In this document: positions 1 to 47,610 of the stretch, piece by piece | How the letters are laid out: every line of letters begins with the position of its first letter | Numbering within the stretch: position 1 is the stretch's first letter | From: Neocallimastix sp. 'constans' | Taxonomy: Eukaryota | Assembly (NCBI GenBank): GCA_050613775.1 | Contig: JBODTK010000131.1 | Location: forward strand, 434,001-481,610 | Length of the DNA: 47,610 bases | Direction: 5' to 3' | Notes under the pieces: model-generated | What the model saw: the letters and a program-made list of their open reading frames with translations, nothing else | Databases searched by the model: none | Told to the model about the DNA's origin: nothing | Translations under genes and position numbers: made by a program

Positions 1-1249
1 ATTGGTACTGTCCTTGGTGCTTTCTAGATCCAAGGATATGAATTATCTTTTGTCTTCCTACAGGAACTGGTACTAATGTCTTTGGTAGTTTATAGTATGG
101 TTCCAATTCACTCACGTGGAACACTAGGTACATATTTGGAAACGGCGAATGACTAATATCTATCTCGTAGTTTTTCTTTTCTTCGTCGACGCCTACTACC
201 TTGAACGGTCCAAACTTTCTCGTTGCTAATTTATAAAATGGAAACGCATCGTAGTTTTCTGGCTTTCTTAGCCATACCTTGTCCAACAGTCTATACCTGG
301 GGTAGTTATCAATACGAGTCTTATCCATGTTGTCCATGTATCTTGTCTGAGCGATTTCCAATATGTGCTTTAGGTTTCCTAAGTTATGAGCAAAGCTATC
401 GATCATTTTAGTTTCGCCTAACGAATGCACTATGTCGGCTGTCTTTGGGGAGTTGTGTACCTGGTAGTTATACAAGGTAAGGAAAGGAGATTGTTTGGTA
501 GAAGCGTGGATTGAATTGTTATAGCAGAACTCTGCTAAGAACAAGTAATCCATCCAGCTTTCATCTTCGTAGGTTCCCACAAAGCACCGAAAATAAGTTT
601 CTACGTATGCATTGTTCCTTTCGACTTGACCTACTGTTTCATGGTGACTAGTGGTAACGTAGTTTACTTTGGTTCCGAAGAACTATTCCAGCTCCTTCCA
701 TACTTGGCTTGTAAACTGAACTCCTCTATCAGTCGTAACCACCTTAGGGAATCCGTGCAAACTGTAAATTTCCTTCAGAAATGCATCAACAGTCTCGTTA
801 GCGTTGGGCACATGTTTAAATCCTATCAGGTGTATCATCTTGGTCAATTTGTCACAGCACACTAAGATACAACCTGCTCTTTTCGTTTCCCAAATATAAA
901 CATCTTCCGTTCTTGTCCTACATTTTACTGGCAGATCCGTTATAAAGTCTAATTGTACCTCTTGCCTGGGTAACTCTGCAACTGGAACTCTAACCGCAGT
1001 ACTATATTCCTTGTGTCTATCATCCTTTTTGGTAGCGCAGGTTTTGCAAGCCTTTACTTAGCCTGAAATATCCTTCCTCATCTTCGGCCAGTAGAAATTC
1101 CTAGATACAAGGTCCGAAGTCTTATCAATTCCTAAGTGACCTGCGTACTCCGAGTCATGGTTTAATTGAATAATTGTTTTTCTGAACGTTGTGGACACGT
1201 ATACTTGTTCAGGGTTTTCTTTTCTCACCAGAAGACCATCTACTTCCAG
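1..1249 (-). pseudogene. Disrupted integrase with GPF motif and N-terminal part of a probable chromodomain
   Basis: Manual minus-strand translation gives HDSEYAGHLGIDKT..FYWPKM, CKTC, LDFITDL, the GPFKV motif and ILGSRKHQGQYQ. Stops and frameshifts are present. Confidence 0.8.
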
Positions 1250-2602
1250 TCAATGCTTCTTGTTATAATTGTTTCTGGCGTCATCTGCTAAATCTTTTAT
1301 TATCTCTCTGGCCATTTTGTCCTGTCTGTTGGCCTGCTTAATATCATCCACGAAATTGGTAGCTAAGGCTAAATAACTTGCTTCTCCGTCTACATCGTCA
1401 AACCTTACCAATTGATCTGGTTTCAATAGCCTATCTTTAGGAAATTCTTTACCCTCAGTTTTCTTTGTTTCAACTCTGGAGAGGGCATCAGATTTGCCAT
1501 TCTTTTTCCCAGGTCTATATACTATTTCGAACCAGTACGTGGCGAATAATTCTTGCCATCTGATTTGCCTAGGAGTTAATAGTTGTGGTTTTGTAGCGAA
1601 CAATAGATTTTTGTGGTTACTATAAACAATAATCTTGTGCTTCGTACTTTGAAGCAAGTGTCGCCATTCTGTAAAAGCAGTCTTAATGGCTAACAATTTT
1701 TTCTCGGTAATCGAGTAGTTCACTTCAGCCTTGCTGAGTGTCTTTGAATAATAATATATAGGATGAAGACTACCATCGTCTACTTTTTGTGACAACACAC
1801 CTCCTATCGCGTAATTACTAGCATCATATTCATCGAAGAATTGTTTCTCGTGGTCAGGGTAAGTTAGCACTGGCGGAGAGGTGAGCATTTCCTTCAACTT
1901 GTGAAACGCGGCCAATCCTTCTTCATTCCATTCGAATTTCTCTTTCTTCGAAGTCATCTTAAATAGCGGCTTGGCTATTTCTGAAAAGTTTCTTATAAAA
2001 TTTCTATAGTAGTTGCAAAAGCCTAAGAAGCTTTGCATCTTCTTGACGTTTTCTGGTTGTTGCCATTTTACCACGGCCTTTATCTTTTCTGGGTCAGTTT
2101 CTACACCATCTTTTCTGACCACATGACCTAAAAATGAAATCTTAAGCTTGTGCAATTCACATTTAGACATTTTTTCCACAAGCTTGCGCTTAATCAACTT
2201 TTTTAATATGGTTCGAACATGCTGAACATGTTCCTCTAAGGTTTTTGAATATACCACAATGTCATCGAGGTAGACTTGACAGTACTTCCCGATGTCTTCG
2301 CTGAAGACATCATTCATAAAGCTTTGGAACACCGCTGGTGCATTGGTTAAACCAAAAGGCATCACCAAATGCTCGAAGTGTCCATACTTGGTGTTGAAGG
2401 ATGTCTTATACTCGTCACTTCGAATTCGTACCAACTTGTAGGCAGATTTGAGGTCAAACTTAGAGAATACTAATGCTCCTTTCATAGCTTCAAACACTGC
2501 ACTAATTCTTGGGATAGGATAGGCGTTACGTTTGGTCCATTGGTTCAATTTGCGATAATCCATGAATAGTCGTAACTCACCAGACTTCTTGGGCACGAAC
2601 AA
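1250..2602 (-). pseudogene. pol: Reverse transcriptase + RNase H portion of Gypsy pol, premature stop before integrase
   Basis: ORF track 450 aa: DYRKLN, FDLKSAY, MPFGLTNAPAVFQ, YLDD, DAS..GGVLSQ, DALSR. Confidence 0.92.
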
Positions 2603-2719
2603 TACAGGGTAACCTGCCGGAGATTCTGAGCGTCTTATAAACCTTTTGGCTAAATTTTCATCAATATATTCTTTTAGCGCCTTCTCTTCTCTAGGACTCG
2701 TTGGGTAGATAGCTCTTTT

Positions 2720-3126
2720 ACTGTTTTTTATAATTTAAATATATTATTATTAAAAAAATAATTTAAATTTAAATAAAAAAAAAATAAATAAAAGAAATTT
2801 AAAAAGAAAAAATAAGAAAATAAATAAAATAAAAATTTGATTAAAAAATTATTAAATTAAAATAAAATAAAACTGAAATTAAAAGTAAAGAGTTAAAAAT
2901 TAAAATTAAAAAAGTAAATAGAAAAAAATAAATAAAATGTAAATAAAAAAAATAAAAAATAAAAAAAAATAAAAAATAGATCTAAAAATAATAAAATAAA
3001 AAAAATGGAATTAAAAAAAGGAATCAACATAAAAAAAAGGAATAAAAATAAAAAAAAAGGAATCAAAATAAAAAATAAAATAAAATAAAATAAAAAAATG
3101 GAATCAAAAAAATAATATAAATAATT
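2720..3126. repeat. A-rich low-complexity/minisatellite (AAAAAATGGAATCAAAAT-like units)
   Basis: Repeated GGAATCAAAA cores in A runs; the same units recur at 7791-8180. Confidence 0.6.
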
Positions 3127-3361
3127 TTTTAAGATATAAAAATAAATATGTTAATAATGACTTTAATATATTTTACACAATAAAAATATTATTTTATTTA
3201 AATAAAATATATAAAAGCAATAAAATGTAACTTTGATAAATAACTCACATACTTTTATAATTATAAAAAATATAAAGATAAATAAAATTAAATATTAAAT
3301 ATTAAATATAAAATGTTGTATTAAAAATATATCTAATTTTCTTAATAATTTTTTGGTGTTT
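3127..3361 (+). repeat. Copia-1 5' LTR (the part alignable to the 3' LTR)
   Basis: Matches 7555-7789 with many substitutions (e.g. CTTTGATAAATAACTCA..ACTTTT, TTTTTGGTGTTT). The true 3' boundary is not resolved. Confidence 0.65.
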
Positions 3362-4374
3362 GATAGATAAAGAGTTTCAGAATATAACTGAGCTCAACCA
3401 CAAGTTAAGTTATAATTTATATAATTAATATATAAATATATTCATCTTATAAATAAATTGAACTAATACTTTCTTATTTTCAATATTCAATATCATTTTT
3501 ATTTTTATATTTATCAATATAAAAATCTAACTTCGAATTAGCAAAGAAATAATATAATTAATTATAATCTTTATAATTAATTTTGTCATTTTCATAATAA
3601 CAGAATCAAAATATATTATCAGAAATATTTTAAAATAAATTTATGAAGGTTTAATGCCTATAATAATATCATAATCCATAGTAAATAAAATATATATATA
3701 TATTATAGTCAATCAAATTATAACTTGAACTGAAAAAATAATATAGTCAGTAAATTATAATTTGAACTGAAAATACTATTGTTAATTATAAACAACTAAA
3801 ATATAAATATTTACATCATACAGAAAATTAATAAATTAAAATTTTCACTCAAAAAACAAATATATTCAACTTAAATGTTAATAAATATAAAACTAGTATA
3901 AATACTTTTTCAAACATATAAAACCAGTAATATCAATGTTTAATTAAAATTATTATCAAATGACATAATAAAAAATATTACATTAAAAATAAGAGATAAA
4001 AAAGAAACCAATCATATTGCTGAAATACATTATTTTATAACTCTTTATATTAAGTAATAAATATAACTTAATCAATTATCAAAAAATATATATTATTAAA
4101 GTTTATTATATTCTTCATAGAAATATTAAACAATATATATTTCAATTTGAATTTATTTAATCAAAATAGAATTAAGTTTTAATTAATGTATTAAATATGT
4201 ATAAATAAAAATTTAAATATGCAAAATATATCTCTTCAATTATATTTTAAAATATTCTTATAATATAAAATATTAATAAATTATTAATAAAATAAATTAT
4301 TTCGTTTAAAACTTTCAGTAATAGCTAATACAAGAAGAATTAATAAAAATGAAACAATTATTATTGAGGAACCC

Positions 4375-7300
4375 ATGGACATCAGGCCAACAATTAAATT
4401 TAACTATTCTGAAAACGTTAATAGGTGGTTGAATTAAATACTGAAAATTATAAAAGATGGAGAACTAAAATCCTTCATCTATTATCAATTAAAAATCTAG
4501 TTGGTTATATCACCAAAGAAATGGATGAAAAGAGATCAATAATGATATTATAACAAAATGGATCGTCTTAAACAATATTTGAGAAAAAGCCCAAGACATT
4601 GTGCAAGGATCAAACAAAACAGCTTTCGAATTGTGGAGAATTCTAAAAAGATCTTTTACCAAAAACATGAATGCACATAAATTAGAACTTAAAAATAAGC
4701 TCGATAATTTAAAGGTCAACCCTGAAGTGAATATTAATATCTTTTTTTTTCTGAACTATAGAATACCATTGATGAACTTGAGAAAATAGATAATGACATT
4801 GAACCAAGTGTCAAAGTGAGCATCCTTAACAGAAATCTTCCAGAGGAACTCCGTTGGATTGTTGTATTCTAATTTAAAAATGATTGGAATAAATATAGTG
4901 AATATGTTAAGGATGTATTGCCTGAAATCATCTCTTCAAACTTAAAAGAATCCATAAATAATAATCAAAACAATAAAAGTATATTTTCAATAGAAAATAA
5001 TAATAATATTAATACAAATAAGAAAAAACTCACTAAAACAAAAACATTTACTAAAAAGATTAAAAATGGTAGATGTAATTACTGTGGTAAATGGGACCAT
5101 TTCTTTTATGACTGTAAAAATAAAAGAGATGATAAAAATAACAATAAAAAAGAAAAACTTTCAAACGCAGAAGAAATAATTTTAAAAGAAAATATAATAA
5201 TCTTAGAAATTATGCAAATTTCATGGAAAAAGAAAAAGTACGATACAAGCTATGCCTTTGCTTTTACCAAGAATTACAATTCTCAAGAAAATCTTGATAT
5301 TAATTTTGCCGAAATAAATAAACAAAACGAAGATAATAAACAAAAAGAAATGATGTGTTGGATATTGGACTCCGGTGCATCAATAAATATCACTGGTCAT
5401 TTAAATAAATTACATAATATTCAAAAGTGTAATGACAAAGATTATTTAGCTAATAATCAAGTTATATCAACACAATTTAAAGGAGACTTCATAGAATACA
5501 TTAGTAATCACAAAATAACCATTAAAAATGTTTATTACTCACCAAAAATAAATGAAAATTTATTATCTATTGGAAATCTTACACAACAAGGATACAAAAT
5601 AATTTTCAATAATACTAATAATAAATCATACGCATTAATTTTTGACGAACACAATCAAAGAATACTATCAATTAAATCAAACCAATCTAACACATTTAAA
5701 TTTTGGATTTCAACTCAACCATTAAATTTTCAAAACAACCAACATAATAATAATTTGGTTGAAGTCAATTATACACATTTGAAATCAATTGATAAACTAA
5801 ATTTATGGCATCGTCGTTTTGCTCATTTCAATATCAATAGTATCAAAAATAAAATTTTAAAAATCAACATGAATTCAAAGTGCGCTATTTGTAGTTATTC
5901 AAAATTTAAAAATAAGCCTTTCAAATCATCACATAATAGAGCCAAAAATATATTTCAACTCATACACATGGATCTTATAGGTCCAATACAAAACTCTCTC
6001 TATGACAATAAATATATCTTAAACATTTTGGATGACCATTCAAGATTTGGGTGGACTCTCTTTATGAAGAGTAAATCAGAAACTTTTTATCACTTCCATA
6101 ATTGATTTAATAGAATAAAAAATCAATTTAACAAAAGAATTCAATATATCCGTACAGTTAATGGCACCGAATTTAACAACAAAAATTTTAAACAATTCTG
6201 CGTTGACTTTGGAATACAACATCAATTTACTGTTTCCAACCACACACAACAAAATGGTAGGATTGAACGATTCAACGGCACTATAATCAATTCTCTAAAG
6301 TCAATGTTAAATGACGCAAAACTGAGATTACAATTTTGGGAAGACACCGTCTCTACTTCCAACTACATTCATAATCGAATCCCTCATAAAGGGATAAATA
6401 ATAAAATTCCATATGAACTGATAATAAAGATAATATATGGATTGAAACAAAGTGGTGCCAAGTGGAATGACAAATTAAATGACTATTTAATAAAAATTGA
6501 ATATAAAAGAATTATAAGTGAACCTTGTTTGTACGTTAATTTTAATTAAGGAAAACTTTTAAGTATGTTAGCTATATATGTGATTGATATTTTAATATCA
6601 GGATCAAAGAAAACAATAGATAGTGTAAATTATTAATTAAGTAAAAATTCAAAATTAAAGATATAGGTAATGTTGATTATATTATTGGAATTAAATTTAT
6701 AAAACATAAAAATGGTTATTTTTTATATCAACACAGATATATAGATGAATTGCTTTTTAAATTTAATATGAAAAATTGCAGACCTCTTAGAATTATGACT
6801 CCAATTGAAAATGAAGATCTTAGGAAAGTAAAAGTAGATGAAACAAAATATAGAAGCATAATAGGAAATTTATTATATCTCGGTATATGTACTAGATCCG
6901 TATTAAAAGCAGCTAGAAGAGCAAAGGAACCAAATATGGAAGACCGGAATAACGTAATGAGAATATTAAGATACTTAAAGGGAACTAAAAAATATGGAAT
7001 AAATTTCACAAATAATCTGAATATTAAAGCATATGTCGATTCGGATTACGGAGGTGACTTGGAAACTAGACGTTCAACAACAGGATTTTTAATAACATTC
7101 TGTAGTGCATCAACAAGCTGGTGTTCAAAGTTACAAAAATCCATATCGACTTCAACAACCGAGTCCGAATATTACAGTCTTAGTGAATGCGGTAAGAAAG
7201 GTATATGGTATTTAAATTTATTCGAAGAATTGAACTTAAATATTAAAAATATTAAAGTAAATGTTGACAATAAAGCAGCTATTTATTATGCTAAAAATCA

Positions 7301-7501
7301 AACTATAATCCCAAAATTAAACATGTAGATATTAGAGTATATTACATAAGAGAAATAATCAAAGAAAATAAAATCTATATTAAATATATAAAATCTGAAA
7401 ACAATCTCACTGATGAGTTTACAAAATATTTAAATGGTACATTAATCGATAAATTCAGAAATTCTGTATTAACCAAAATTGGTGATTTATATTTTATTTG
7501 A
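4375..7501 (+). pseudogene. Copia gag-pol polyprotein, frameshifted, with internal deletion
   Basis: CNYCGKWDHFFYDC knuckle, WILDSGAS protease, LWHRRFAH, LIHMDLIGP integrase, YGLKQSG RT, YVDSDYGGDLETRRSTTG RNase H. Confidence 0.9.
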
Positions 7502-7554
7502 AATAATATAAATAAAAAAATATGACATTTAACTAAATCATATTTTAGGAGGCA

Positions 7555-7789
7555 TGTTAGAATATAAAAAATAAATATTCAATAATGACTTTAATATAGT
7601 TTACCCAATTACAATATTATTATAATTAAATAAAATATATAAAAGAAATAAAATTTAACTTTGATAAATAACTCATATACTTTTAAAATTATAAAAATTT
7701 AAAGATAAACAAAATTAAATATTAAATATTATATATAAAATATTGTATTAAATATATATCTAATTTCATTAATAATTTTTTTGGTGTTT
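7555..7789 (+). repeat. Copia-1 3' LTR (probably truncated)
   Basis: Starts TGTTAG immediately after purine tract 7547-7554; similarity to the 5' copy ends at ~7789. Confidence 0.7.
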
Positions 7790-7790
7790 A

Positions 7791-8180
7791 ATATAATTGG
7801 ACATAAAAAAAATAAAATAAATAAATTAAATCAAAAAAATAAAATAAAATAAAAAATGGAATCAAAAAAAATAATATATTGGATATAAAAAACTTAAAAT
7901 AAAAAAAAAAGGAATCAAAATAAAAAATATATAATTGGACATAAAAAAATAAAATAAAAAAATGGAATCAAAAAAAAAAAAAAAAATTAAAAATTGGAAT
8001 CAAAAAAAAAAAATTAAAAATTGGAATCAAAAAAAAAAAAACAAATTAAAAATTGGAATCAAAAAAAAAAAAATTAAAAATTGGAATAAAAAAAATAAAA
8101 AAATGGAATCAAAAAAATAATATAAATAATTAGATATAAAAAAAAATAAAAAAAAAAAAAAAGTAAAAAAAAAAGTAATA
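7791..8180. repeat. A-rich minisatellite (~27-30 bp AAAATTAAAAATTGGAATCAAAAAA units)
   Basis: About four near-identical tandem units at 7960-8110. Confidence 0.65.
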
Positions 8181-8215
8181 ACGAAGAAATTAATAATATA
8201 TTTATTAATATTAAT

Positions 8216-8625
8216 GATCTTCTACCAAGTGAATTATAGGTACTTAAGACATATGGAATGAAGTGACTAAGTATAGTAGTTATGAATTACTATACTGTAG
8301 AAGAGACCTAAACTATTTGGACTCATTATTAATATGGATGGATGAAAGACTTACTGAGGAAATTGAATAAGAATATTTTATCAGGAAATTCATAAATCAT
8401 AATCTACATAAAGGAAGCAATAAAAAATATAGAAACAGAAAATAAATTGTGGAGTGATTGAAGGAAATAAATAAAACGACTCAAAGTTTTTTTTAGACCT
8501 GGAGATTTAGTATTAATCGGAAACTTTAATAGAAGAAAATTGCATCCATTTTTTTTAAGACCTTTAAAAATATTGAAACAACAATTTAACACAGTAACTG
8601 TTTGTGATCCAATAACCAAAGATAT
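8216..8625 (+). pseudogene. Relic of Gypsy integrase C-terminus related to element D
   Basis: Translates NEVTKYSSYELLYCRRDL and IKEAIKNIETENKLWSD*RK*IKRLKVFFRPGDLVLIGNFNRRKLHPFFLRPLKILKQQFNTVTVCDPIT, colinear with D pol. Confidence 0.85.
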
Positions 8626-9208
8626 AATATTAATCGTAATAATAAGAGAAACAATAATAATTACTATTTTATAAATAGGGAAAATATTTAATAAAAATGG
8701 ATTTAATAAGTTTTAAGAAAAATTGTTAAGGTTGTCATTGCCCATAATAAAGATTAATTTATATATATAAATAAAATATTATATCATTTTAGTTAAGGAA
8801 TGAATAAATTATGTTATTTTTTTTATTTTCCATTAAAATAATTTAATAACTAAAATTAAATTATTTATTTATTTATTTTATTTGAGAACCTTCCTTTGTT
8901 CAATTACTTCCAAATTATTACAAATGTCCAATTTATAAATATTAATATCAATTATTTATCAATATTAATACTTTATTAATAATATCAATATTATTATTAA
9001 TATCTATTTTTATTAATATTACCCAATTTTTCAATATTTTAGTATTAAAGAAAATTCTATTTTGTTTTCTTTTATGTATTCGATATTTAATAATGTATTT
9101 TATATTTTGTTTATTACATAATTTAATATTATTAATGCATTATTTTTTTATAAATTTATTATTTTATGATGGAAATATCTTTTATTATTTTTTCTTTTAT
9201 TTTCTATC

Positions 9209-9370
9209 ATTAGATTAGATTAGCGAATTGAATAATTAGGGTTTTCAAAATCACTTCTTAGAAGCAGTTGGTTTTATTTAATCAATCCGATGATCGATAT
9301 GGATAAAATATCAATCAAAAACTTATTTTGGTTTTTTTATCTAATCCTTTCTTAGATAAGAGATTTGTTA
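9209..9370 (+). repeat. Dispersed repeat of unknown origin, copy 1
   Basis: Aligns by eye with 45101-45273 (ATTAGATTAGATTAG..CGATGAT.GATATGGATA..TAAGAGA.TTGTTA). Confidence 0.6.
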
Positions 9371-10071
9371 ATAAAATAAACTCTTTCATTATTTAATTCA
9401 ATATAACTGTTGTTATTAGTTCATTATAATTCTTATAATAAAATTCTTTCTATTTTGAAGATAAGTATAGTTTTCTTTTTTATCTTTCTCAATTTAGTAA
9501 AAATTTTATTTAAAGTTATTATTAAGTTGTATTTATTAATTTAATTATAATTAATTTAATAATAAAACTATTAAATTTCAGTAAAAAACTACTATAAGTT
9601 TTTTCTACAATTTAACATTAATCCTAATCTAACTTAGACTAATGATTAAATTGAGAAATAAAAAGGAGATATATTATCTATAATTAATTTTATTATAGCA
9701 ATTATAAATAGTTAAGCCGAAGAACTCGAGAAAATCAAAATATGATACGTTACCTTTAGAAAAATATAGAACTTTAATAATTTCGTAATTAAATTAATAA
9801 GTAAAACAAAAATATTAAGTTATAATATTTTTAATAAATAATCATTATATATACAAATATTTATTTATATTAATGTTAAAAACAGTTAAGTTTTTAATTT
9901 ATATTTTAATTTTAAATTAAATAATTATTAATAGTAAATAATTAAAAAAAATCAACATGCAAATTAAATTAATTAGAAATTTTAATTTTATATAAATTAT
10001 ATAAATAATGAATTTTAACTAAATAAAAATTATATTTTTTTGAAATAATATAAAAATATTAAAATACCTTT

Positions 10072-10144
10072 TACCCGAACCCGGGTTCGAACCGGAGACC
10101 TTTTGCGTGTAAAGCAAACGTGATAACCACTACACTATTCGGAT
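10072..10144 (-). tRNA. tRNA-Val(TAC)
   Basis: Reverse complement ATCCGAA TAGTGTAGTGGTTATCACG TTTGC TT-TAC-AC GCAAA AGGTC TCCGG TTCGAAC CCGGG TTCGGGT A: full 73-nt cloverleaf. Confidence 0.95.
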
Positions 10145-10159
10145 ATCCTGTTGGTACTG

Positions 10160-10819
10160 TGATACGATACCACTATAAAAATAAGATTTAGGTAGGAAAT
10201 TTAGGTTAGAAATATTGTATAAATATTATTGGTCATAATAATTAAAATAATTTATATATAGTTATTCAAATAATTATTTTTAAAAGCATGGTTAATTCTT
10301 TTATCATAATTAAAATAGATAAATTATATTATTAATGATTCTATTATTATGATAATAAATTAATTCATCATTATTATTAATAAGTTTTATTTTATATTTT
10401 AAATATTATTTTGAGAATTATATAGTTTTAGGAGTTATATTATAAATATTGATGATTATATTTTATTTAGGAAATATATTTTTAAATATTGATAGTTATA
10501 TATTATTTAATTATGAAAATGTATTATTAAATAAACTTATTAGGAAATTAATAGTTAAAGAGATATGTTTAATAAAAAATATAATATTAAATAATAATTT
10601 TAACAATTATATAAAATTAAGAGAATGTAATAATAAATATTTATGTATGTAAAAATAAAATTATAAAAATAAATAAAGAATAAAATATTATTATAAAACA
10701 TTATTATTATAAATTATTTTCTTATATTTATTAGAATATATTATCGTGTCATAATTCCCTAGAGAAACGACCAAATAAATAAATAACTAGATATGGAATA
10801 TTTTAAATATACTGTATCA
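10160..10819 (+). repeat. Element A 5' LTR
   Basis: Direct repeat of 13101-13760 (offset 2941, the same offset as the duplicated 67-aa ORFs in the track). Confidence 0.95.
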
Positions 10820-10823
10820 AAAA

Positions 10824-10842
10824 TGGTGGAGAATCCGGGCGT
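10824..10842 (+). promoter_or_regulatory. Primer binding site, tRNA-Ala-like
   Basis: TGGTGGAGAATCCGGGCGT is the complement of ..GCCCGGATTCTCCACCA, a tRNA-Ala-type 3' end (acceptor strand ATTCTCC, compatible with G3:U70). Confidence 0.85.
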
Positions 10843-11144
10843 TTCTCTAGCATGATAATATGAAAATAATAAAAATTTGAAAATATAATAATAATAATAA
10901 TAATATAACAAAGAAAAAAAAAATAGCATGTAATAAAATAATAGTTTATTTTAACACGTAAAGATAATATTAATAGTTTTTAAAGACACGTAATAAAATA
11001 ATAGTTTAAAATAGTAAATAATAAAATAATAGTTATTTTAAAATGTTATAATAATATATTATTTAAAATAACGCGTAATAGATATAAATATAAACAAAAA
11101 AAAAAATTTTTTAAAAAAAAAAAAAAAAAAAAAAAATAATCAAA

Positions 11145-12800
11145 ATGAATGTTCAAGGCTTAATAAAAGAACTACCATTATTAGTCAATTATGGAAGGGA
11201 TATTGATAGATGGATTGAGGACTTTGAGGAAGTTATGGAATTATGGGAGATTTACACATTAAAGCAACAATACTTTTGGATAATTAAATGTGTAAATCAA
11301 GACATAAGTATTGAAATTAAAACATTAAAAGAAAAATATAACAAAAACAATTATCCAACATTAAAAGAAATACAATATGCCATTGAAAAATATTTAAATA
11401 TTACTCAAAGTGAAAAATGCTGGACTTTAAAGACCATAAAAGTTCCAAATGATACAAAAATTTCAATTTTTAATGTAACATACAGAAGACTATTAAAGAA
11501 TTTAGAGAGTGACTTTAGGAAATTAGTGACAATCGAAGATTATATAAATTCAATAAAAGTTAGACGTTACCCATGTCAACAAGTAATTACAAGAGGATGT
11601 AGAACTATAGAAGATGCTATGAAAACTGCTTCTCTGGCTGAAAGAATAGAAAATGAATTAATAGAATCTAATAAGGAAAAAAGAGAATACTTTGATAACT
11701 ATAAAATAACTTATAATAGAAGAAACAATAGAACTGACCATTATAACACGTATTTTAGAGAATATAGATTAATAAATAAAAATAATAATAAAAATTATAA
11801 AAATTTTAAATTTAATCATTACAATAATTATAATAAGGAATTAAAGTCTAATAATTATTATAATAAAATAAATAATTTCACGTGTAGACAAAACAAAATG
11901 AATTATTATAAAAGAAATTATAATATTGAACAAAATAAAAATTTTAATTATTTTGATTCGGATTATACTAATGTTGAATGTGGCAATTCAAATTTTAATG
12001 GTAAAGAAAATTATTTAAAATCTATGAATAATTCTAATTGTAATTCTTGCATGAATGTTAATTCAATATATAATTATTATATTAATAAAGAAAATTTGAA
12101 TTCATATTATTATTATGGTAATATTAATAGTTCTTCAAAAGGTATTTATAAAGAAATAATAAATAGTAATTATGATCATAATATTAATAGTAAAGATACT
12201 TGCACTATTGAAGAAAATTATAAATTAAATTCCATGGATGAAAATGTTAATGTTAAGGGAGAACCAGGAAATAAACACGTAAATAATGATAATGATAGAA
12301 TTCAAACTAAAATCACAACTTATAATGATAATATGGATAAACAAATTATTGAAGAAAATATAGAAGGTAATATGGTAATTAATAAATTGAGTGATACTAT
12401 TCTCGAAGGTAACGTATATAATCCATCACATAAACTAATTCCAGTAGAAAAGAAAAACGAAAACATATTATTATGTAAAGAGGAAAGTAAATTATTAGAA
12501 AGTAAGCCTATTGATAAATTGAAAATAAATAAAATTAAGATGAAAGGAAATAATTTAAATATTTATAATGAAATGATAAATGAAATTAAAATAAATTCTG
12601 ATAATAAAATAATAATAAAAAAAATACCTACTTTAGAAAATTCCAACCAAAATAATGGTAATAGCAAAAATAATTCAAAAAGAAAATTTAAAATTAAATT
12701 TAATTATAAAAATACAATTATTAAAAAGTATAATAATAATAGGAAAGATACAAAGTGTATTATCAGGAATTACAAATATAAAAGAAAAAGAAAAATATAA
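11145..12800 (+). CDS. gag: Gag-like protein, 551 aa, with long Asn/Lys-rich tail
   Basis: First ~170 aa are colinear with D Gag (LPLL..GRDIDRW / LPRL..ARDVDSW; YPTL / YPSI; EKC; VTIEDYINSI..R.YP..QVIT..C..IEDA...A.LAER). Confidence 0.85.
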   Translation: MNVQGLIKELPLLVNYGRDIDRWIEDFEEVMELWEIYTLKQQYFWIIKCVNQDISIEIKTLKEKYNKNNYPTLKEIQYAIEKYLNITQSEKCWTLKTIKVPNDTKISIFNVTYRRLLKNLESDFRKLVTIEDYINSIKVRRYPCQQVITRGCRTIEDAMKTASLAERIENELIESNKEKREYFDNYKITYNRRNNRTDHYNTYFREYRLINKNNNKNYKNFKFNHYNNYNKELKSNNYYNKINNFTCRQNKMNYYKRNYNIEQNKNFNYFDSDYTNVECGNSNFNGKENYLKSMNNSNCNSCMNVNSIYNYYINKENLNSYYYYGNINSSSKGIYKEIINSNYDHNINSKDTCTIEENYKLNSMDENVNVKGEPGNKHVNNDNDRIQTKITTYNDNMDKQIIEENIEGNMVINKLSDTILEGNVYNPSHKLIPVEKKNENILLCKEESKLLESKPIDKLKINKIKMKGNNLNIYNEMINEIKINSDNKIIIKKIPTLENSNQNNGNSKNNSKRKFKIKFNYKNTIIKKYNNNRKDTKCIIRNYKYKRKRKI

Positions 12801-12895
12801 TTTGATTATAATTCAATTAAATTTTCAAAATTCAAAATTCAAAATTCAAAAATTCAAAATTTAAATTATTAAATTTCAAATTTCAAATTTCTATA

Positions 12896-12926
<31 letters not shown>

Positions 12927-13003
12927 AAAAAAAATTTATACATAATATTTTTATGTTTATTGACTTTTTTAACAAAATATATATAAAATTTTAATTATTA
13001 AAT

Positions 13004-13051
<48 letters not shown>

Positions 13052-13060
13052 TTTTCGCCT

Positions 13061-13100
13061 GACTTCAAGGGACGAAGTCTTATTTAAAGTGGGGGAATCT
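13061..13100 (+). promoter_or_regulatory. Conserved pre-PPT hairpin plus polypurine tract of A
   Basis: GACTTC-AAGGGAC-GAAGTC, then AAAGTGGGGGAA just before the 3' LTR. Confidence 0.8.
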
Positions 13101-13760
13101 TGATACGATACCACTATAAAAATAAGATTTAGGTAGGAAATTTAGGTTAGAAATATTGTATAAATATTATTGGTCATAATAATTAAAATAATTTATATAT
13201 AGTTATTCAAATAATTATTTTTAAAAGCATGGTTAATTCTTTTATCATAATTAAAATAGATAAATTATATTATTAATGATTCTATTATTATGATAATAAA
13301 TTAATTCATCATTATTATTAATAAGTTTTATTTTATATTTTAAATATTATTTTGAGAATTATATAGTTTTAGGAGTTATATTATAAATATTGATGATTAT
13401 ATTTTATTTAGGAAATATATTTTTAAATATTGATAGTTATATATTATTTAATTATGAAAATGTATTATTAAATAAACTTATTAGGAAATTAATAGTTAAA
13501 GAGATATGTTTAATAAAAAATATAATATTAAATAATAATTTTAACAATTATATAAAATTAAGAGAATGTAATAATAAATATTTATGTATGTAAAAATAAA
13601 ATTATAAAAATAAATAAAGAATAAAATATTATTATAAAACATTATTATTATAAATTATTTTCTTATATTTATTAGAATATATTATCGTGTCATAATTCCC
13701 TAGAGAAACGACCAAATAAATAAATAACTAGATATGGAATATTTTAAATATACTGTATCA
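13101..13760 (+). repeat. Element A 3' LTR
   Basis: Copy of 10160-10819, followed by TSD ACTG. Confidence 0.95.
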
Positions 13761-14760
13761 ACTGTGGTAAAGAATGAATTAATAACCTTTATTTTATTAT
13801 TAATAATTCTTTACTAAATTGTACTTTCCTATATTCTTGATAACCTAAACTTAATAATAAAATTTAATTTATTTTGATATAAATTAATTTTAACTTGTAA
13901 ATAATGTAAATAAATTTTAATTAATTACTTTATTGTTATATTATTAAATATATGTATATATTAAAATACAATTGTAAATATTAAAATTATACTTTTAAAA
14001 TACTAAATTATTAAAAACTATTAATTAAATATTATTATAAAAATTATTATAAAATTATTAAAATTATTAATTAAATATTATTATAAAAATTATTATAAAT
14101 TATTAATATTATAAAATTATTAAAATTATTAAATATTATTATAAAAATTTATTTATTATAACTATTAAATATTATTATAAAATTATTAAGATTATTAATT
14201 AAATTTATTATTAAAAATTATTATTAAAAATTATTACTTATTATAAAAATTATTATTTAAATATTATCAAATTTATTAATTAAATATTATAAAAATTTTA
14301 TTTTATTTTGAAAATAATTACAAGTATTATTTAAAATAATTAAAGATTATTAAATTTATTATATTAATCTTTAAAAACAATTTATTTAACTTAAAAATAT
14401 CAAAGAAAATAGTAAAAACTATTTTCTATATATTTATTTTATAATTATTTTTAATTAAATTATATTTGAATATTATATTATTATATTTATAAAAATTAAA
14501 ACAAAAATGAATTATTGATATAAAATTAATTCAATAATTCTATAAAATTACTTAAATTATAAACAAATAATTATACCTTAAATTCAAAAAAAATTATAAA
14601 TATTGTAAATATTTCTTAAAAATTAAATATGTGTACTTTAAATAATAAAATTTTATATTAATAAAAAAAAAATAAAATAACTTTTAATAAAGAATTATTT
14701 TTTTTTAAATCAAAGCAGCGTAATACCCGTCCCCCCCTGCTTGATTTTAAATATCTAAGT

Positions 14761-14779
14761 GTCAACCCCGAGTCTACCA
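14761..14779 (-). promoter_or_regulatory. Primer binding site of C1 element (tRNA unassigned)
   Basis: Minus-strand TGGTAGACTCGGGGTTGAC, 2 nt after LTR end ..TTTTACA. Confidence 0.65.
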
Positions 14780-14781
14780 AT

Positions 14782-15339
14782 TGTAAAAGGTAAGTTTATT
14801 ATTAACTAAAATAACGAATAATAACTAATTCTAAAGGCTAAGATAACTTAACACCTCTCTATTCGAGTTGTTAATAATAAACACTAAATTAATTAATTCT
14901 ATAATTATTATTTCTTATTACACTAGAATATAGCGCAGCACTTTATAACTCTATTTGTTATCAGTTACTGGGCTTACACTGAGCAATATTTTTTATTTAA
15001 TAATTATATTTTTTATTTAATAATATTAATATTTATAATAACAATTTACGTTAATAGTAACGCTAGTGCGTTACAGTTACAAGTTCAATTATTATTTATA
15101 CATGTCAATAATATTATGATTGGTAAATAATTTAATTTAACTTAGTTTACTAATCACTAAATAAAATATATTTAAATAAATATTTAACTATATAATTATT
15201 TATAAATTAATAAAATTTAATGTACGAAAGTAATAAAAGATTTTATTTGATTAGCCGAAATTGCTAGCTGTTTAGAGATACGTTACGTAACCAAAGAACT
15301 ATCATTGGATAGGCTTGAAGTTACCATGTATCTGTTACA
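14782..15339 (-). repeat. Family C LTR copy 1 (5' LTR of a largely deleted element)
   Basis: TGTAA..TTACA ends; near-identical to 21442-21993 and 30955-31511; PBS adjacent on the left. Confidence 0.85.
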
Positions 15340-15346
15340 GGTATGT

Positions 15347-15959
15347 TGTTATAGTTTGCTTATTATCTTAATTTAGAATTTAATTTCTAAAAGTGATAAT
15401 AAGTATAACAAAATTAAATGTTTTATAATCAATAAATTAAAATTTTATTAAAACACAAAATATCTTAAACTTATAAAAAAAAAAGCAAATTTCTTTTAAG
15501 TTAAAAGATAATAAAATTTTAAATTAATAATTTTTGAGAAATTAATTATTTTTTTTTTATTAATTCTGTTTCTTTAAATTTGAGATTATTTATACAAGTT
15601 TATATATTTTTCTTTTAAATTAAAGATTTTAAAATAAAACTATCTAATTATTATTTTTAAACAATTATCATTATTTTTAAACTAAAGTTTACATTAAGAT
15701 TTTTATAATATATCATTTTTAATTTTTATTATCAAAATTACATTGTTCTTTAAAATAAAATATTTAATATTTAATAATTTTAATTATTTTAACAATTTAA
15801 TTTATTTATATTATTTATTTAAAATATTTACTTTTATTATTATTAATTAATTTATAGTTATTGTTTAGATGGTAATATGATTTATTTTATTTTGTTTAAT
15901 AATTTTATTCATTTTCAATAATATAATGTTTTATTGATTTATAATTTAATCCTTTATCA
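15347..15959 (-). repeat. Element B 3' LTR
   Basis: 613 bp; preceded on the minus strand by PPT-like ATGGAGGA and the hairpin. Confidence 0.93.
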
Positions 15960-16020
15960 AGTCCTCCATGCTTAAAATGATACTTCGTCTCTTGAAGTAT
16001 TAAAATTTTCTTCTCTAATA

Positions 16021-18586
16021 TTATAAGGAAAAAATATTTTTAATATGAACATTTCTTGGTAATAATTTTCCTGTTTGGGGATCTTCCAAAACTACTGTAT
16101 TAAATATTGGTTTTCTAACTACTTTAAATGGTCCGTAAAAGTATGGGTCTAATTTTGATCTATTTATTAATTTAATCATAAAGTAATCTCCAACTTTATA
16201 TTTTCTTTTCAATGCTTTTGAAAATCCGATCCTGTGTTCCCAATATTTATTTGCATATTCTGAATATTCGATTGCTTCCTTTACCCACTTATAATGTCTC
16301 AAAAATCTCCTAAAGTTAAATTCTTCCTCACTTTCTCCTTCTTCCTGATGTATATCCGGAAACATTATCTCCATTGGCCATGTATCTGTTCGTCCATATA
16401 ATAACTCGAAACTACTGAATTTTGTTTTTTTACTCTTTGTTGTTCTTAGTGCCCATAATACTGATGGTAGGCATTCATCCCATTCCTTTTCATTCTCCAG
16501 TAAAAGTCTCAATATTTTCCCAATTTCTCTATTCCTGTTTTCGATCATTCCGTTTGATGGGGGTGGTGAGGTGAAACAAAATGAACCCATGATCCATAAA
16601 GATCTATCATCATCTTTGTTATATCTGAAATAAACGAACTTCCACTGTCTGTGATTATTAATTCCGGTGGTTCATGACGTGCTATAACTTCTGTCAAAAA
16701 TTTGATAACTTGATCTGATCTAATATCTGGTATAGCCTTTGCTTCAGGCCATTTAGTAAAGTAATCTACTAAAGTTATAATATAATTGTTACCTTGTTTC
16801 GTTGTTGGTAATGGTCCAACAATATCCAATCCCACTCTGGTGAACGGCCTTTCTACTGGTGTTATATGGTCATCAGTATTTTTAGCGATTGGTTTTGGCC
16901 TGAAGAGTTGACACCTATGGCAAGACTTTACCCACATTTTAACATCGCTCCAGATTCCAGGCCAATAATACGATTGTAATATTCTAAGAGTTGTTTTTTC
17001 AGCTCCTTCGTGGCCGACGTTATGTGCTCTATCTATTATGTTTTTCTTATCTTCATCTCTAACGATAACTTTCAAATACATATTATTTCTTTTATAATAT
17101 AAAGTATTGTTTATTATTTGATGTCTTTAGTCCTTCGATTGTTAGAACGTGACCTAATACTTCAACTTTATCTTTGAAAAATTGGCATTTTTGAAGATTA
17201 ATTGATAAATTATATTTGGAAAATATTTCAAATACTTGCTTTAAGTGATTGATGTGTTCTTTCATACTTTTTGAATAAACTACAATGTCATCAATATATA
17301 CAAACAAACATTCACCTATTAATGGCAGTAAAATTCTAATCATTTCACGTTGAAATGATGCCGGTGCATTGGTTAAACCAAAGGGCATCACTAGAAAATT
17401 GTAGTTACCGTATTTCGTAGTAAATGCAGTCTTTTCTATATCATCTTTGTTCATGGGTATTTGGTGATACCCGGAAAATAGATCTAATGCTGAAAAAATT
17501 TTCGCTCCTCTTACTGATGTTATGAGTTCATCTATGAATGGTAGTGCATATGAGTCTTTTATTGTTATATTATTTAATTTTCTGTAATCAATGCACATTC
17601 TCCATTTTCCATTCTTTTTCTGTACCAAAAGAACTGGAAAAGACCATGGAGAGTGAGATGGCTCAATTAGTCCTTTCTTTAGTAAGGATACAATTTCTTT
17701 TTTTAATATTTCTGAGTGCTCCTTAGACATTTTATATGGTTTTAATTTTATTGGGTTGTTTGTAAGTGTTATTATAGAATGTGGTTCTAGTTTTGCTGTG
17801 GATAACTGGGAAAGTGATGTTGCCATACAACTCTTATTGTTTAATATTAAATTTCTAAATTCTGTTTTTATTTCCTCTGGTACATTACTAATAATTTCTT
17901 CTAAAGTTTTATTGAATTCTTTTTCCTCTTCATCTGTAATAATTACTGCGTTAATAAGTGGTGTATTATTGCCATTATCATTTATAATTTCTACAATTTT
18001 TTGTTAAACTGTTATCGTCATTTTTTTGATAAATAGAATCATCGTCAGGATCTATTAATAGTCTGTATTTTTTTTGTATGCTTCTCCCAATGATTATGTC
18101 ATAAAAAGGATTAGTATAATCAATGATATAAAATTTATCATATATTACCAGTTTATCATTAATTTTTAATTTTAAATCAGTATAATAATTTGTTAATACA
18201 ATAGTATTATCCGCTAATTTAATTTCAATTTCTTTATCCATTTTATTTATGTTTTTACATTTTAATTTATTGTAACTTTATTGTGTTATAATATTTATGT
18301 TAGCCCCAGTATCAAATAAAACCTTTAATGGTATATTATAACTTTCCCCAATAATAATAGGAATATTAGTGTTGGCTATGGAGCAGATAATCTTTTCAAC
18401 TCTGGGCTTTAATTTTTGTTCTAATTCTTTTCTTATAGATGGGCTAGCTGCTAAAAGTTGCGATAGGTTTATTTTTGGGAATAAATTTTTAAACTCTTCT
18501 GTGATGTTAAATTTTTGATCTTTTTCTAATAGTTGTATTTCAGTCATGTTTCTTTTTGTAAGTACTTTTGATTGTTTTTTTTTATA

Positions 18587-18618
<32 letters not shown>

Positions 18619-19084
18619 CCATTTCGTTATCATTATTACTAGTTGCATTGTTATTATTTTTATGACTACTATTTCCATTGTGGATATTATTATTATTATC
18701 ACTTATTTGTTCTAAATTTGAATTTTTATTTTCTTTAGAGATTTCTTCTTCATTATCTGGTTCATTTTCACTTTCATTAATTTCCATTTCTTCATTTTCA
18801 CTTATTATTTGCATTCTTCTTCTTTTATCTCTAATTTCTAGTTTTTGTTGCTTAACTAATTTGGTTCTTGGTTGGTTTAATATTGCTGGTTTAACAATTG
18901 ATTTTTTAAAAGAATTTGATTTATGTGATATATTTGGTGTATTTTCTTTTTGGACTACGTTTATTGCATATGGTTGATTTTTTTCATTGAATTTAATATT
19001 TTTATAAAGATTATTATTTTTGAATGTTGTAGTTGCAATTTTGTTTAAATTGGAAGATTGCGTACTCCCAATATTTAGTTTAAA
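16021..19084 (-). pseudogene. pol: B pol: protease, RT, integrase; split into several ORFs, RNase H deleted
   Basis: LFDTGANIN (PR), CIDYRKLN/YIDD (RT), AHNVGHEG..CHRC, GLDIVGPLP, TDSG (IN), LDPYFYGPFKV. Confidence 0.92.
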
Positions 19085-20027
19085 GATTCATCATCATTGT
19101 CAATATTATTATTTTCGTTGTTGTATTTATTATCATCGTCACTGCATTCTTCCTTATTATGTCCTTGTAAATAGTTTACACAGAAATTTAATGTTAATTC
19201 TGATAATTTCTTTGTTAATTCTTCCATTTCGTTGTTGTTTAGTTTATTTTTATTATTATTATCATTTGTTTTATTTGTTAACCTTGAATTGTTGTAATAA
19301 TCATTTACATGTTGTCTATTATAATTAGTATTCTTATTTTGATTGTAATAGTTATAATGATTATTATATTTGTGTTTATTTTCATTATTATTTACATTTT
19401 GATTTTGAAAATTTTTATTTGAATAATTATAATGTGTGTCAAGTTTCCTATCACTATTAGAAGATTTTACTTTATTATTCGATCCTTTTTCTTTATTTTC
19501 TTTAATTAATTTCATTATTTTTTCTTTCTTAGAGGTTATCTTCATTGCTTCTTCTAATGTTATTGGCTCTTCTTCCATTAAACTTTCGTAAATTCTTGGC
19601 CAGTTTCTAAAAGCGTTTATGTAATATGAGATAATTATAACTTCAGATATATTAACAGTTTTACTGACTTGATTTAGTAAATCAGAAAATCTCAAGTCGA
19701 AGTCAGATATACTCTCGTCCTTCTTGATTGTAATAGATGATAGCTCCAATATTCTCGAATTTTTAGTGGATGACTTTTTAAAGTGTTTACTCAGATTGGT
19801 TAAGATAGTTTCATAACTATCCGGAGTTTTTTATTTAATGAATTATAAACTATTGTTCTAGCAGTTTTATCTGTAATAGCAAAGAGGTAATCCACTTTTT
19901 CGGATTCTACTTTAATGCCAAATGTTTTGCACCAATGATCAAACGCAAATTTCCATTCGTCAAATGAACTTTTTGAACTTCCTAAAATAGGAATTCATTT
20001 AAATGTTAAAGCTTTTGTTTGATCCAT
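19075..20027 (-). pseudogene. gag: B gag (premature stop and frameshift)
   Basis: MDQTKALTFK*IPILG.. homologous to E Gag METTTKAITFSRLPILG; degenerate CCHC. Confidence 0.85.
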
Positions 20028-20807
20028 CTTATTACTATATAATTATTTAAGTGGTTCTTTTATTATTATTAAATGAATTAATTAAAATTTAATATCCAAT
20101 ATTTTATTTTATTTATTTTATTTTATATTATTTAATTTTATTTTATTTTATTTTATTTTATTTTATTTTTTTATTTTTATTTTTATTTTTATTTTTATTT
20201 TTATTTTTATTTTTATCTTTATTTTTATTTTTATTTTTATTTTTATTTTTTTTTTTTTTTTTTTATCTATATTATTTTATTAATAATTTCTTTTAAATTT
20301 ATTTATTTATTTTATATATTAGTATGTATTACTATTTTTTTTATAAATATATATATAAATATACTATTATATTTTACTATACTTTATTTTGATTATATGT
20401 TAAATTTATTATATTAATTATACTTTATTAATTATATATTTAATTTATATTTATATTTATGTACTTGAACATATTAGTTTATATTTATTAAATATTGTAT
20501 ATATATTTTTTTAATATTTTCGTATCTTTATTTTAAATTTAATTTGTGTAACAATATTTTCTTTTTAATATCTTATACTATTAGATATATTATCAATTAA
20601 CTTATAATTTATTGTTTATTAATTTAATATATTTAACAACATATTTTCAATATATTATTTATATATTATTTCCTTAAATTTTATTATAAATTATTAAATT
20701 AACTGTGACTGTAACAAAAAAAAAAAAAATTTTATTTGAATTTCAATTTTCAAATATCTTACCACTATTTGAAAATTTATTTTTATATTATACTTATCAC
20801 CGGCCTT

Positions 20808-20823
20808 AGAGGATTCTCCACCA
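20808..20823 (-). promoter_or_regulatory. B primer binding site, tRNA-Ala-like
   Basis: Minus-strand TGGTGGAGAATCCTCT, 2 nt from the 5' LTR. Confidence 0.85.
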
Positions 20824-20825
20824 GT

Positions 20826-21440
20826 TGTTATAGTTTGCTTATTATCTTAATTTAGAATTTAATTTCTAAAAGTGATAATAAGTATAACAAAATTAAATGT
20901 TTTATAATCAATAAATTAAAATTTTATTAAAACACAAAATATCTTAAACTTATAAAAAAAAAAAAGCAAATTTCTTTTAAGTTAAAAGATAATAAAATTT
21001 TAAATTAATAATTTTTGAGAAATTAATTATTTTTTTTTTATTAATTCTGTTTCTTTAAATTTGAGATTATTTATACAAGTTTATATATTTTTCTTTTAAA
21101 TTAAAGATTTTAAAATAAAACTATCTAATTATTATTTTTAAACAATTATCATTATTTTTAAACTAAAGTTTACATTAAGATTTTTATAATATATCATTTT
21201 TAATTTTTATTATAAAAATTACATTGTTCTTTAAAATAAAATATTTAATATTTAATAATTTTAATTATTTTAACAATTTAATTTATTTATATTATTTATT
21301 TAAAATATTTACTTTTATTATTATTAATTAATTTATAGTTATTGTTTAGATGGTAATATGATTTATTTTATTTTGTTTAATAATTTTATTCATTTTCAAT
21401 AATATAATGTTTTATTGATTTATAATTTAATCCTTTATCA
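20826..21440 (-). repeat. Element B 5' LTR
   Basis: 615 bp copy of 15347-15959. Confidence 0.93.
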
Positions 21441-21441
21441 A

Positions 21442-21993
21442 TGTAGAAGGTACGTTTATTATTAACTAAAATAACGAATAATAATTAAATCTAAAGGCTA
21501 AGATAACATACCTCTCTATCCGAGTTGTTAATAATAAACACTAAATTAATTAATTTATAACTATTATTTCCTATTACACTAGAATATAGCGCAGCACTAT
21601 ATAACTCTATTTGTTATCAGTTGCTGGGCTTACACTGAGTAATATATTTTATTTAATAATTATGTTTTATTTATTAATATTAATATTTTTATCAACAATT
21701 TACGTTAATAGTAACGCTAGTGCGTTACAGTTACAAGTTCAATTGTTATTTATACATGTCAATAATATTATGATTGGTAAATAATTTAATTTAACTTAGT
21801 TTACTAATCACTAAATAAAATGTATTTATCTAAGTATTTAACTATATAATTAATTATAAAATAATAAAATTTAATGTACGAAATTAATAAAAGATTTTAT
21901 TTGATTAGCCAAAATTGCTAGCTGTTTAGAGATACGTTACGTAACCAAAGAACTATCATTGGATAGGCTTGGAGTTACCATGTATCTGTTACA
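21442..21993 (-). repeat. Family C solo LTR (C2)
   Basis: Homologous to C1/C3. Followed by TGGTA, which matches the tRNA-Val upstream flank 10152-10156. Confidence 0.85.
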
Positions 21994-23205
21994 TGGTATG
22001 TTATGATACGATATATTAATAAATAGTTAAAATTAGTAAAATTATTGATAGTAATGTTGAAATTATAACTGAATTGAAATCTCAATTTCAGTTATTCACA
22101 TTTCAATATACATTTAATTAATAATTAATATAAATTCTTATTTAATATTTAAAGAATTATCTTAGGCCTAATAATTCTGAAAATATTAATAAATAAGATT
22201 TATATTAATAATTTCAATTATTTACATATGACGTCACATGTATTTATTTATATTATGTTTATATATATGTTTATATCATATATATTAATTACTATTTTTA
22301 ATTATTCAAATTAATTATACAAATTAAATTTATTTAATTATATTAAATATTTTAAACATATCGATATTGTTATTATTTTAATATTTTATTAATATTCATT
22401 TTATTATATTATTATTATCCTATAATTAAATACTATTATTATGTAACTTACAAAGTATAAAAGAAAGATGTAAAAATCTATCTTTTATGTTCTTTGTAAG
22501 GTTATTGTATTTACAATAATTATATACTAATAATTCAATAAATAAATATTTTCATAAATCCTTCAAGGAAATTATTATTTAAAATATTCTTAGATATTAA
22601 GTGTTTAAATAACTTAACTATTTAAATTATATTATTTTAATTATATTATTATTAATTAATTATTGTTGGATTATTAATATATAATTCAACATATTAACCT
22701 AGTAACGTTATTAATCATAAAACTATTTTATATCTTAATTTTAACAAGTAAAAATAATATAATTTTTAAAGTTAAATAGTTATTTTATGTTTAGTATAAT
22801 ATTAAAAGAATATAAATAAACAGTTAGTTAGTTAGTTAATTTAAGTAAGAGATATGTATAAAATATTCTAGAAATAATTATATAATAATATTGAATTAGA
22901 GGAGTAATTAATATTCTTATATAGATTATAATAGAATAATAATTGCATAATTGGTTGTACTTAAATTAAATAAAGATAAATAATAAAGAAAGATTGACAT
23001 ATTTAAATTATTGTGAGAATTATTATTATTGAAGTATAATTATTCTTATAGAATTTATTAAGTGTTTACGCATAAGATTACACCCTGATCCCTATACAAG
23101 TTAAAAATCTTGTATCAAAATTGGTGAAGAATCCGGGCGTTGCAATATTGGAAATTAATATGAAAATAATAATAATAATTAATAATTTTTAAAAATAAAT
23201 TTATA

Positions 23206-23236
<31 letters not shown>

Positions 23237-23592
23237 TTAATTCTTATTATGTGTAATAAAATAAATAGTAATATTTGATATATTATTATAAAAGGCATAT
23301 TAATATAAAATTATATTTTAATAGTATTTTTAATATAATAAAAAAAAATAGTATAATTGATTAAACGAATTAATAAGAGAATATAAATCTTTGAGATAAT
23401 TATCAATTATTATTAGTTTATAGGAGGGAGATAAATAATAATATTGATGAATTATGATAAGATTGTATATTAATTATATAATTGTATTAATCAGTTTCTA
23501 TTATCTTTATTATAAAAAAAAATTTATTAACTATATTTTATTAATTAAATGCGCCTTTAGTAAATAAATAAGAAAGTAAATACTAAGCCAAA

Positions 23593-24006
23593 ATGAATTC
23601 TAAATCAAATATTTTAGAAGATATTATTGGATATAAAAAAATTAACGGAATAATGAATAATATTATTAAAGGAATTGATGACATTTCAAGAGAAATAATA
23701 ATGAAAAACGCGTTCTTGGAATATAATAATATTTATAAAATTTCAACTAAAAAAATAAATTTTAAACTTGAGGAGAAATTAAAAATTGTTGAAGTAAGAG
23801 AAATAAAATTGGAAAAGAAACCAATTAAAAATATTAGTAAAAAAGTAAGAAAAGAAAAAAGAAAAGTAAAAAGGGAAAATGATAAATGCATAAATATCAT
23901 TATTAAAATATTAATTATTAAAATTAGTAATAACAGGAAAGACACGAAAACAGTTGAACGTAATTACAAAAACAAAAAAAAAAAATTTGCAATTCAAAAT
24001 TTATAA
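23593..24006 (+). pseudogene. Remnant of the C-terminal tail of an A-type Gag
   Basis: NNRKDTKTVERNYKNKKKK vs A NNRKDTKCIIRNYKYKRKRK; KLEKKPIK vs KLLESKPID. Confidence 0.65.
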
Positions 24007-24105
24007 TTTCAAAATTTTACATTTTAAAATTTAACATTTCAAAATTTTACATTTTAAAATTTAACATTTCAAAATTTTACATTTTAAAATTTAACATTTC
24101 AAAAT
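24006..24105 (+). repeat. 30-bp tandem repeat x3.3
   Basis: ATTTCAAAATTTTACATTTTAAAATTTAAC repeated perfectly three times plus a partial unit. Confidence 0.9.
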
Positions 24106-24724
24106 CAAAATTTCAAAATTTCGAAATTTCAAAATTTCAAAAATTCATGTTAATAAATAAATGAATAAAAATAAATAATTAAATAAAAATAAATAATTAA
24201 AATGCTTTTTTCCAGAGACTTCAGGGGACGAAGTCTAATTTCAGCAGGGAGGTCTTGATACGGGATGAATAAATAAATATAAAAATTAATAAATTTAGAA
24301 AAATAATAAAATAAAATTTAATTAAAGTTAAAATAAAAATTATATAGTTTAAAATAATAATAAACAATAAAAAAAATTAAAAAATAAATAAATTAAAATA
24401 AGAATTATTAAGAAAAAAAAATATTTTAGAGATAGAGAAAATAAATATAAATAAAAGGTCTTAGAGAGAGGCCTTAATTGAGATTTTTAGTTTGTAATAA
24501 TTAGTAAAATAAAATAATAAAAGTAATGTTAAAAATGTAATTAATGTAAAATTTAAATAATTATAAATAAAGTATTAAATATAAAATAATAAAATATTTA
24601 AGTTTTATTTAATATAATTATTGTGTTAAAATTATTAATTGTTTTATTAGAATATATTAATTTTCCTCAAATAAAATATTGCAAGTCCCATAAAAGTATA
24701 CGATAATAAAAATATCGTATCAGT

Positions 24725-25523
24725 TGATTTATACCTGATATTCTTAATCTACAAAAATTAAATTTTGTAGAAGTGAATAAGAGGATAAATACTGAATAAA
24801 ATAGATTTAAGAAATTTAAAAAAAATAAATATGTTTTATTATTAAACACAAAAATGTTTTATTAAAAAATTTATTTTTATTTTAATATTAATCTTTATTT
24901 ATTTAATAATTAATTTTGTTTAAATTAATAAAATAATCGTTAAAACTAATAAAATAATAAAAATGAAATATTTATTATTTATACTAATTTATTTTAAATT
25001 TTAATAATAAAATTGATTATTAATAACTAATAAAATATCTATAATAATTTATTAAATAATTAATAATAAAGAATAATTCATAAGAAATATTTACATGTTT
25101 TTATATTTTTCTTTGATTTTAAACTATTTACATTAAAAATAATAAAATTAATAAAAGAGAAATAAAGAATAATTTATTATTAAATTAAACAATATTTACA
25201 ATTAAAATATTAATAAAGATGAGTTTTAAAATGTTATTTTAATTACAATTTGTATATAAAAGTTGAGTTATAAAATAAATAAAATAATCATTATTTTAAA
25301 TAAAAGTAACTTAAAAATTATTTAACTATTTAATTTTAATTTTGCGATGTTTATAAGTTTGTTTATTTGTTATTTATAATTTATTAAATATGTTTATTAT
25401 TTTGTTTATTTGTAGTTTTAGAAAAATATTATTTATTAATTTATTTTAGTTTTTAATTAAAATTATTAATGATTAATTAATTTATTATTATTTTATTTTA
25501 ATTATTTTTATTTAATTAATTTT
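24725..25523 (-). repeat. Truncated, diverged family E LTR (E')
   Basis: Colinear with 37628-~38430 with scattered substitutions; breaks off and joins Copia integrase sequence. Confidence 0.85.
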
Positions 25524-27930
25524 ATGGGTCAAATCTATTGAAAATATATTTAATAAGACCATCACTTACATTCGTACCGACAATGGTACGGAATTTACGA
25601 ACAATAAATTCAAGTATTTCTGCTCTCAGAGAGGTATTGTTCAACAGTTCACTATCCCTCATAATCCTCAACAAAGTGGGAGAGCTGAACGATTTAATGG
25701 CACCCTCATAAGTTCAGCTAAATCTCTACTTAATGATTCACAACTTAGTAAAGAATTCTGGGAATACGCGGTAGACACTGCTAATTACATACACAATCGT
25801 ATTCCCCACTCTGGCATCAACAACAAAATCCCTTTTGAACTATTATTTAAAACCAAAATGGATTATTCACATTTTAAAGTCCTCGGTTGTAAGATCTTCT
25901 TCTTTGTTCCTAAATCACAACGAAACAAATTCGACAATAATTCCCTTCCAGGTATCTTCTTGGGTTATCACCCATTAACTAATTCCTATAAAATTCTGAA
26001 CATAGCTAATAATAAGATCGTTCTCTCTCGTTCAGTCGAATTCTTCGATGATACTCCTGGAAACTCCAAAATACCTAACCCTAACCCCTAACCCTAGAAA
26101 TTTCCCAAACTTTATGCCAATTTCCGAAATCAGGGGGAGCAACACCTATATGTTAAACAAATTTAATAATTTTAATAACTTTTCTTACAATCCACAAAAC
26201 TCGCATGGACAAATCGACAACAGCAATAAGATAAATTATAACAATATTTCCTCACACAAAGAAAACAAAACAAACGACACAACCACTGAATTAAACCAAA
26301 TAAACACCAGAAAACGTAATGATAATCAAAAACTCAAAGAACCAAATGACTTTGATGACATTTTTAGCCTACCTGACAAAGACGACTGGTTAAAAGCCAT
26401 AAACGAGGAACTTAAGAATATGGAGAAACTTAAGGTTTTCAATACCACCAAATCCTTACCTACTGGTGCTAATATCATATCCTGTAAGTGGGTACTAAAA
26501 TATAAAAGGGACGCCGATGGGAATATCATAAAAAGAAAGGCCCGTCTAGTAGCTAGAGGCTTCATTCAAAGGTATGGAATAGACTATACCTTCACCTTCT
26601 CCCCCACATTAAAACTAGACTCACTACGAATTATCGTTGCTCTCGCAGTACAAAGAAACTACCGAATAATGCAAATTGACGTTAACGCCGCATACTTAAA
26701 TGCCGACCTAAATGAAAACATCTATATCAAGGCACCAAAGGGACACCCGATGCACAACAAAGGATTCTTAAAACTCAACAAAGTCTTGTATGGATTAAAG
26801 CGGGCAGGCCGAGAATGGAACGAGACACTGAACAACACACTCACAAAGATTGGATTCCGAAGATTAATTAGTGAACCGTGCCTATACATCATGGAAAACG
26901 AATCAAAAGAGGTTCTATGTATTGTAGCGGTCTACGTAGATGATATATTACTGATAGGTAAACAAAAAGAAATTTTATATCTAAAAGAACAAATTAAAGT
27001 ATATTTTAATATTAAAGATATAGGTGATATTGATTTCGTCATTGGAATAAAATTTAAAAAATATTACGATGGATATTTCATGCATCAACGAGGTTACATA
27101 AAAGAATTATTAGTTAAGTTTAAACTAAAAGATTGCTTACCCGTTAAAAACTTGAAACCCATTGAGAATCTTAATTTAAGAAAAAGAAAGTGCGACGAAA
27201 CATTATATAGGAGTGCAATTGGAAAATTAATCTATCTAGCTGTCTGTACTAGGCCTGATATAATGTTTGCCGTAAGCAGGGCTGCCAGAAAGAATAAGAA
27301 TCCAACTTTAGAGGATTGGGCCAATGTTGAACGAATATTCAAGTATCTGAGTTATACTATAAACTACGGGATAAAATTCACAAAGGAAAGGTCGTTGAAG
27401 GTATACGTAGATGCAGATTTCGCGGGCGACACCGAATCGAGAAAGTCAACCTCTGGATTCTTGATGATGATTGGAAATGCGCCAACTAGCTGGTATTCTA
27501 AGCTACAGAAGTGTGTAGCGACATCTACTGCTGAATCGGAATATTATGGTGTTAGTGAGTGTGCAAAGCATAGCCTATGGTACATGAACATATTAAACGA
27601 ATTGAATGTAAATATAAATTCCGTTACCATTAACATTGATAATAAGGCCGCAATATACAACTGTCAGAATCAATCAATAAACTCAAGATCAAAGCATATC
27701 GACATCAAATATCATCACGTAAGGGAACTTATTAAGGAAAATAAAATAAATTTAAAATATATTAATTCCAAAGAAAATCTAGCCGATGGATTTACAAAGT
27801 ATCTTTGTAACTCCCTAATGGACAAATTTAGAAATTCACTACTCATGAAGTGAAAGACCACTGAGACAAATCTCACATATCTTTACGGATAGTTAGATTT
27901 GAGGGGGAGTGTTAAACGACAATATTAATG
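25524..27930 (+). mobile_element. 5'-truncated Ty1/Copia element (Copia-2) with PPT and start of 3' LTR
   Basis: IRTDNGTEF..PQQSGRAER integrase, RT-RH ORF, PPT GAGGGGGAG 27901-27909 followed by TGTTAAAC. LTR 3' end not resolved. Confidence 0.88.
26048..27853 (+). CDS. pol: Copia reverse transcriptase/RNase H (open 601-aa segment of a truncated pol)
   Basis: KARLVARGF, QIDVNAAYLN, LYGLKRAG, YVDDIL, YVDADFAGD..RKSTSG, RSKHIDIKYH, ENLADGFTK. Confidence 0.9.
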   Translation: MILLETPKYLTLTPNPRNFPNFMPISEIRGSNTYMLNKFNNFNNFSYNPQNSHGQIDNSNKINYNNISSHKENKTNDTTTELNQINTRKRNDNQKLKEPNDFDDIFSLPDKDDWLKAINEELKNMEKLKVFNTTKSLPTGANIISCKWVLKYKRDADGNIIKRKARLVARGFIQRYGIDYTFTFSPTLKLDSLRIIVALAVQRNYRIMQIDVNAAYLNADLNENIYIKAPKGHPMHNKGFLKLNKVLYGLKRAGREWNETLNNTLTKIGFRRLISEPCLYIMENESKEVLCIVAVYVDDILLIGKQKEILYLKEQIKVYFNIKDIGDIDFVIGIKFKKYYDGYFMHQRGYIKELLVKFKLKDCLPVKNLKPIENLNLRKRKCDETLYRSAIGKLIYLAVCTRPDIMFAVSRAARKNKNPTLEDWANVERIFKYLSYTINYGIKFTKERSLKVYVDADFAGDTESRKSTSGFLMMIGNAPTSWYSKLQKCVATSTAESEYYGVSECAKHSLWYMNILNELNVNINSVTINIDNKAAIYNCQNQSINSRSKHIDIKYHHVRELIKENKINLKYINSKENLADGFTKYLCNSLMDKFRNSLLMK

Positions 27931-30483
27931 TGTCGAACATAGTATCTACCAATCATATTTTACATACAAACAAAATAAGATAAGAAAATTACAAATAGTT
28001 CATAAAAATGTAGTTAATCTTGTTTTTATATAATAAATAAAAGTGCTATATTAATATTGCATACTTTATAAGTGTACTTCTATAATTTTAGTGTTTAAAA
28101 TATTTTAATTATAAAATATAATATTTAGCCATATTAGATTCCTATATTTTATTTATATTAAATATTTATATTATTATCTTATTTTATATTATCAATATCA
28201 AACTTATATTAATACTATTACATATTCATATTAATAATTAATATTTTAATAATTAATTATTTTATATAAATACATGATTAAATCTTTTGATTAATCCTTT
28301 GTAGGATTATTGTAATTTAAATTATAGTAATAATTATATAAAATAATAATGTAATAAAATATTATTAAGATTAAATAAAATTTATATTTTAAATAAAAAC
28401 TTAATTATAAAATTTACTAATAACAATATGTTTTAAATAAGAGTAAAATTAAATTATTAATTAATTACTATAATTTGGCATCTTGACCCAATCGTTAAGA
28501 CCAAATTATCACAAAACTTTGACATATTAATATTAATAGAGATAATTTCTATATTTTTGTAGAAATTATTACAAAAAAATGGTACAAGACTTTTCATTTA
28601 TTTATTTTCAATAATAATATATTCTAATTAATTCTAATTAAACTTATTTATTTATTCCTGAACATTATCTAAACTAATTAAACTCAACATTAATATTCTC
28701 ACTAATGTTTTTAAATATAAACTAAGCTCTCTTTTATTTTATTTTAAACCCCTTAACTAACTTAATTATTATTTAAACTTAAAACTATTATACTAACAAC
28801 ACAGCTTAACACTAAATTAAAACACCCTTAATCAATTTATTTTACCTTATTTTATTCTAAAATTTAATTTATAAAATTTGAGAGAGAGTTTTTAATATTT
28901 TTGATTTTACAAGTTATTTATAGAATTTAATGAAGCTTTTTAATTGGTTCAAATAATTTTTTAATTAATTAAAATAATGTATAAAAAATAATAAAATAAT
29001 ATATAAAAATAATAAAAATTAAAATAAAAATAAAAGTAGAAGTAAAAATTCAAATAAAAATATAAAATAAAAATAAAGATATAAAATAAAAATAATATAA
29101 TAAAAAAAATAAAAACAAATATAAAATAATAAATTTAATAATATAAGCAATATTAGATTGTGTAAAATATTTAATAATTTGAATACGTATTTAAATGTAA
29201 TGTAATGTAAATTATTGTGGATAAAAATGTTTTCCAAATTTTTAATATAAATTTAAATGTATTCCAAATTATTAATTTAAATAATTTTCTCAAAAATTTA
29301 TGACTAAATTATTTGGAGAATTTACGTAACAATTACTCAGTTTGAATCACGAAACTTCATAAATTAAAAAATAATTAGTCATTAATTAGTTAAATTAAAA
29401 TAATTAAAGGAATATTGCCTTTTCCGTTTGTTTACAAAAACTTGCCGTTTTGTTTACTTGTCTTTTAAATTATAGAAATTCTAAAAATAAAAATAGCAAG
29501 TTGTGGTTTAGTAAATTGGTTTTCACAACTTGGCAAAATTTAAATTAAATATATGGATAGAATATATTTAATCATATAATTAATGAATTAAACTCTAAAT
29601 TTTCTTCATAGAAAATTTTAGAAAAATTAGATAGTTTTAAATAGGATTTATATTAAAATAATACATAACATTTCATGTAATTTATTATATAATGTAATTG
29701 ATAATATAAAATAATATGTTTATGTAATTTATTAAAATTTATTTTGATTTAAAACTTTATTTTGAAAAAGTATAAAAAGAGTTAATTTTTCAACTATTGA
29801 ACGATAGTTGGAAAATCGTATAGTAATAGGAAAATTTAAGTTTTATTATTAGTTTCGTAACTATTATTAGAATAGTTATTTTCTATTAAAACAATTTTAT
29901 TATAGTTTGTAAAACCTTAACTGCTAGTGGGAACTCCGGAAAGGACCCTGCGTTACCCAGTTAAGTGGTTGTTGAAAATTAGTTAATAAATAAGATAAAT
30001 AAATAAAAGAAATTAAAAAAAAATAATTAATTAATTAATAGAGGTTTAGGATATAGTGTTATTAGTGTAGTAAAGTTAGTATAGAATAGCCACAAACCTA
30101 GACTTGATAAGTATTTTATTTTACAGATTGTTCCGTATCGAAATGTAAAGAATTAATTAAAAATATTTAATTATATTAATATTTAATTCTTTCTACAATT
30201 AATAATAAAAAATATTATTAATTGAGATAAAATTAAAAAATTTAATATAAAAATTGAAAACGAAAATTTAAAAACTTAGAGTTTATTATAAGATTATAAT
30301 AAACAACACTAAAAATAGGTTAATAGAATTTTAGAAATTATTTTATTATAAAAAATTTTTATTAAAAGTAATTTTAAGATATTTGTGTTAATTATTATAA
30401 TTTCTTATAATAATAACTCTTGATTATTTTTAGAAGAATCAAGAGTCCTATTTATATTAATTTGATTTCTAATCTTGGAAAAT

Positions 30484-30600
30484 TATCTCTATCTAGAAAA
30501 AGATTAGAAGAAAAAACTAGATAGATCTCGATTGGTGTTTAATTACATCAATCTTTAGTTAATAAGAAAACCCGAATAAGGGAGAAAACTTATTAACTAA
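30484..30600 (-). repeat. Possible third, inverted and diverged copy of the 9.2/45.1 kb dispersed repeat
   Basis: Shares AGAAAAAGATTAGA..GAAAAAACT.AGA..TCGAT..AAAAC.CG..GAAAACTTA.TTAACT with the reverse complement of 45101-45273. Confidence 0.4.
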
Positions 30601-30954
30601 TTATATATTAATTTTATTAATATTTAATCACAAGTATAATTAAATAATTAATTCTTTTAATTATCTTAATTAAAAGTCCAAGAAATAATATAATTTAATT
30701 TTTCTTAATTAAATAGAATTTATCATTATTTTAATACAATAATTCATTATTATAATTTAATATATTAATTATTGATAATTTAATTTAATGTAAATAAATT
30801 TTAAAACAATAACATTAATTAATAATTACTATGTGACATAATTAATAAAATTATTCATAAAATTTTATAAAATAATAAACTTTAAATATTAATTTTTTAA
30901 TAAAGAATAATAATTATTTTGAAAAATAATTATAATTCTTTACACGAAAATTCA

Positions 30955-31511
30955 TGTAAAAGGTACGTTTATTATTAACTAAAATAACGAATAATAACTA
31001 AATCTAAATGCCAAGATAACTTAACACCTCTCTATACGAGTTGTTAATAATAAACACTATATTAATTAATTCAATAACTATTACTTCTTAATTACACTAG
31101 AATATAGCGCAGCACTTTATAACTCTATTTGTTATCAGTTGCTGGGCTTACACTGCTTAATATATTTTATTTAATAATTATATTTTATTTATTAATATTA
31201 ATATTTATAATAACAATTTACGTTAATAGTAACGCTAGTGCGTTACAGTTACAAGTTCAATTATTATTTATACATGTCAATAATATTATGATTGGTAAAT
31301 AATTTAATTTAACTTAGTTTACTAATCACTAAATAAATTATATTTAAAGAAGTATTTAACTATATAATTAATTATAAAATAATAAAATTTAATGTACGAA
31401 AATAACAAAAGATTTTATTTGATTAGCCGAAATTGCTAGCTGTTTAGAGATACGTTACGTAACCAAAGAACCATCATTAGATAGGTTTGAAGTTACCATG
31501 TATCTTTTACA
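30955..31511 (-). repeat. Family C solo LTR (C3)
   Basis: Homologous to C1/C2. Left flank ATTCA vs reconstructed right flank ATTCT. Confidence 0.85.
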
Positions 31512-32114
31512 TGGTACAGGACTTTTGAAATTGATGGATGTATAATAATATATTGGTAAATAGATAGTGGACGTATAAAAATTACGAAAAACTTATACAA
31601 TATTTATTTATTTATTTATTGATTATTTATTAATTTATTTATTTAAAAATTTATTTAACTATATATTATTCATCCATTTATTTATTTGTTCATTTATTTA
31701 TTTATTCCTCCATTACATAAAAAAAAAGAAAAGAGAGAGATTTAAAATAATATTATTACAAAATATTTTATAAATTTTGGTAATACATTGATTAGTTAAA
31801 AATAATTTTGTGTAACAATAAAATAATAATAAAATTTTAGATATGAATATTAATAATAAAAATAATAAAAAAATTTATAATATAAAATAAAATTTATCAA
31901 ATGTATAATAAAAATATAATAAGAATATAATAAAATATTTATTTTATAGCAAAATATTAATAATTAATAATATATATATTTATATAATAATAAAGGAAAT
32001 ATTGATAAAGTTAATAAAGATAATAATTAATTAATAAAATAGATTTAAAACATATTTATATGGAGAAATATTAAAATTATTATAATTTAAGGTATTTGGG
32101 TAAATACCGTATCA
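31512..32114 (-). repeat. Element D 3' LTR
   Basis: Copy of 37020-37622; in sense orientation TGATACGG..GTACCA. Confidence 0.95.
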
Positions 32115-32152
32115 TGATGCCCCCGTTAAGTTTAGACTTCGTCCCTTGAAGT

Positions 32153-35100
32153 CTATACTTCACATAGTCTGTATGGTACAATGTTCTTTAAGTGAACATT
32201 TCTCTCAGCGATTTCATTAGTTACAGGATCGCAAAGTGTGACCGTGTTAAATTTCTTCTTAACTATTTTCATAGGGCCAAGGAAGAATGGGTCTAATTTT
32301 CTTCGGTTAATAAGTTTGACAAGGACAAGATCACCAGGGTTATATTCAGCCTTCATTCTCTTCATTTGTTTTCGCCTGTCTTCCCATAACTTGTTAGCAG
32401 TATTAATGTTGTTAATGGCTTCTTTAATCCAGGCATAATGTTTAGTAAATCTTCTTATTAAAAATTCTTCTTCACTTTCGTATTCTTCTTTCTTGTCTAA
32501 GTTCAGTGTTAATTCAAAGGGTTGTAAATCGCGACGTCCATATAACAACTCAAAACTGGAAAACTTAGTAGTTTCATTCTTACAGGTGCGAATAGCCCAT
32601 AAAGCGCTTGGTAGCATCTCATCCCAAATGGTAGTGTTGCGATTACAAAGAATTCTCAAGTACTTGCCAATTTCTTTATTTCTATTTTCGACTTCGCCGT
32701 TGGATTCTGGATGGTATGTTGTAATATAGTGTACGTAAACTCCATACAAGTCGAGAAAAGCTTTCGTTTTGTCCGAACAGAATTGGGGTCCATTGTCCGT
32801 TATTAAAATCTCAGGCGTTCCATGTCGAGCAAAGACTTTGGATAGAAATTGGATAACGTCATCTGATTCAATGTTCTTAGTGGGTTCAGCTTCAACCCAC
32901 TTAGTCAGGTAATCTACTAAAACTATAATGTATTGATTACCTTTCTGAGTAACTGGTAGAGGTCCTACAATGTCTAGACCTACCTTGGTAAATGGAAGAC
33001 CGGGTTTCGTGGCTGTATCTTCAGGTTGATAGTTAAATGTTTGTGGCTTAAAGAGTTGACAAGTTTTACAGGTCCTGACCATGTATTTAACATCTTGTAT
33101 CATGTTGGTCCAATAGTAATCTCTTTTCAAGCGGTTGTATGTCTTGAAAGTACCTTCGTGACCGATACCATGGGCCTTAAGAATAAGTTTGACTTTTTCC
33201 TCTGGGTTATCTATAACTTTTCTTAGCATTCCATTGTCTTTATAAAATTTTTCTCCATTCATTAAAGTAAACTTGTCTTTTAATAGATTTAATAAGTTGT
33301 TTTCATCTGTTTCACTATTTACACTCACGGTTGTAGTTGCTAATATATCGCTTTTGATGGATGGCATCCTCGAGAGAGCGTCTGCGATAACATTCTTTTT
33401 ACCAGGTTCATATTGAACACGAACCTTCAACATTGATAAGAGTAATACCCAGCGCGTTTGCCTTGCGTTGTTGGGTTCTTTGGAGGTGAATAAACTAACT
33501 AGTGGTTTGTGGTCTGTATAGAGGATAGTGGAACAGTTATTGCTAGAGATGTAAGGTTTGAATTTCTTTACGCTATAGAATGCAGCTGTTCCTTCTAAGT
33601 CGGTGATAGAGTAATTCTTTTCGGAAGATTTTAATGAACGGCTAATGAAGTGGATGGGTTTTTCCTTACCATCTTCCTCTTTTTGTAATAGAACGCCACC
33701 GATACCATCATAAGAGGCGTCTGTACGGATGATGAAAGGCTTTTCGAAGTCAGGCATAATTAATATAGGTGCCTTCACAAGTCTATCTTTAAGTTCTTGG
33801 AAGCTGTTTTCTTGTTCTGTATTCCATTCGAAATCAGTACCCTTTTTCAGCAGTTTATATAGTGGTCTAGCCATCTTCGCAAAGTTGAATATAAATTTTC
33901 TGTAGTAGCCTACAGCACCTAAAAAGGACCGTAGTTGAGTTATATTCTTGGGAGGCAACCAGTTGTGAATAATTTCAGTTTTTCCTGGGATTGGAGCAAC
34001 TCCTTCAACTGATAAAATATGTCCAAGAAGTTCTACTTTTTTCTTGAAAAAGTGACATTTTTCTAAGTTTATCTTCAATCCGTTGTTCTTGATTATTGTA
34101 AAGACTTTTCTTAAATCTTGGATGTGTTCTTCAATTGATGGTGAGAATATCACCAAGTCATCTATATAAACGAACATGCATACTCCAATTAGCGGGAAGA
34201 AAATTCTGTTCATTTCCCTCTGAAAAGTACCAGGAGCATTGCATAGTCCGAACGGCATCACCCGGAATTGGTAGTTCCCAAACATAGTGGTAAAAGTGGT
34301 CTTGGGAATGTCTTCTTTATTCATTGGAATTTGGTGAAAGCCGGAGAATAAATCTATAGTAGTAAAGACCATAACCTTCCTTCCAATAGAAAATAAAATA
34401 CTATCGATAATTGGTAACGCGTAGGAATCTTTGATGGTAACATTGTTCAGCTTACGGTAGTCCACGCACATCCTCCACTTTTTATTTTTCTTGAGGACGA
34501 GTACTACTGGAGACGACCAAGGGGAGCTGGATGGCTCTATCAACTTGTTTTTTATAAGTTTTGTTATTTCTTGCTTTAGAGCTTGAATTTGAACTTTGGA
34601 CAACCGGTATCCTTTCTGCTTGATCGGCTTTGCATTTTCTATTAATTGAATGGTATGTGGAAGCAGTTTCGTTGGCTGGAGTTCATCAATTTTGATTGCT
34701 AAGATGATGATGAATTCATGAAATAGTGAGTTAACTTTTCTTCTGTATTTTCTCGGTAATTCATCCAATACTTTGTTCAACAACTCTTGTTTCTTTAAGG
34801 GTCCGTCTTTAACTTCTTCAATTTGATCTGTTTCATCATGGTAGTTCTCATCTTTAACCTTATTTACAAGACAGAAGGCATAAGAGCTTGATGCATCTTT
34901 ATTGTTGGTAAGATTGTGATTCTCATTATCGTCACTCTCCTTCGATTCTTCCTCATCAGTCCCTAAAGGAGACACACGATCCCATGATTCTTCACTGAGC
35001 ATCTTGCATAAGTGATTGTCGATAGGATGTACGAATAATTTATTGTCTTTTAATGTATTGAACCCTATAAGTATATCGAAGATATTTTTATCGTTTTCAA

Positions 35101-36004
35101 CAACTCTAAATACATCTTTAATTGTGGTATCCCCAATTTTGACATCCAATAGATAGAGTTCTGAATCCAATTTCTTCTCAGAGAAAATTTGTACAATATT
35201 ATTATTTGTGTACCCCATTGGTACCAAGTTTTGTTTTTCTTTTATCCTTGTTAAGTAATTCTTTGTCACCAAGTTTAAGCTAGCACAGGTATCCAAGAAA
35301 GCTATACCTTCAATCCCATAAACATAACATTTTATACTGGCGATATCACTTCTTGAAATAGTGGATAGAACTATTTCGTTTAGAGATTGTCCTTGAGTAT
35401 TGCTGTCCTTTAGCTTAAGTAGTTTAACTAGTTCCGATCTAAGCTTAGGACTTATATCTAATAGCTGTGTGATGGAGATATTAGCTAGTTTGTTGTTTAA
35501 GTCATCAGAGATATCATAACTGTTCTTTCCTTCCATCAAGGCTATATGTTTTTCGGTAGATGTCCTTTTAGATTTGACTTCTTCAGCTTTATCACTAGGA
35601 AGTTTTCCTTTTGTTACTTCTTTAGATTGATCATCTCTTGATGGATGAGTACTTGTTTCAGTTTCTTCTATTATTTCTTTTTCTTTATCTAATTTGGTTT
35701 TTCTTTTCACGGACTTGATGGATGGCTGAGCTATCACAGAAAGGTCAATTTCTTCAAGCTTTTCTGTAGTAGTAGGTGTAGACACTGGTGATTCAAACTC
35801 CATAGTAGTATCCTGAGTATTTGTTGCAGCTTTTCCTTTCCTAGATTTTTCTTTTGAAGAGTATGGGGTTTCTGCCATACTATTATTCTTTTTCTTTCTT
35901 CTTACTACCGCTGCTAATATGTCATTATTTGGAACTAGTGGTAAATGGTTCTTTTCGTTGGTTTGATTAAAGGAAGTTTCCCTTCTTCCTTTTACCAGTT
36001 TAAA
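32153..36004 (-). CDS. pol: D Pol (protease-RT-RNase H-integrase), entered by -1 frameshift
   Basis: 1241-aa ORF from 35878, with the frame open upstream to the TTTAAAC slippery site. FLDTCAS, CVDYRKLN, YIDD, TDASYDG, HGIGHEG..CKTC, GLDIVGP, TDNG, SNGEVE, LDPFFLGPMKI. Confidence 0.95.
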   Translation of the reverse strand, partial: FKLVKGRRETSFNQTNEKNHLPLVPNNDILAAVVRRKKKNNSMAETPYSSKEKSRKGKAATNTQDTTMEFESPVSTPTTTEKLEEIDLSVIAQPSIKSVKRKTKLDKEKEIIEETETSTHPSRDDQSKEVTKGKLPSDKAEEVKSKRTSTEKHIALMEGKNSYDISDDLNNKLANISITQLLDISPKLRSELVKLLKLKDSNTQGQSLNEIVLSTISRSDIASIKCYVYGIEGIAFLDTCASLNLVTKNYLTRIKEKQNLVPMGYTNNNIVQIFSEKKLDSELYLLDVKIGDTTIKDVFRVVENDKNIFDILIGFNTLKDNKLFVHPIDNHLCKMLSEESWDRVSPLGTDEEESKESDDNENHNLTNNKDASSSYAFCLVNKVKDENYHDETDQIEEVKDGPLKKQELLNKVLDELPRKYRRKVNSLFHEFIIILAIKIDELQPTKLLPHTIQLIENAKPIKQKGYRLSKVQIQALKQEITKLIKNKLIEPSSSPWSSPVVLVLKKNKKWRMCVDYRKLNNVTIKDSYALPIIDSILFSIGRKVMVFTTIDLFSGFHQIPMNKEDIPKTTFTTMFGNYQFRVMPFGLCNAPGTFQREMNRIFFPLIGVCMFVYIDDLVIFSPSIEEHIQDLRKVFTIIKNNGLKINLEKCHFFKKKVELLGHILSVEGVAPIPGKTEIIHNWLPPKNITQLRSFLGAVGYYRKFIFNFAKMARPLYKLLKKGTDFEWNTEQENSFQELKDRLVKAPILIMPDFEKPFIIRTDASYDGIGGVLLQKEEDGKEKPIHFISRSLKSSEKNYSITDLEGTAAFYSVKKFKPYISSNNCSTILYTDHKPLVSLFTSKEPNNARQTRWVLLLSMLKVRVQYEPGKKNVIADALSRMPSIKSDILATTTVSVNSETDENNLLNLLKDKFTLMNGEKFYKDNGMLRKVIDNPEEKVKLILKAHGIGHEGTFKTYNRLKRDYYWTNMIQDVKYMVRTCKTCQLFKPQTFNYQPEDTATKPGLPFTKVGLDIVGPLPVTQKGNQYIIVLVDYLTKWVEAEPTKNIESDDVIQFLSKVFARHGTPEILITDNGPQFCSDKTKAFLDLYGVYVHYITTYHPESNGEVENRNKEIGKYLRILCNRNTTIWDEMLPSALWAIRTCKNETTKFSSFELLYGRRDLQPFELTLNLDKKEEYESEEEFLIRRFTKHYAWIKEAINNINTANKLWEDRRKQMKRMKAEYNPGDLVLVKLINRRKLDPFFLGPMKIVKKKFNTVTLCDPVTNEIAERNVHLKNIVPYRLCEV

Positions 36005-36864
36005 GACTTATTTTCTTTTTGAAGTTGGCCTTTTTCTTCCATCTCTGCTAATTCCCTGAAAGAGTAAGGACATTGGTTTAAGTAGTGTCCCACTTGACCA
36101 CATTTATAGCATTTTCTATTATTTTGTTGATGTGTGTTTGAATTATCTTGGCGTCTTCTAGTCTGTTCTTGATTTGACTTCAGTTTATTTTCTTTTACAT
36201 ACCTATAATCGCTTCGGTCGTTATCCCTTGTGTTGTATTTTCGGTTACCAAAGCCCTTGAATGGATGACCTCCGTAGTTGACTTTATAATAATAAGGTTG
36301 GTTGGATTGAAATGTTGCTAAAACAGTTTCAGGCTTACGTAGGAAGTTTTCTTCAGCCCTTTCGGCTAGTTCGGCTTCTTCGAAGGCATCCTCCAGATCA
36401 TAACACCTTTGGGTGATTACTTGAGACCTTGCATAAGGTCTACTAGCAATGGATTCAATGTAATCGTCTACCGTAATGAAAGATTGGTATAGTTTGGAAA
36501 GACTATTATAAAGCTTTTTGTACCTCCAGTTAAAGTTTTGAATACTTTCACCCTTTCTGATTCTAAGTTTCTGGAGTCTCTTGCATTTTTCCTGGGGAGT
36601 AACTTCAAGTGCATCTTCTATAGCCTTTTTCATCTGGTCGATGGATGGATACTTCTTTCCCCCTTCTTCGTCGGTAGTTACTAAGTCTTGTAGTATACCT
36701 CTTAGTTTGCCTTCCACACATTCCATAGCCCAGGAATGTATGTTCATAGGTTCAGTGATGTTTGCTAGTCTCATGATCCTAGCAAATTCATCACCCCAAG
36801 AATCCACATCTCTTGCTGTTTCGTTTAGACGAGGTAGAATCTCTTCGAGTTCCCTGATCTTCAT
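35992..36864 (-). CDS. gag: D Gag, 290 aa, one CCHC zinc knuckle
   Basis: CYKCGQVGHYLNQC; lies between PBS and pol. Confidence 0.93.
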   Translation of the reverse strand: MKIRELEEILPRLNETARDVDSWGDEFARIMRLANITEPMNIHSWAMECVEGKLRGILQDLVTTDEEGGKKYPSIDQMKKAIEDALEVTPQEKCKRLQKLRIRKGESIQNFNWRYKKLYNSLSKLYQSFITVDDYIESIASRPYARSQVITQRCYDLEDAFEEAELAERAEENFLRKPETVLATFQSNQPYYYKVNYGGHPFKGFGNRKYNTRDNDRSDYRYVKENKLKSNQEQTRRRQDNSNTHQQNNRKCYKCGQVGHYLNQCPYSFRELAEMEEKGQLQKENKSLNW

Positions 36865-36995
36865 TTCTTTAGTTTTTTTTTTTTCTGTTTTATTTTATTT
36901 GCTTTATTATTATTATTATTATTTCGTTTATAATATTTTATTTAATCTTCTTTCTTTTTTACTATCTATTAATGTTTCATATTATTATACTTTCG

Positions 36996-37012
36996 TCCTG
37001 CATAGCTCGCCA
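36996..37012 (-). promoter_or_regulatory. D primer binding site, tRNA-Arg-like
   Basis: TGGCGAGCTATGCAGGA is the complement of ..TCCTGCATAGCTCGCCA, which resembles eukaryotic tRNA-Arg(ACG) 3' ends; 7 nt from the LTR. Confidence 0.75.
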
Positions 37013-37019
37013 GAAATTA

Positions 37020-37622
37020 TGGTACAGGACTTTTGAAATTGATGGATGTATAATAATATATTGGTAAATAGATAGTGGACGTATAAAAATTACGAAAAAC
37101 TTATACAATATTTATTTATTTATTTATTGATTATTTATTAATTTATTTATTTAAAAATTTATTTAACTATATATTATTCATCCATTTATTTATTTGTTCA
37201 TTTATTTATTTATTCCTCCATTACATAAAAAAAAAGAAAAGAGAGAGATTTAAAATAATATTATTACAAAATATTTTATAAATTTTGGTAATACATTGAT
37301 TAGTTAAAAATAATTTTGTGTAACAATAAAATAATAATAAAATTTTAGATATGAATATTAATAATAAAAATAATAAAAAAATTTATAATATAAAATAAAA
37401 TTTATCAAATGTATAATAAAAATATAATAAGAATATAATAAAATATTTATTTTATAGCAAAATATTAATAATTAATAATATATATATTTATATAATAATA
37501 AAGGAAATATTGATAAAGTTAATAAAGATAATAATTAATTAATAAAATAGATTTAAAACATATTTATATGGAGAAATATTAAAATTATTATAATTTAAGG
37601 TATTTGGGTAAATACCGTATCA
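37020..37622 (-). repeat. Element D 5' LTR
   Basis: 603-bp copy of 31512-32114. Confidence 0.95.
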
Positions 37623-37627
37623 TACAA

Positions 37628-38553
37628 TGATTTATACCTAATATTCTTAATCTACAAAAATTAAATTTTGCAGAAGTGAATAAAAGGATAAATACTGAAT
37701 AAAAATTGATTTAAGGAATTTAAAAAAATAAATATGTTTTATTATTAAACACAAAAATGTTTTATTAAAAAAAAATTTATTTTTATTTTAATATTAATCT
37801 TTATTTATTTAATAATTAATTTTGTTTAAATTAATAATATAATAATTGTTAAAACTAATAAAATAATAAAATGAAATATTTATTATTTAAACTAATTTAT
37901 TTTAAATTTTAATAATAAAATTGATTATTAATAACTAATAAAATATTTATAATAATTTATTAACTAATTAATAATAAAGAATAATTTATAAGAAATATTT
38001 ACATGTTTTTATATTTTTCTTTGATTTTAAACTATTTACATTAAAAATAATAAAATTAATAAAAGAGAAATAAAGAATAATTTATTATTAAATTAAACAA
38101 TATTTACAATTAAAATGTTTATAAAGATGAGTTTTAAAATGTTATTTTAATTACAATTTGTTTATAAAAGTTGAGTTATAAAATAAATAAAATAATCATT
38201 ATTTTAAATAAAAGTAACTTAAAAAATTATTTAACTATTTAATTTTAATTTTGCGTTGTTTATAAGTTTGTTTATTTGTTGTTTATAATTTATTAAATAT
38301 GTTTATTATTTTGTTTATTTGTTGTTTTAGAAAAATATTATTTATTAATTTATTTTAGTTTTTAATTAAAATTATTAATGATTAATTAATTTATTATTAT
38401 TTTATTTTAATTATCTTTATTTAATTAATTTTTCTTAAATATGGATTTAATTTTTTTTTGAATGGATTAATTTTTGGGTTAAGCTAGAAAACTTTAATAA
38501 CATGAATTTGTTTTTTATTATTTATTTTAATTTAATAATTTTGTTATTTATCA
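37628..38553 (-). repeat. Element E 3' LTR
   Basis: Copy of 42449-43374. Confidence 0.95.
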
Positions 38554-38681
38554 ATTTCTCGGCCCTTAAGAGTCAACTTCGTCCCTTGAAGTTGTATCAT
38601 TTTCTTGTAGTACATAAGGAAAAACATTTTTTATATGAACATTTCTTTCAAGGAGTTTTCCTGTTTGTGGATCTTCAAGAA

Positions 38682-40076
38682 CTAAAGTGTTGTTTCAGAG
38701 TCTTTTGATGATAGTCTTGAAAGTGCATCATCGAAAAGATTTCTTTTTCTTTTTTCATAAACTAAATTGGTTTTGTACTTATTAAATTCTTCTATCCAAC
38801 GGGCATGTCTATTGTTGTTAGGAATATTTTTCTTGAGCAAACCTAAAAGTGGCTTATAATCAGTTATAAATTTTATCGGTTTATTATTGTTGATTGACAA
38901 TGTCCTACTTAAATAACAAATTGGATGTTCTAATTTGTCTTCCTCCTTTTGCAAAAGAGTACTTCCGATATCTTTATTCTTTTCTATTATTATTGCATTA
39001 CACATAGGCGTCTTTAAAGAAGTATGGGTATTATATATTTCAGTTATTCTTTTAATTCCCTTTTTTGTTTTTTGATATAAGCAATCATCATCTGGATCAA
39101 TGTAGAGTCTGTACTTCTTTTGTATACCTCTTCCTAATATAATATTAAAGAATGGATTTGTATAATCTATTATATAAAATTTTTCATTCACAGTTAAGTT
39201 ATTATTTATAGTTAATCTTAAATTTATATAAGAATTAGTATGGAGTATTGTACCATCGGCAATTGTAATAGTTTCAGAAAAGTCGCAATGATTAATAGTT
39301 ACATTTTCTAATTCTTTTAGAGAATTTTTTGTTATAATATTAATATTTGCACCAGTATCAAAAAGTATCTTAACCATTTTATTTCCAATTTTTCCGCACA
39401 AAATAGGAATATTTAAATTTTGAATGGAATAAAGTATTTTCTCAACTCGTGGTTTACAACCTTGTTCTAGATCTTTTCTTATAGATGGACTAGCTGATAA
39501 TAATTGTGTTAGGCTTATTTTAGGATATAAATTATTGGCTTCTTCTAGAATATTGAATTTATTTTCAGGTTTTAACATTTGTATTTCGGTCATGTTTCGC
39601 TTACCTTTTGTTTTAACTTTTTCTGGTATAGTATTTGAATTATTATCTTGATAATTATTTTCATTAGGAGTATTGGGTTGGGGTTTGTCAAAATTGGTTG
39701 CACGAACACTTTCACTATTATTATTAGATTCTTCATGCGTAATATTATTATTAGATAAATTCATGTCTTCTATATCATTTGTAATTTCTCTTCTTCTTTT
39801 ATCTCTAATGGCTTTCTTCTGTTGTTTAACAGCTTTTATATTTGGTTGATTTAGAATGGAAGGTTTTACTATAGATTTATTACTTGGTGATATTTTATTT
39901 TTATCCAATGCATTCTTACTTAGTGATTTTCTCTTTTGAGCTGCATTAATCATATAATTATTGTTTCCTTCATATTCTATAGTATATTCATGATTATAGT
40001 TGTTTGTTGCAATTTTATTTATCTCGGGAGATTGCGTACTCCCGATAACTAATTTAAATGGTTTAATTCTGGACAT
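38682..40076 (-). CDS. pol: E truncated Pol: spacer + aspartic protease fused in frame to RNase H fragments
   Basis: LFDTGANIN..IILGR protease, then IGSTLLQKEE..HPICYLSRTL..ITDYKPL..DALSRL; no RT motifs. Confidence 0.88.
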   Translation of the reverse strand: MSRIKPFKLVIGSTQSPEINKIATNNYNHEYTIEYEGNNNYMINAAQKRKSLSKNALDKNKISPSNKSIVKPSILNQPNIKAVKQQKKAIRDKRRREITNDIEDMNLSNNNITHEESNNNSESVRATNFDKPQPNTPNENNYQDNNSNTIPEKVKTKGKRNMTEIQMLKPENKFNILEEANNLYPKISLTQLLSASPSIRKDLEQGCKPRVEKILYSIQNLNIPILCGKIGNKMVKILFDTGANINIITKNSLKELENVTINHCDFSETITIADGTILHTNSYINLRLTINNNLTVNEKFYIIDYTNPFFNIILGRGIQKKYRLYIDPDDDCLYQKTKKGIKRITEIYNTHTSLKTPMCNAIIIEKNKDIGSTLLQKEEDKLEHPICYLSRTLSINNNKPIKFITDYKPLLGLLKKNIPNNNRHARWIEEFNKYKTNLVYEKRKRNLFDDALSRLSSKDSETTL

Positions 40077-40977
40077 TCTTCAACAATGTGACCAATACGC
40101 TGACAATTTATGCATAGGTTGATTTTTAAATCGGATAATTTTTTTGTTATATCATCTAGTTCTTTATCAGTGAATTGAGAACCTTTTAAAGTTGCTCTTC
40201 TCTGTTCGACTCCTTTATTGAATTCTACAGGGTTGTAAAAATTTTTATTTGTAGTAAAATTGTTGTTATAGTTATTGTTTCTAAATTTATTATTATAACT
40301 GAAATTTTCATTAGTCCTAATATTAGAGACAAAGGGGATTTTATTGTAATAATTAGTGTTAAAAGATCTAAAATTAGTATTTTTATTATTGTTATTATTA
40401 GTGTTATTTAGATTCTTCTTTACATTTGAGAATTGAGTTTTAGATTTTGGTTTATTATCTTCAAGAAGTTTAAGCATTTTTTCTTTCTTTGAAGTTATTT
40501 CCATTGCATCACTTAATTTAGTAGGTTCTGATTCTAACAAATACTCATACATTTTAGACCAGTTTCTAAATGCATTTATGTAGTATGGAGTACTAATATA
40601 ATCCTTTCCATCTAATTGTAATTGATTTAAGAGTTGTAAGAATTTTGTATCGAAGTCGGAAACTTTTTCACCTTTCTTAATGGTTAATGTTGATATTTCC
40701 AAAAATTTTACATTCTTTGGCGTACAAGGTTTAAATCTTTTCTTTAAGTTTTCTAAAATTATTTCATAAGAGTCAGCTTGTGTTTTATTTAAAGAATTTA
40801 TAACAATAGTTCTTGCTTTATCTGTAGTTACAGCAATTAAATATTCATTCTTTTCTTCGTTTTCAATTTTATATTTTCGACACCAATTTTCAAAGGCGAA
40901 TTTCCATTCTTCATATTGGACTTTTTCTTCACCTAATATTGGTAATCTACTAAAAGTAATAGCTTTGGTAGTTGTTT

Positions 40978-40981
<4 letters not shown>
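40049..40981 (-). CDS. gag: E Gag, 310 aa, CCHC knuckle
   Basis: CINCQRIGHIVEEC; homologous to B Gag. Confidence 0.92.
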
Positions 40982-41038
<57 letters not shown>

Positions 41039-41454
41039 TTAATTATTATTATTAGTAGCAGTAGTAATATTTCTAAAATTATTAATTCTTATTATCTTTA
41101 GTTTATCTTGAATGATTTCCCGTCCTTATAGTACGGTTGTAGAATAATACGACGTTTGGTCCCACTGATTATAGGAGTTTTACACTACGTCTACACCTAA
41201 CGTAGATCTCTACTTATAATCAGCGCCTACTCCCCCGTATTGATTCTTATTCTACAGTCCGTTAGCTCTTACTGCAATAATACACTAGTATTAAGGGTAA
41301 GAGATTCCTACTATAAGTATCAATCAGTCAAGAGAACAGAAGCAGTTCCTCCAACTAAAAAAATACTTTTCTTTAATTGTTTTCCTTAATTTAAATTTTA
41401 TGGTTTTCTAATTTTATTTTATTTTTTTTTTTTTTTTTTTATTATATATTTATT

Positions 41455-41494
<40 letters not shown>

Positions 41495-41947
41495 TTAAAA
41501 AAATATATTTTATACAATAATATCCTAGAAAATATTAAAAAAAATAAAAGGTTAAGTAGTATAATGGTATTTAAAAATTTTTATTATTTAAATATTTAAA
41601 GAAGAATAAAAAGTTAAATTATAAATATTTATTATTAATAATTCTCAAAAGAATATTAATTACGATTTTCCAATAATATAAGTAATAAGTAGGTAGTATA
41701 CTCGTAGCCAGCTTGCCCACTTGCTCAGGCGTCATGTACTACTCGTACCAGTGATTCTCCTACACGTTTATACGTTTGTAGAATAGTTCAGAGCTTCCCA
41801 GCGCGCCGACTGTGAAAGAATAAACTAATCACGGAAACCACTTATTATTTTACTTATATTATTGCTTCTAAAGCAACAATATTCTTTTTTGAAAAATAAA
41901 TAATAATTTTATAATAGAACTTCTTAAAGTTCTTCTGTTTTATTTTA

Positions 41948-42014
<67 letters not shown>

Positions 42015-42431
42015 TAAAATTTTACTAATAAATTTTATTATTATTATTATTTATTACTTATAATATATACTTTATTATTTAATTAAATTGAATAATATGA
42101 ATACTATTTAATTATCTTTAAAAAAAATTTTTTTTTTTTTTTTATTTAATTATTAAAGATAAATTTAATTTAATTTGCAGTTTATTTAACGTATATTATT
42201 TGTTGATTAATTTATATTAATAACTTTAATTTATAATAATTTATTGCTATAATATTTTATTTGCATATTATTAAGATAAATTTATTTGAGTCTATTACTA
42301 TGAATAATTTAGAGTTATTCTAAAACTAGACTAATTTATTGTAATAATTATTGTTTAATATTACCATTGAATAACTAGGCTTATTCTAATATTAAACTAA
42401 AAAAAAAATTTTACTTACCACCGGGGCAACA

Positions 42432-42447
42432 AGAGGATTCTCCACCA
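42432..42447 (-). promoter_or_regulatory. E primer binding site, tRNA-Ala-like
   Basis: Minus-strand TGGTGGAGAATCCTCT, 1 nt from the 5' LTR; identical to the B PBS. Confidence 0.85.
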
Positions 42448-42448
42448 T

Positions 42449-43374
42449 TGATTTATACCTAATATTCTTAATCTACAAAAATTAAATTTTGCAGAAGTGA
42501 ATAAAAGGATAAATACTGAATAAAAATTGATTTAAGGAATTTAAAAAAATAAATATGTTTTATTATTAAACACAAAAATGTTTTATTAAAAAAAAATTTA
42601 TTTTTATTTTAATATTAATCTTTATTTATTTAATAATTAATTTTGTTTAAATTAATAATATAATAATTGTTAAAACTAATAAAATAATAAAATGAAATAT
42701 TTATTATTTAAACTAATTTATTTTAAATTTTAATAATAAAATTGATTATTAATAACTAATAAAATATTTATAATAATTTATTAACTAATTAATAATAAAG
42801 AATAATTTATAAGAAATATTTACATGTTTTTATATTTTTCTTTGATTTTAAACTATTTACATTAAAAATAATAAAATTAATAAAAGAGAAATAAAGAATA
42901 ATTTATTATTAAATTAAACAATATTTACAATTAAAATGTTTATAAAGATGAGTTTTAAAATGTTATTTTAATTACAATTTGTTTATAAAAGTTGAGTTAT
43001 AAAATAAATAAAATAATCATTATTTTAAATAAAAGTAACTTAAAAAATTATTTAACTATTTAATTTTAATTTTGCGTTGTTTATAAGTTTGTTTATTTGT
43101 TGTTTATAATTTATTAAATATGTTTATTATTTTGTTTATTTGTTGTTTTAGAAAAATATTATTTATTAATTTATTTTAGTTTTTAATTAAAATTATTAAT
43201 GATTAATTAATTTATTATTATTTTATTTTAATTATCTTTATTTAATTAATTTTTCTTAAATATGGATTTAATTTTTTTTTGAATGGATTAATTTTTGGGT
43301 TAAGCTAGAAAACTTTAATAACATGAATTTGTTTTTTATTATTTATTTTAATTTAATAATTTTGTTATTTATCA
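42449..43374 (-). repeat. Element E 5' LTR
   Basis: 926 bp; ends 14 bp from tRNA-Ser. Confidence 0.95.
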
Positions 43375-43388
43375 ACAATTCTGAAGTA

Positions 43389-43470
43389 GTCAGTTTGTCC
43401 GAGTGGTTAAGGAGTCAGACTTGAAATCTGATGGGCTCTGCCCGCGCAGGTTCAAACCCTGCAGCTGACG
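43389..43470 (+). tRNA. tRNA-Ser(TGA)
   Basis: GTCAGTT..TCAGA CT-TGA-AA TCTGA, long variable arm GGGCTCTGCCC, GCAGG TTCAAAC CCTGC AGCTGAC G; 82 nt, G73. Confidence 0.95.
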
Positions 43471-43483
43471 CTTCAATTGGTTG

Positions 43484-43555
43484 GGGGTGTTAGCTCGGCG
43501 GTAGAGCAATTGACTGCAGATCAATAGGTCTTCGGTTCAAATCCGGAACGCCCCT
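43484..43555 (+). tRNA. tRNA-Cys(GCA)
   Basis: GGGGTGT..ATTGA CT-GCA-GA TCAAT..TTCGG TTCAAAT CCGGA ACGCCCC T; 72 nt, U73. Confidence 0.95.
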
Positions 43556-43560
43556 TTCTC

Positions 43561-43574
43561 TTTTTTATTTTTTT
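43561..43574 (+). terminator. Pol III oligo-T terminator
   Basis: First T runs of 6 or more after the Ser-Cys pair. Confidence 0.7.
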
Positions 43575-45100
43575 AATTTTTTATTTTTTTATAATTAAAG
43601 GTTTATATATACATGTTAAAATATATTTATTATATTTTGATTTATTTAAACTAATCAAATAAATATTATTCATATATAAAAAACTTTGTAATTGAATATA
43701 TTTTCTTTATTCCATTTTTTACCAATACATTAATAAATTATCTAAATAAAAAAAAATTCAAATTCATTATGAAATTATGTAAAATATTAATATGTCTAGC
43801 AATATTTTTTATTTTATAATTTATTATCATAAAATAAAGAGAAAAAATCTATTTTTTTTTTTATTTTAATGTAAAATTAACATAATAATAAAATTTTAAA
43901 TAAGATTAATATATCAAAATTAAATATAAATATTTATCTAAATAAAGAAAATATTTATATCTATTTATATTTTTTTTAAATAATTAAACTAATGTATATT
44001 TTAAATAATAGAAGAAATAAAAAAAGCGATAAAATAGATAAAATAAAATAAAAGGAAAGAAAAGGAAAGAAAAGGAGATTATTAATTTTAGAATTTTAGA
44101 ATTTACAAGATTATTTACAAGTCTATTTAATAGAGAAAGTTACTTTTTAAACTAATAATTTACTATTAGAAATAACAAGAATTAGACATATTTTTTTTGT
44201 TTAAATTTTAATTAATGAATTGATAATATATGGTAAAGTATACTTTATTCAAAGTATACTATTAAACTTTAGTCCGTTGTAGTTTCGAATTTTAATATAT
44301 ATATATTTTTTTTATTTACTGACTTCTCTCTTTTTAATCGGTATTTATAATCATTTCAAACTAAAATATTATTTATACTTTAATTTATATATTTATGATT
44401 AAATATAAATCCTATTGTATTATGATTTTCACTTTTGGTTGATTTTCTTGATTATTTTTATACTTTTTAATGCATATTCTATCAAAAGATTGATCCAATT
44501 TGAAGGGAATAATTGGAATTTTAAGATATCATTAATATTAATTTTAATTAAATAAATTATTTTAATAAAAACACAATGAATTTTATGGTAAAAATTTAAA
44601 AAATATCAATCCTTAAAATTTATTTGATTCTATTTTATGAATTCTTTGAATTTCACACACACACATTTCAAAATATCAATTTTCGAAAATTTATATTTAA
44701 TTTTTTTTTTTTCAATTTTTTATAATTTTGTTTCTTCTAACCTCTATATGAACCATTTTTTTTAAAAAATAATTTTAAATTTTTTTAACTATTTACTTTA
44801 ATTTTTAGTTAGTAAATATTTTTATTATTTAATAATTGATATTTTATAATTTTATATCTGTTGAGTATTTTAAAATTTAATTAAATTTTAAATAAAAATC
44901 ATTATTATGTATTCTTATATACCTTATGCTTTTTTATAATGTATTCCATTATTTGTTTATGACATAATTTAATATTATAAAAATATTATTTTCCTTATAA
45001 TGTAAAAGTTCTAAAAAAATAGGAACTAAAAAAGGATTAATTTATTTTTTTTTAGATCTAAATTATCTTATTTTATTATTCTATTCTTTTATTTTGGATA

Positions 45101-45273
45101 ATTAGATTAGATTAGGGAATCAGTTAATTAAGGTTTTTCCAAATTACTTTTTGGAATTAATCGGTTTTTTTACTTTACTAATGCGATGATAGATATGGAT
45201 AGATTATTGATCGAAAACTTTTCTAAGTTTTTTCTATCTAATCTAATCTTTTTTCTTAATAAGAGACTTGTTA
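45101..45273 (+). repeat. Dispersed repeat of unknown origin, copy 2
   Basis: Homologous to 9209-9370. Confidence 0.6.
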
Positions 45274-46984
45274 AGAGTAGAACACATATGTACATATTTT
45301 ATATTTAACCTTTTAGAAATCAAGAGATATTATAATAACAATGATAATAATAATTAATAGTATTAAATATTTCTTATAATTCAATTTTTAATAGAGCAAG
45401 CTTTAATAAAACAAATTTAAAACAAAATAAAATATAATTTTTTTATTTCATATGTTATAATTGGTTATAATTAAATCTAATTAAAAGATAAGTATAATTT
45501 TCTCAATTTAATACTAATTTTTATTCAAGTTATTATTAAGATGAAATTAACAATTTAATTATAATTAATTTTATAATTAATTTACTTCATAAAATGCAAT
45601 AATTTTATGAAATTAATTTAAGTAATAATAGCTAATAAAAAAATCATATAATTATATTAAATGAAAATATAATAATAAATTAAATAAATTATGTAGTATT
45701 AATTTAATGAATGTAATGGAGGGTAACTTAATAATTTATTAAGAACTAAGAACTATTAATTATTTTAAAAAAAAAATAATTATAATTCTAGCTATTATTG
45801 AATTAACTAGGGGACTTTTATGAAATGATTATTATTAAATTTTTGATTTTCAATTTTTAATTTTTTTAATATATAATTTGAAAAAAAAATATATTATACT
45901 AAAATAATTTTAGCACACAAAAAAATGATAAAAAAAAATATTTTTAACTTAAATAATTTTTATTAAAAATTTACTTGAAATATTGGCAAGAAACGATGTT
46001 CAATTTTTTTTTTTTTTTTTTTACTTTTTATAATTTTTATAAAAAGAGGCATTAATAGAAATGAATAAAAATCTTATGAAAGCGTTAGTTAGAAGAATGA
46101 AACCCTTTTTTTTTTTTTTTTTTTGAAGGGTAACATTGTAAATAAACAAAAAAAAAATTGATTTGGCTTTATTTATAAGAGTAGGTCAAAACGCTCTAAT
46201 TTTCTACGAGGCCACCGCACTCTTTTTTTTTTTTTAAAAGGAAAAAAAATGAGAGAAAGAAAAATAGAGAAATATCTATAAATTAAAATACTAATAAAAA
46301 ATATTTTAAGAGTTTCAACTTGTTAATACTTGTTCCCATAGATTAGAATATCCTCCTAATATATTTATCATTAACAGTTTTAATAAATTAGTAATAAATT
46401 ATTAAGAAAAAATTTTTTCAAAATACTTCAAATAAAAAAGATATGTAATATAATATTTTTTTAAAATATTAGCTAATATTGAATCATATATATTATAGTA
46501 TAATGAGGTTTAATAAGGTAATTTTGAGAAGACGTAATGAGAAAGACTTAAAAGAAATTTTTTTATTGGAAAAGGAAGAAATAACTTCTGTTATAAAAGA
46601 GATATATTTTAAGTTCCTCGTTGGCTGCGAAAATGGTCAACTCAATAAAAGGAAAGGAAATGAAGTTTCCTCCTTCCCTTTTCGAATCCAACTGAAAAAA
46701 ATTTTTTTTAATACAAGTAGAAGAAGTAGAAGCTCCTTTTTTTTTCTTTTTTTATTTTTGTTTTCCACATCTTAGGTTTAGGATAGAGTAGGAACGGGTT
46801 GCCAGAAACTGCTGTAGTGGAAAAACCACTACAACAACATTGTGGTAAATTGACTTTTTTTTTTTAACCATTATGGATTGGTTGGAAGTACCACCACCAC
46901 CGGGGATCCAAATACACACATATACAAAAAAAAAAAAAAAAAAAAAAAAAAGAGAGATATCATTTTAGAAAAGATCGATTCCTC

Positions 46985-47610
46985 TTAAAAAAAAAAAAAA
47001 AAATGAAGGAAGGAGAGAAAATTAGTCTTTTGAAAAATAAAAAAAAAATAAAAAAAAAAAAAAATAAGAAAAAAAATAAAATAAAAAAAAAATGAAAAAA
47101 ATTTTTTTTTCATATTTTTTTTTTTCTTATTTTTTTTCTTATTTTTTTTTCTTATTTTTTTCTTATTTTTCATATTTTTTTTTATTTTTTTTTCTTATGT
47201 TTTTTTCTTATTTTGTCTTATTTTTTTTTCATATTTATTTTTTCTTATTTTTTTTCTCTTATTTTTTTTTATTATTTTTTTTATTTTTTTTTCTTACTTT
47301 TTTTTTCTTACTTTTTTTTTTCTTATTTTTTCTCTTATTTTTCATATTTTTTTTTTCATATTTTTTTTCTTATTCATTTTCTTTTTCTTTTTTTTTCTTA
47401 TTTTTTCTCTTATTTTTCATATTTTTTTTTATATTTTTTTTTCATATTTTTTTTCTTATTTATTTTTTTTATTTTTTTTTTTTATTTTTTTTTTTTATTT
47501 TTTTTTCTTATTTTGTCTTATTTTTTTTTTATATTTATTTTTTCTCTTTTTTTTCATATTTTTTTTTTCATATTTTTTTTCTTATTTTTTTTTCTCTTAT
47601 TTTTTTTTAT
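46985..47610. repeat. A-rich then T-rich low-complexity tract (TTTTTTCTTA / TTTTCATA units)
   Basis: Direct inspection. Confidence 0.8.

Follow-up and report, generated by a model that had tools for sequence, protein, structure and literature searches.

Nested LTR retrotransposons inserted 11–17 bp upstream of tRNA genes in the anaerobic gut fungus Neocallimastix sp. 'constans'

In the window (the whole stretch of DNA analysed, 47,610 nucleotides of contig JBODTK010000131.1, positions 434,001 to 481,610), 33 kb of nested LTR elements lie between divergent tRNA-Val and tRNA-Ser genes. Nine insertions with checked target-site duplications (TSDs) were placed 11–17 bp upstream of the two genes, and two further, unverified ones (E' and G) bring the total to 9–11. 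This pattern is probably the work of a gut-fungal Ty3/gypsy clade whose integrase is likely tethered to the Pol III initiation complex, most likely to TFIIIB, so that the DNA is cut at a set spacing from the transcription start.

[quoted passage not shown] 2024, Fungal Genet Biol 172:103897) probably covers the families related to element D (see below) as abundant gypsy elements, and its abstract reportedly makes no mention of tRNA targeting. No description of such targeting in anaerobic fungi was found in literature other than subscription papers and the text of that survey, in line with the earlier note, whose author knew of none. Gut-fungal LTR elements are called largely uncharacterised in a 2026 review (PMC13728883), and in another (PMC5911963) the hosts tabulated for tRNA-targeting elements are limited to yeasts among the ascomycetes and to dictyostelid amoebae; the DNA examined here, in which such a habit is likely, comes from an anaerobic gut fungus.

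tRNA genes and nested elements

The GC content was about 19% (window profile), and the host's phylum, Neocallimastigomycota, diverged early among the fungi and has genomes very rich in AT (PMC6883316). Three tRNA genes were called by ARAGORN and also scored by Rfam (58–63 bits); intron-mode ARAGORN calls in the window were rejected for lack of Rfam confirmation.

10072–10144, minus strand: tRNA-Val(TAC), ARAGORN, Rfam RF00005 (60.9 bits); target gene of the left stack
43389–43470, plus strand: tRNA-Ser(TGA), ARAGORN and Rfam; target gene of the right stack
43484–43555, plus strand: tRNA-Cys(GCA), ARAGORN and Rfam; starts 13 bp after tRNA-Ser

The tRNA-Ser and tRNA-Cys genes are probably read as a single transcript, and no insertion was found in the 13-bp gap upstream of tRNA-Cys. 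For the elements, insertions were mechanically removed one after the other and the distance to the tRNA 5' end was read at each step (peel-back). The left stack, with distances to tRNA-Val, is as follows.

10160–13760, plus strand: element A, LTRs 10160–10819 and 13101–13760, TSD ACTG/ACTG, 15 bp, head-to-head with tRNA-Val
13765–14779, plus strand: solo LTR H, 4-bp TSD with one mismatch, 15 bp once A is removed
14782–15339, strand not given: solo LTR C1, perfect 5-bp TSD, 13 bp
15347–21440, minus strand: element B, frameshifted gag-pol (RT, integrase), TSD ATGT, 15 bp
21442–21993, strand not given: solo LTR C2, perfect 5-bp TSD, 12 bp
22004–24722, plus strand: element F, LTRs 22004–23117 and 24256–24722, TSD with one mismatch, 17 bp (lower confidence)
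24725–25523, minus strand: E' LTR, 97.9% identical to E, 15 bp by reconstruction

The right stack, with distances to tRNA-Ser, is as follows.

37628–43374, minus strand: element E, LTRs 926/926 identical, TSD ACAA/ACAA, 14 bp
31512–37622, minus strand: element D, intact Ty3/gypsy, 603-bp LTRs 100% identical, TSD TACA, 15 bp
30955–31511, strand not given: solo LTR C3, 5-bp TSD with one mismatch, 11 bp after peel-back
29970–30944, minus strand: G, tentative LTR-like repeat (TG..CA) for which no family match was found, its end 16 bp away after peel-back

Insertion distances

LTRs of the form TG..CA, a primer-binding site (PBS), a polypurine tract (PPT) and TSDs were present, as in Ty3/gypsy elements. 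TSDs were perfect at six of the nine checkable insertions and carried one mismatch at the other three (H, F and C3); the joint probability of these matches, calculated post hoc from base composition, is about 1e-16. The TSD of C1 is perfect once the mutated proximal TSD copy of H is dropped. The distances proposed earlier for A and E, with their clean 4-bp TSDs and identical LTRs (660/660 in A), were confirmed, and those reconstructed for D and B (15 bp) and for the C-family LTRs (11–13 bp) were recovered by the peel-back with its TSD checks. The same values as before were also obtained for F (17 bp) and E' (15 bp). These two steps are the weakest, since they require a single substitution to be assumed and two LTRs that do not match to be paired: the LTRs of F (1114 vs 467 bp) gave a local score of 99 (shuffles 63±9, maximum 89), and the far end of E' has been lost to a copia fragment, so that its TSD is not checkable. 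With lower confidence, F may be described as a degenerate or recombinant A-like unit. H, which adds an insertion to those listed previously, belongs to the family of the LTRs on metagenome contigs L015 and L017: it shares 96% identity across 239 nt with the beginning of the L017 LTR and 75% with the L015 LTR over its whole length. Elements adjoining the tRNA genes have identical LTRs and the outer ones diverged LTRs (A 100%, B 99.8% between LTRs of 613 and 615 bp, F unmatched).

DGLT-A of dictyostelid amoebae is described in PMC5006619 as inserting 13–33 bp upstream of tRNA genes, 15 bp on average, and Ty3 as integrating 1–4 bp before a start located about 12 bp upstream. The distances found here match both, which speaks for targeting.

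Element families and their relatives

Element D carries gag (35992–36894, CCHC) and a stop-free pol of 1284 aa (32153–36007) as two overlapping ORFs, a TTTAAAC site leading into the −1 frame that pol occupies; TTTAAAY sites with pol in the −1 frame are found in D, B and E. The pol domains (protease motif at 237, RVT_1 505–665, RT_RNaseH 728–858, Integrase_H2C2 935–989, rve 1010–1100) follow the Ty3/gypsy (Metaviridae) order protease-RT-RNase H-integrase. Element A is non-autonomous, with a gag-only ORF (11115–12800), and E has gag and a pol with an internal deletion.

At least two Gag lineages had been proposed, and this holds: A and D are 33% identical over 146 aa and B and E 52% over 106 aa, with a cross-match of only 30% over 57 aa. 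The three PBS types counted before reduce to two that are clear in the window, one in A, B, E and F (one change in F) and one in D; the PBS-like text to the left of C1, first read as a third, is the end of the H LTR. In a quick IQ-TREE analysis of the RT core (drawn with a midpoint root, Ty3 and DGLT-A not among the rows; P0019, in which the beginning of RT is missing, dropped out), the autonomous families formed one clade (SH-aLRT 99), and each of its three main sub-branches (D with L005-type elements, B, and H-type) has tRNA-adjacent members. With this one RT clade, A, B, D, E and H, all with 4-bp TSDs, look like a single Ty3/gypsy radiation rather than the guild of unrelated elements suggested by the idea of a multi-family guild, of which the repeated insertion at a fixed distance stands. 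The C solo LTRs, with 5-bp TSDs, may belong to a second lineage; no C-family coding region was found.

Ty3 duplicates 5 bp of target, compared with 4 bp here, and shifts +1, compared with the −1 frame of D, B and E. It is not among the nearest sequence relatives, scoring 357 bits against at least 518 for 150 gypsy representatives. Named relatives were only from Orpinomyces (Orpsp1, 47–73% identity). Identity is at least 47% among clade members and drops to about 37% beyond them, and no protein named DGLT-A or Ty3 was among the best matches (20 nearest outside clusters looked up, all lacking organism names). These results speak against a targeting habit that goes back to an ancestor shared with DGLT-A of dictyostelids (or with Ty3 of yeast), which we consider unlikely despite the many traits shared with DGLT-A: the mean distance, the RT-RNase H-integrase order, a short integrase tail (32 aa in DGLT-A) without chromodomain, a CCHC Gag, a canonical PBS, insertion in either orientation and several families per genome (PMC5006619). 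DGLT-A differs in its single gag-pol ORF, compared with separate gag and pol with a −1 slippery site here, and in its host, an amoeba whose gene-dense genome measures 34 Mb. Tj1 of Schizosaccharomyces japonicus differs in inserting in one orientation only (PMC4600332).

The integrase of element D

In the predicted structure of the D integrase (pLDDT 83, pTM 0.46), a 41-residue helix (275–315) precedes a beta-barrel C-terminal domain (CTD, 323–374), and the protein ends at 380, 6 residues beyond the barrel; the vestigial chromodomain of the Ty3 type is absent. Column conservation of the CTD (0.73) is close to that of the RT core (0.74). The tail after the GP motif, which was found in 91 of 107 homologues, has a median length of 42 aa (range 22–112). 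D gave no hit to chromodomain or SH3_Tf2-1, and no chromo Pfam is listed for the clade homologues, which sets the clade apart from chromoviruses. The model matched the Ty3 structure (PDB 7q5b) over the core only (Z 19.9, rmsd 6.3, 225 aligned); further fold-search matches of the core were to retroviral and foamy integrases and say nothing about targeting. The predicted combination is thus a long linker helix between catalytic core domain (CCD) and CTD with an SH3 CTD, as in Ty3, without chromodomain, as in DGLT-A.

In Ty3, the linker and SH3 CTD contact TFIIIB/TBP and the vestigial chromodomain binds Brf1 (PMC8632968). A TFIIIB tether at the Pol III start is likely here as well. That the targeting is real and the tether is Pol III itself, TFIIIC or a start site whose DNA is bent or opened has a clearly smaller probability. 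In favour of such a tether, D and its relatives lack the chromodomain that mediates the contact of Ty3 with Brf1, Ty1 relies on subunits of Pol III (PMC5911963), and the mechanism of DGLT-A is called unknown in PMC5006619. Against it, the spread of 3–4 bp per family fits Ty3 and TFIIIB, not the 1-kb range of Ty1, and the D model contains both the long linker helix and the SH3 CTD, the parts with which Ty3 touches TBP.

Metagenome contigs

Low-GC metagenome contigs were scanned with Rfam (40 of 41, L035 left out). The only tRNA locus was on L023, an unrelated contig retrieved solely on its Pol homology; there a complete LTR with homology to the L005 LTR stops 14 bp before the tRNA-iMet gene. 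LTR elements that target Pol III start sites (Ty3, DGLT-A, Tj1) insert in a narrow zone about 10–20 bp upstream of the mature 5' end of a tRNA, and the elements here agree, with 11–17 bp at two loci and 14 bp at L023. The loci number only three, and two belong to the window, which was picked for this feature. Relaxed-threshold ARAGORN calls in the metagenome loci were rejected, Rfam confirming none.

Outer LTR junctions were read from 3' tails longer than 350 nt and from the 5' ends of 21 loci; the contigs mostly end inside LTRs, and L041–L046 had been dropped as unrelated gypsy elements (42–44% GC, 27–35% identity). Five junctions were readable: one lies at a tRNA gene, one (L001) abuts the start of a C-family LTR in the D/C3 geometry on a contig without tRNA, an indirect point in favour of targeting, and three (L004 3' end, L023 5' end, L038 3' end) have no tRNA within about 150–200 bp. 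Junctions of this last kind would be normal within a stack or on the side of an element away from the tRNA, but they are not positive evidence. Summed contig depth, which is not copy number, was about 10–60 times higher for the E and C LTRs than for the D interior, and many LTR copies may accordingly lie away from tRNA genes. When contigs of four runs were aligned to 29900–38700, the D interior was 99–100% identical in the listed pieces of three runs; usable LTR flanks were not found.

Viral contigs gave no match by protein or by LTR-end patterns; 10 pre-PPT motif matches, devoid of Pol or window similarity, were set aside as chance. In genome contigs, the C-LTR pattern had 0 matches, and the Pol scan yielded 12 short contaminant contigs in prokaryote MAGs (two apparently identical to L001 and L003), none of which has a tRNA by ARAGORN. 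DNA matches in those five MAGs were discarded as AT-rich noise, and 24 tRNAs of one MAG were taken, on GC content, as the archaeon's own.

The excess LTR depth and the three of five junctions lacking a nearby tRNA would also be expected if the families inserted widely and only some copies, at local hot spots or as selected survivors, lay at tRNA genes; some DGLT-A lineages have lost targeting (PMC5006619). Such a history is improbable: selection cannot yield a 7-bp zone used 9–11 times, and the sole tRNA locus in the unselected contigs also has its LTR at 14 bp (P about 1.5e-3 for one in five, even at the high tRNA density of the window).

Distances to earlier LTR edges

Distances to the tRNA gene were 15, 15, 15, 17, 14 and 15 bp (SD 1.0) in the 4-bp-TSD families and 13, 12 and 11 bp in C, and were tighter than the offsets to the edge of the previous LTR (0, 2, 3, 2, −1 and 4, SD 1.9; C −2, −5 and −5). 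It is therefore most improbable that the elements home in on LTR ends already in place (self-insertion), the first copy having reached each tRNA gene by chance and the rest having followed it: every insertion does lie at most 5 bp from an earlier LTR edge, and L001 shows such a junction without a tRNA, but the tRNA-proximal end was used in 9/9 cases (1 in 512 if both ends were equally likely), the offsets fall inside or outside the old edge at family-specific distances from the tRNA, and three founder events at 14–16 bp (Val, Ser, L023) would each have a chance of about 3e-4 or less.

Discussion

Under the favoured reading, targeting through the Pol III initiation complex, each newcomer would enter the gap that separates the tRNA gene from the preceding copy and would displace that copy outward, giving stacks of up to seven. 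Solo LTRs would arise by LTR-LTR recombination, and the gag-only A and the pol-deleted E may use enzymes supplied by autonomous relatives, for instance D or B. The predicted linker helix could present the SH3 CTD to TBP/Brf1 without the chromodomain of Ty3. The C LTRs, as a likely second lineage, would use the same landmark.

Genomes of anaerobic gut fungi are large and repeat-rich. A wider interpretation is offered tentatively: gypsy elements without a chromodomain, in a radiation specific to this phylum and still active, together with the C lineage, may have independently evolved base-precise integration at Pol III starts by an SH3-only contact with TFIIIB, in genomes to which the compact-genome account does not apply, with D as a possible native safe-harbour system for genetically intractable fungi. 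That account holds that tRNA targeting is adaptive where a genome is compact and dense in genes (PMC5006619), and targeting in these early-diverging fungi would test it. Engineering tools for gut fungi are described in PMC6883316 as not established, which, together with its intact state and identical LTRs, gives D its relevance. An integrase that lacks the Brf1-gripping chromodomain of Ty3 and keeps the same spacing would offer a way into how DGLT-A-like integrases find tRNA genes, and the stacks preserve the order in which as many as seven elements entered a single site, defined to the base.

Elements stacked between divergent tRNA genes

The window is very AT-rich (GC content 0.10-0.40 per 1 kb) and carries three tRNA genes. 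The Val and Ser genes are divergent, and the 33 kb separating them consist almost entirely of LTR retrotransposon sequence. Elements were delimited by self-comparison and exact mapping of their termini, yielding four with matched LTRs (A, B, D and E), and a solo LTR absent from the earlier note's list (H) was added.

Features of the window (window coordinates)
1-2734: Tf-like gypsy pol, broken, with an SH3_Tf2-1 domain; 38% identical to D in RT-RNase H
~3134-8200: Ty1/copia element, broken
10072-10144, minus: tRNA-Val(TAC)
10160-13760, plus: A, gag only; LTRs identical (660/660)
13765-14779: H, solo LTR
14782-15339: C1, C-family solo LTR
15347-21440, minus: B, gag-pol, frameshifted; LTRs 99.8% identical
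21442-21993: C2, C-family solo LTR
25524-27912: Ty1/copia element, broken
30955-31511: C3, C-family solo LTR
31512-37622, minus: D, intact; LTRs 603/603
37628-43374, minus: E, pol deleted; LTRs identical (926/926)
43389-43470, plus: tRNA-Ser(TGA)
43484-43555, plus: tRNA-Cys(GCA)
Within the stack: E', truncated E-family LTR; F, degenerate unit; G, tentative repeat

The three C-family LTRs share 94-95% mutual identity. One of the two copia elements truncates E', and no copia end lies near a tRNA 5' end, an informal contrast inside the window. A related repeat (74-75%) is found downstream of both tRNA loci (9150-9566 and 45036-45580), ~0.5 and ~1.5 kb beyond the tRNA 3' ends. The tRNA-Val(TAC) gene has A as its first base and two G-U pairs in the acceptor stem, yet it took the newest insertion (A, with identical LTRs), so Pol III factors probably still bind the gene.

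Insertion distances and order

The earlier note had placed A 15 bp from tRNA-Val and E 14 bp from tRNA-Ser, and both positions were confirmed, with perfect 4-bp TSDs. Its distances were also reproduced by a mechanical peel-back, in which elements were removed one after another, each with one TSD copy, and the distance to the tRNA 5' end was read. On the Val side, this procedure gave 15 bp for A, 15 for H, 13 for C1, 15 for B, 12 for C2, 17 for F and then 15 for E'; on the Ser side, it gave 14 bp for E, 15 for D, 11 for C3 and then 16 for G. Among nine checkable TSDs, six were perfect and three had one mismatch; the base-composition chance of this set is ~1e-16, a post hoc value with TSD length (4 or 5) picked per family. 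The weak points of the peel-back are F, whose two LTRs do not form a matched pair, E', whose far end is lost, and G, for which a search for a match to any known family found none. None of the TSDs encloses a tRNA gene, so these genes are not element cargo.

A comparable stack could arise if elements sought the ends of earlier LTRs instead of measuring from the tRNA gene. All insertions (9/9) occurred at the tRNA-facing end of the preceding element, for which the chance is 1 in 512 if both ends are equally likely. Distances to the tRNA gene are tight and family-specific (15, 15, 15, 17, 14 and 15 bp for families with 4-bp TSDs; 13, 12 and 11 bp for the C family), whereas the offset from the previous LTR edge varies from -5 to +4. 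These values point to a fixed distance from the tRNA gene. On the Val side, LTR identity drops away from the tRNA gene (A 100%, B 99.8%, F unmatched), as required by the reconstructed insertion order.

In two tandem tRNA pairs, Ser-Cys (window 43389-43555, 13-bp spacer) and iMet-Ser (metagenomic contig L023, 5792-5947, 2-bp spacer), an LTR precedes the first gene only, with none before the second (Cys and Ser, respectively). Both pairs are probably dicistronic Pol III units, and the empty site before the second gene fits a landmark at the start site; selection would give the same pattern.

Relationships of the elements

Relatives of D Pol numbered ~110 among the matches listed (47-100% identity), nearly all on ENA, JGI, Logan or NCBI contigs, the only named organism being Orpinomyces (Orpsp1), with five gene models. 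Runs containing D include faecal and gut metagenomes. A host in the Neocallimastigomycota is thus the most likely one. Outside the clade, identity to D Pol goes down to ~34-38%. A quick RT tree (71 rows) placed the 34 members of the clade, among them D, B, L005, L015, L017 and L023, together on one side of a branch with an SH-aLRT value of 99, and the gypsy element at 1-2734 fell outside. Three sub-branches (D and L005-type; B; H-type) have LTRs next to tRNA genes, which makes targeting a probable ancestral trait of the clade. H is 96% identical over 239 nt to the LTR of the metagenome element L017 and 75% identical, over the entire LTR, to that of a second metagenome element, L015. A and E, which lack RT, were assigned to the clade by Gag similarity and the common 4-bp TSD. 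What had been described as a multi-family guild thus appears, from the RT tree and from Gag and TSDs for A and E, as one radiation and not as unrelated elements. The C family may be a second lineage, as its 5-bp TSD and shorter distance (11-13 bp) differ from those of the other families; a search for its coding or internal region found none.

Of the at least two Gag lineages claimed, two were confirmed in the window. Three PBS types had been proposed and two are clear (A/B/E/F type and D type), because PBS-like text beside C1 belongs to the end of H and was rejected as a PBS. The former type would fit tRNA-Ala and the latter tRNA-Arg. A third type, starting with TGGCGCCC and presumably tRNA-Lys-like, is present in clade members outside the window (L002 878, L003 638).

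Evidence beyond the window

Scanning of metagenome contigs with a Pol profile recovered 47 loci (41 low-GC relatives and six unrelated), most of which terminate within an LTR. Rfam searches of 40 of the 41 low-GC relatives detected tRNA genes in just one contig, L023, where tRNA-iMet is followed by tRNA-Ser and an entire LTR, with homology to the L005 LTR along its full length, ends 14 bp before iMet. The other side of this LTR lacks a TSD and adjoins a truncated pol, indicating that L023 is rearranged. Five outer LTR junctions were readable. One lies at a tRNA gene (L023; for one in five, P is ~1.5e-3 under a generous bound set by the tRNA density of the window), one (L001) directly adjoins the start of a C-family LTR (5923-6251), like D against C3, and three (L004, the L023 5' end and L038) have no tRNA gene within ~150-200 bp. 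No tRNA gene was found in 12 further Pol contigs, contaminants in prokaryote MAGs. In contigs of four runs, depth summed over LTRs was many times that of the D interior, so additional copies, untargeted or in stacks, may exist.

Contigs L058-L069 are fungal retrotransposon contigs in GTDB MAGs labelled Bacilli, Methanosphaera and Erysipelotrichaceae, reflecting binning contamination. In three runs, contigs near-identical to D (window 32085-36858) had ~10x the depth of variants at 88-90%, a hint of some ten young copies of D, although depth is no copy number.

Proposed mechanism and comparison with known elements

The products of D are a CCHC Gag and a Pol of 1284 aa uninterrupted by stops; pol is in the -1 frame, with TTTAAAC as the site. 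Its integrase (model with pLDDT 83 and pTM 0.46) is predicted to comprise N-terminal, catalytic and SH3-like C-terminal domains, linked by a 41-residue helix, and to end six residues past the barrel. In the Ty3 intasome, TBP is contacted by the SH3 C-terminal domain (CTD) and Brf1 by a vestigial chromodomain, both positioned by an extended linker helix (PMC8632968). In the model, D keeps the linker and CTD, whereas the chromodomain is missing across the clade. Conservation of the integrase CTD equals that of RT, and a linker-CTD search returned clade members only (79 matches among 226 candidates), absence elsewhere being weak evidence. Beyond the positions, insertion order and protein anatomy, which are shown, we infer that integrase is likely tethered to the complex that initiates Pol III transcription, with TFIIIB, bound via the CTD, as the most likely partner; cleavage would occur close to the transcription start site, and the newest copy would push the previous one away.

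The behaviour of the gut-fungal elements is like that of Ty3, DGLT-A and Tj1 (PMC5911963, PMC5006619, PMC4600332). D shares Ty3/gypsy membership with Ty3 but lacks its defining chromodomain and +1 shift. With DGLT-A it has in common a mean distance of 15 bp and an integrase with a short tail (PMC5006619), a likeness that may reflect common descent or an independent origin; the single ORF of DGLT-A is not found here. The C family resembles Tj1 in spacing and TSD. The earlier note was aware of no prior description in anaerobic fungi, and searches of non-subscription literature likewise turned up none, for these or for other early-diverging fungi, although the dedicated survey of their LTR elements (Navaratna et al. 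2024) may mention tRNA targeting. LTR elements of anaerobic fungi have been called largely uncharacterised (2026 review, PMC13728883). Insertion upstream of tRNA genes is a real feature, seen here at three loci, and the behaviour has several precedents.

Follow-up and report, generated by a model that had tools for sequence, protein, structure and literature searches.

Integration of Ty3/gypsy retrotransposons at RNA polymerase III (Pol III) start sites is already known from Ty3, DGLT-A and Tj1. In Dictyostelium discoideum, DGLT-A inserts upstream of the mature tRNA 5' end at a distance of about 15 bp, with 18 of 20 copies at 13-18 bp, and a contact between RNase H and Tfc4 is described (PMC6101501). 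The element inserts in either orientation (PMC5911963), its integrase is reported without a chromodomain extension, and at dictyostelid tRNA loci later elements sit between the tRNA gene and earlier ones (PMC5006619). The Ty3 integrase of Saccharomyces cerevisiae contacts TBP via its SH3-type CTD and Brf1 via a vestigial chromodomain (10.1101/2021.07.27.453949). Tj1 (Schizosaccharomyces japonicus), Tca8/beta (Candida albicans) and Tyl3/Tyl6/Ylt1 (Yarrowia lipolytica) are found at tRNA start sites or immediately upstream, and early-diverging fungi are not among the hosts of tRNA-targeting elements named in the accessible part of that source (PMC5911963). We found no description of tRNA-gene stacks in gut fungi in the literature covered, which did not extend to Navaratna et al. 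2024 (Fungal Genet Biol 172:103897). The usual account of tRNA-gene targeting sees in it a strategy by which elements survive where genomes are gene-dense (PMC5006619, PMC6101501).

Here we analyzed a window of 47,610 nucleotides, meaning the whole stretch of DNA introduced above, whose host is likely an anaerobic gut fungus. Rfam found three tRNAs only in this window, and the 17 ORFs scanned with Pfam gave retrotransposon domains or no match. Seven LTR-retrotransposon insertions of at least six families stand back to back upstream of tRNA-Val(TAC) (10072-10144, minus strand, mature +1 at 10144; ARAGORN and Rfam RF00005), and three more lie upstream of tRNA-Ser(TGA) (43389-43470, plus strand), which is followed by tRNA-Cys (43484-43555). 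We regard it as very probable that Ty3/gypsy families of one clade inserted successively 11-17 bases upstream of these tRNA genes, probably by docking on the Pol III complex, and that older copies were pushed out. The tRNA-Val stack described in an earlier note is real, as its 15-bp flank and all junction strings quoted there were confirmed.

From tRNA-Val outward the order is A, H, C1, B, C2, F and E', at 15, 15, 13, 15, 12, 17 and 15 bp after peeling; A, H and F point away from the tRNA gene, and B and E' towards it. The 15-bp flank between tRNA-Val and A (10145-10159, by sequence and peel) ends in ACTG, the proximal copy of the target-site duplication (TSD) of A (ACTG/ACTG). Element A (10160-13760, plus strand) is a non-autonomous Ty3/gypsy element and the youngest by TSD. 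Between its LTRs (10160-10819 and 13101-13760) we find a primer-binding site (PBS), a gag-like ORF (11142-12800; 33-39% to gag of element G below and of loci L002/L003 by tblastn), a hairpin and a polypurine tract, without pol. Element H (13765-14779, plus strand; TSD ACTG/ATTG, 2 bp into C1) represents a further family, of which it is a solo LTR. Across 239 bp it is 96% identical to the 3' LTR of L013, located after the L013 polypurine tract; the 1077-bp LTR of L010, in which the same terminal stretch is followed by a PBS, matches most of H at 75%. H was missed in the earlier six-element order, which otherwise keeps its relative sequence and now has seven entries. The large deletion attributed to C1 as an exception likewise disappears, because 13765-14779 is this separate solo LTR; by the same L013/L010 matches, 14765-14779 was dropped as a candidate PBS of C1.

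C1 itself (14782-15339, strand not assigned) has a perfect 5-bp TSD (GGTAT/GGTAT) and is likely a solo LTR of family C, as is C2 (21442-21993; TSD TGGTA/TGGTA). The three copies of this family are ~94-95% alike with TG...CA ends; we found none joined to a PBS or to coding sequence, and the identity of the family as an LTR comes from these ends and the TSD. In the spacer GGTATGT (15340-15346, by sequence) the distal TSD of C1 overlaps the proximal TSD of B. Element B (15347-21440, minus strand; TSD ATGT/ATGT, 3 bp into C2) is a Ty3/gypsy element with LTRs at 15347-15959 and 20826-21440; gag, protease, RT and integrase are present, RNase H is deleted and there are several frameshifts (Pfam; tblastn against L015 pol). 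The spacer TGGTATGTTA (21994-22003) holds the distal TSD of C2 and the proximal TSD of F. Element F (22004-24722, plus strand; TSD GTTA/GTTG) is a deleted relative of A, the PBS region, ORF end and 3' hairpin being 71-77% alike. Its LTRs (22004-23117, 1114 bp, and 24256-24722, 467 bp) are unrelated with only termini in common, and judging from its sequence F may be two fused insertion events. The outermost entry E' (24725-25523, minus strand) is an LTR fragment of family E, 96.7% identical to the LTR of E. A Ty1/copia fragment (25524-27910, plus strand; integrase part and RT; Pfam rve, SH3_retrovirus, RVT_2) truncates E' at 25523, and the distal TSD of E' is gone.

The second stack consists of E, G and C3 at 14, 15 and 11 bp from tRNA-Ser. 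Element E (37628-43374, minus strand; TSD ACAA/ACAA) is an internally deleted Ty3/gypsy element, and G (31512-37622, minus strand; TSD TACA/TACA) is a complete one, whose gag (35992-36894) occupies a different frame from pol (32153-36007). Its pol has 1284 open codons (PR-RT-RH-IN), with Pfam matches to RVT_1 (505-665), RT_RNaseH (728-858), Integrase_H2C2 (935-989) and rve (1010-1100). C3 (30955-31511; TSD ATTCA/ATTCT), a family C copy, is the distal entry. Together the ten insertions at the two tRNA genes peel to 11, 12, 13, 14, 15, 15, 15, 15, 15 and 17 bp, and such recurrence of copies at much the same short distance upstream of tRNA genes is the criterion used in PMC5006619. The TSDs are 4 bp long in A, H, B, F, G and E, and 5 bp in family C only.

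Peeling from tRNA-Val outward leaves 2 mismatches in all over six TSDs and returns exactly ATCCTGTTGGTATGT, the ancestral flank inferred earlier. When the 26 spacer letters were shuffled 300,000 times, no shuffle reached 2 mismatches or fewer (lowest 4), nor did any of 300,000 random spacers (lowest 6). That the insertion order can be read from the TSDs was borne out in part. Six elements can be removed in 720 orders, of which 24 share the lowest count, 2 TSD mismatches. In all 24, A comes after H, H after C1, C1 after C2 and B after C2; F came after E', since the distal TSD copy of F takes in the first bases of E'. All five pairwise orders fixed by TSDs run proximal-younger, which is as much an observation as the elements, boundaries, TSDs and distances themselves, and polarised growth at the tRNA-Val end is thereby supported. 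For B relative to A, H and C1, and for F relative to the rest, the order is inferred from an assumed fixed distance to the tRNA gene: only A, H, C1, B, C2, F holds every insertion 12-17 bp from tRNA-Val, whereas each of the other 23 tied orders requires one or more insertions at a distance of 574-11,859 bp.

These 23 orders, equal on TSD mismatches, would also suit a process that targets earlier LTR ends or a short TG-rich sequence, with the tRNA gene as the first landing only and the later order unpolarised. The TSDs of H, B, F and G do share bases with the start or end of an earlier LTR, but such overlap is expected if 14-17 bp inserters come after 11-13 bp inserters. LTR-LTR contacts without a visible tRNA are also found elsewhere, as in L001, where a G-like LTR end directly abuts a C-like LTR start, and in runs X9 and X12, where an A-type LTR is preceded by non-tRNA sequence resembling another LTR end. 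However, every TSD-fixed relation points towards the tRNA and both stacks end 14-15 bp from the tRNA gene. Moreover, a spacing of 14-15 bp between LTR end and tRNA gene, with flank alone between, recurs at other tRNA genes: in L025 an LTR-type end is located 14 bp before an initiator tRNA-Met gene (which the PBS sequences here do not match), and in run X12 a 15-bp flank separates another tRNA-Val copy from 16 bases that are identical to the end of the E-family LTR. On this evidence we consider targeting of LTR ends unlikely.

Other DNA gives a mixed picture of how often tRNA-Val flanks are occupied. In runs X3 and X9 a further tRNA-Val copy has an LTR-like TGATAAG start after 12 bp, and run X12 holds the same flank without this start; two of the six distinct tRNA-Val upstream flanks carry an LTR-type start at 12-15 bp, and four do not clearly do so. 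A tRNA gene is seen in 1 of 59 related loci, most of which are short contigs ending within LTRs. The exact tRNA-Val pattern gave no matches in viral and metagenome contigs, the C-LTR pattern none in viral contigs, and a Pol alignment search no confirmed loci in viral contigs. The 12 loci matched in genome contigs are fungal contigs mis-binned in prokaryote MAGs, and five such MAGs, searched for LTRs, the hairpin-LTR pattern and tRNAs, returned the known contig or AT-rich noise only. Twenty tRNA regions from two of these MAGs, compared for GC alone, were left out of the analysis.

LTR divergence was expected from the earlier note to agree broadly with rank, but it yields no usable age gradient. 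The LTRs of A are indeed identical (0/660 differences) and those of B, put at about one substitution, differ by 1 substitution and one 2-base homopolymer indel, but these are the only comparable pairs in the tRNA-Val stack. With G (0/603) and E (0/926) there is 1 substitution in 2802 aligned LTR sites, and divergence was rejected as a clock. Structural decay does not support a clock either: the most proximal elements A and E are internally deleted, while the pol frame is intact in G, the second entry of its stack. F, which the earlier note called rearranged or diverged together with E', cannot be dated because its two LTRs have only termini in common.

The missing gradient among LTR pairs, the two unrelated LTRs of F, the truncation of E' by the copia fragment and the four solo-LTR entries could all be taken to mean that targeting is real but that recombination between loci moved, fused or erased blocks, and then rank would not track age. 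We find this very improbable: the flank is echoed in register across all six junctions to E', and transfer from another tRNA locus would break the register. Loss of entries fits successive insertion beside the tRNA gene equally, as it affects completeness and not order. Successive insertion has a cost of its own, since it puts three insertions and two solo-LTR events after B, yet the B LTRs gained one substitution, so that very fast turnover or LTR homogenisation is needed. An assembly artefact joining collapsed repeats is the least credible account: although no contig in X3, X9, X12 or X14 spans the tRNA-A junction (a gap there proves nothing) and identical LTR pairs can arise from polishing, a mis-join would not place duplications of a single tRNA flank, 4-5 bp long and interlocking, between families that are unrelated, the second stack obeys the same rule with its own flank, and the open pol frame of G speaks for good base quality.

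In a quick RT tree of 81 rows, Ty3 and DGLT-A not among them, G, B, L010/L013 (H family), L025, L018/L019 (E-type) and Orpinomyces proteins form one clade (49 rows, SH-aLRT 98). The Metaviridae pol order of protease, RT, RNase H and integrase is complete in G, and B, which has lost RNase H by deletion, has RT before integrase. A, B, G and E carry TG...CA LTRs, a PBS, a polypurine tract and a TSD of 4-6 bp; H is linked to Ty3/gypsy LTRs by homology to L010/L013, and family C by ends and TSD only. The integrase tail past the GP motif is 22-53 residues long in 101 of 102 motif-bearing proteins (114 examined), and the match to Ty3 Gag-Pol stops at residue 1417 of 1547, with 32 query residues remaining compared to 130 in Ty3. 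The predicted structure has a 36-residue linker helix and then beta strands (beta-barrel) to the end; Foldseek confirmed the integrase folds and nothing more, the low TM-scores (~0.4) reflecting domain orientation. As judged from sequence and model, these integrases stop after the SH3-type domain and have no room for a Ty3-type chromodomain. The absence of Pfam chromodomain hits (0 of 25) carries no weight here, because the chromodomain of Ty3 is itself invisible to sequence search.

Taken together, we propose that the integration complex would dock on the RNA polymerase III start complex, and that each newcomer would land beside the tRNA gene and shift older copies outward; owing to its internal promoter, the tRNA gene survives. 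H, C1, C2 and C3 probably became solo LTRs by LTR-LTR recombination, later deletion or fusion may have shaped F and E', and the defective A, B and E were presumably mobilised in trans. Since the long linker helix and SH3-type CTD are kept and the chromodomain is missing, the likeliest contact would be integrase SH3-TBP and/or, by analogy with DGLT-A, RNase H/integrase N-terminus with TFIIIC. Ty3/gypsy targeting of Pol III is likely reached here without the protein part by which Ty3 aims, and the chromodomain absence points to a docking route unlike that of Ty3.

Possibly, and we offer this tentatively, gut fungi carry a radiation of chromodomain-less Ty3/gypsy families with their own Pol III docking route in a large, repeat-rich rather than compact genome, and ordered multi-family stacks at each tRNA gene. 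Such a targeting clade would test the gene-dense-genome idea in a different genome and lineage. If so, a chronology of family activity that needs no clock would emerge from many stacks combined, and TSD copies parked at the start site would be a read-out of Pol III-linked mutation. For very young families, with LTRs too similar to be dated, the stacks give relative ages. The integrase would be a candidate safe-harbour delivery tool for hard-to-engineer gut fungi, and G, which looks intact, could serve as a site-specific integration tool.

Position-specific integration yields polarity automatically, and the polarity is an expected by-product, already noted at dictyostelid tRNA loci (PMC5006619), and no new kind of system. 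The proposed analogy with a CRISPR array holds for the geometry, as new units join one anchored end and position gives order, but we see no sign of host capture or memory function: there is no constant repeat, captured foreign spacer or host acquisition enzyme, and the units are whole selfish self-inserting elements of 0.55-6 kb, erasable by recombination. Tj1, Tca8/beta and Tyl3/Tyl6/Ylt1, likened by description, are also fungal Ty3/gypsy elements at tRNA genes, but their hosts are all ascomycete yeasts. Ty3 shares the Ty3/gypsy domain order and inserts at a like position, ~15 bp upstream of where the mature tRNA begins; its gag and pol also lie in separate frames, and its integrase has a long CCD-CTD linker helix and an SH3-type CTD. 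It differs in its 5-bp TSDs, compared to 4 bp in the coding families here, and in the vestigial chromodomain (integrase residues 446-511) that binds Brf1, as the integrases here end before such a domain. DGLT-A, absent from the RT tree and likened by position and domain features, has in common the lack of a chromodomain, both orientations and the tRNA-upstream window, which at 13-18 bp takes in 8 of the 10 insertions here, the two outside being C copies at 11 and 12 bp. DGLT-A has, however, a single gag-pol ORF, in contrast to the separate frames of G, and is known as ~20 decayed copies in a compact genome, whereas here at least six families are stacked seven deep.

The layout of stack 1, the LTR elements before tRNA-Val(TAC) (mature +1 at 10144, − strand), was obtained by self-comparison and junction listing. 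A 15-bp flank lies between the tRNA and A (10160–13760, then spacer ACTG), followed by H (13765–14779, then AT), C1 (14782–15339, then GGTATGT), B (15347–21440, then A), C2 (21442–21993, then TGGTATGTTA), F (22004–24722, then GT) and E' (24725–25523, then a copia fragment). The earlier note had described 13765–15339 as one deleted element, C1, and this had to be revised. The 3' LTR of the related locus L013, directly after a polypurine tract, is 96% identical to 13765–14003, and the 1077-bp LTR of L010 aligns along H, shares its terminal stretch and leads into a primer-binding site. Since both LTRs match H, the sequence comparison identifies it as a solo LTR that landed 2 bp inside C1. Internally, F is related to A but deleted (71–77% in three segments), and only at the termini do its two LTRs show any relationship; E', cut at 25523, is 96.7% identical to the LTR of E. 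With seven entries from at least six families, the depth of stack 1 is unusual.

Peeling stack 1 outward from the tRNA with TSDs of 4 or 5 bp, i.e. removing insertions one by one and merging TSD copies, left 2 mismatches in 26 TSD positions and recovered the flank ATCCTGTTGGTATGT before E'. Element boundaries were taken from LTR pairs or homologues, independently of the TSD fit, and with these fixed none of 300,000 spacer-letter shuffles (lowest 4) and none of 300,000 random spacer sets (lowest 6) matched 2 mismatches, confirming that an ancestral flank is echoed at the junctions. We then counted TSD mismatches for each of the 720 orders in which A, H, C1, B, C2 and F can be removed, and 24 tied at 2. 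Common to all 24 is that A is younger than H, H than C1, and C1 and B than C2; A is placed after H because both copies flanking A have the variant base. The distal TSD copy of F includes the first two bases of E', and the five adjacent relations (A-H, H-C1, C1-C2, B-C2 and F-E') are all proximal-younger. The TSDs leave free the order of B versus A, H and C1, and of F versus the other elements. A single tied order has every insertion near the tRNA, at 15, 15, 13, 15, 12 and 17 bp from the mature +1 (E' at 15 bp), while the remaining ones require insertions 574–11,859 bp away that chance on the echo. Because only one order keeps all insertions near the tRNA, reading the stack as a chronological tape is parsimonious, though part of it rests on assuming a fixed distance: the TSDs themselves give the adjacent relations, but the full order needs that distance.

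The LTR pairs are free of substitutions in A (0/660), G (0/603) and E (0/926), and those of B differ by one (1/613) and by a 2-base homopolymer indel; this marks the elements as very young and makes ranking by LTR divergence impossible. Coding decay does not track rank from the tRNA: gag is all that A retains, RT and the greater part of the integrase are missing from E, B lacks RNase H and carries frameshifts, and G is intact. The broad agreement between decay and rank proposed in the earlier note is therefore not supported. The defective copies probably moved in trans. TSD pairs differ at 3 of 39 sites versus 1 of 2802 LTR sites, although none of the elements behind the three mismatches has an LTR pair that can be dated; setting the TSDs of A, H, C1 and B against the LTRs of B, which is the fair test, gives 1/17 versus 1/613 (p = 0.053). 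Both stack 1 mismatches are transitions in the tRNA-proximal copy, at most a hint of the hypermutability reported for tRNA 5' flanks (PMC6130373).

Stack 2 lies before tRNA-Ser(TGA) (43389, + strand; tRNA-Cys(GCA) at 43484, + strand) and holds E (TSD ACAA/ACAA, 14 bp from tRNA-Ser), G (TACA/TACA, 15 bp) and C3 (ATTCA/ATTCT, 11 bp). G and E both overlap the last bases of C3 and are therefore younger, while the TSDs do not fix their mutual order. The two stacks point toward each other around the copia fragment and ~3 kb (27911–30954, up to C3), which may contain more stack 2 LTR remnants with no assignable boundary. At L001:5900–6251 a G-like 3' LTR end directly adjoins a C-like LTR start, the family pairing of G/C3, but with C in opposite orientation.

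The window has 21.9% GC and abundant LTR retrotransposon domains. Downstream of both tRNA clusters lies a repeat (9150–9570 and 45036–45580, ~75% alike), and in four runs reads cover 9230–9415 several hundred times as deeply as unique pieces nearby. Downstream of tRNA-Val, 8256–8630 holds a decayed piece of integrase from the gypsy clade of the stacked elements (66–71% DNA identity to L002/L003). The decayed Ty1/copia element at 3134–7793, whose LTR segments differ by 19 substitutions over 232 bp, is much older than the stacked elements and adjoins an unrelated gypsy fragment (1–2734).

The flank is present in animal faeces metagenomes, and together with the Orpinomyces homologues of G Pol this makes an anaerobic gut fungus (Neocallimastigomycota) the most likely host. 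Among 59 related metagenome loci, only L025 carries tRNA genes; its initiator tRNA-Met is preceded at 14 bp by an LTR-type end that is unlike the 5' LTR end of the element itself, so this putative junction may represent another small stack. A narrow read comparison at the tRNA-Val flank (four runs, 14 of 16 loose ends listed) showed other tRNA-Val copies with at least six different upstream flanks among those listed, four of six not clearly LTR-bearing. In run X12 one flank continues after 15 bp with 16 bases that match the E LTR end exactly. In X3 and X9 another continues after 12 bp with an LTR-like start, TGATAAG, whereas in X12 it continues differently, which fits a presence/absence difference. 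No contig in the four runs spanned the tRNA-A junction. Contigs L060–L071 are gut-fungal retrotransposon sequences mis-binned into several prokaryote MAGs.

A rapidly built RT tree with 81 rows (SH-aLRT support only; Ty3 and DGLT-A absent) placed G and B in a single 49-row clade (support 98) together with L010/L013 (H family), L018/L019 (E-type LTR end), L007 (A-type LTR start), L025 and Orpinomyces proteins; the other gypsy of the window (1250–2734) fell outside on a long branch. The closest named homologues of G Pol are Orpinomyces (Orpsp1_1) proteins, at ≤73% identity. Of 114 integrases examined after removal of six named non-fungal proteins, 12 lacked the GP motif, mostly through truncation, and 101 of the 102 motif-bearing proteins end 22–53 residues after it. 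In G, 32 residues remain where Ty3 has 130. Its structure model (mean pLDDT 74) has a linker helix (257–292) and a terminal beta-barrel, and the best Foldseek matches were PFV and Ty3 integrases. G pol stops (32153–32155) seven codons before its closest relatives, P0002–P0004, which run on to ...TSRDEV, and may thus be slightly truncated. Family C has a distinct footprint (5-bp TSD, 11–13 bp), and no coding copy of it was found.

Just before the polypurine tract of A and F (13060–13080 and 24216–24236) we observed a conserved hairpin with a CTTC-7 nt-GAAG core, present at matching places in B, G, E, L001–L007, L018, L019, L031 and L067; the H family has a different one. It also encodes a TSRDEV-like integrase end. 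Because its outer stem bases covary in pairs (GA/TC, AA/TT, TA/TA) and it is retained in A and F, both without integrase, the hairpin is likely cis-acting.

Taken together, the feature is real, and the earlier observation is corrected and extended. Ty3/gypsy targeting upstream of tRNAs has been established for Saccharomyces, Candida, Yarrowia, S. japonicus and dictyostelids (PMC5911963 and PMC7175516), and later insertion between a tRNA and an earlier element has been noted (PMC5006619, including a Table 1 footnote). Our searches on retrotransposons of gut fungi and on ordered or stacked insertions turned up no account of such targeting in Neocallimastigomycota (the directly relevant survey of Navaratna et al. 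2024 was beyond reach) and none of TSD-peeled multi-family stacks. The mechanism belongs to a known type, in a lineage for which the literature searched gave no report. Likening the stack to CRISPR leader-end growth, as initially proposed, holds as an analogy and nothing beyond. Ty3 contacts TBP through its SH3 CTD and Brf1 through a vestigial chromodomain, which aims the integrase (10.1101/2021.07.27.453949); the integrase of the stacked elements lacks this domain. As it ends shortly after the GP motif, these elements resemble DGLT-A, which uses RNase H and Tfc4 (PMC6101501), in insertion geometry and missing chromodomain, and would dock on TFIIIB/TFIIIC through a putative contact.

What the first reader, a model, noticed from the sequence alone, without database searches (positions are those of the whole stretch)
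30950..43389. Second stack C3-D-E upstream of tRNA-Ser with overlapping TSDs
D's TSD TACA duplicates the last 4 bp of solo LTR C3. E's TSD ACAA overlaps D's right TSD, and only TACAA separates D and E. Removing E leaves D 15 bp from tRNA-Ser. Removing D leaves C3 11 bp away with flanks ATTCA/ATTCT. The target sequence here differs from that at tRNA-Val, so site choice appears positional rather than sequence-specific.
Basis: partly seen in the sequence, partly recalled or inferred. Interest (0 to 1): 0.8.

Follow-up and report, generated by a model that had tools for sequence, protein, structure and literature searches.

The report
Retrotransposon stacks at gut-fungus tRNA genes
In DNA that likely comes from an anaerobic gut fungus, a dozen LTR retrotransposon copies of several families are piled up in front of two tRNA genes; taken apart in their inferred order, each sat 11-17 bases before the gene, so they likely aim at tRNA genes as yeast Ty3 and amoeba DGLT-A do.

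Summary
Observation confirmed base for base: C3 (30955-31511), D (31512-37622, TSD TACA) and E (37628-43374, TSD ACAA) peel back to 14, 15 and 11 bp before tRNA-Ser. The stack is deeper than reported. With the tRNA-Val stack there are 12 insertions at 11-17 bp. Successive distances return to about 14-15 bp instead of drifting. Outside the window, an X-like LTR end lies 15 bp before a different tRNA-Ser gene in run X3, and the D/C junction recurs in contig L003. D is an intact Ty3/gypsy element (gag, -1 frame pol, no chromodomain) of a gut-fungal clade; E is an RT-deleted relative of B. Best reading: positional targeting of the Pol III start region, like Ty3 and DGLT-A, in a lineage where eight paper searches found no report. 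No genome was held, so genome-wide targeting is untested, and the D/E order is inferred. The scan noted a similar case in another probable gut fungus (e1-8067551).

The parts
43389..43470 (+). tRNA-Ser(TGA) gene, the anchor of the stack
43484..43555 (+). tRNA-Cys(GCA) gene, 13 bp behind tRNA-Ser; a Ser-Cys pair is also seen at another copy in run X3
43375..43388 (+). 14-bp spacer: E right TSD ACAA, then TTCTGAAGTA
37628..43374 (-). Element E: 926-bp identical LTRs (37628-38553, 42449-43374), PBS, gag (40049-41038), protease plus RNase H remnant (38682-40079), 30 aa of integrase end; RT and most of integrase deleted; relative of B (gag 51-54%, protease region 62%); 14 bp from tRNA-Ser
37623..37627 (+). 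TACAA: overlapped right TSD of D (TACA) and left TSD of E (ACAA)
31512..37622 (-). Element D: intact Ty3/gypsy element, 603-bp identical LTRs (31512-32114, 37020-37622), PBS, PPT, gag with CCHC knuckle (35992-36894), pol PR-RT-RH-IN in the -1 frame (32153-36007) with TTTAAAC at the overlap, no chromodomain; 15 bp from tRNA-Ser after E is removed
30955..31511 (.). Solo LTR C3 (family with C1, C2; 94-95% alike), 5-bp TSD ATTCA/ATTCT split by D and E; 11 bp
30144..30944 (.). Solo LTR Z (not in the finding), 12-bp terminal inverted match, 5-bp TSD CGAAA overlapping W's last two bases; 16 bp
28580..30140 (.). W (not in the finding): 1561-bp segment with D-like LTR termini, TSD AAAA; likely a solo LTR of a sister family; 14 bp
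10072..10144 (-). tRNA-Val(TAC) gene, anchor of the opposite stack
10160..13760 (+). Element A: gag-only, 660-bp identical LTRs, TSD ACTG; 15 bp from tRNA-Val
13765..14779 (.). Solo LTR X, TSD ACTG/ATTG overlapping C1's first two bases; 15 bp
14782..15339 (.). Solo LTR C1, 5-bp TSD GGTAT; 13 bp
15347..21440 (-). Element B: broken Ty3/gypsy element of the same clade as D (RT about 60% identical; RNase H region not found), LTRs differ by one substitution and 3 gap columns, TSD ATGT overlapping C2's first three bases; 15 bp
21442..21993 (.). Solo LTR C2, 5-bp TSD TGGTA; 12 bp
22004..24722 (+). Y: A-related remnant whose two LTR-like ends are unlike each other (likely chimeric), TSD GTTA/GTTG; 17 bp
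24725..25523 (-). F: E-family LTR (97%), cut off at a joint with a copia integrase; 15 bp from tRNA-Val after peeling; far end and TSD missing

Best explanation
Two tRNA genes, in what is likely an anaerobic gut fungus, each have a stack of LTR retrotransposons directly upstream, and the stacks likely arose because several families of a chromodomain-less Ty3/gypsy clade integrate at a fixed distance before tRNA genes, each new copy pushing the older ones away. Shown: the boundaries, the duplications, the distances after peeling (4-bp-TSD elements 14, 15, 14, 15, 15, 15 and 17, plus F at 15 with its TSD missing; C family 11, 12, 13; Z 16), both orientations, and D's intact coding set. Inferred: the order within the stacks where duplications do not overlap an older end; that the integration complex is tethered to the RNA polymerase III factors (TFIIIB/TFIIIC) on the tRNA gene and cuts at the start site, as measured for Ty3; that the family-specific offsets reflect different integrase geometry; that solo LTRs arose by LTR-LTR recombination; and that E, A and Y moved in trans. 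Because D's integrase lacks the Ty3 C-terminal module, the contact more likely runs through the integrase N-terminal extension or RNase H, as reported for DGLT-A. That step is a guess by analogy.
For:: 12 of 12 elements between the two tRNA genes peel to 11-17 bp (mean 14.3, SD 1.7); next distance against previous distance has slope -0.53 (SE 0.30, n=10 pairs; p=0.0005 against 1; p=0.12 against 0), and a random walk with the same step sizes stays in 11-17 in 0.35% of runs. Self-comparisons show no stack element inserted inside the body of another in the 33 kb; in run X3 a diverged tRNA-Ser gene (8 differences) has an end matching the reversed start of X at 14 of 15 bases exactly 15 bp upstream (one contig); in L003 (pol 65% identical to the alignment's first sequence) a D-like 3' LTR abuts the first base of a C-like LTR, the same zero-gap geometry as D/C3, with a second C-like start 268 bp further on. 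D and B fall in one clade with named gut-fungal proteins (100/99), apart from the gypsy element at the left window edge. Published distances agree: DGLT-A 13-33 bp, mean 15; D. purpureum families 13-16 and 10-11; Ty3 about 15 bp (PMC5006619, PMC6101501).
Against: Only two tRNA loci in the window and one outside contig link an LTR to a tRNA; no genome was held, so the share of copies at tRNA genes is unknown. None of 8 related contigs (L003-L010) holds a tRNA gene, though by their ends they hold little or no flanking DNA. Two loose ends behind E-family LTRs (X5, X1) run into sequence that is not a tRNA start at 14-15 bp; they look like further LTR starts but were not identified. A decayed integrase of the same clade lies at 8257-8626, about 1.4 kb downstream of tRNA-Val and outside any upstream stack. 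No exact empty allele was seen. The D/E and Z/C3 orders are not fixed by sequence. The superfamily of C, Z and X is unknown because no internal region was found. The drift test treats inferred order as known.
Confidence: 0.85

Rival explanations
1. The elements target the ends of LTRs already present (self- or sister-targeting), and the tRNA gene only marks where the first one happened to land.
For: Five TSDs overlap the terminal 2-4 bases of a neighbouring LTR (D/C3, Z/W, X/C1, B/C2, Y/F). The D/C junction recurs in L003 with no tRNA visible. The D/E order is ambiguous.
Against: The distance to the tRNA should then wander, but it returns to 14-15 bp whatever the previous end was. Both stacks end at a tRNA start. 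In run X3 an X-like end sits 15 bp before another tRNA gene with no other LTR end between.
Confidence: 0.07
2. Integration follows a weak DNA-sequence or shape preference (CA/TG-containing, flexible sites) that happens to be met just upstream of these tRNA genes.
For: 6 of 7 four-base TSDs contain CA or TG. D and the L003 element both abut TGTA/TACA.
Against: The 11 TSDs share no consensus (tRNA sense: ACAA, TACA, ATTCA, CGAAA, AAAA, CAGT, CAGT, ATACC, ACAT, TACCA, TAAC). CA/TG steps are everywhere in the 33 kb, yet all insertions hit the same few bases. W, with D-like ends, used AAAA.
Confidence: 0.04
3. Insertions are untargeted and the pile is what survived selection in a gene-poor repeat region, or it is a product of recombination or mis-assembly.
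For: The window holds no host protein gene among ORFs of 150 aa or more and carries other elements away from tRNA starts. The F/copia joint at 25523 and chimeric Y show that rearrangements occurred. No contig bridging the stack was seen (one search covered only 173 bases).
Against: Selection cannot explain a 7-bp window when thousands of neutral sites lie inside the elements. Overlapping duplications that peel back consistently are not made by collapse of repeats. The junction type recurs in unrelated data.
Confidence: 0.04

Closest known systems
DGLT-A of Dictyostelium discoideum and D. purpureum (Ty3/gypsy)
   Same: Inserts about 15 bp before the mature tRNA (13-33 bp; D. purpureum families 13-16, 15, 10-11, 10-19), in either orientation; many solo LTRs; no chromodomain and a short integrase tail (32 aa; D has about 40 after GPM). 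Repeated insertion at one tRNA gene is noted in a table footnote (PMC5006619 section 6; PMC5911963 passages).
   Different: DGLT-A has one ORF; D has gag and pol in a -1 frame. The host is a fungus. Stacks here hold 5 and 7 elements of many families over 33 kb. D looks intact, whereas no full-length D. discoideum DGLT-A exists. Sequence kinship was not tested.
Ty3/sigma of Saccharomyces cerevisiae
   Same: Closest solved structure to D pol (7Q5B, E 8.8e-105); same domain order; inserts 1-4 bp before the Pol III start, about 15 bp before the mature tRNA.
   Different: Ty3 makes a 5-bp TSD, uses a +1 frameshift and aims with a C-terminal chromodomain (bioRxiv 2021.07.27.453949 passages). D makes a 4-bp TSD, has a -1 frame, and its integrase ends 32 residues after the aligned point where Ty3 has 130 more.
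Tj1 of Schizosaccharomyces japonicus; Tca8/beta of Candida albicans; Ylt1, Tyl3, Tyl6 of Yarrowia lipolytica
   Same: Fungal Ty3/gypsy elements upstream of tRNA genes; Tj1 at about -10 to -11 from the mature RNA with a 5-bp TSD, like the C family here (PMC4600332, PMC5911963 passages).
   Different: All are from ascomycete yeasts. Tj1 inserts in one orientation, while C, E/F and the coding elements here occur in both.

Membership tests
Ty3/gypsy LTR retrotransposon (element D) | pol order PR-RT-RH-IN | tested here: met
   Pfam RVT_1 505-665, RT_RNaseH 753-858, Integrase_H2C2 935-989, rve 1010-1100; protease Pfam in 19 of 25 relatives but not scored in D itself
Ty3/gypsy LTR retrotransposon (element D) | Two LTRs with TG...CA ends, PBS, PPT, TSD | tested here: met
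   the tRNA that primes was not identified
tRNA gene-targeted retrotransposon (criterion of PMC5006619) | Several copies at a similar distance from tRNA genes | tested here: met
   C family 11, 12, 13; E/F 14, 15; D/W 15, 14; X 15 and an X-like end at 15 in run X3; three tRNA genes only
tRNA gene-targeted retrotransposon | Most copies genome-wide lie at Pol III genes | not testable with these tools
   No genome held; the metagenome scan gave only 2 unrelated hits
Ty3 proper | Integrase C-terminal chromodomain that contacts TFIIIB | tested here: not met
   0 of 25 clade members hit a chromo family at E 0.01; all end about 40 aa after the GP motif; Ty3 has about 100 aa more
Ty3 proper | +1 frameshift and 5-bp TSD | tested here: not met
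   -1 frame offset in D, E and B; TTTAAAC at the overlap in D and B, not E; 4-bp TSD
DGLT-A | No chromodomain, short integrase extension | tested here: met
   against PMC5006619 section 6
DGLT-A | Single gag-pol ORF | tested here: not met
   Two overlapping ORFs
DGLT-A | YPYY motif before the zinc finger (PMC2836005) | tested here: inconclusive
   Only a partial aromatic pattern before HHCC by eye in alignment A1
DGLT-A | Groups with DGLT-A in an RT-RH-IN tree | not tested
   No DGLT-A or Ty3 sequence was among the proteins returned; the tree used plant and animal hits as outgroups
DGLT-A / Ty3 | Protein contact with TFIIIC (Tfc4) or TFIIIB | not testable with these tools
   No host Pol III factor sequence in hand

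The most novel reading that the evidence does not exclude
A whole gut-fungus-specific clade of chromodomain-less Ty3/gypsy elements, plus 5-bp-TSD families (C, Z) that may be a separate lineage, has evolved base-precise tRNA-gene targeting independently of yeasts and amoebae. It did so in a repeat-rich genome where avoiding genes cannot be the reason, families compete for one site with their own offsets, and intact element D is a live, site-specific integrator usable as a safe-harbour vector.
Probability: 0.35. Interest if true: 0.75.

Novelty: new member of a known kind. Interest (0 to 1): 0.58.

Why it matters
Pol III-targeted LTR elements are listed only for ascomycete yeasts and social amoebae (PMC5911963, Table 1 passage) and are explained as an adaptation to compact genomes (PMC5006619). 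A case in an early-diverging fungus, in a stretch with no host protein gene, tests that explanation; that gut-fungal genomes are large and repeat-rich is recalled, not checked here. The stacks give an ordered record of a dozen insertions with family-specific offsets, so one can ask which protein surface sets the distance when the Ty3 chromodomain is absent. D has identical LTRs and open frames, whereas DGLT-A lacks a working copy for assays (PMC6101501 passage). Anaerobic gut fungi had no gene-insertion method as of 2018 (PMC5796279, abstract start only), so a native integrator that spares genes would be useful.

Tried and rejected
No genome was available. A lay of contigs across the whole Ser stack gave no result, so alleles lacking D, E, C3, Z or W could not be seen as joints; only 173 bases at the tRNA end were laid (23 of 55 loose ends shown, no joints). 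The single metagenome scan, with a C-LTR end motif, gave 2 hits: L001 is bacterial by its ORFs, neither held a tRNA, and the BLAST against the window returned no lines (which then stopped with an error). Viral collection: no D relative; a loose LTR-end/tRNA-start pattern gave 120 loci with no match to any window LTR, all treated as chance. The prokaryote collection gave 8 element contigs mis-binned in three MAGs; none holds a tRNA, and the MAGs' tRNAs lie on other contigs than the three element contigs I could place. A search with the protease region returned only 5 clade members. The Atlas gave generic gypsy integrase clusters, not a placement. Considered and not claimed: a sixth element ending in TTACA at 28572, 16 bp from tRNA-Ser after peeling (its match to the copia LTR start is poor); an X-Z kinship (E 1e-5 to 1e-6 in AT-rich DNA). 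The tree used 30 of 120 RT rows, picked by hand to span the identity range. No structure or complex was predicted. Paper searches for a prior report in gut fungi: 0 papers; 0; 0; the library lacks most subscription papers and I read no supplements.
Full report
Setting. The window is very AT-rich and holds three tRNA genes: Val(TAC) on the minus strand at 10072-10144, and Ser(TGA) at 43389-43470 with Cys(GCA) just behind it on the plus strand. Every ORF of 150 aa or more is a retrotransposon part or an antisense frame of one. The closest named relatives of D's pol and integrase are Orpinomyces (JGI Orpsp1_1, 73%) and Neocallimastix proteins, while named plant and animal hits fall to about 35% or less. 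The host is therefore most likely an anaerobic gut fungus (inference). No genome was held.

Checking the observation. All coordinates and duplications in the finding are right. Removing E leaves D 15 bp from tRNA-Ser; removing D leaves C3 11 bp away with ATTCA/ATTCT; E itself is 14 bp away. A single exact 4-bp duplication has about 2% chance in this DNA, and 8 of 11 two-ended elements have an exact one; the other three have one mismatch.

The stack is deeper. Left of C3 lies Z (30144-30944), with a 12-bp terminal inverted match and the exact 5-bp duplication CGAAA; a null scan found that combination at 0 of 256 other CA ends. Left of Z lies W (28580-30140), whose first 15 bases match D's LTR start at 14 positions and whose end differs from the D-type CA by one base that is present in both copies of Z's duplication, so W is older than Z. 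Z and W peel to 16 and 14 bp. Other tRNA-Ser copies in runs X1 and X3 also have an A-run shortly before GAAGTA, though not the same letters.

The opposite stack. Upstream of tRNA-Val, A, X, C1, B, C2, Y and F peel to 15, 15, 13, 15, 12, 17 and 15 bp. The 33 kb between the two divergent tRNA genes is thus two stacks that meet at a copia fragment, where F is cut off at 25523. Distances sort by family: the 4-bp-TSD elements sit at 14-15 (one at 17), the C family with 5-bp TSDs at 11-13, and Z at 16. Both orientations occur: D, E, A and Y point away from their tRNA, B and F point the same way as it, and C faces both ways.

Position or neighbour? Five duplications overlap the end of an older LTR, so the elements might be aiming at LTR ends. 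That would make the distance to the tRNA drift. It does not: next against previous distance has slope -0.53 (SE 0.30; p=0.0005 against 1), and a random walk with the observed steps stays within 11-17 bp in 0.35% of runs. This test assumes the inferred order, which the letters do not fix for D/E or Z/C3. LTR identity fits youth near the tRNA (A, E and D identical; B one substitution plus gaps) but cannot order D and E. The TSDs have no consensus, but 6 of 7 four-base ones contain CA/TG, which is confounded with the previous LTR end.

Evidence from outside the window. In run X3, one contig of a tRNA-Ser gene that differs at 8 places carries an end matching the reversed start of X at 14 of 15 bases, followed by exactly 15 bases before the tRNA (compared). 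In L003, an element contig mis-binned in a bacterial MAG (pol 65% identical, same PBS as D), the 3' LTR abuts the first base of a C-like LTR, and a second C-like start follows. That repeats the D/C3 geometry, but no tRNA is on the contig. Against, or unexplained: two loose ends behind E-family LTRs do not run into a tRNA start, and a decayed integrase of the clade lies at 8257-8626, downstream of tRNA-Val.

What the elements are. D has gag with a CCHC knuckle and an uninterrupted 1284-codon pol frame with RT, RNase H and integrase, in the -1 frame with TTTAAAC at the overlap. Its closest solved structure is Ty3, but its integrase ends 32 residues after the point where Ty3 has 130 more; 0 of 25 clade members hit a chromo family, and all end alike. 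E is a B relative that has lost RT and most of integrase; A carries gag only. D and B fall in one clade with gut-fungal proteins (100/99), apart from the gypsy element at the left edge of the window (30 of 120 rows). C, Z and X have no internal region here, so their superfamily is unknown.

Mechanism. Most likely the integration complex is tethered to Pol III factors bound on the tRNA gene and cuts near the start site, so each new copy lands between the gene and the previous copy (inferred from Ty3: bioRxiv 10.1101/2021.07.27.453949, passages). Without Ty3's chromodomain, a contact through RNase H or the integrase N-terminal extension, as for DGLT-A and Tfc4 (PMC6101501, passages), is the better guess; it is untested.

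Known and new. Targeting at about 15 bp, both orientations, family offsets and repeated insertion at one gene are all described for dictyostelid DGLT-A (PMC5006619, passages and section 6 part 1), and a review table lists yeast and amoeba hosts only (PMC5911963, passages). Tj1 resembles the C family in distance and TSD (PMC4600332, passages). D fails the membership tests for Ty3 proper and the single-ORF test for DGLT-A; kinship with DGLT-A was not tested, and the YPYY motif (PMC2836005, passages) is inconclusive. Eight searches found no report for gut fungi; passages of PMC3248453 and PMC8778642 do not contain the word tRNA. The scan's own unchecked notes hold similar cases in other genomes, seen after I had stated my reading. 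Verdict: a real, unusually deep record of a known kind of targeting in a new lineage; genome-wide proof and the molecular contact remain open.

Noticed in passing
window 8257-8626 (+): Decayed integrase end of the D/B clade (48-64% to D) about 1.4 kb downstream of tRNA-Val, outside any upstream stack; its ends could not be set.
   Followed up: partly
window 9150-9566 and 45036-45580: Two stretches about 75% alike lie 0.5-0.9 kb downstream of tRNA-Val and 1.5-2 kb downstream of tRNA-Cys; possibly an old repeat family.
   Followed up: no
window 22004-24722: Element Y has a PBS after a 1115-bp left end and a PPT before an unlike 466-bp right end; likely a chimera of two A-related elements. The right end is 67% like the LTR in L006.
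   Followed up: partly
window 25523: An E-family LTR is joined directly to the middle of a copia integrase, where the two stacks meet; likely a deletion or rearrangement joint.
   Followed up: no
window 43389-43555: tRNA-Ser and tRNA-Cys stand 13 bp apart in tandem, and the pair recurs at another copy in run X3; they may be co-transcribed, and no element sits between them.
   Followed up: partly
window 13060-13080, 15960-15990, 24215-24235, 32135-32155, 38575-38595: A conserved self-complementary motif just before the polypurine tract is shared by A, B, Y, D and E and by L003, L006 and L009.
   Followed up: partly
L003-L010 (G001-G003): Gut-fungal-type retrotransposon contigs are mis-binned in three prokaryotic MAGs of the genome collection.
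   Followed up: yes
window 28350-28572: A possible further short LTR or copia LTR end (TTACA) would lie 16 bp from tRNA-Ser after full peeling; not distinguishable from chance in AT-rich DNA.
   Followed up: partly
window 470-2734 (-) and 4873-7328 (+): A gypsy element outside the D/B clade and a broken copia element lie away from tRNA starts and could serve as non-targeted controls.
   Followed up: partly
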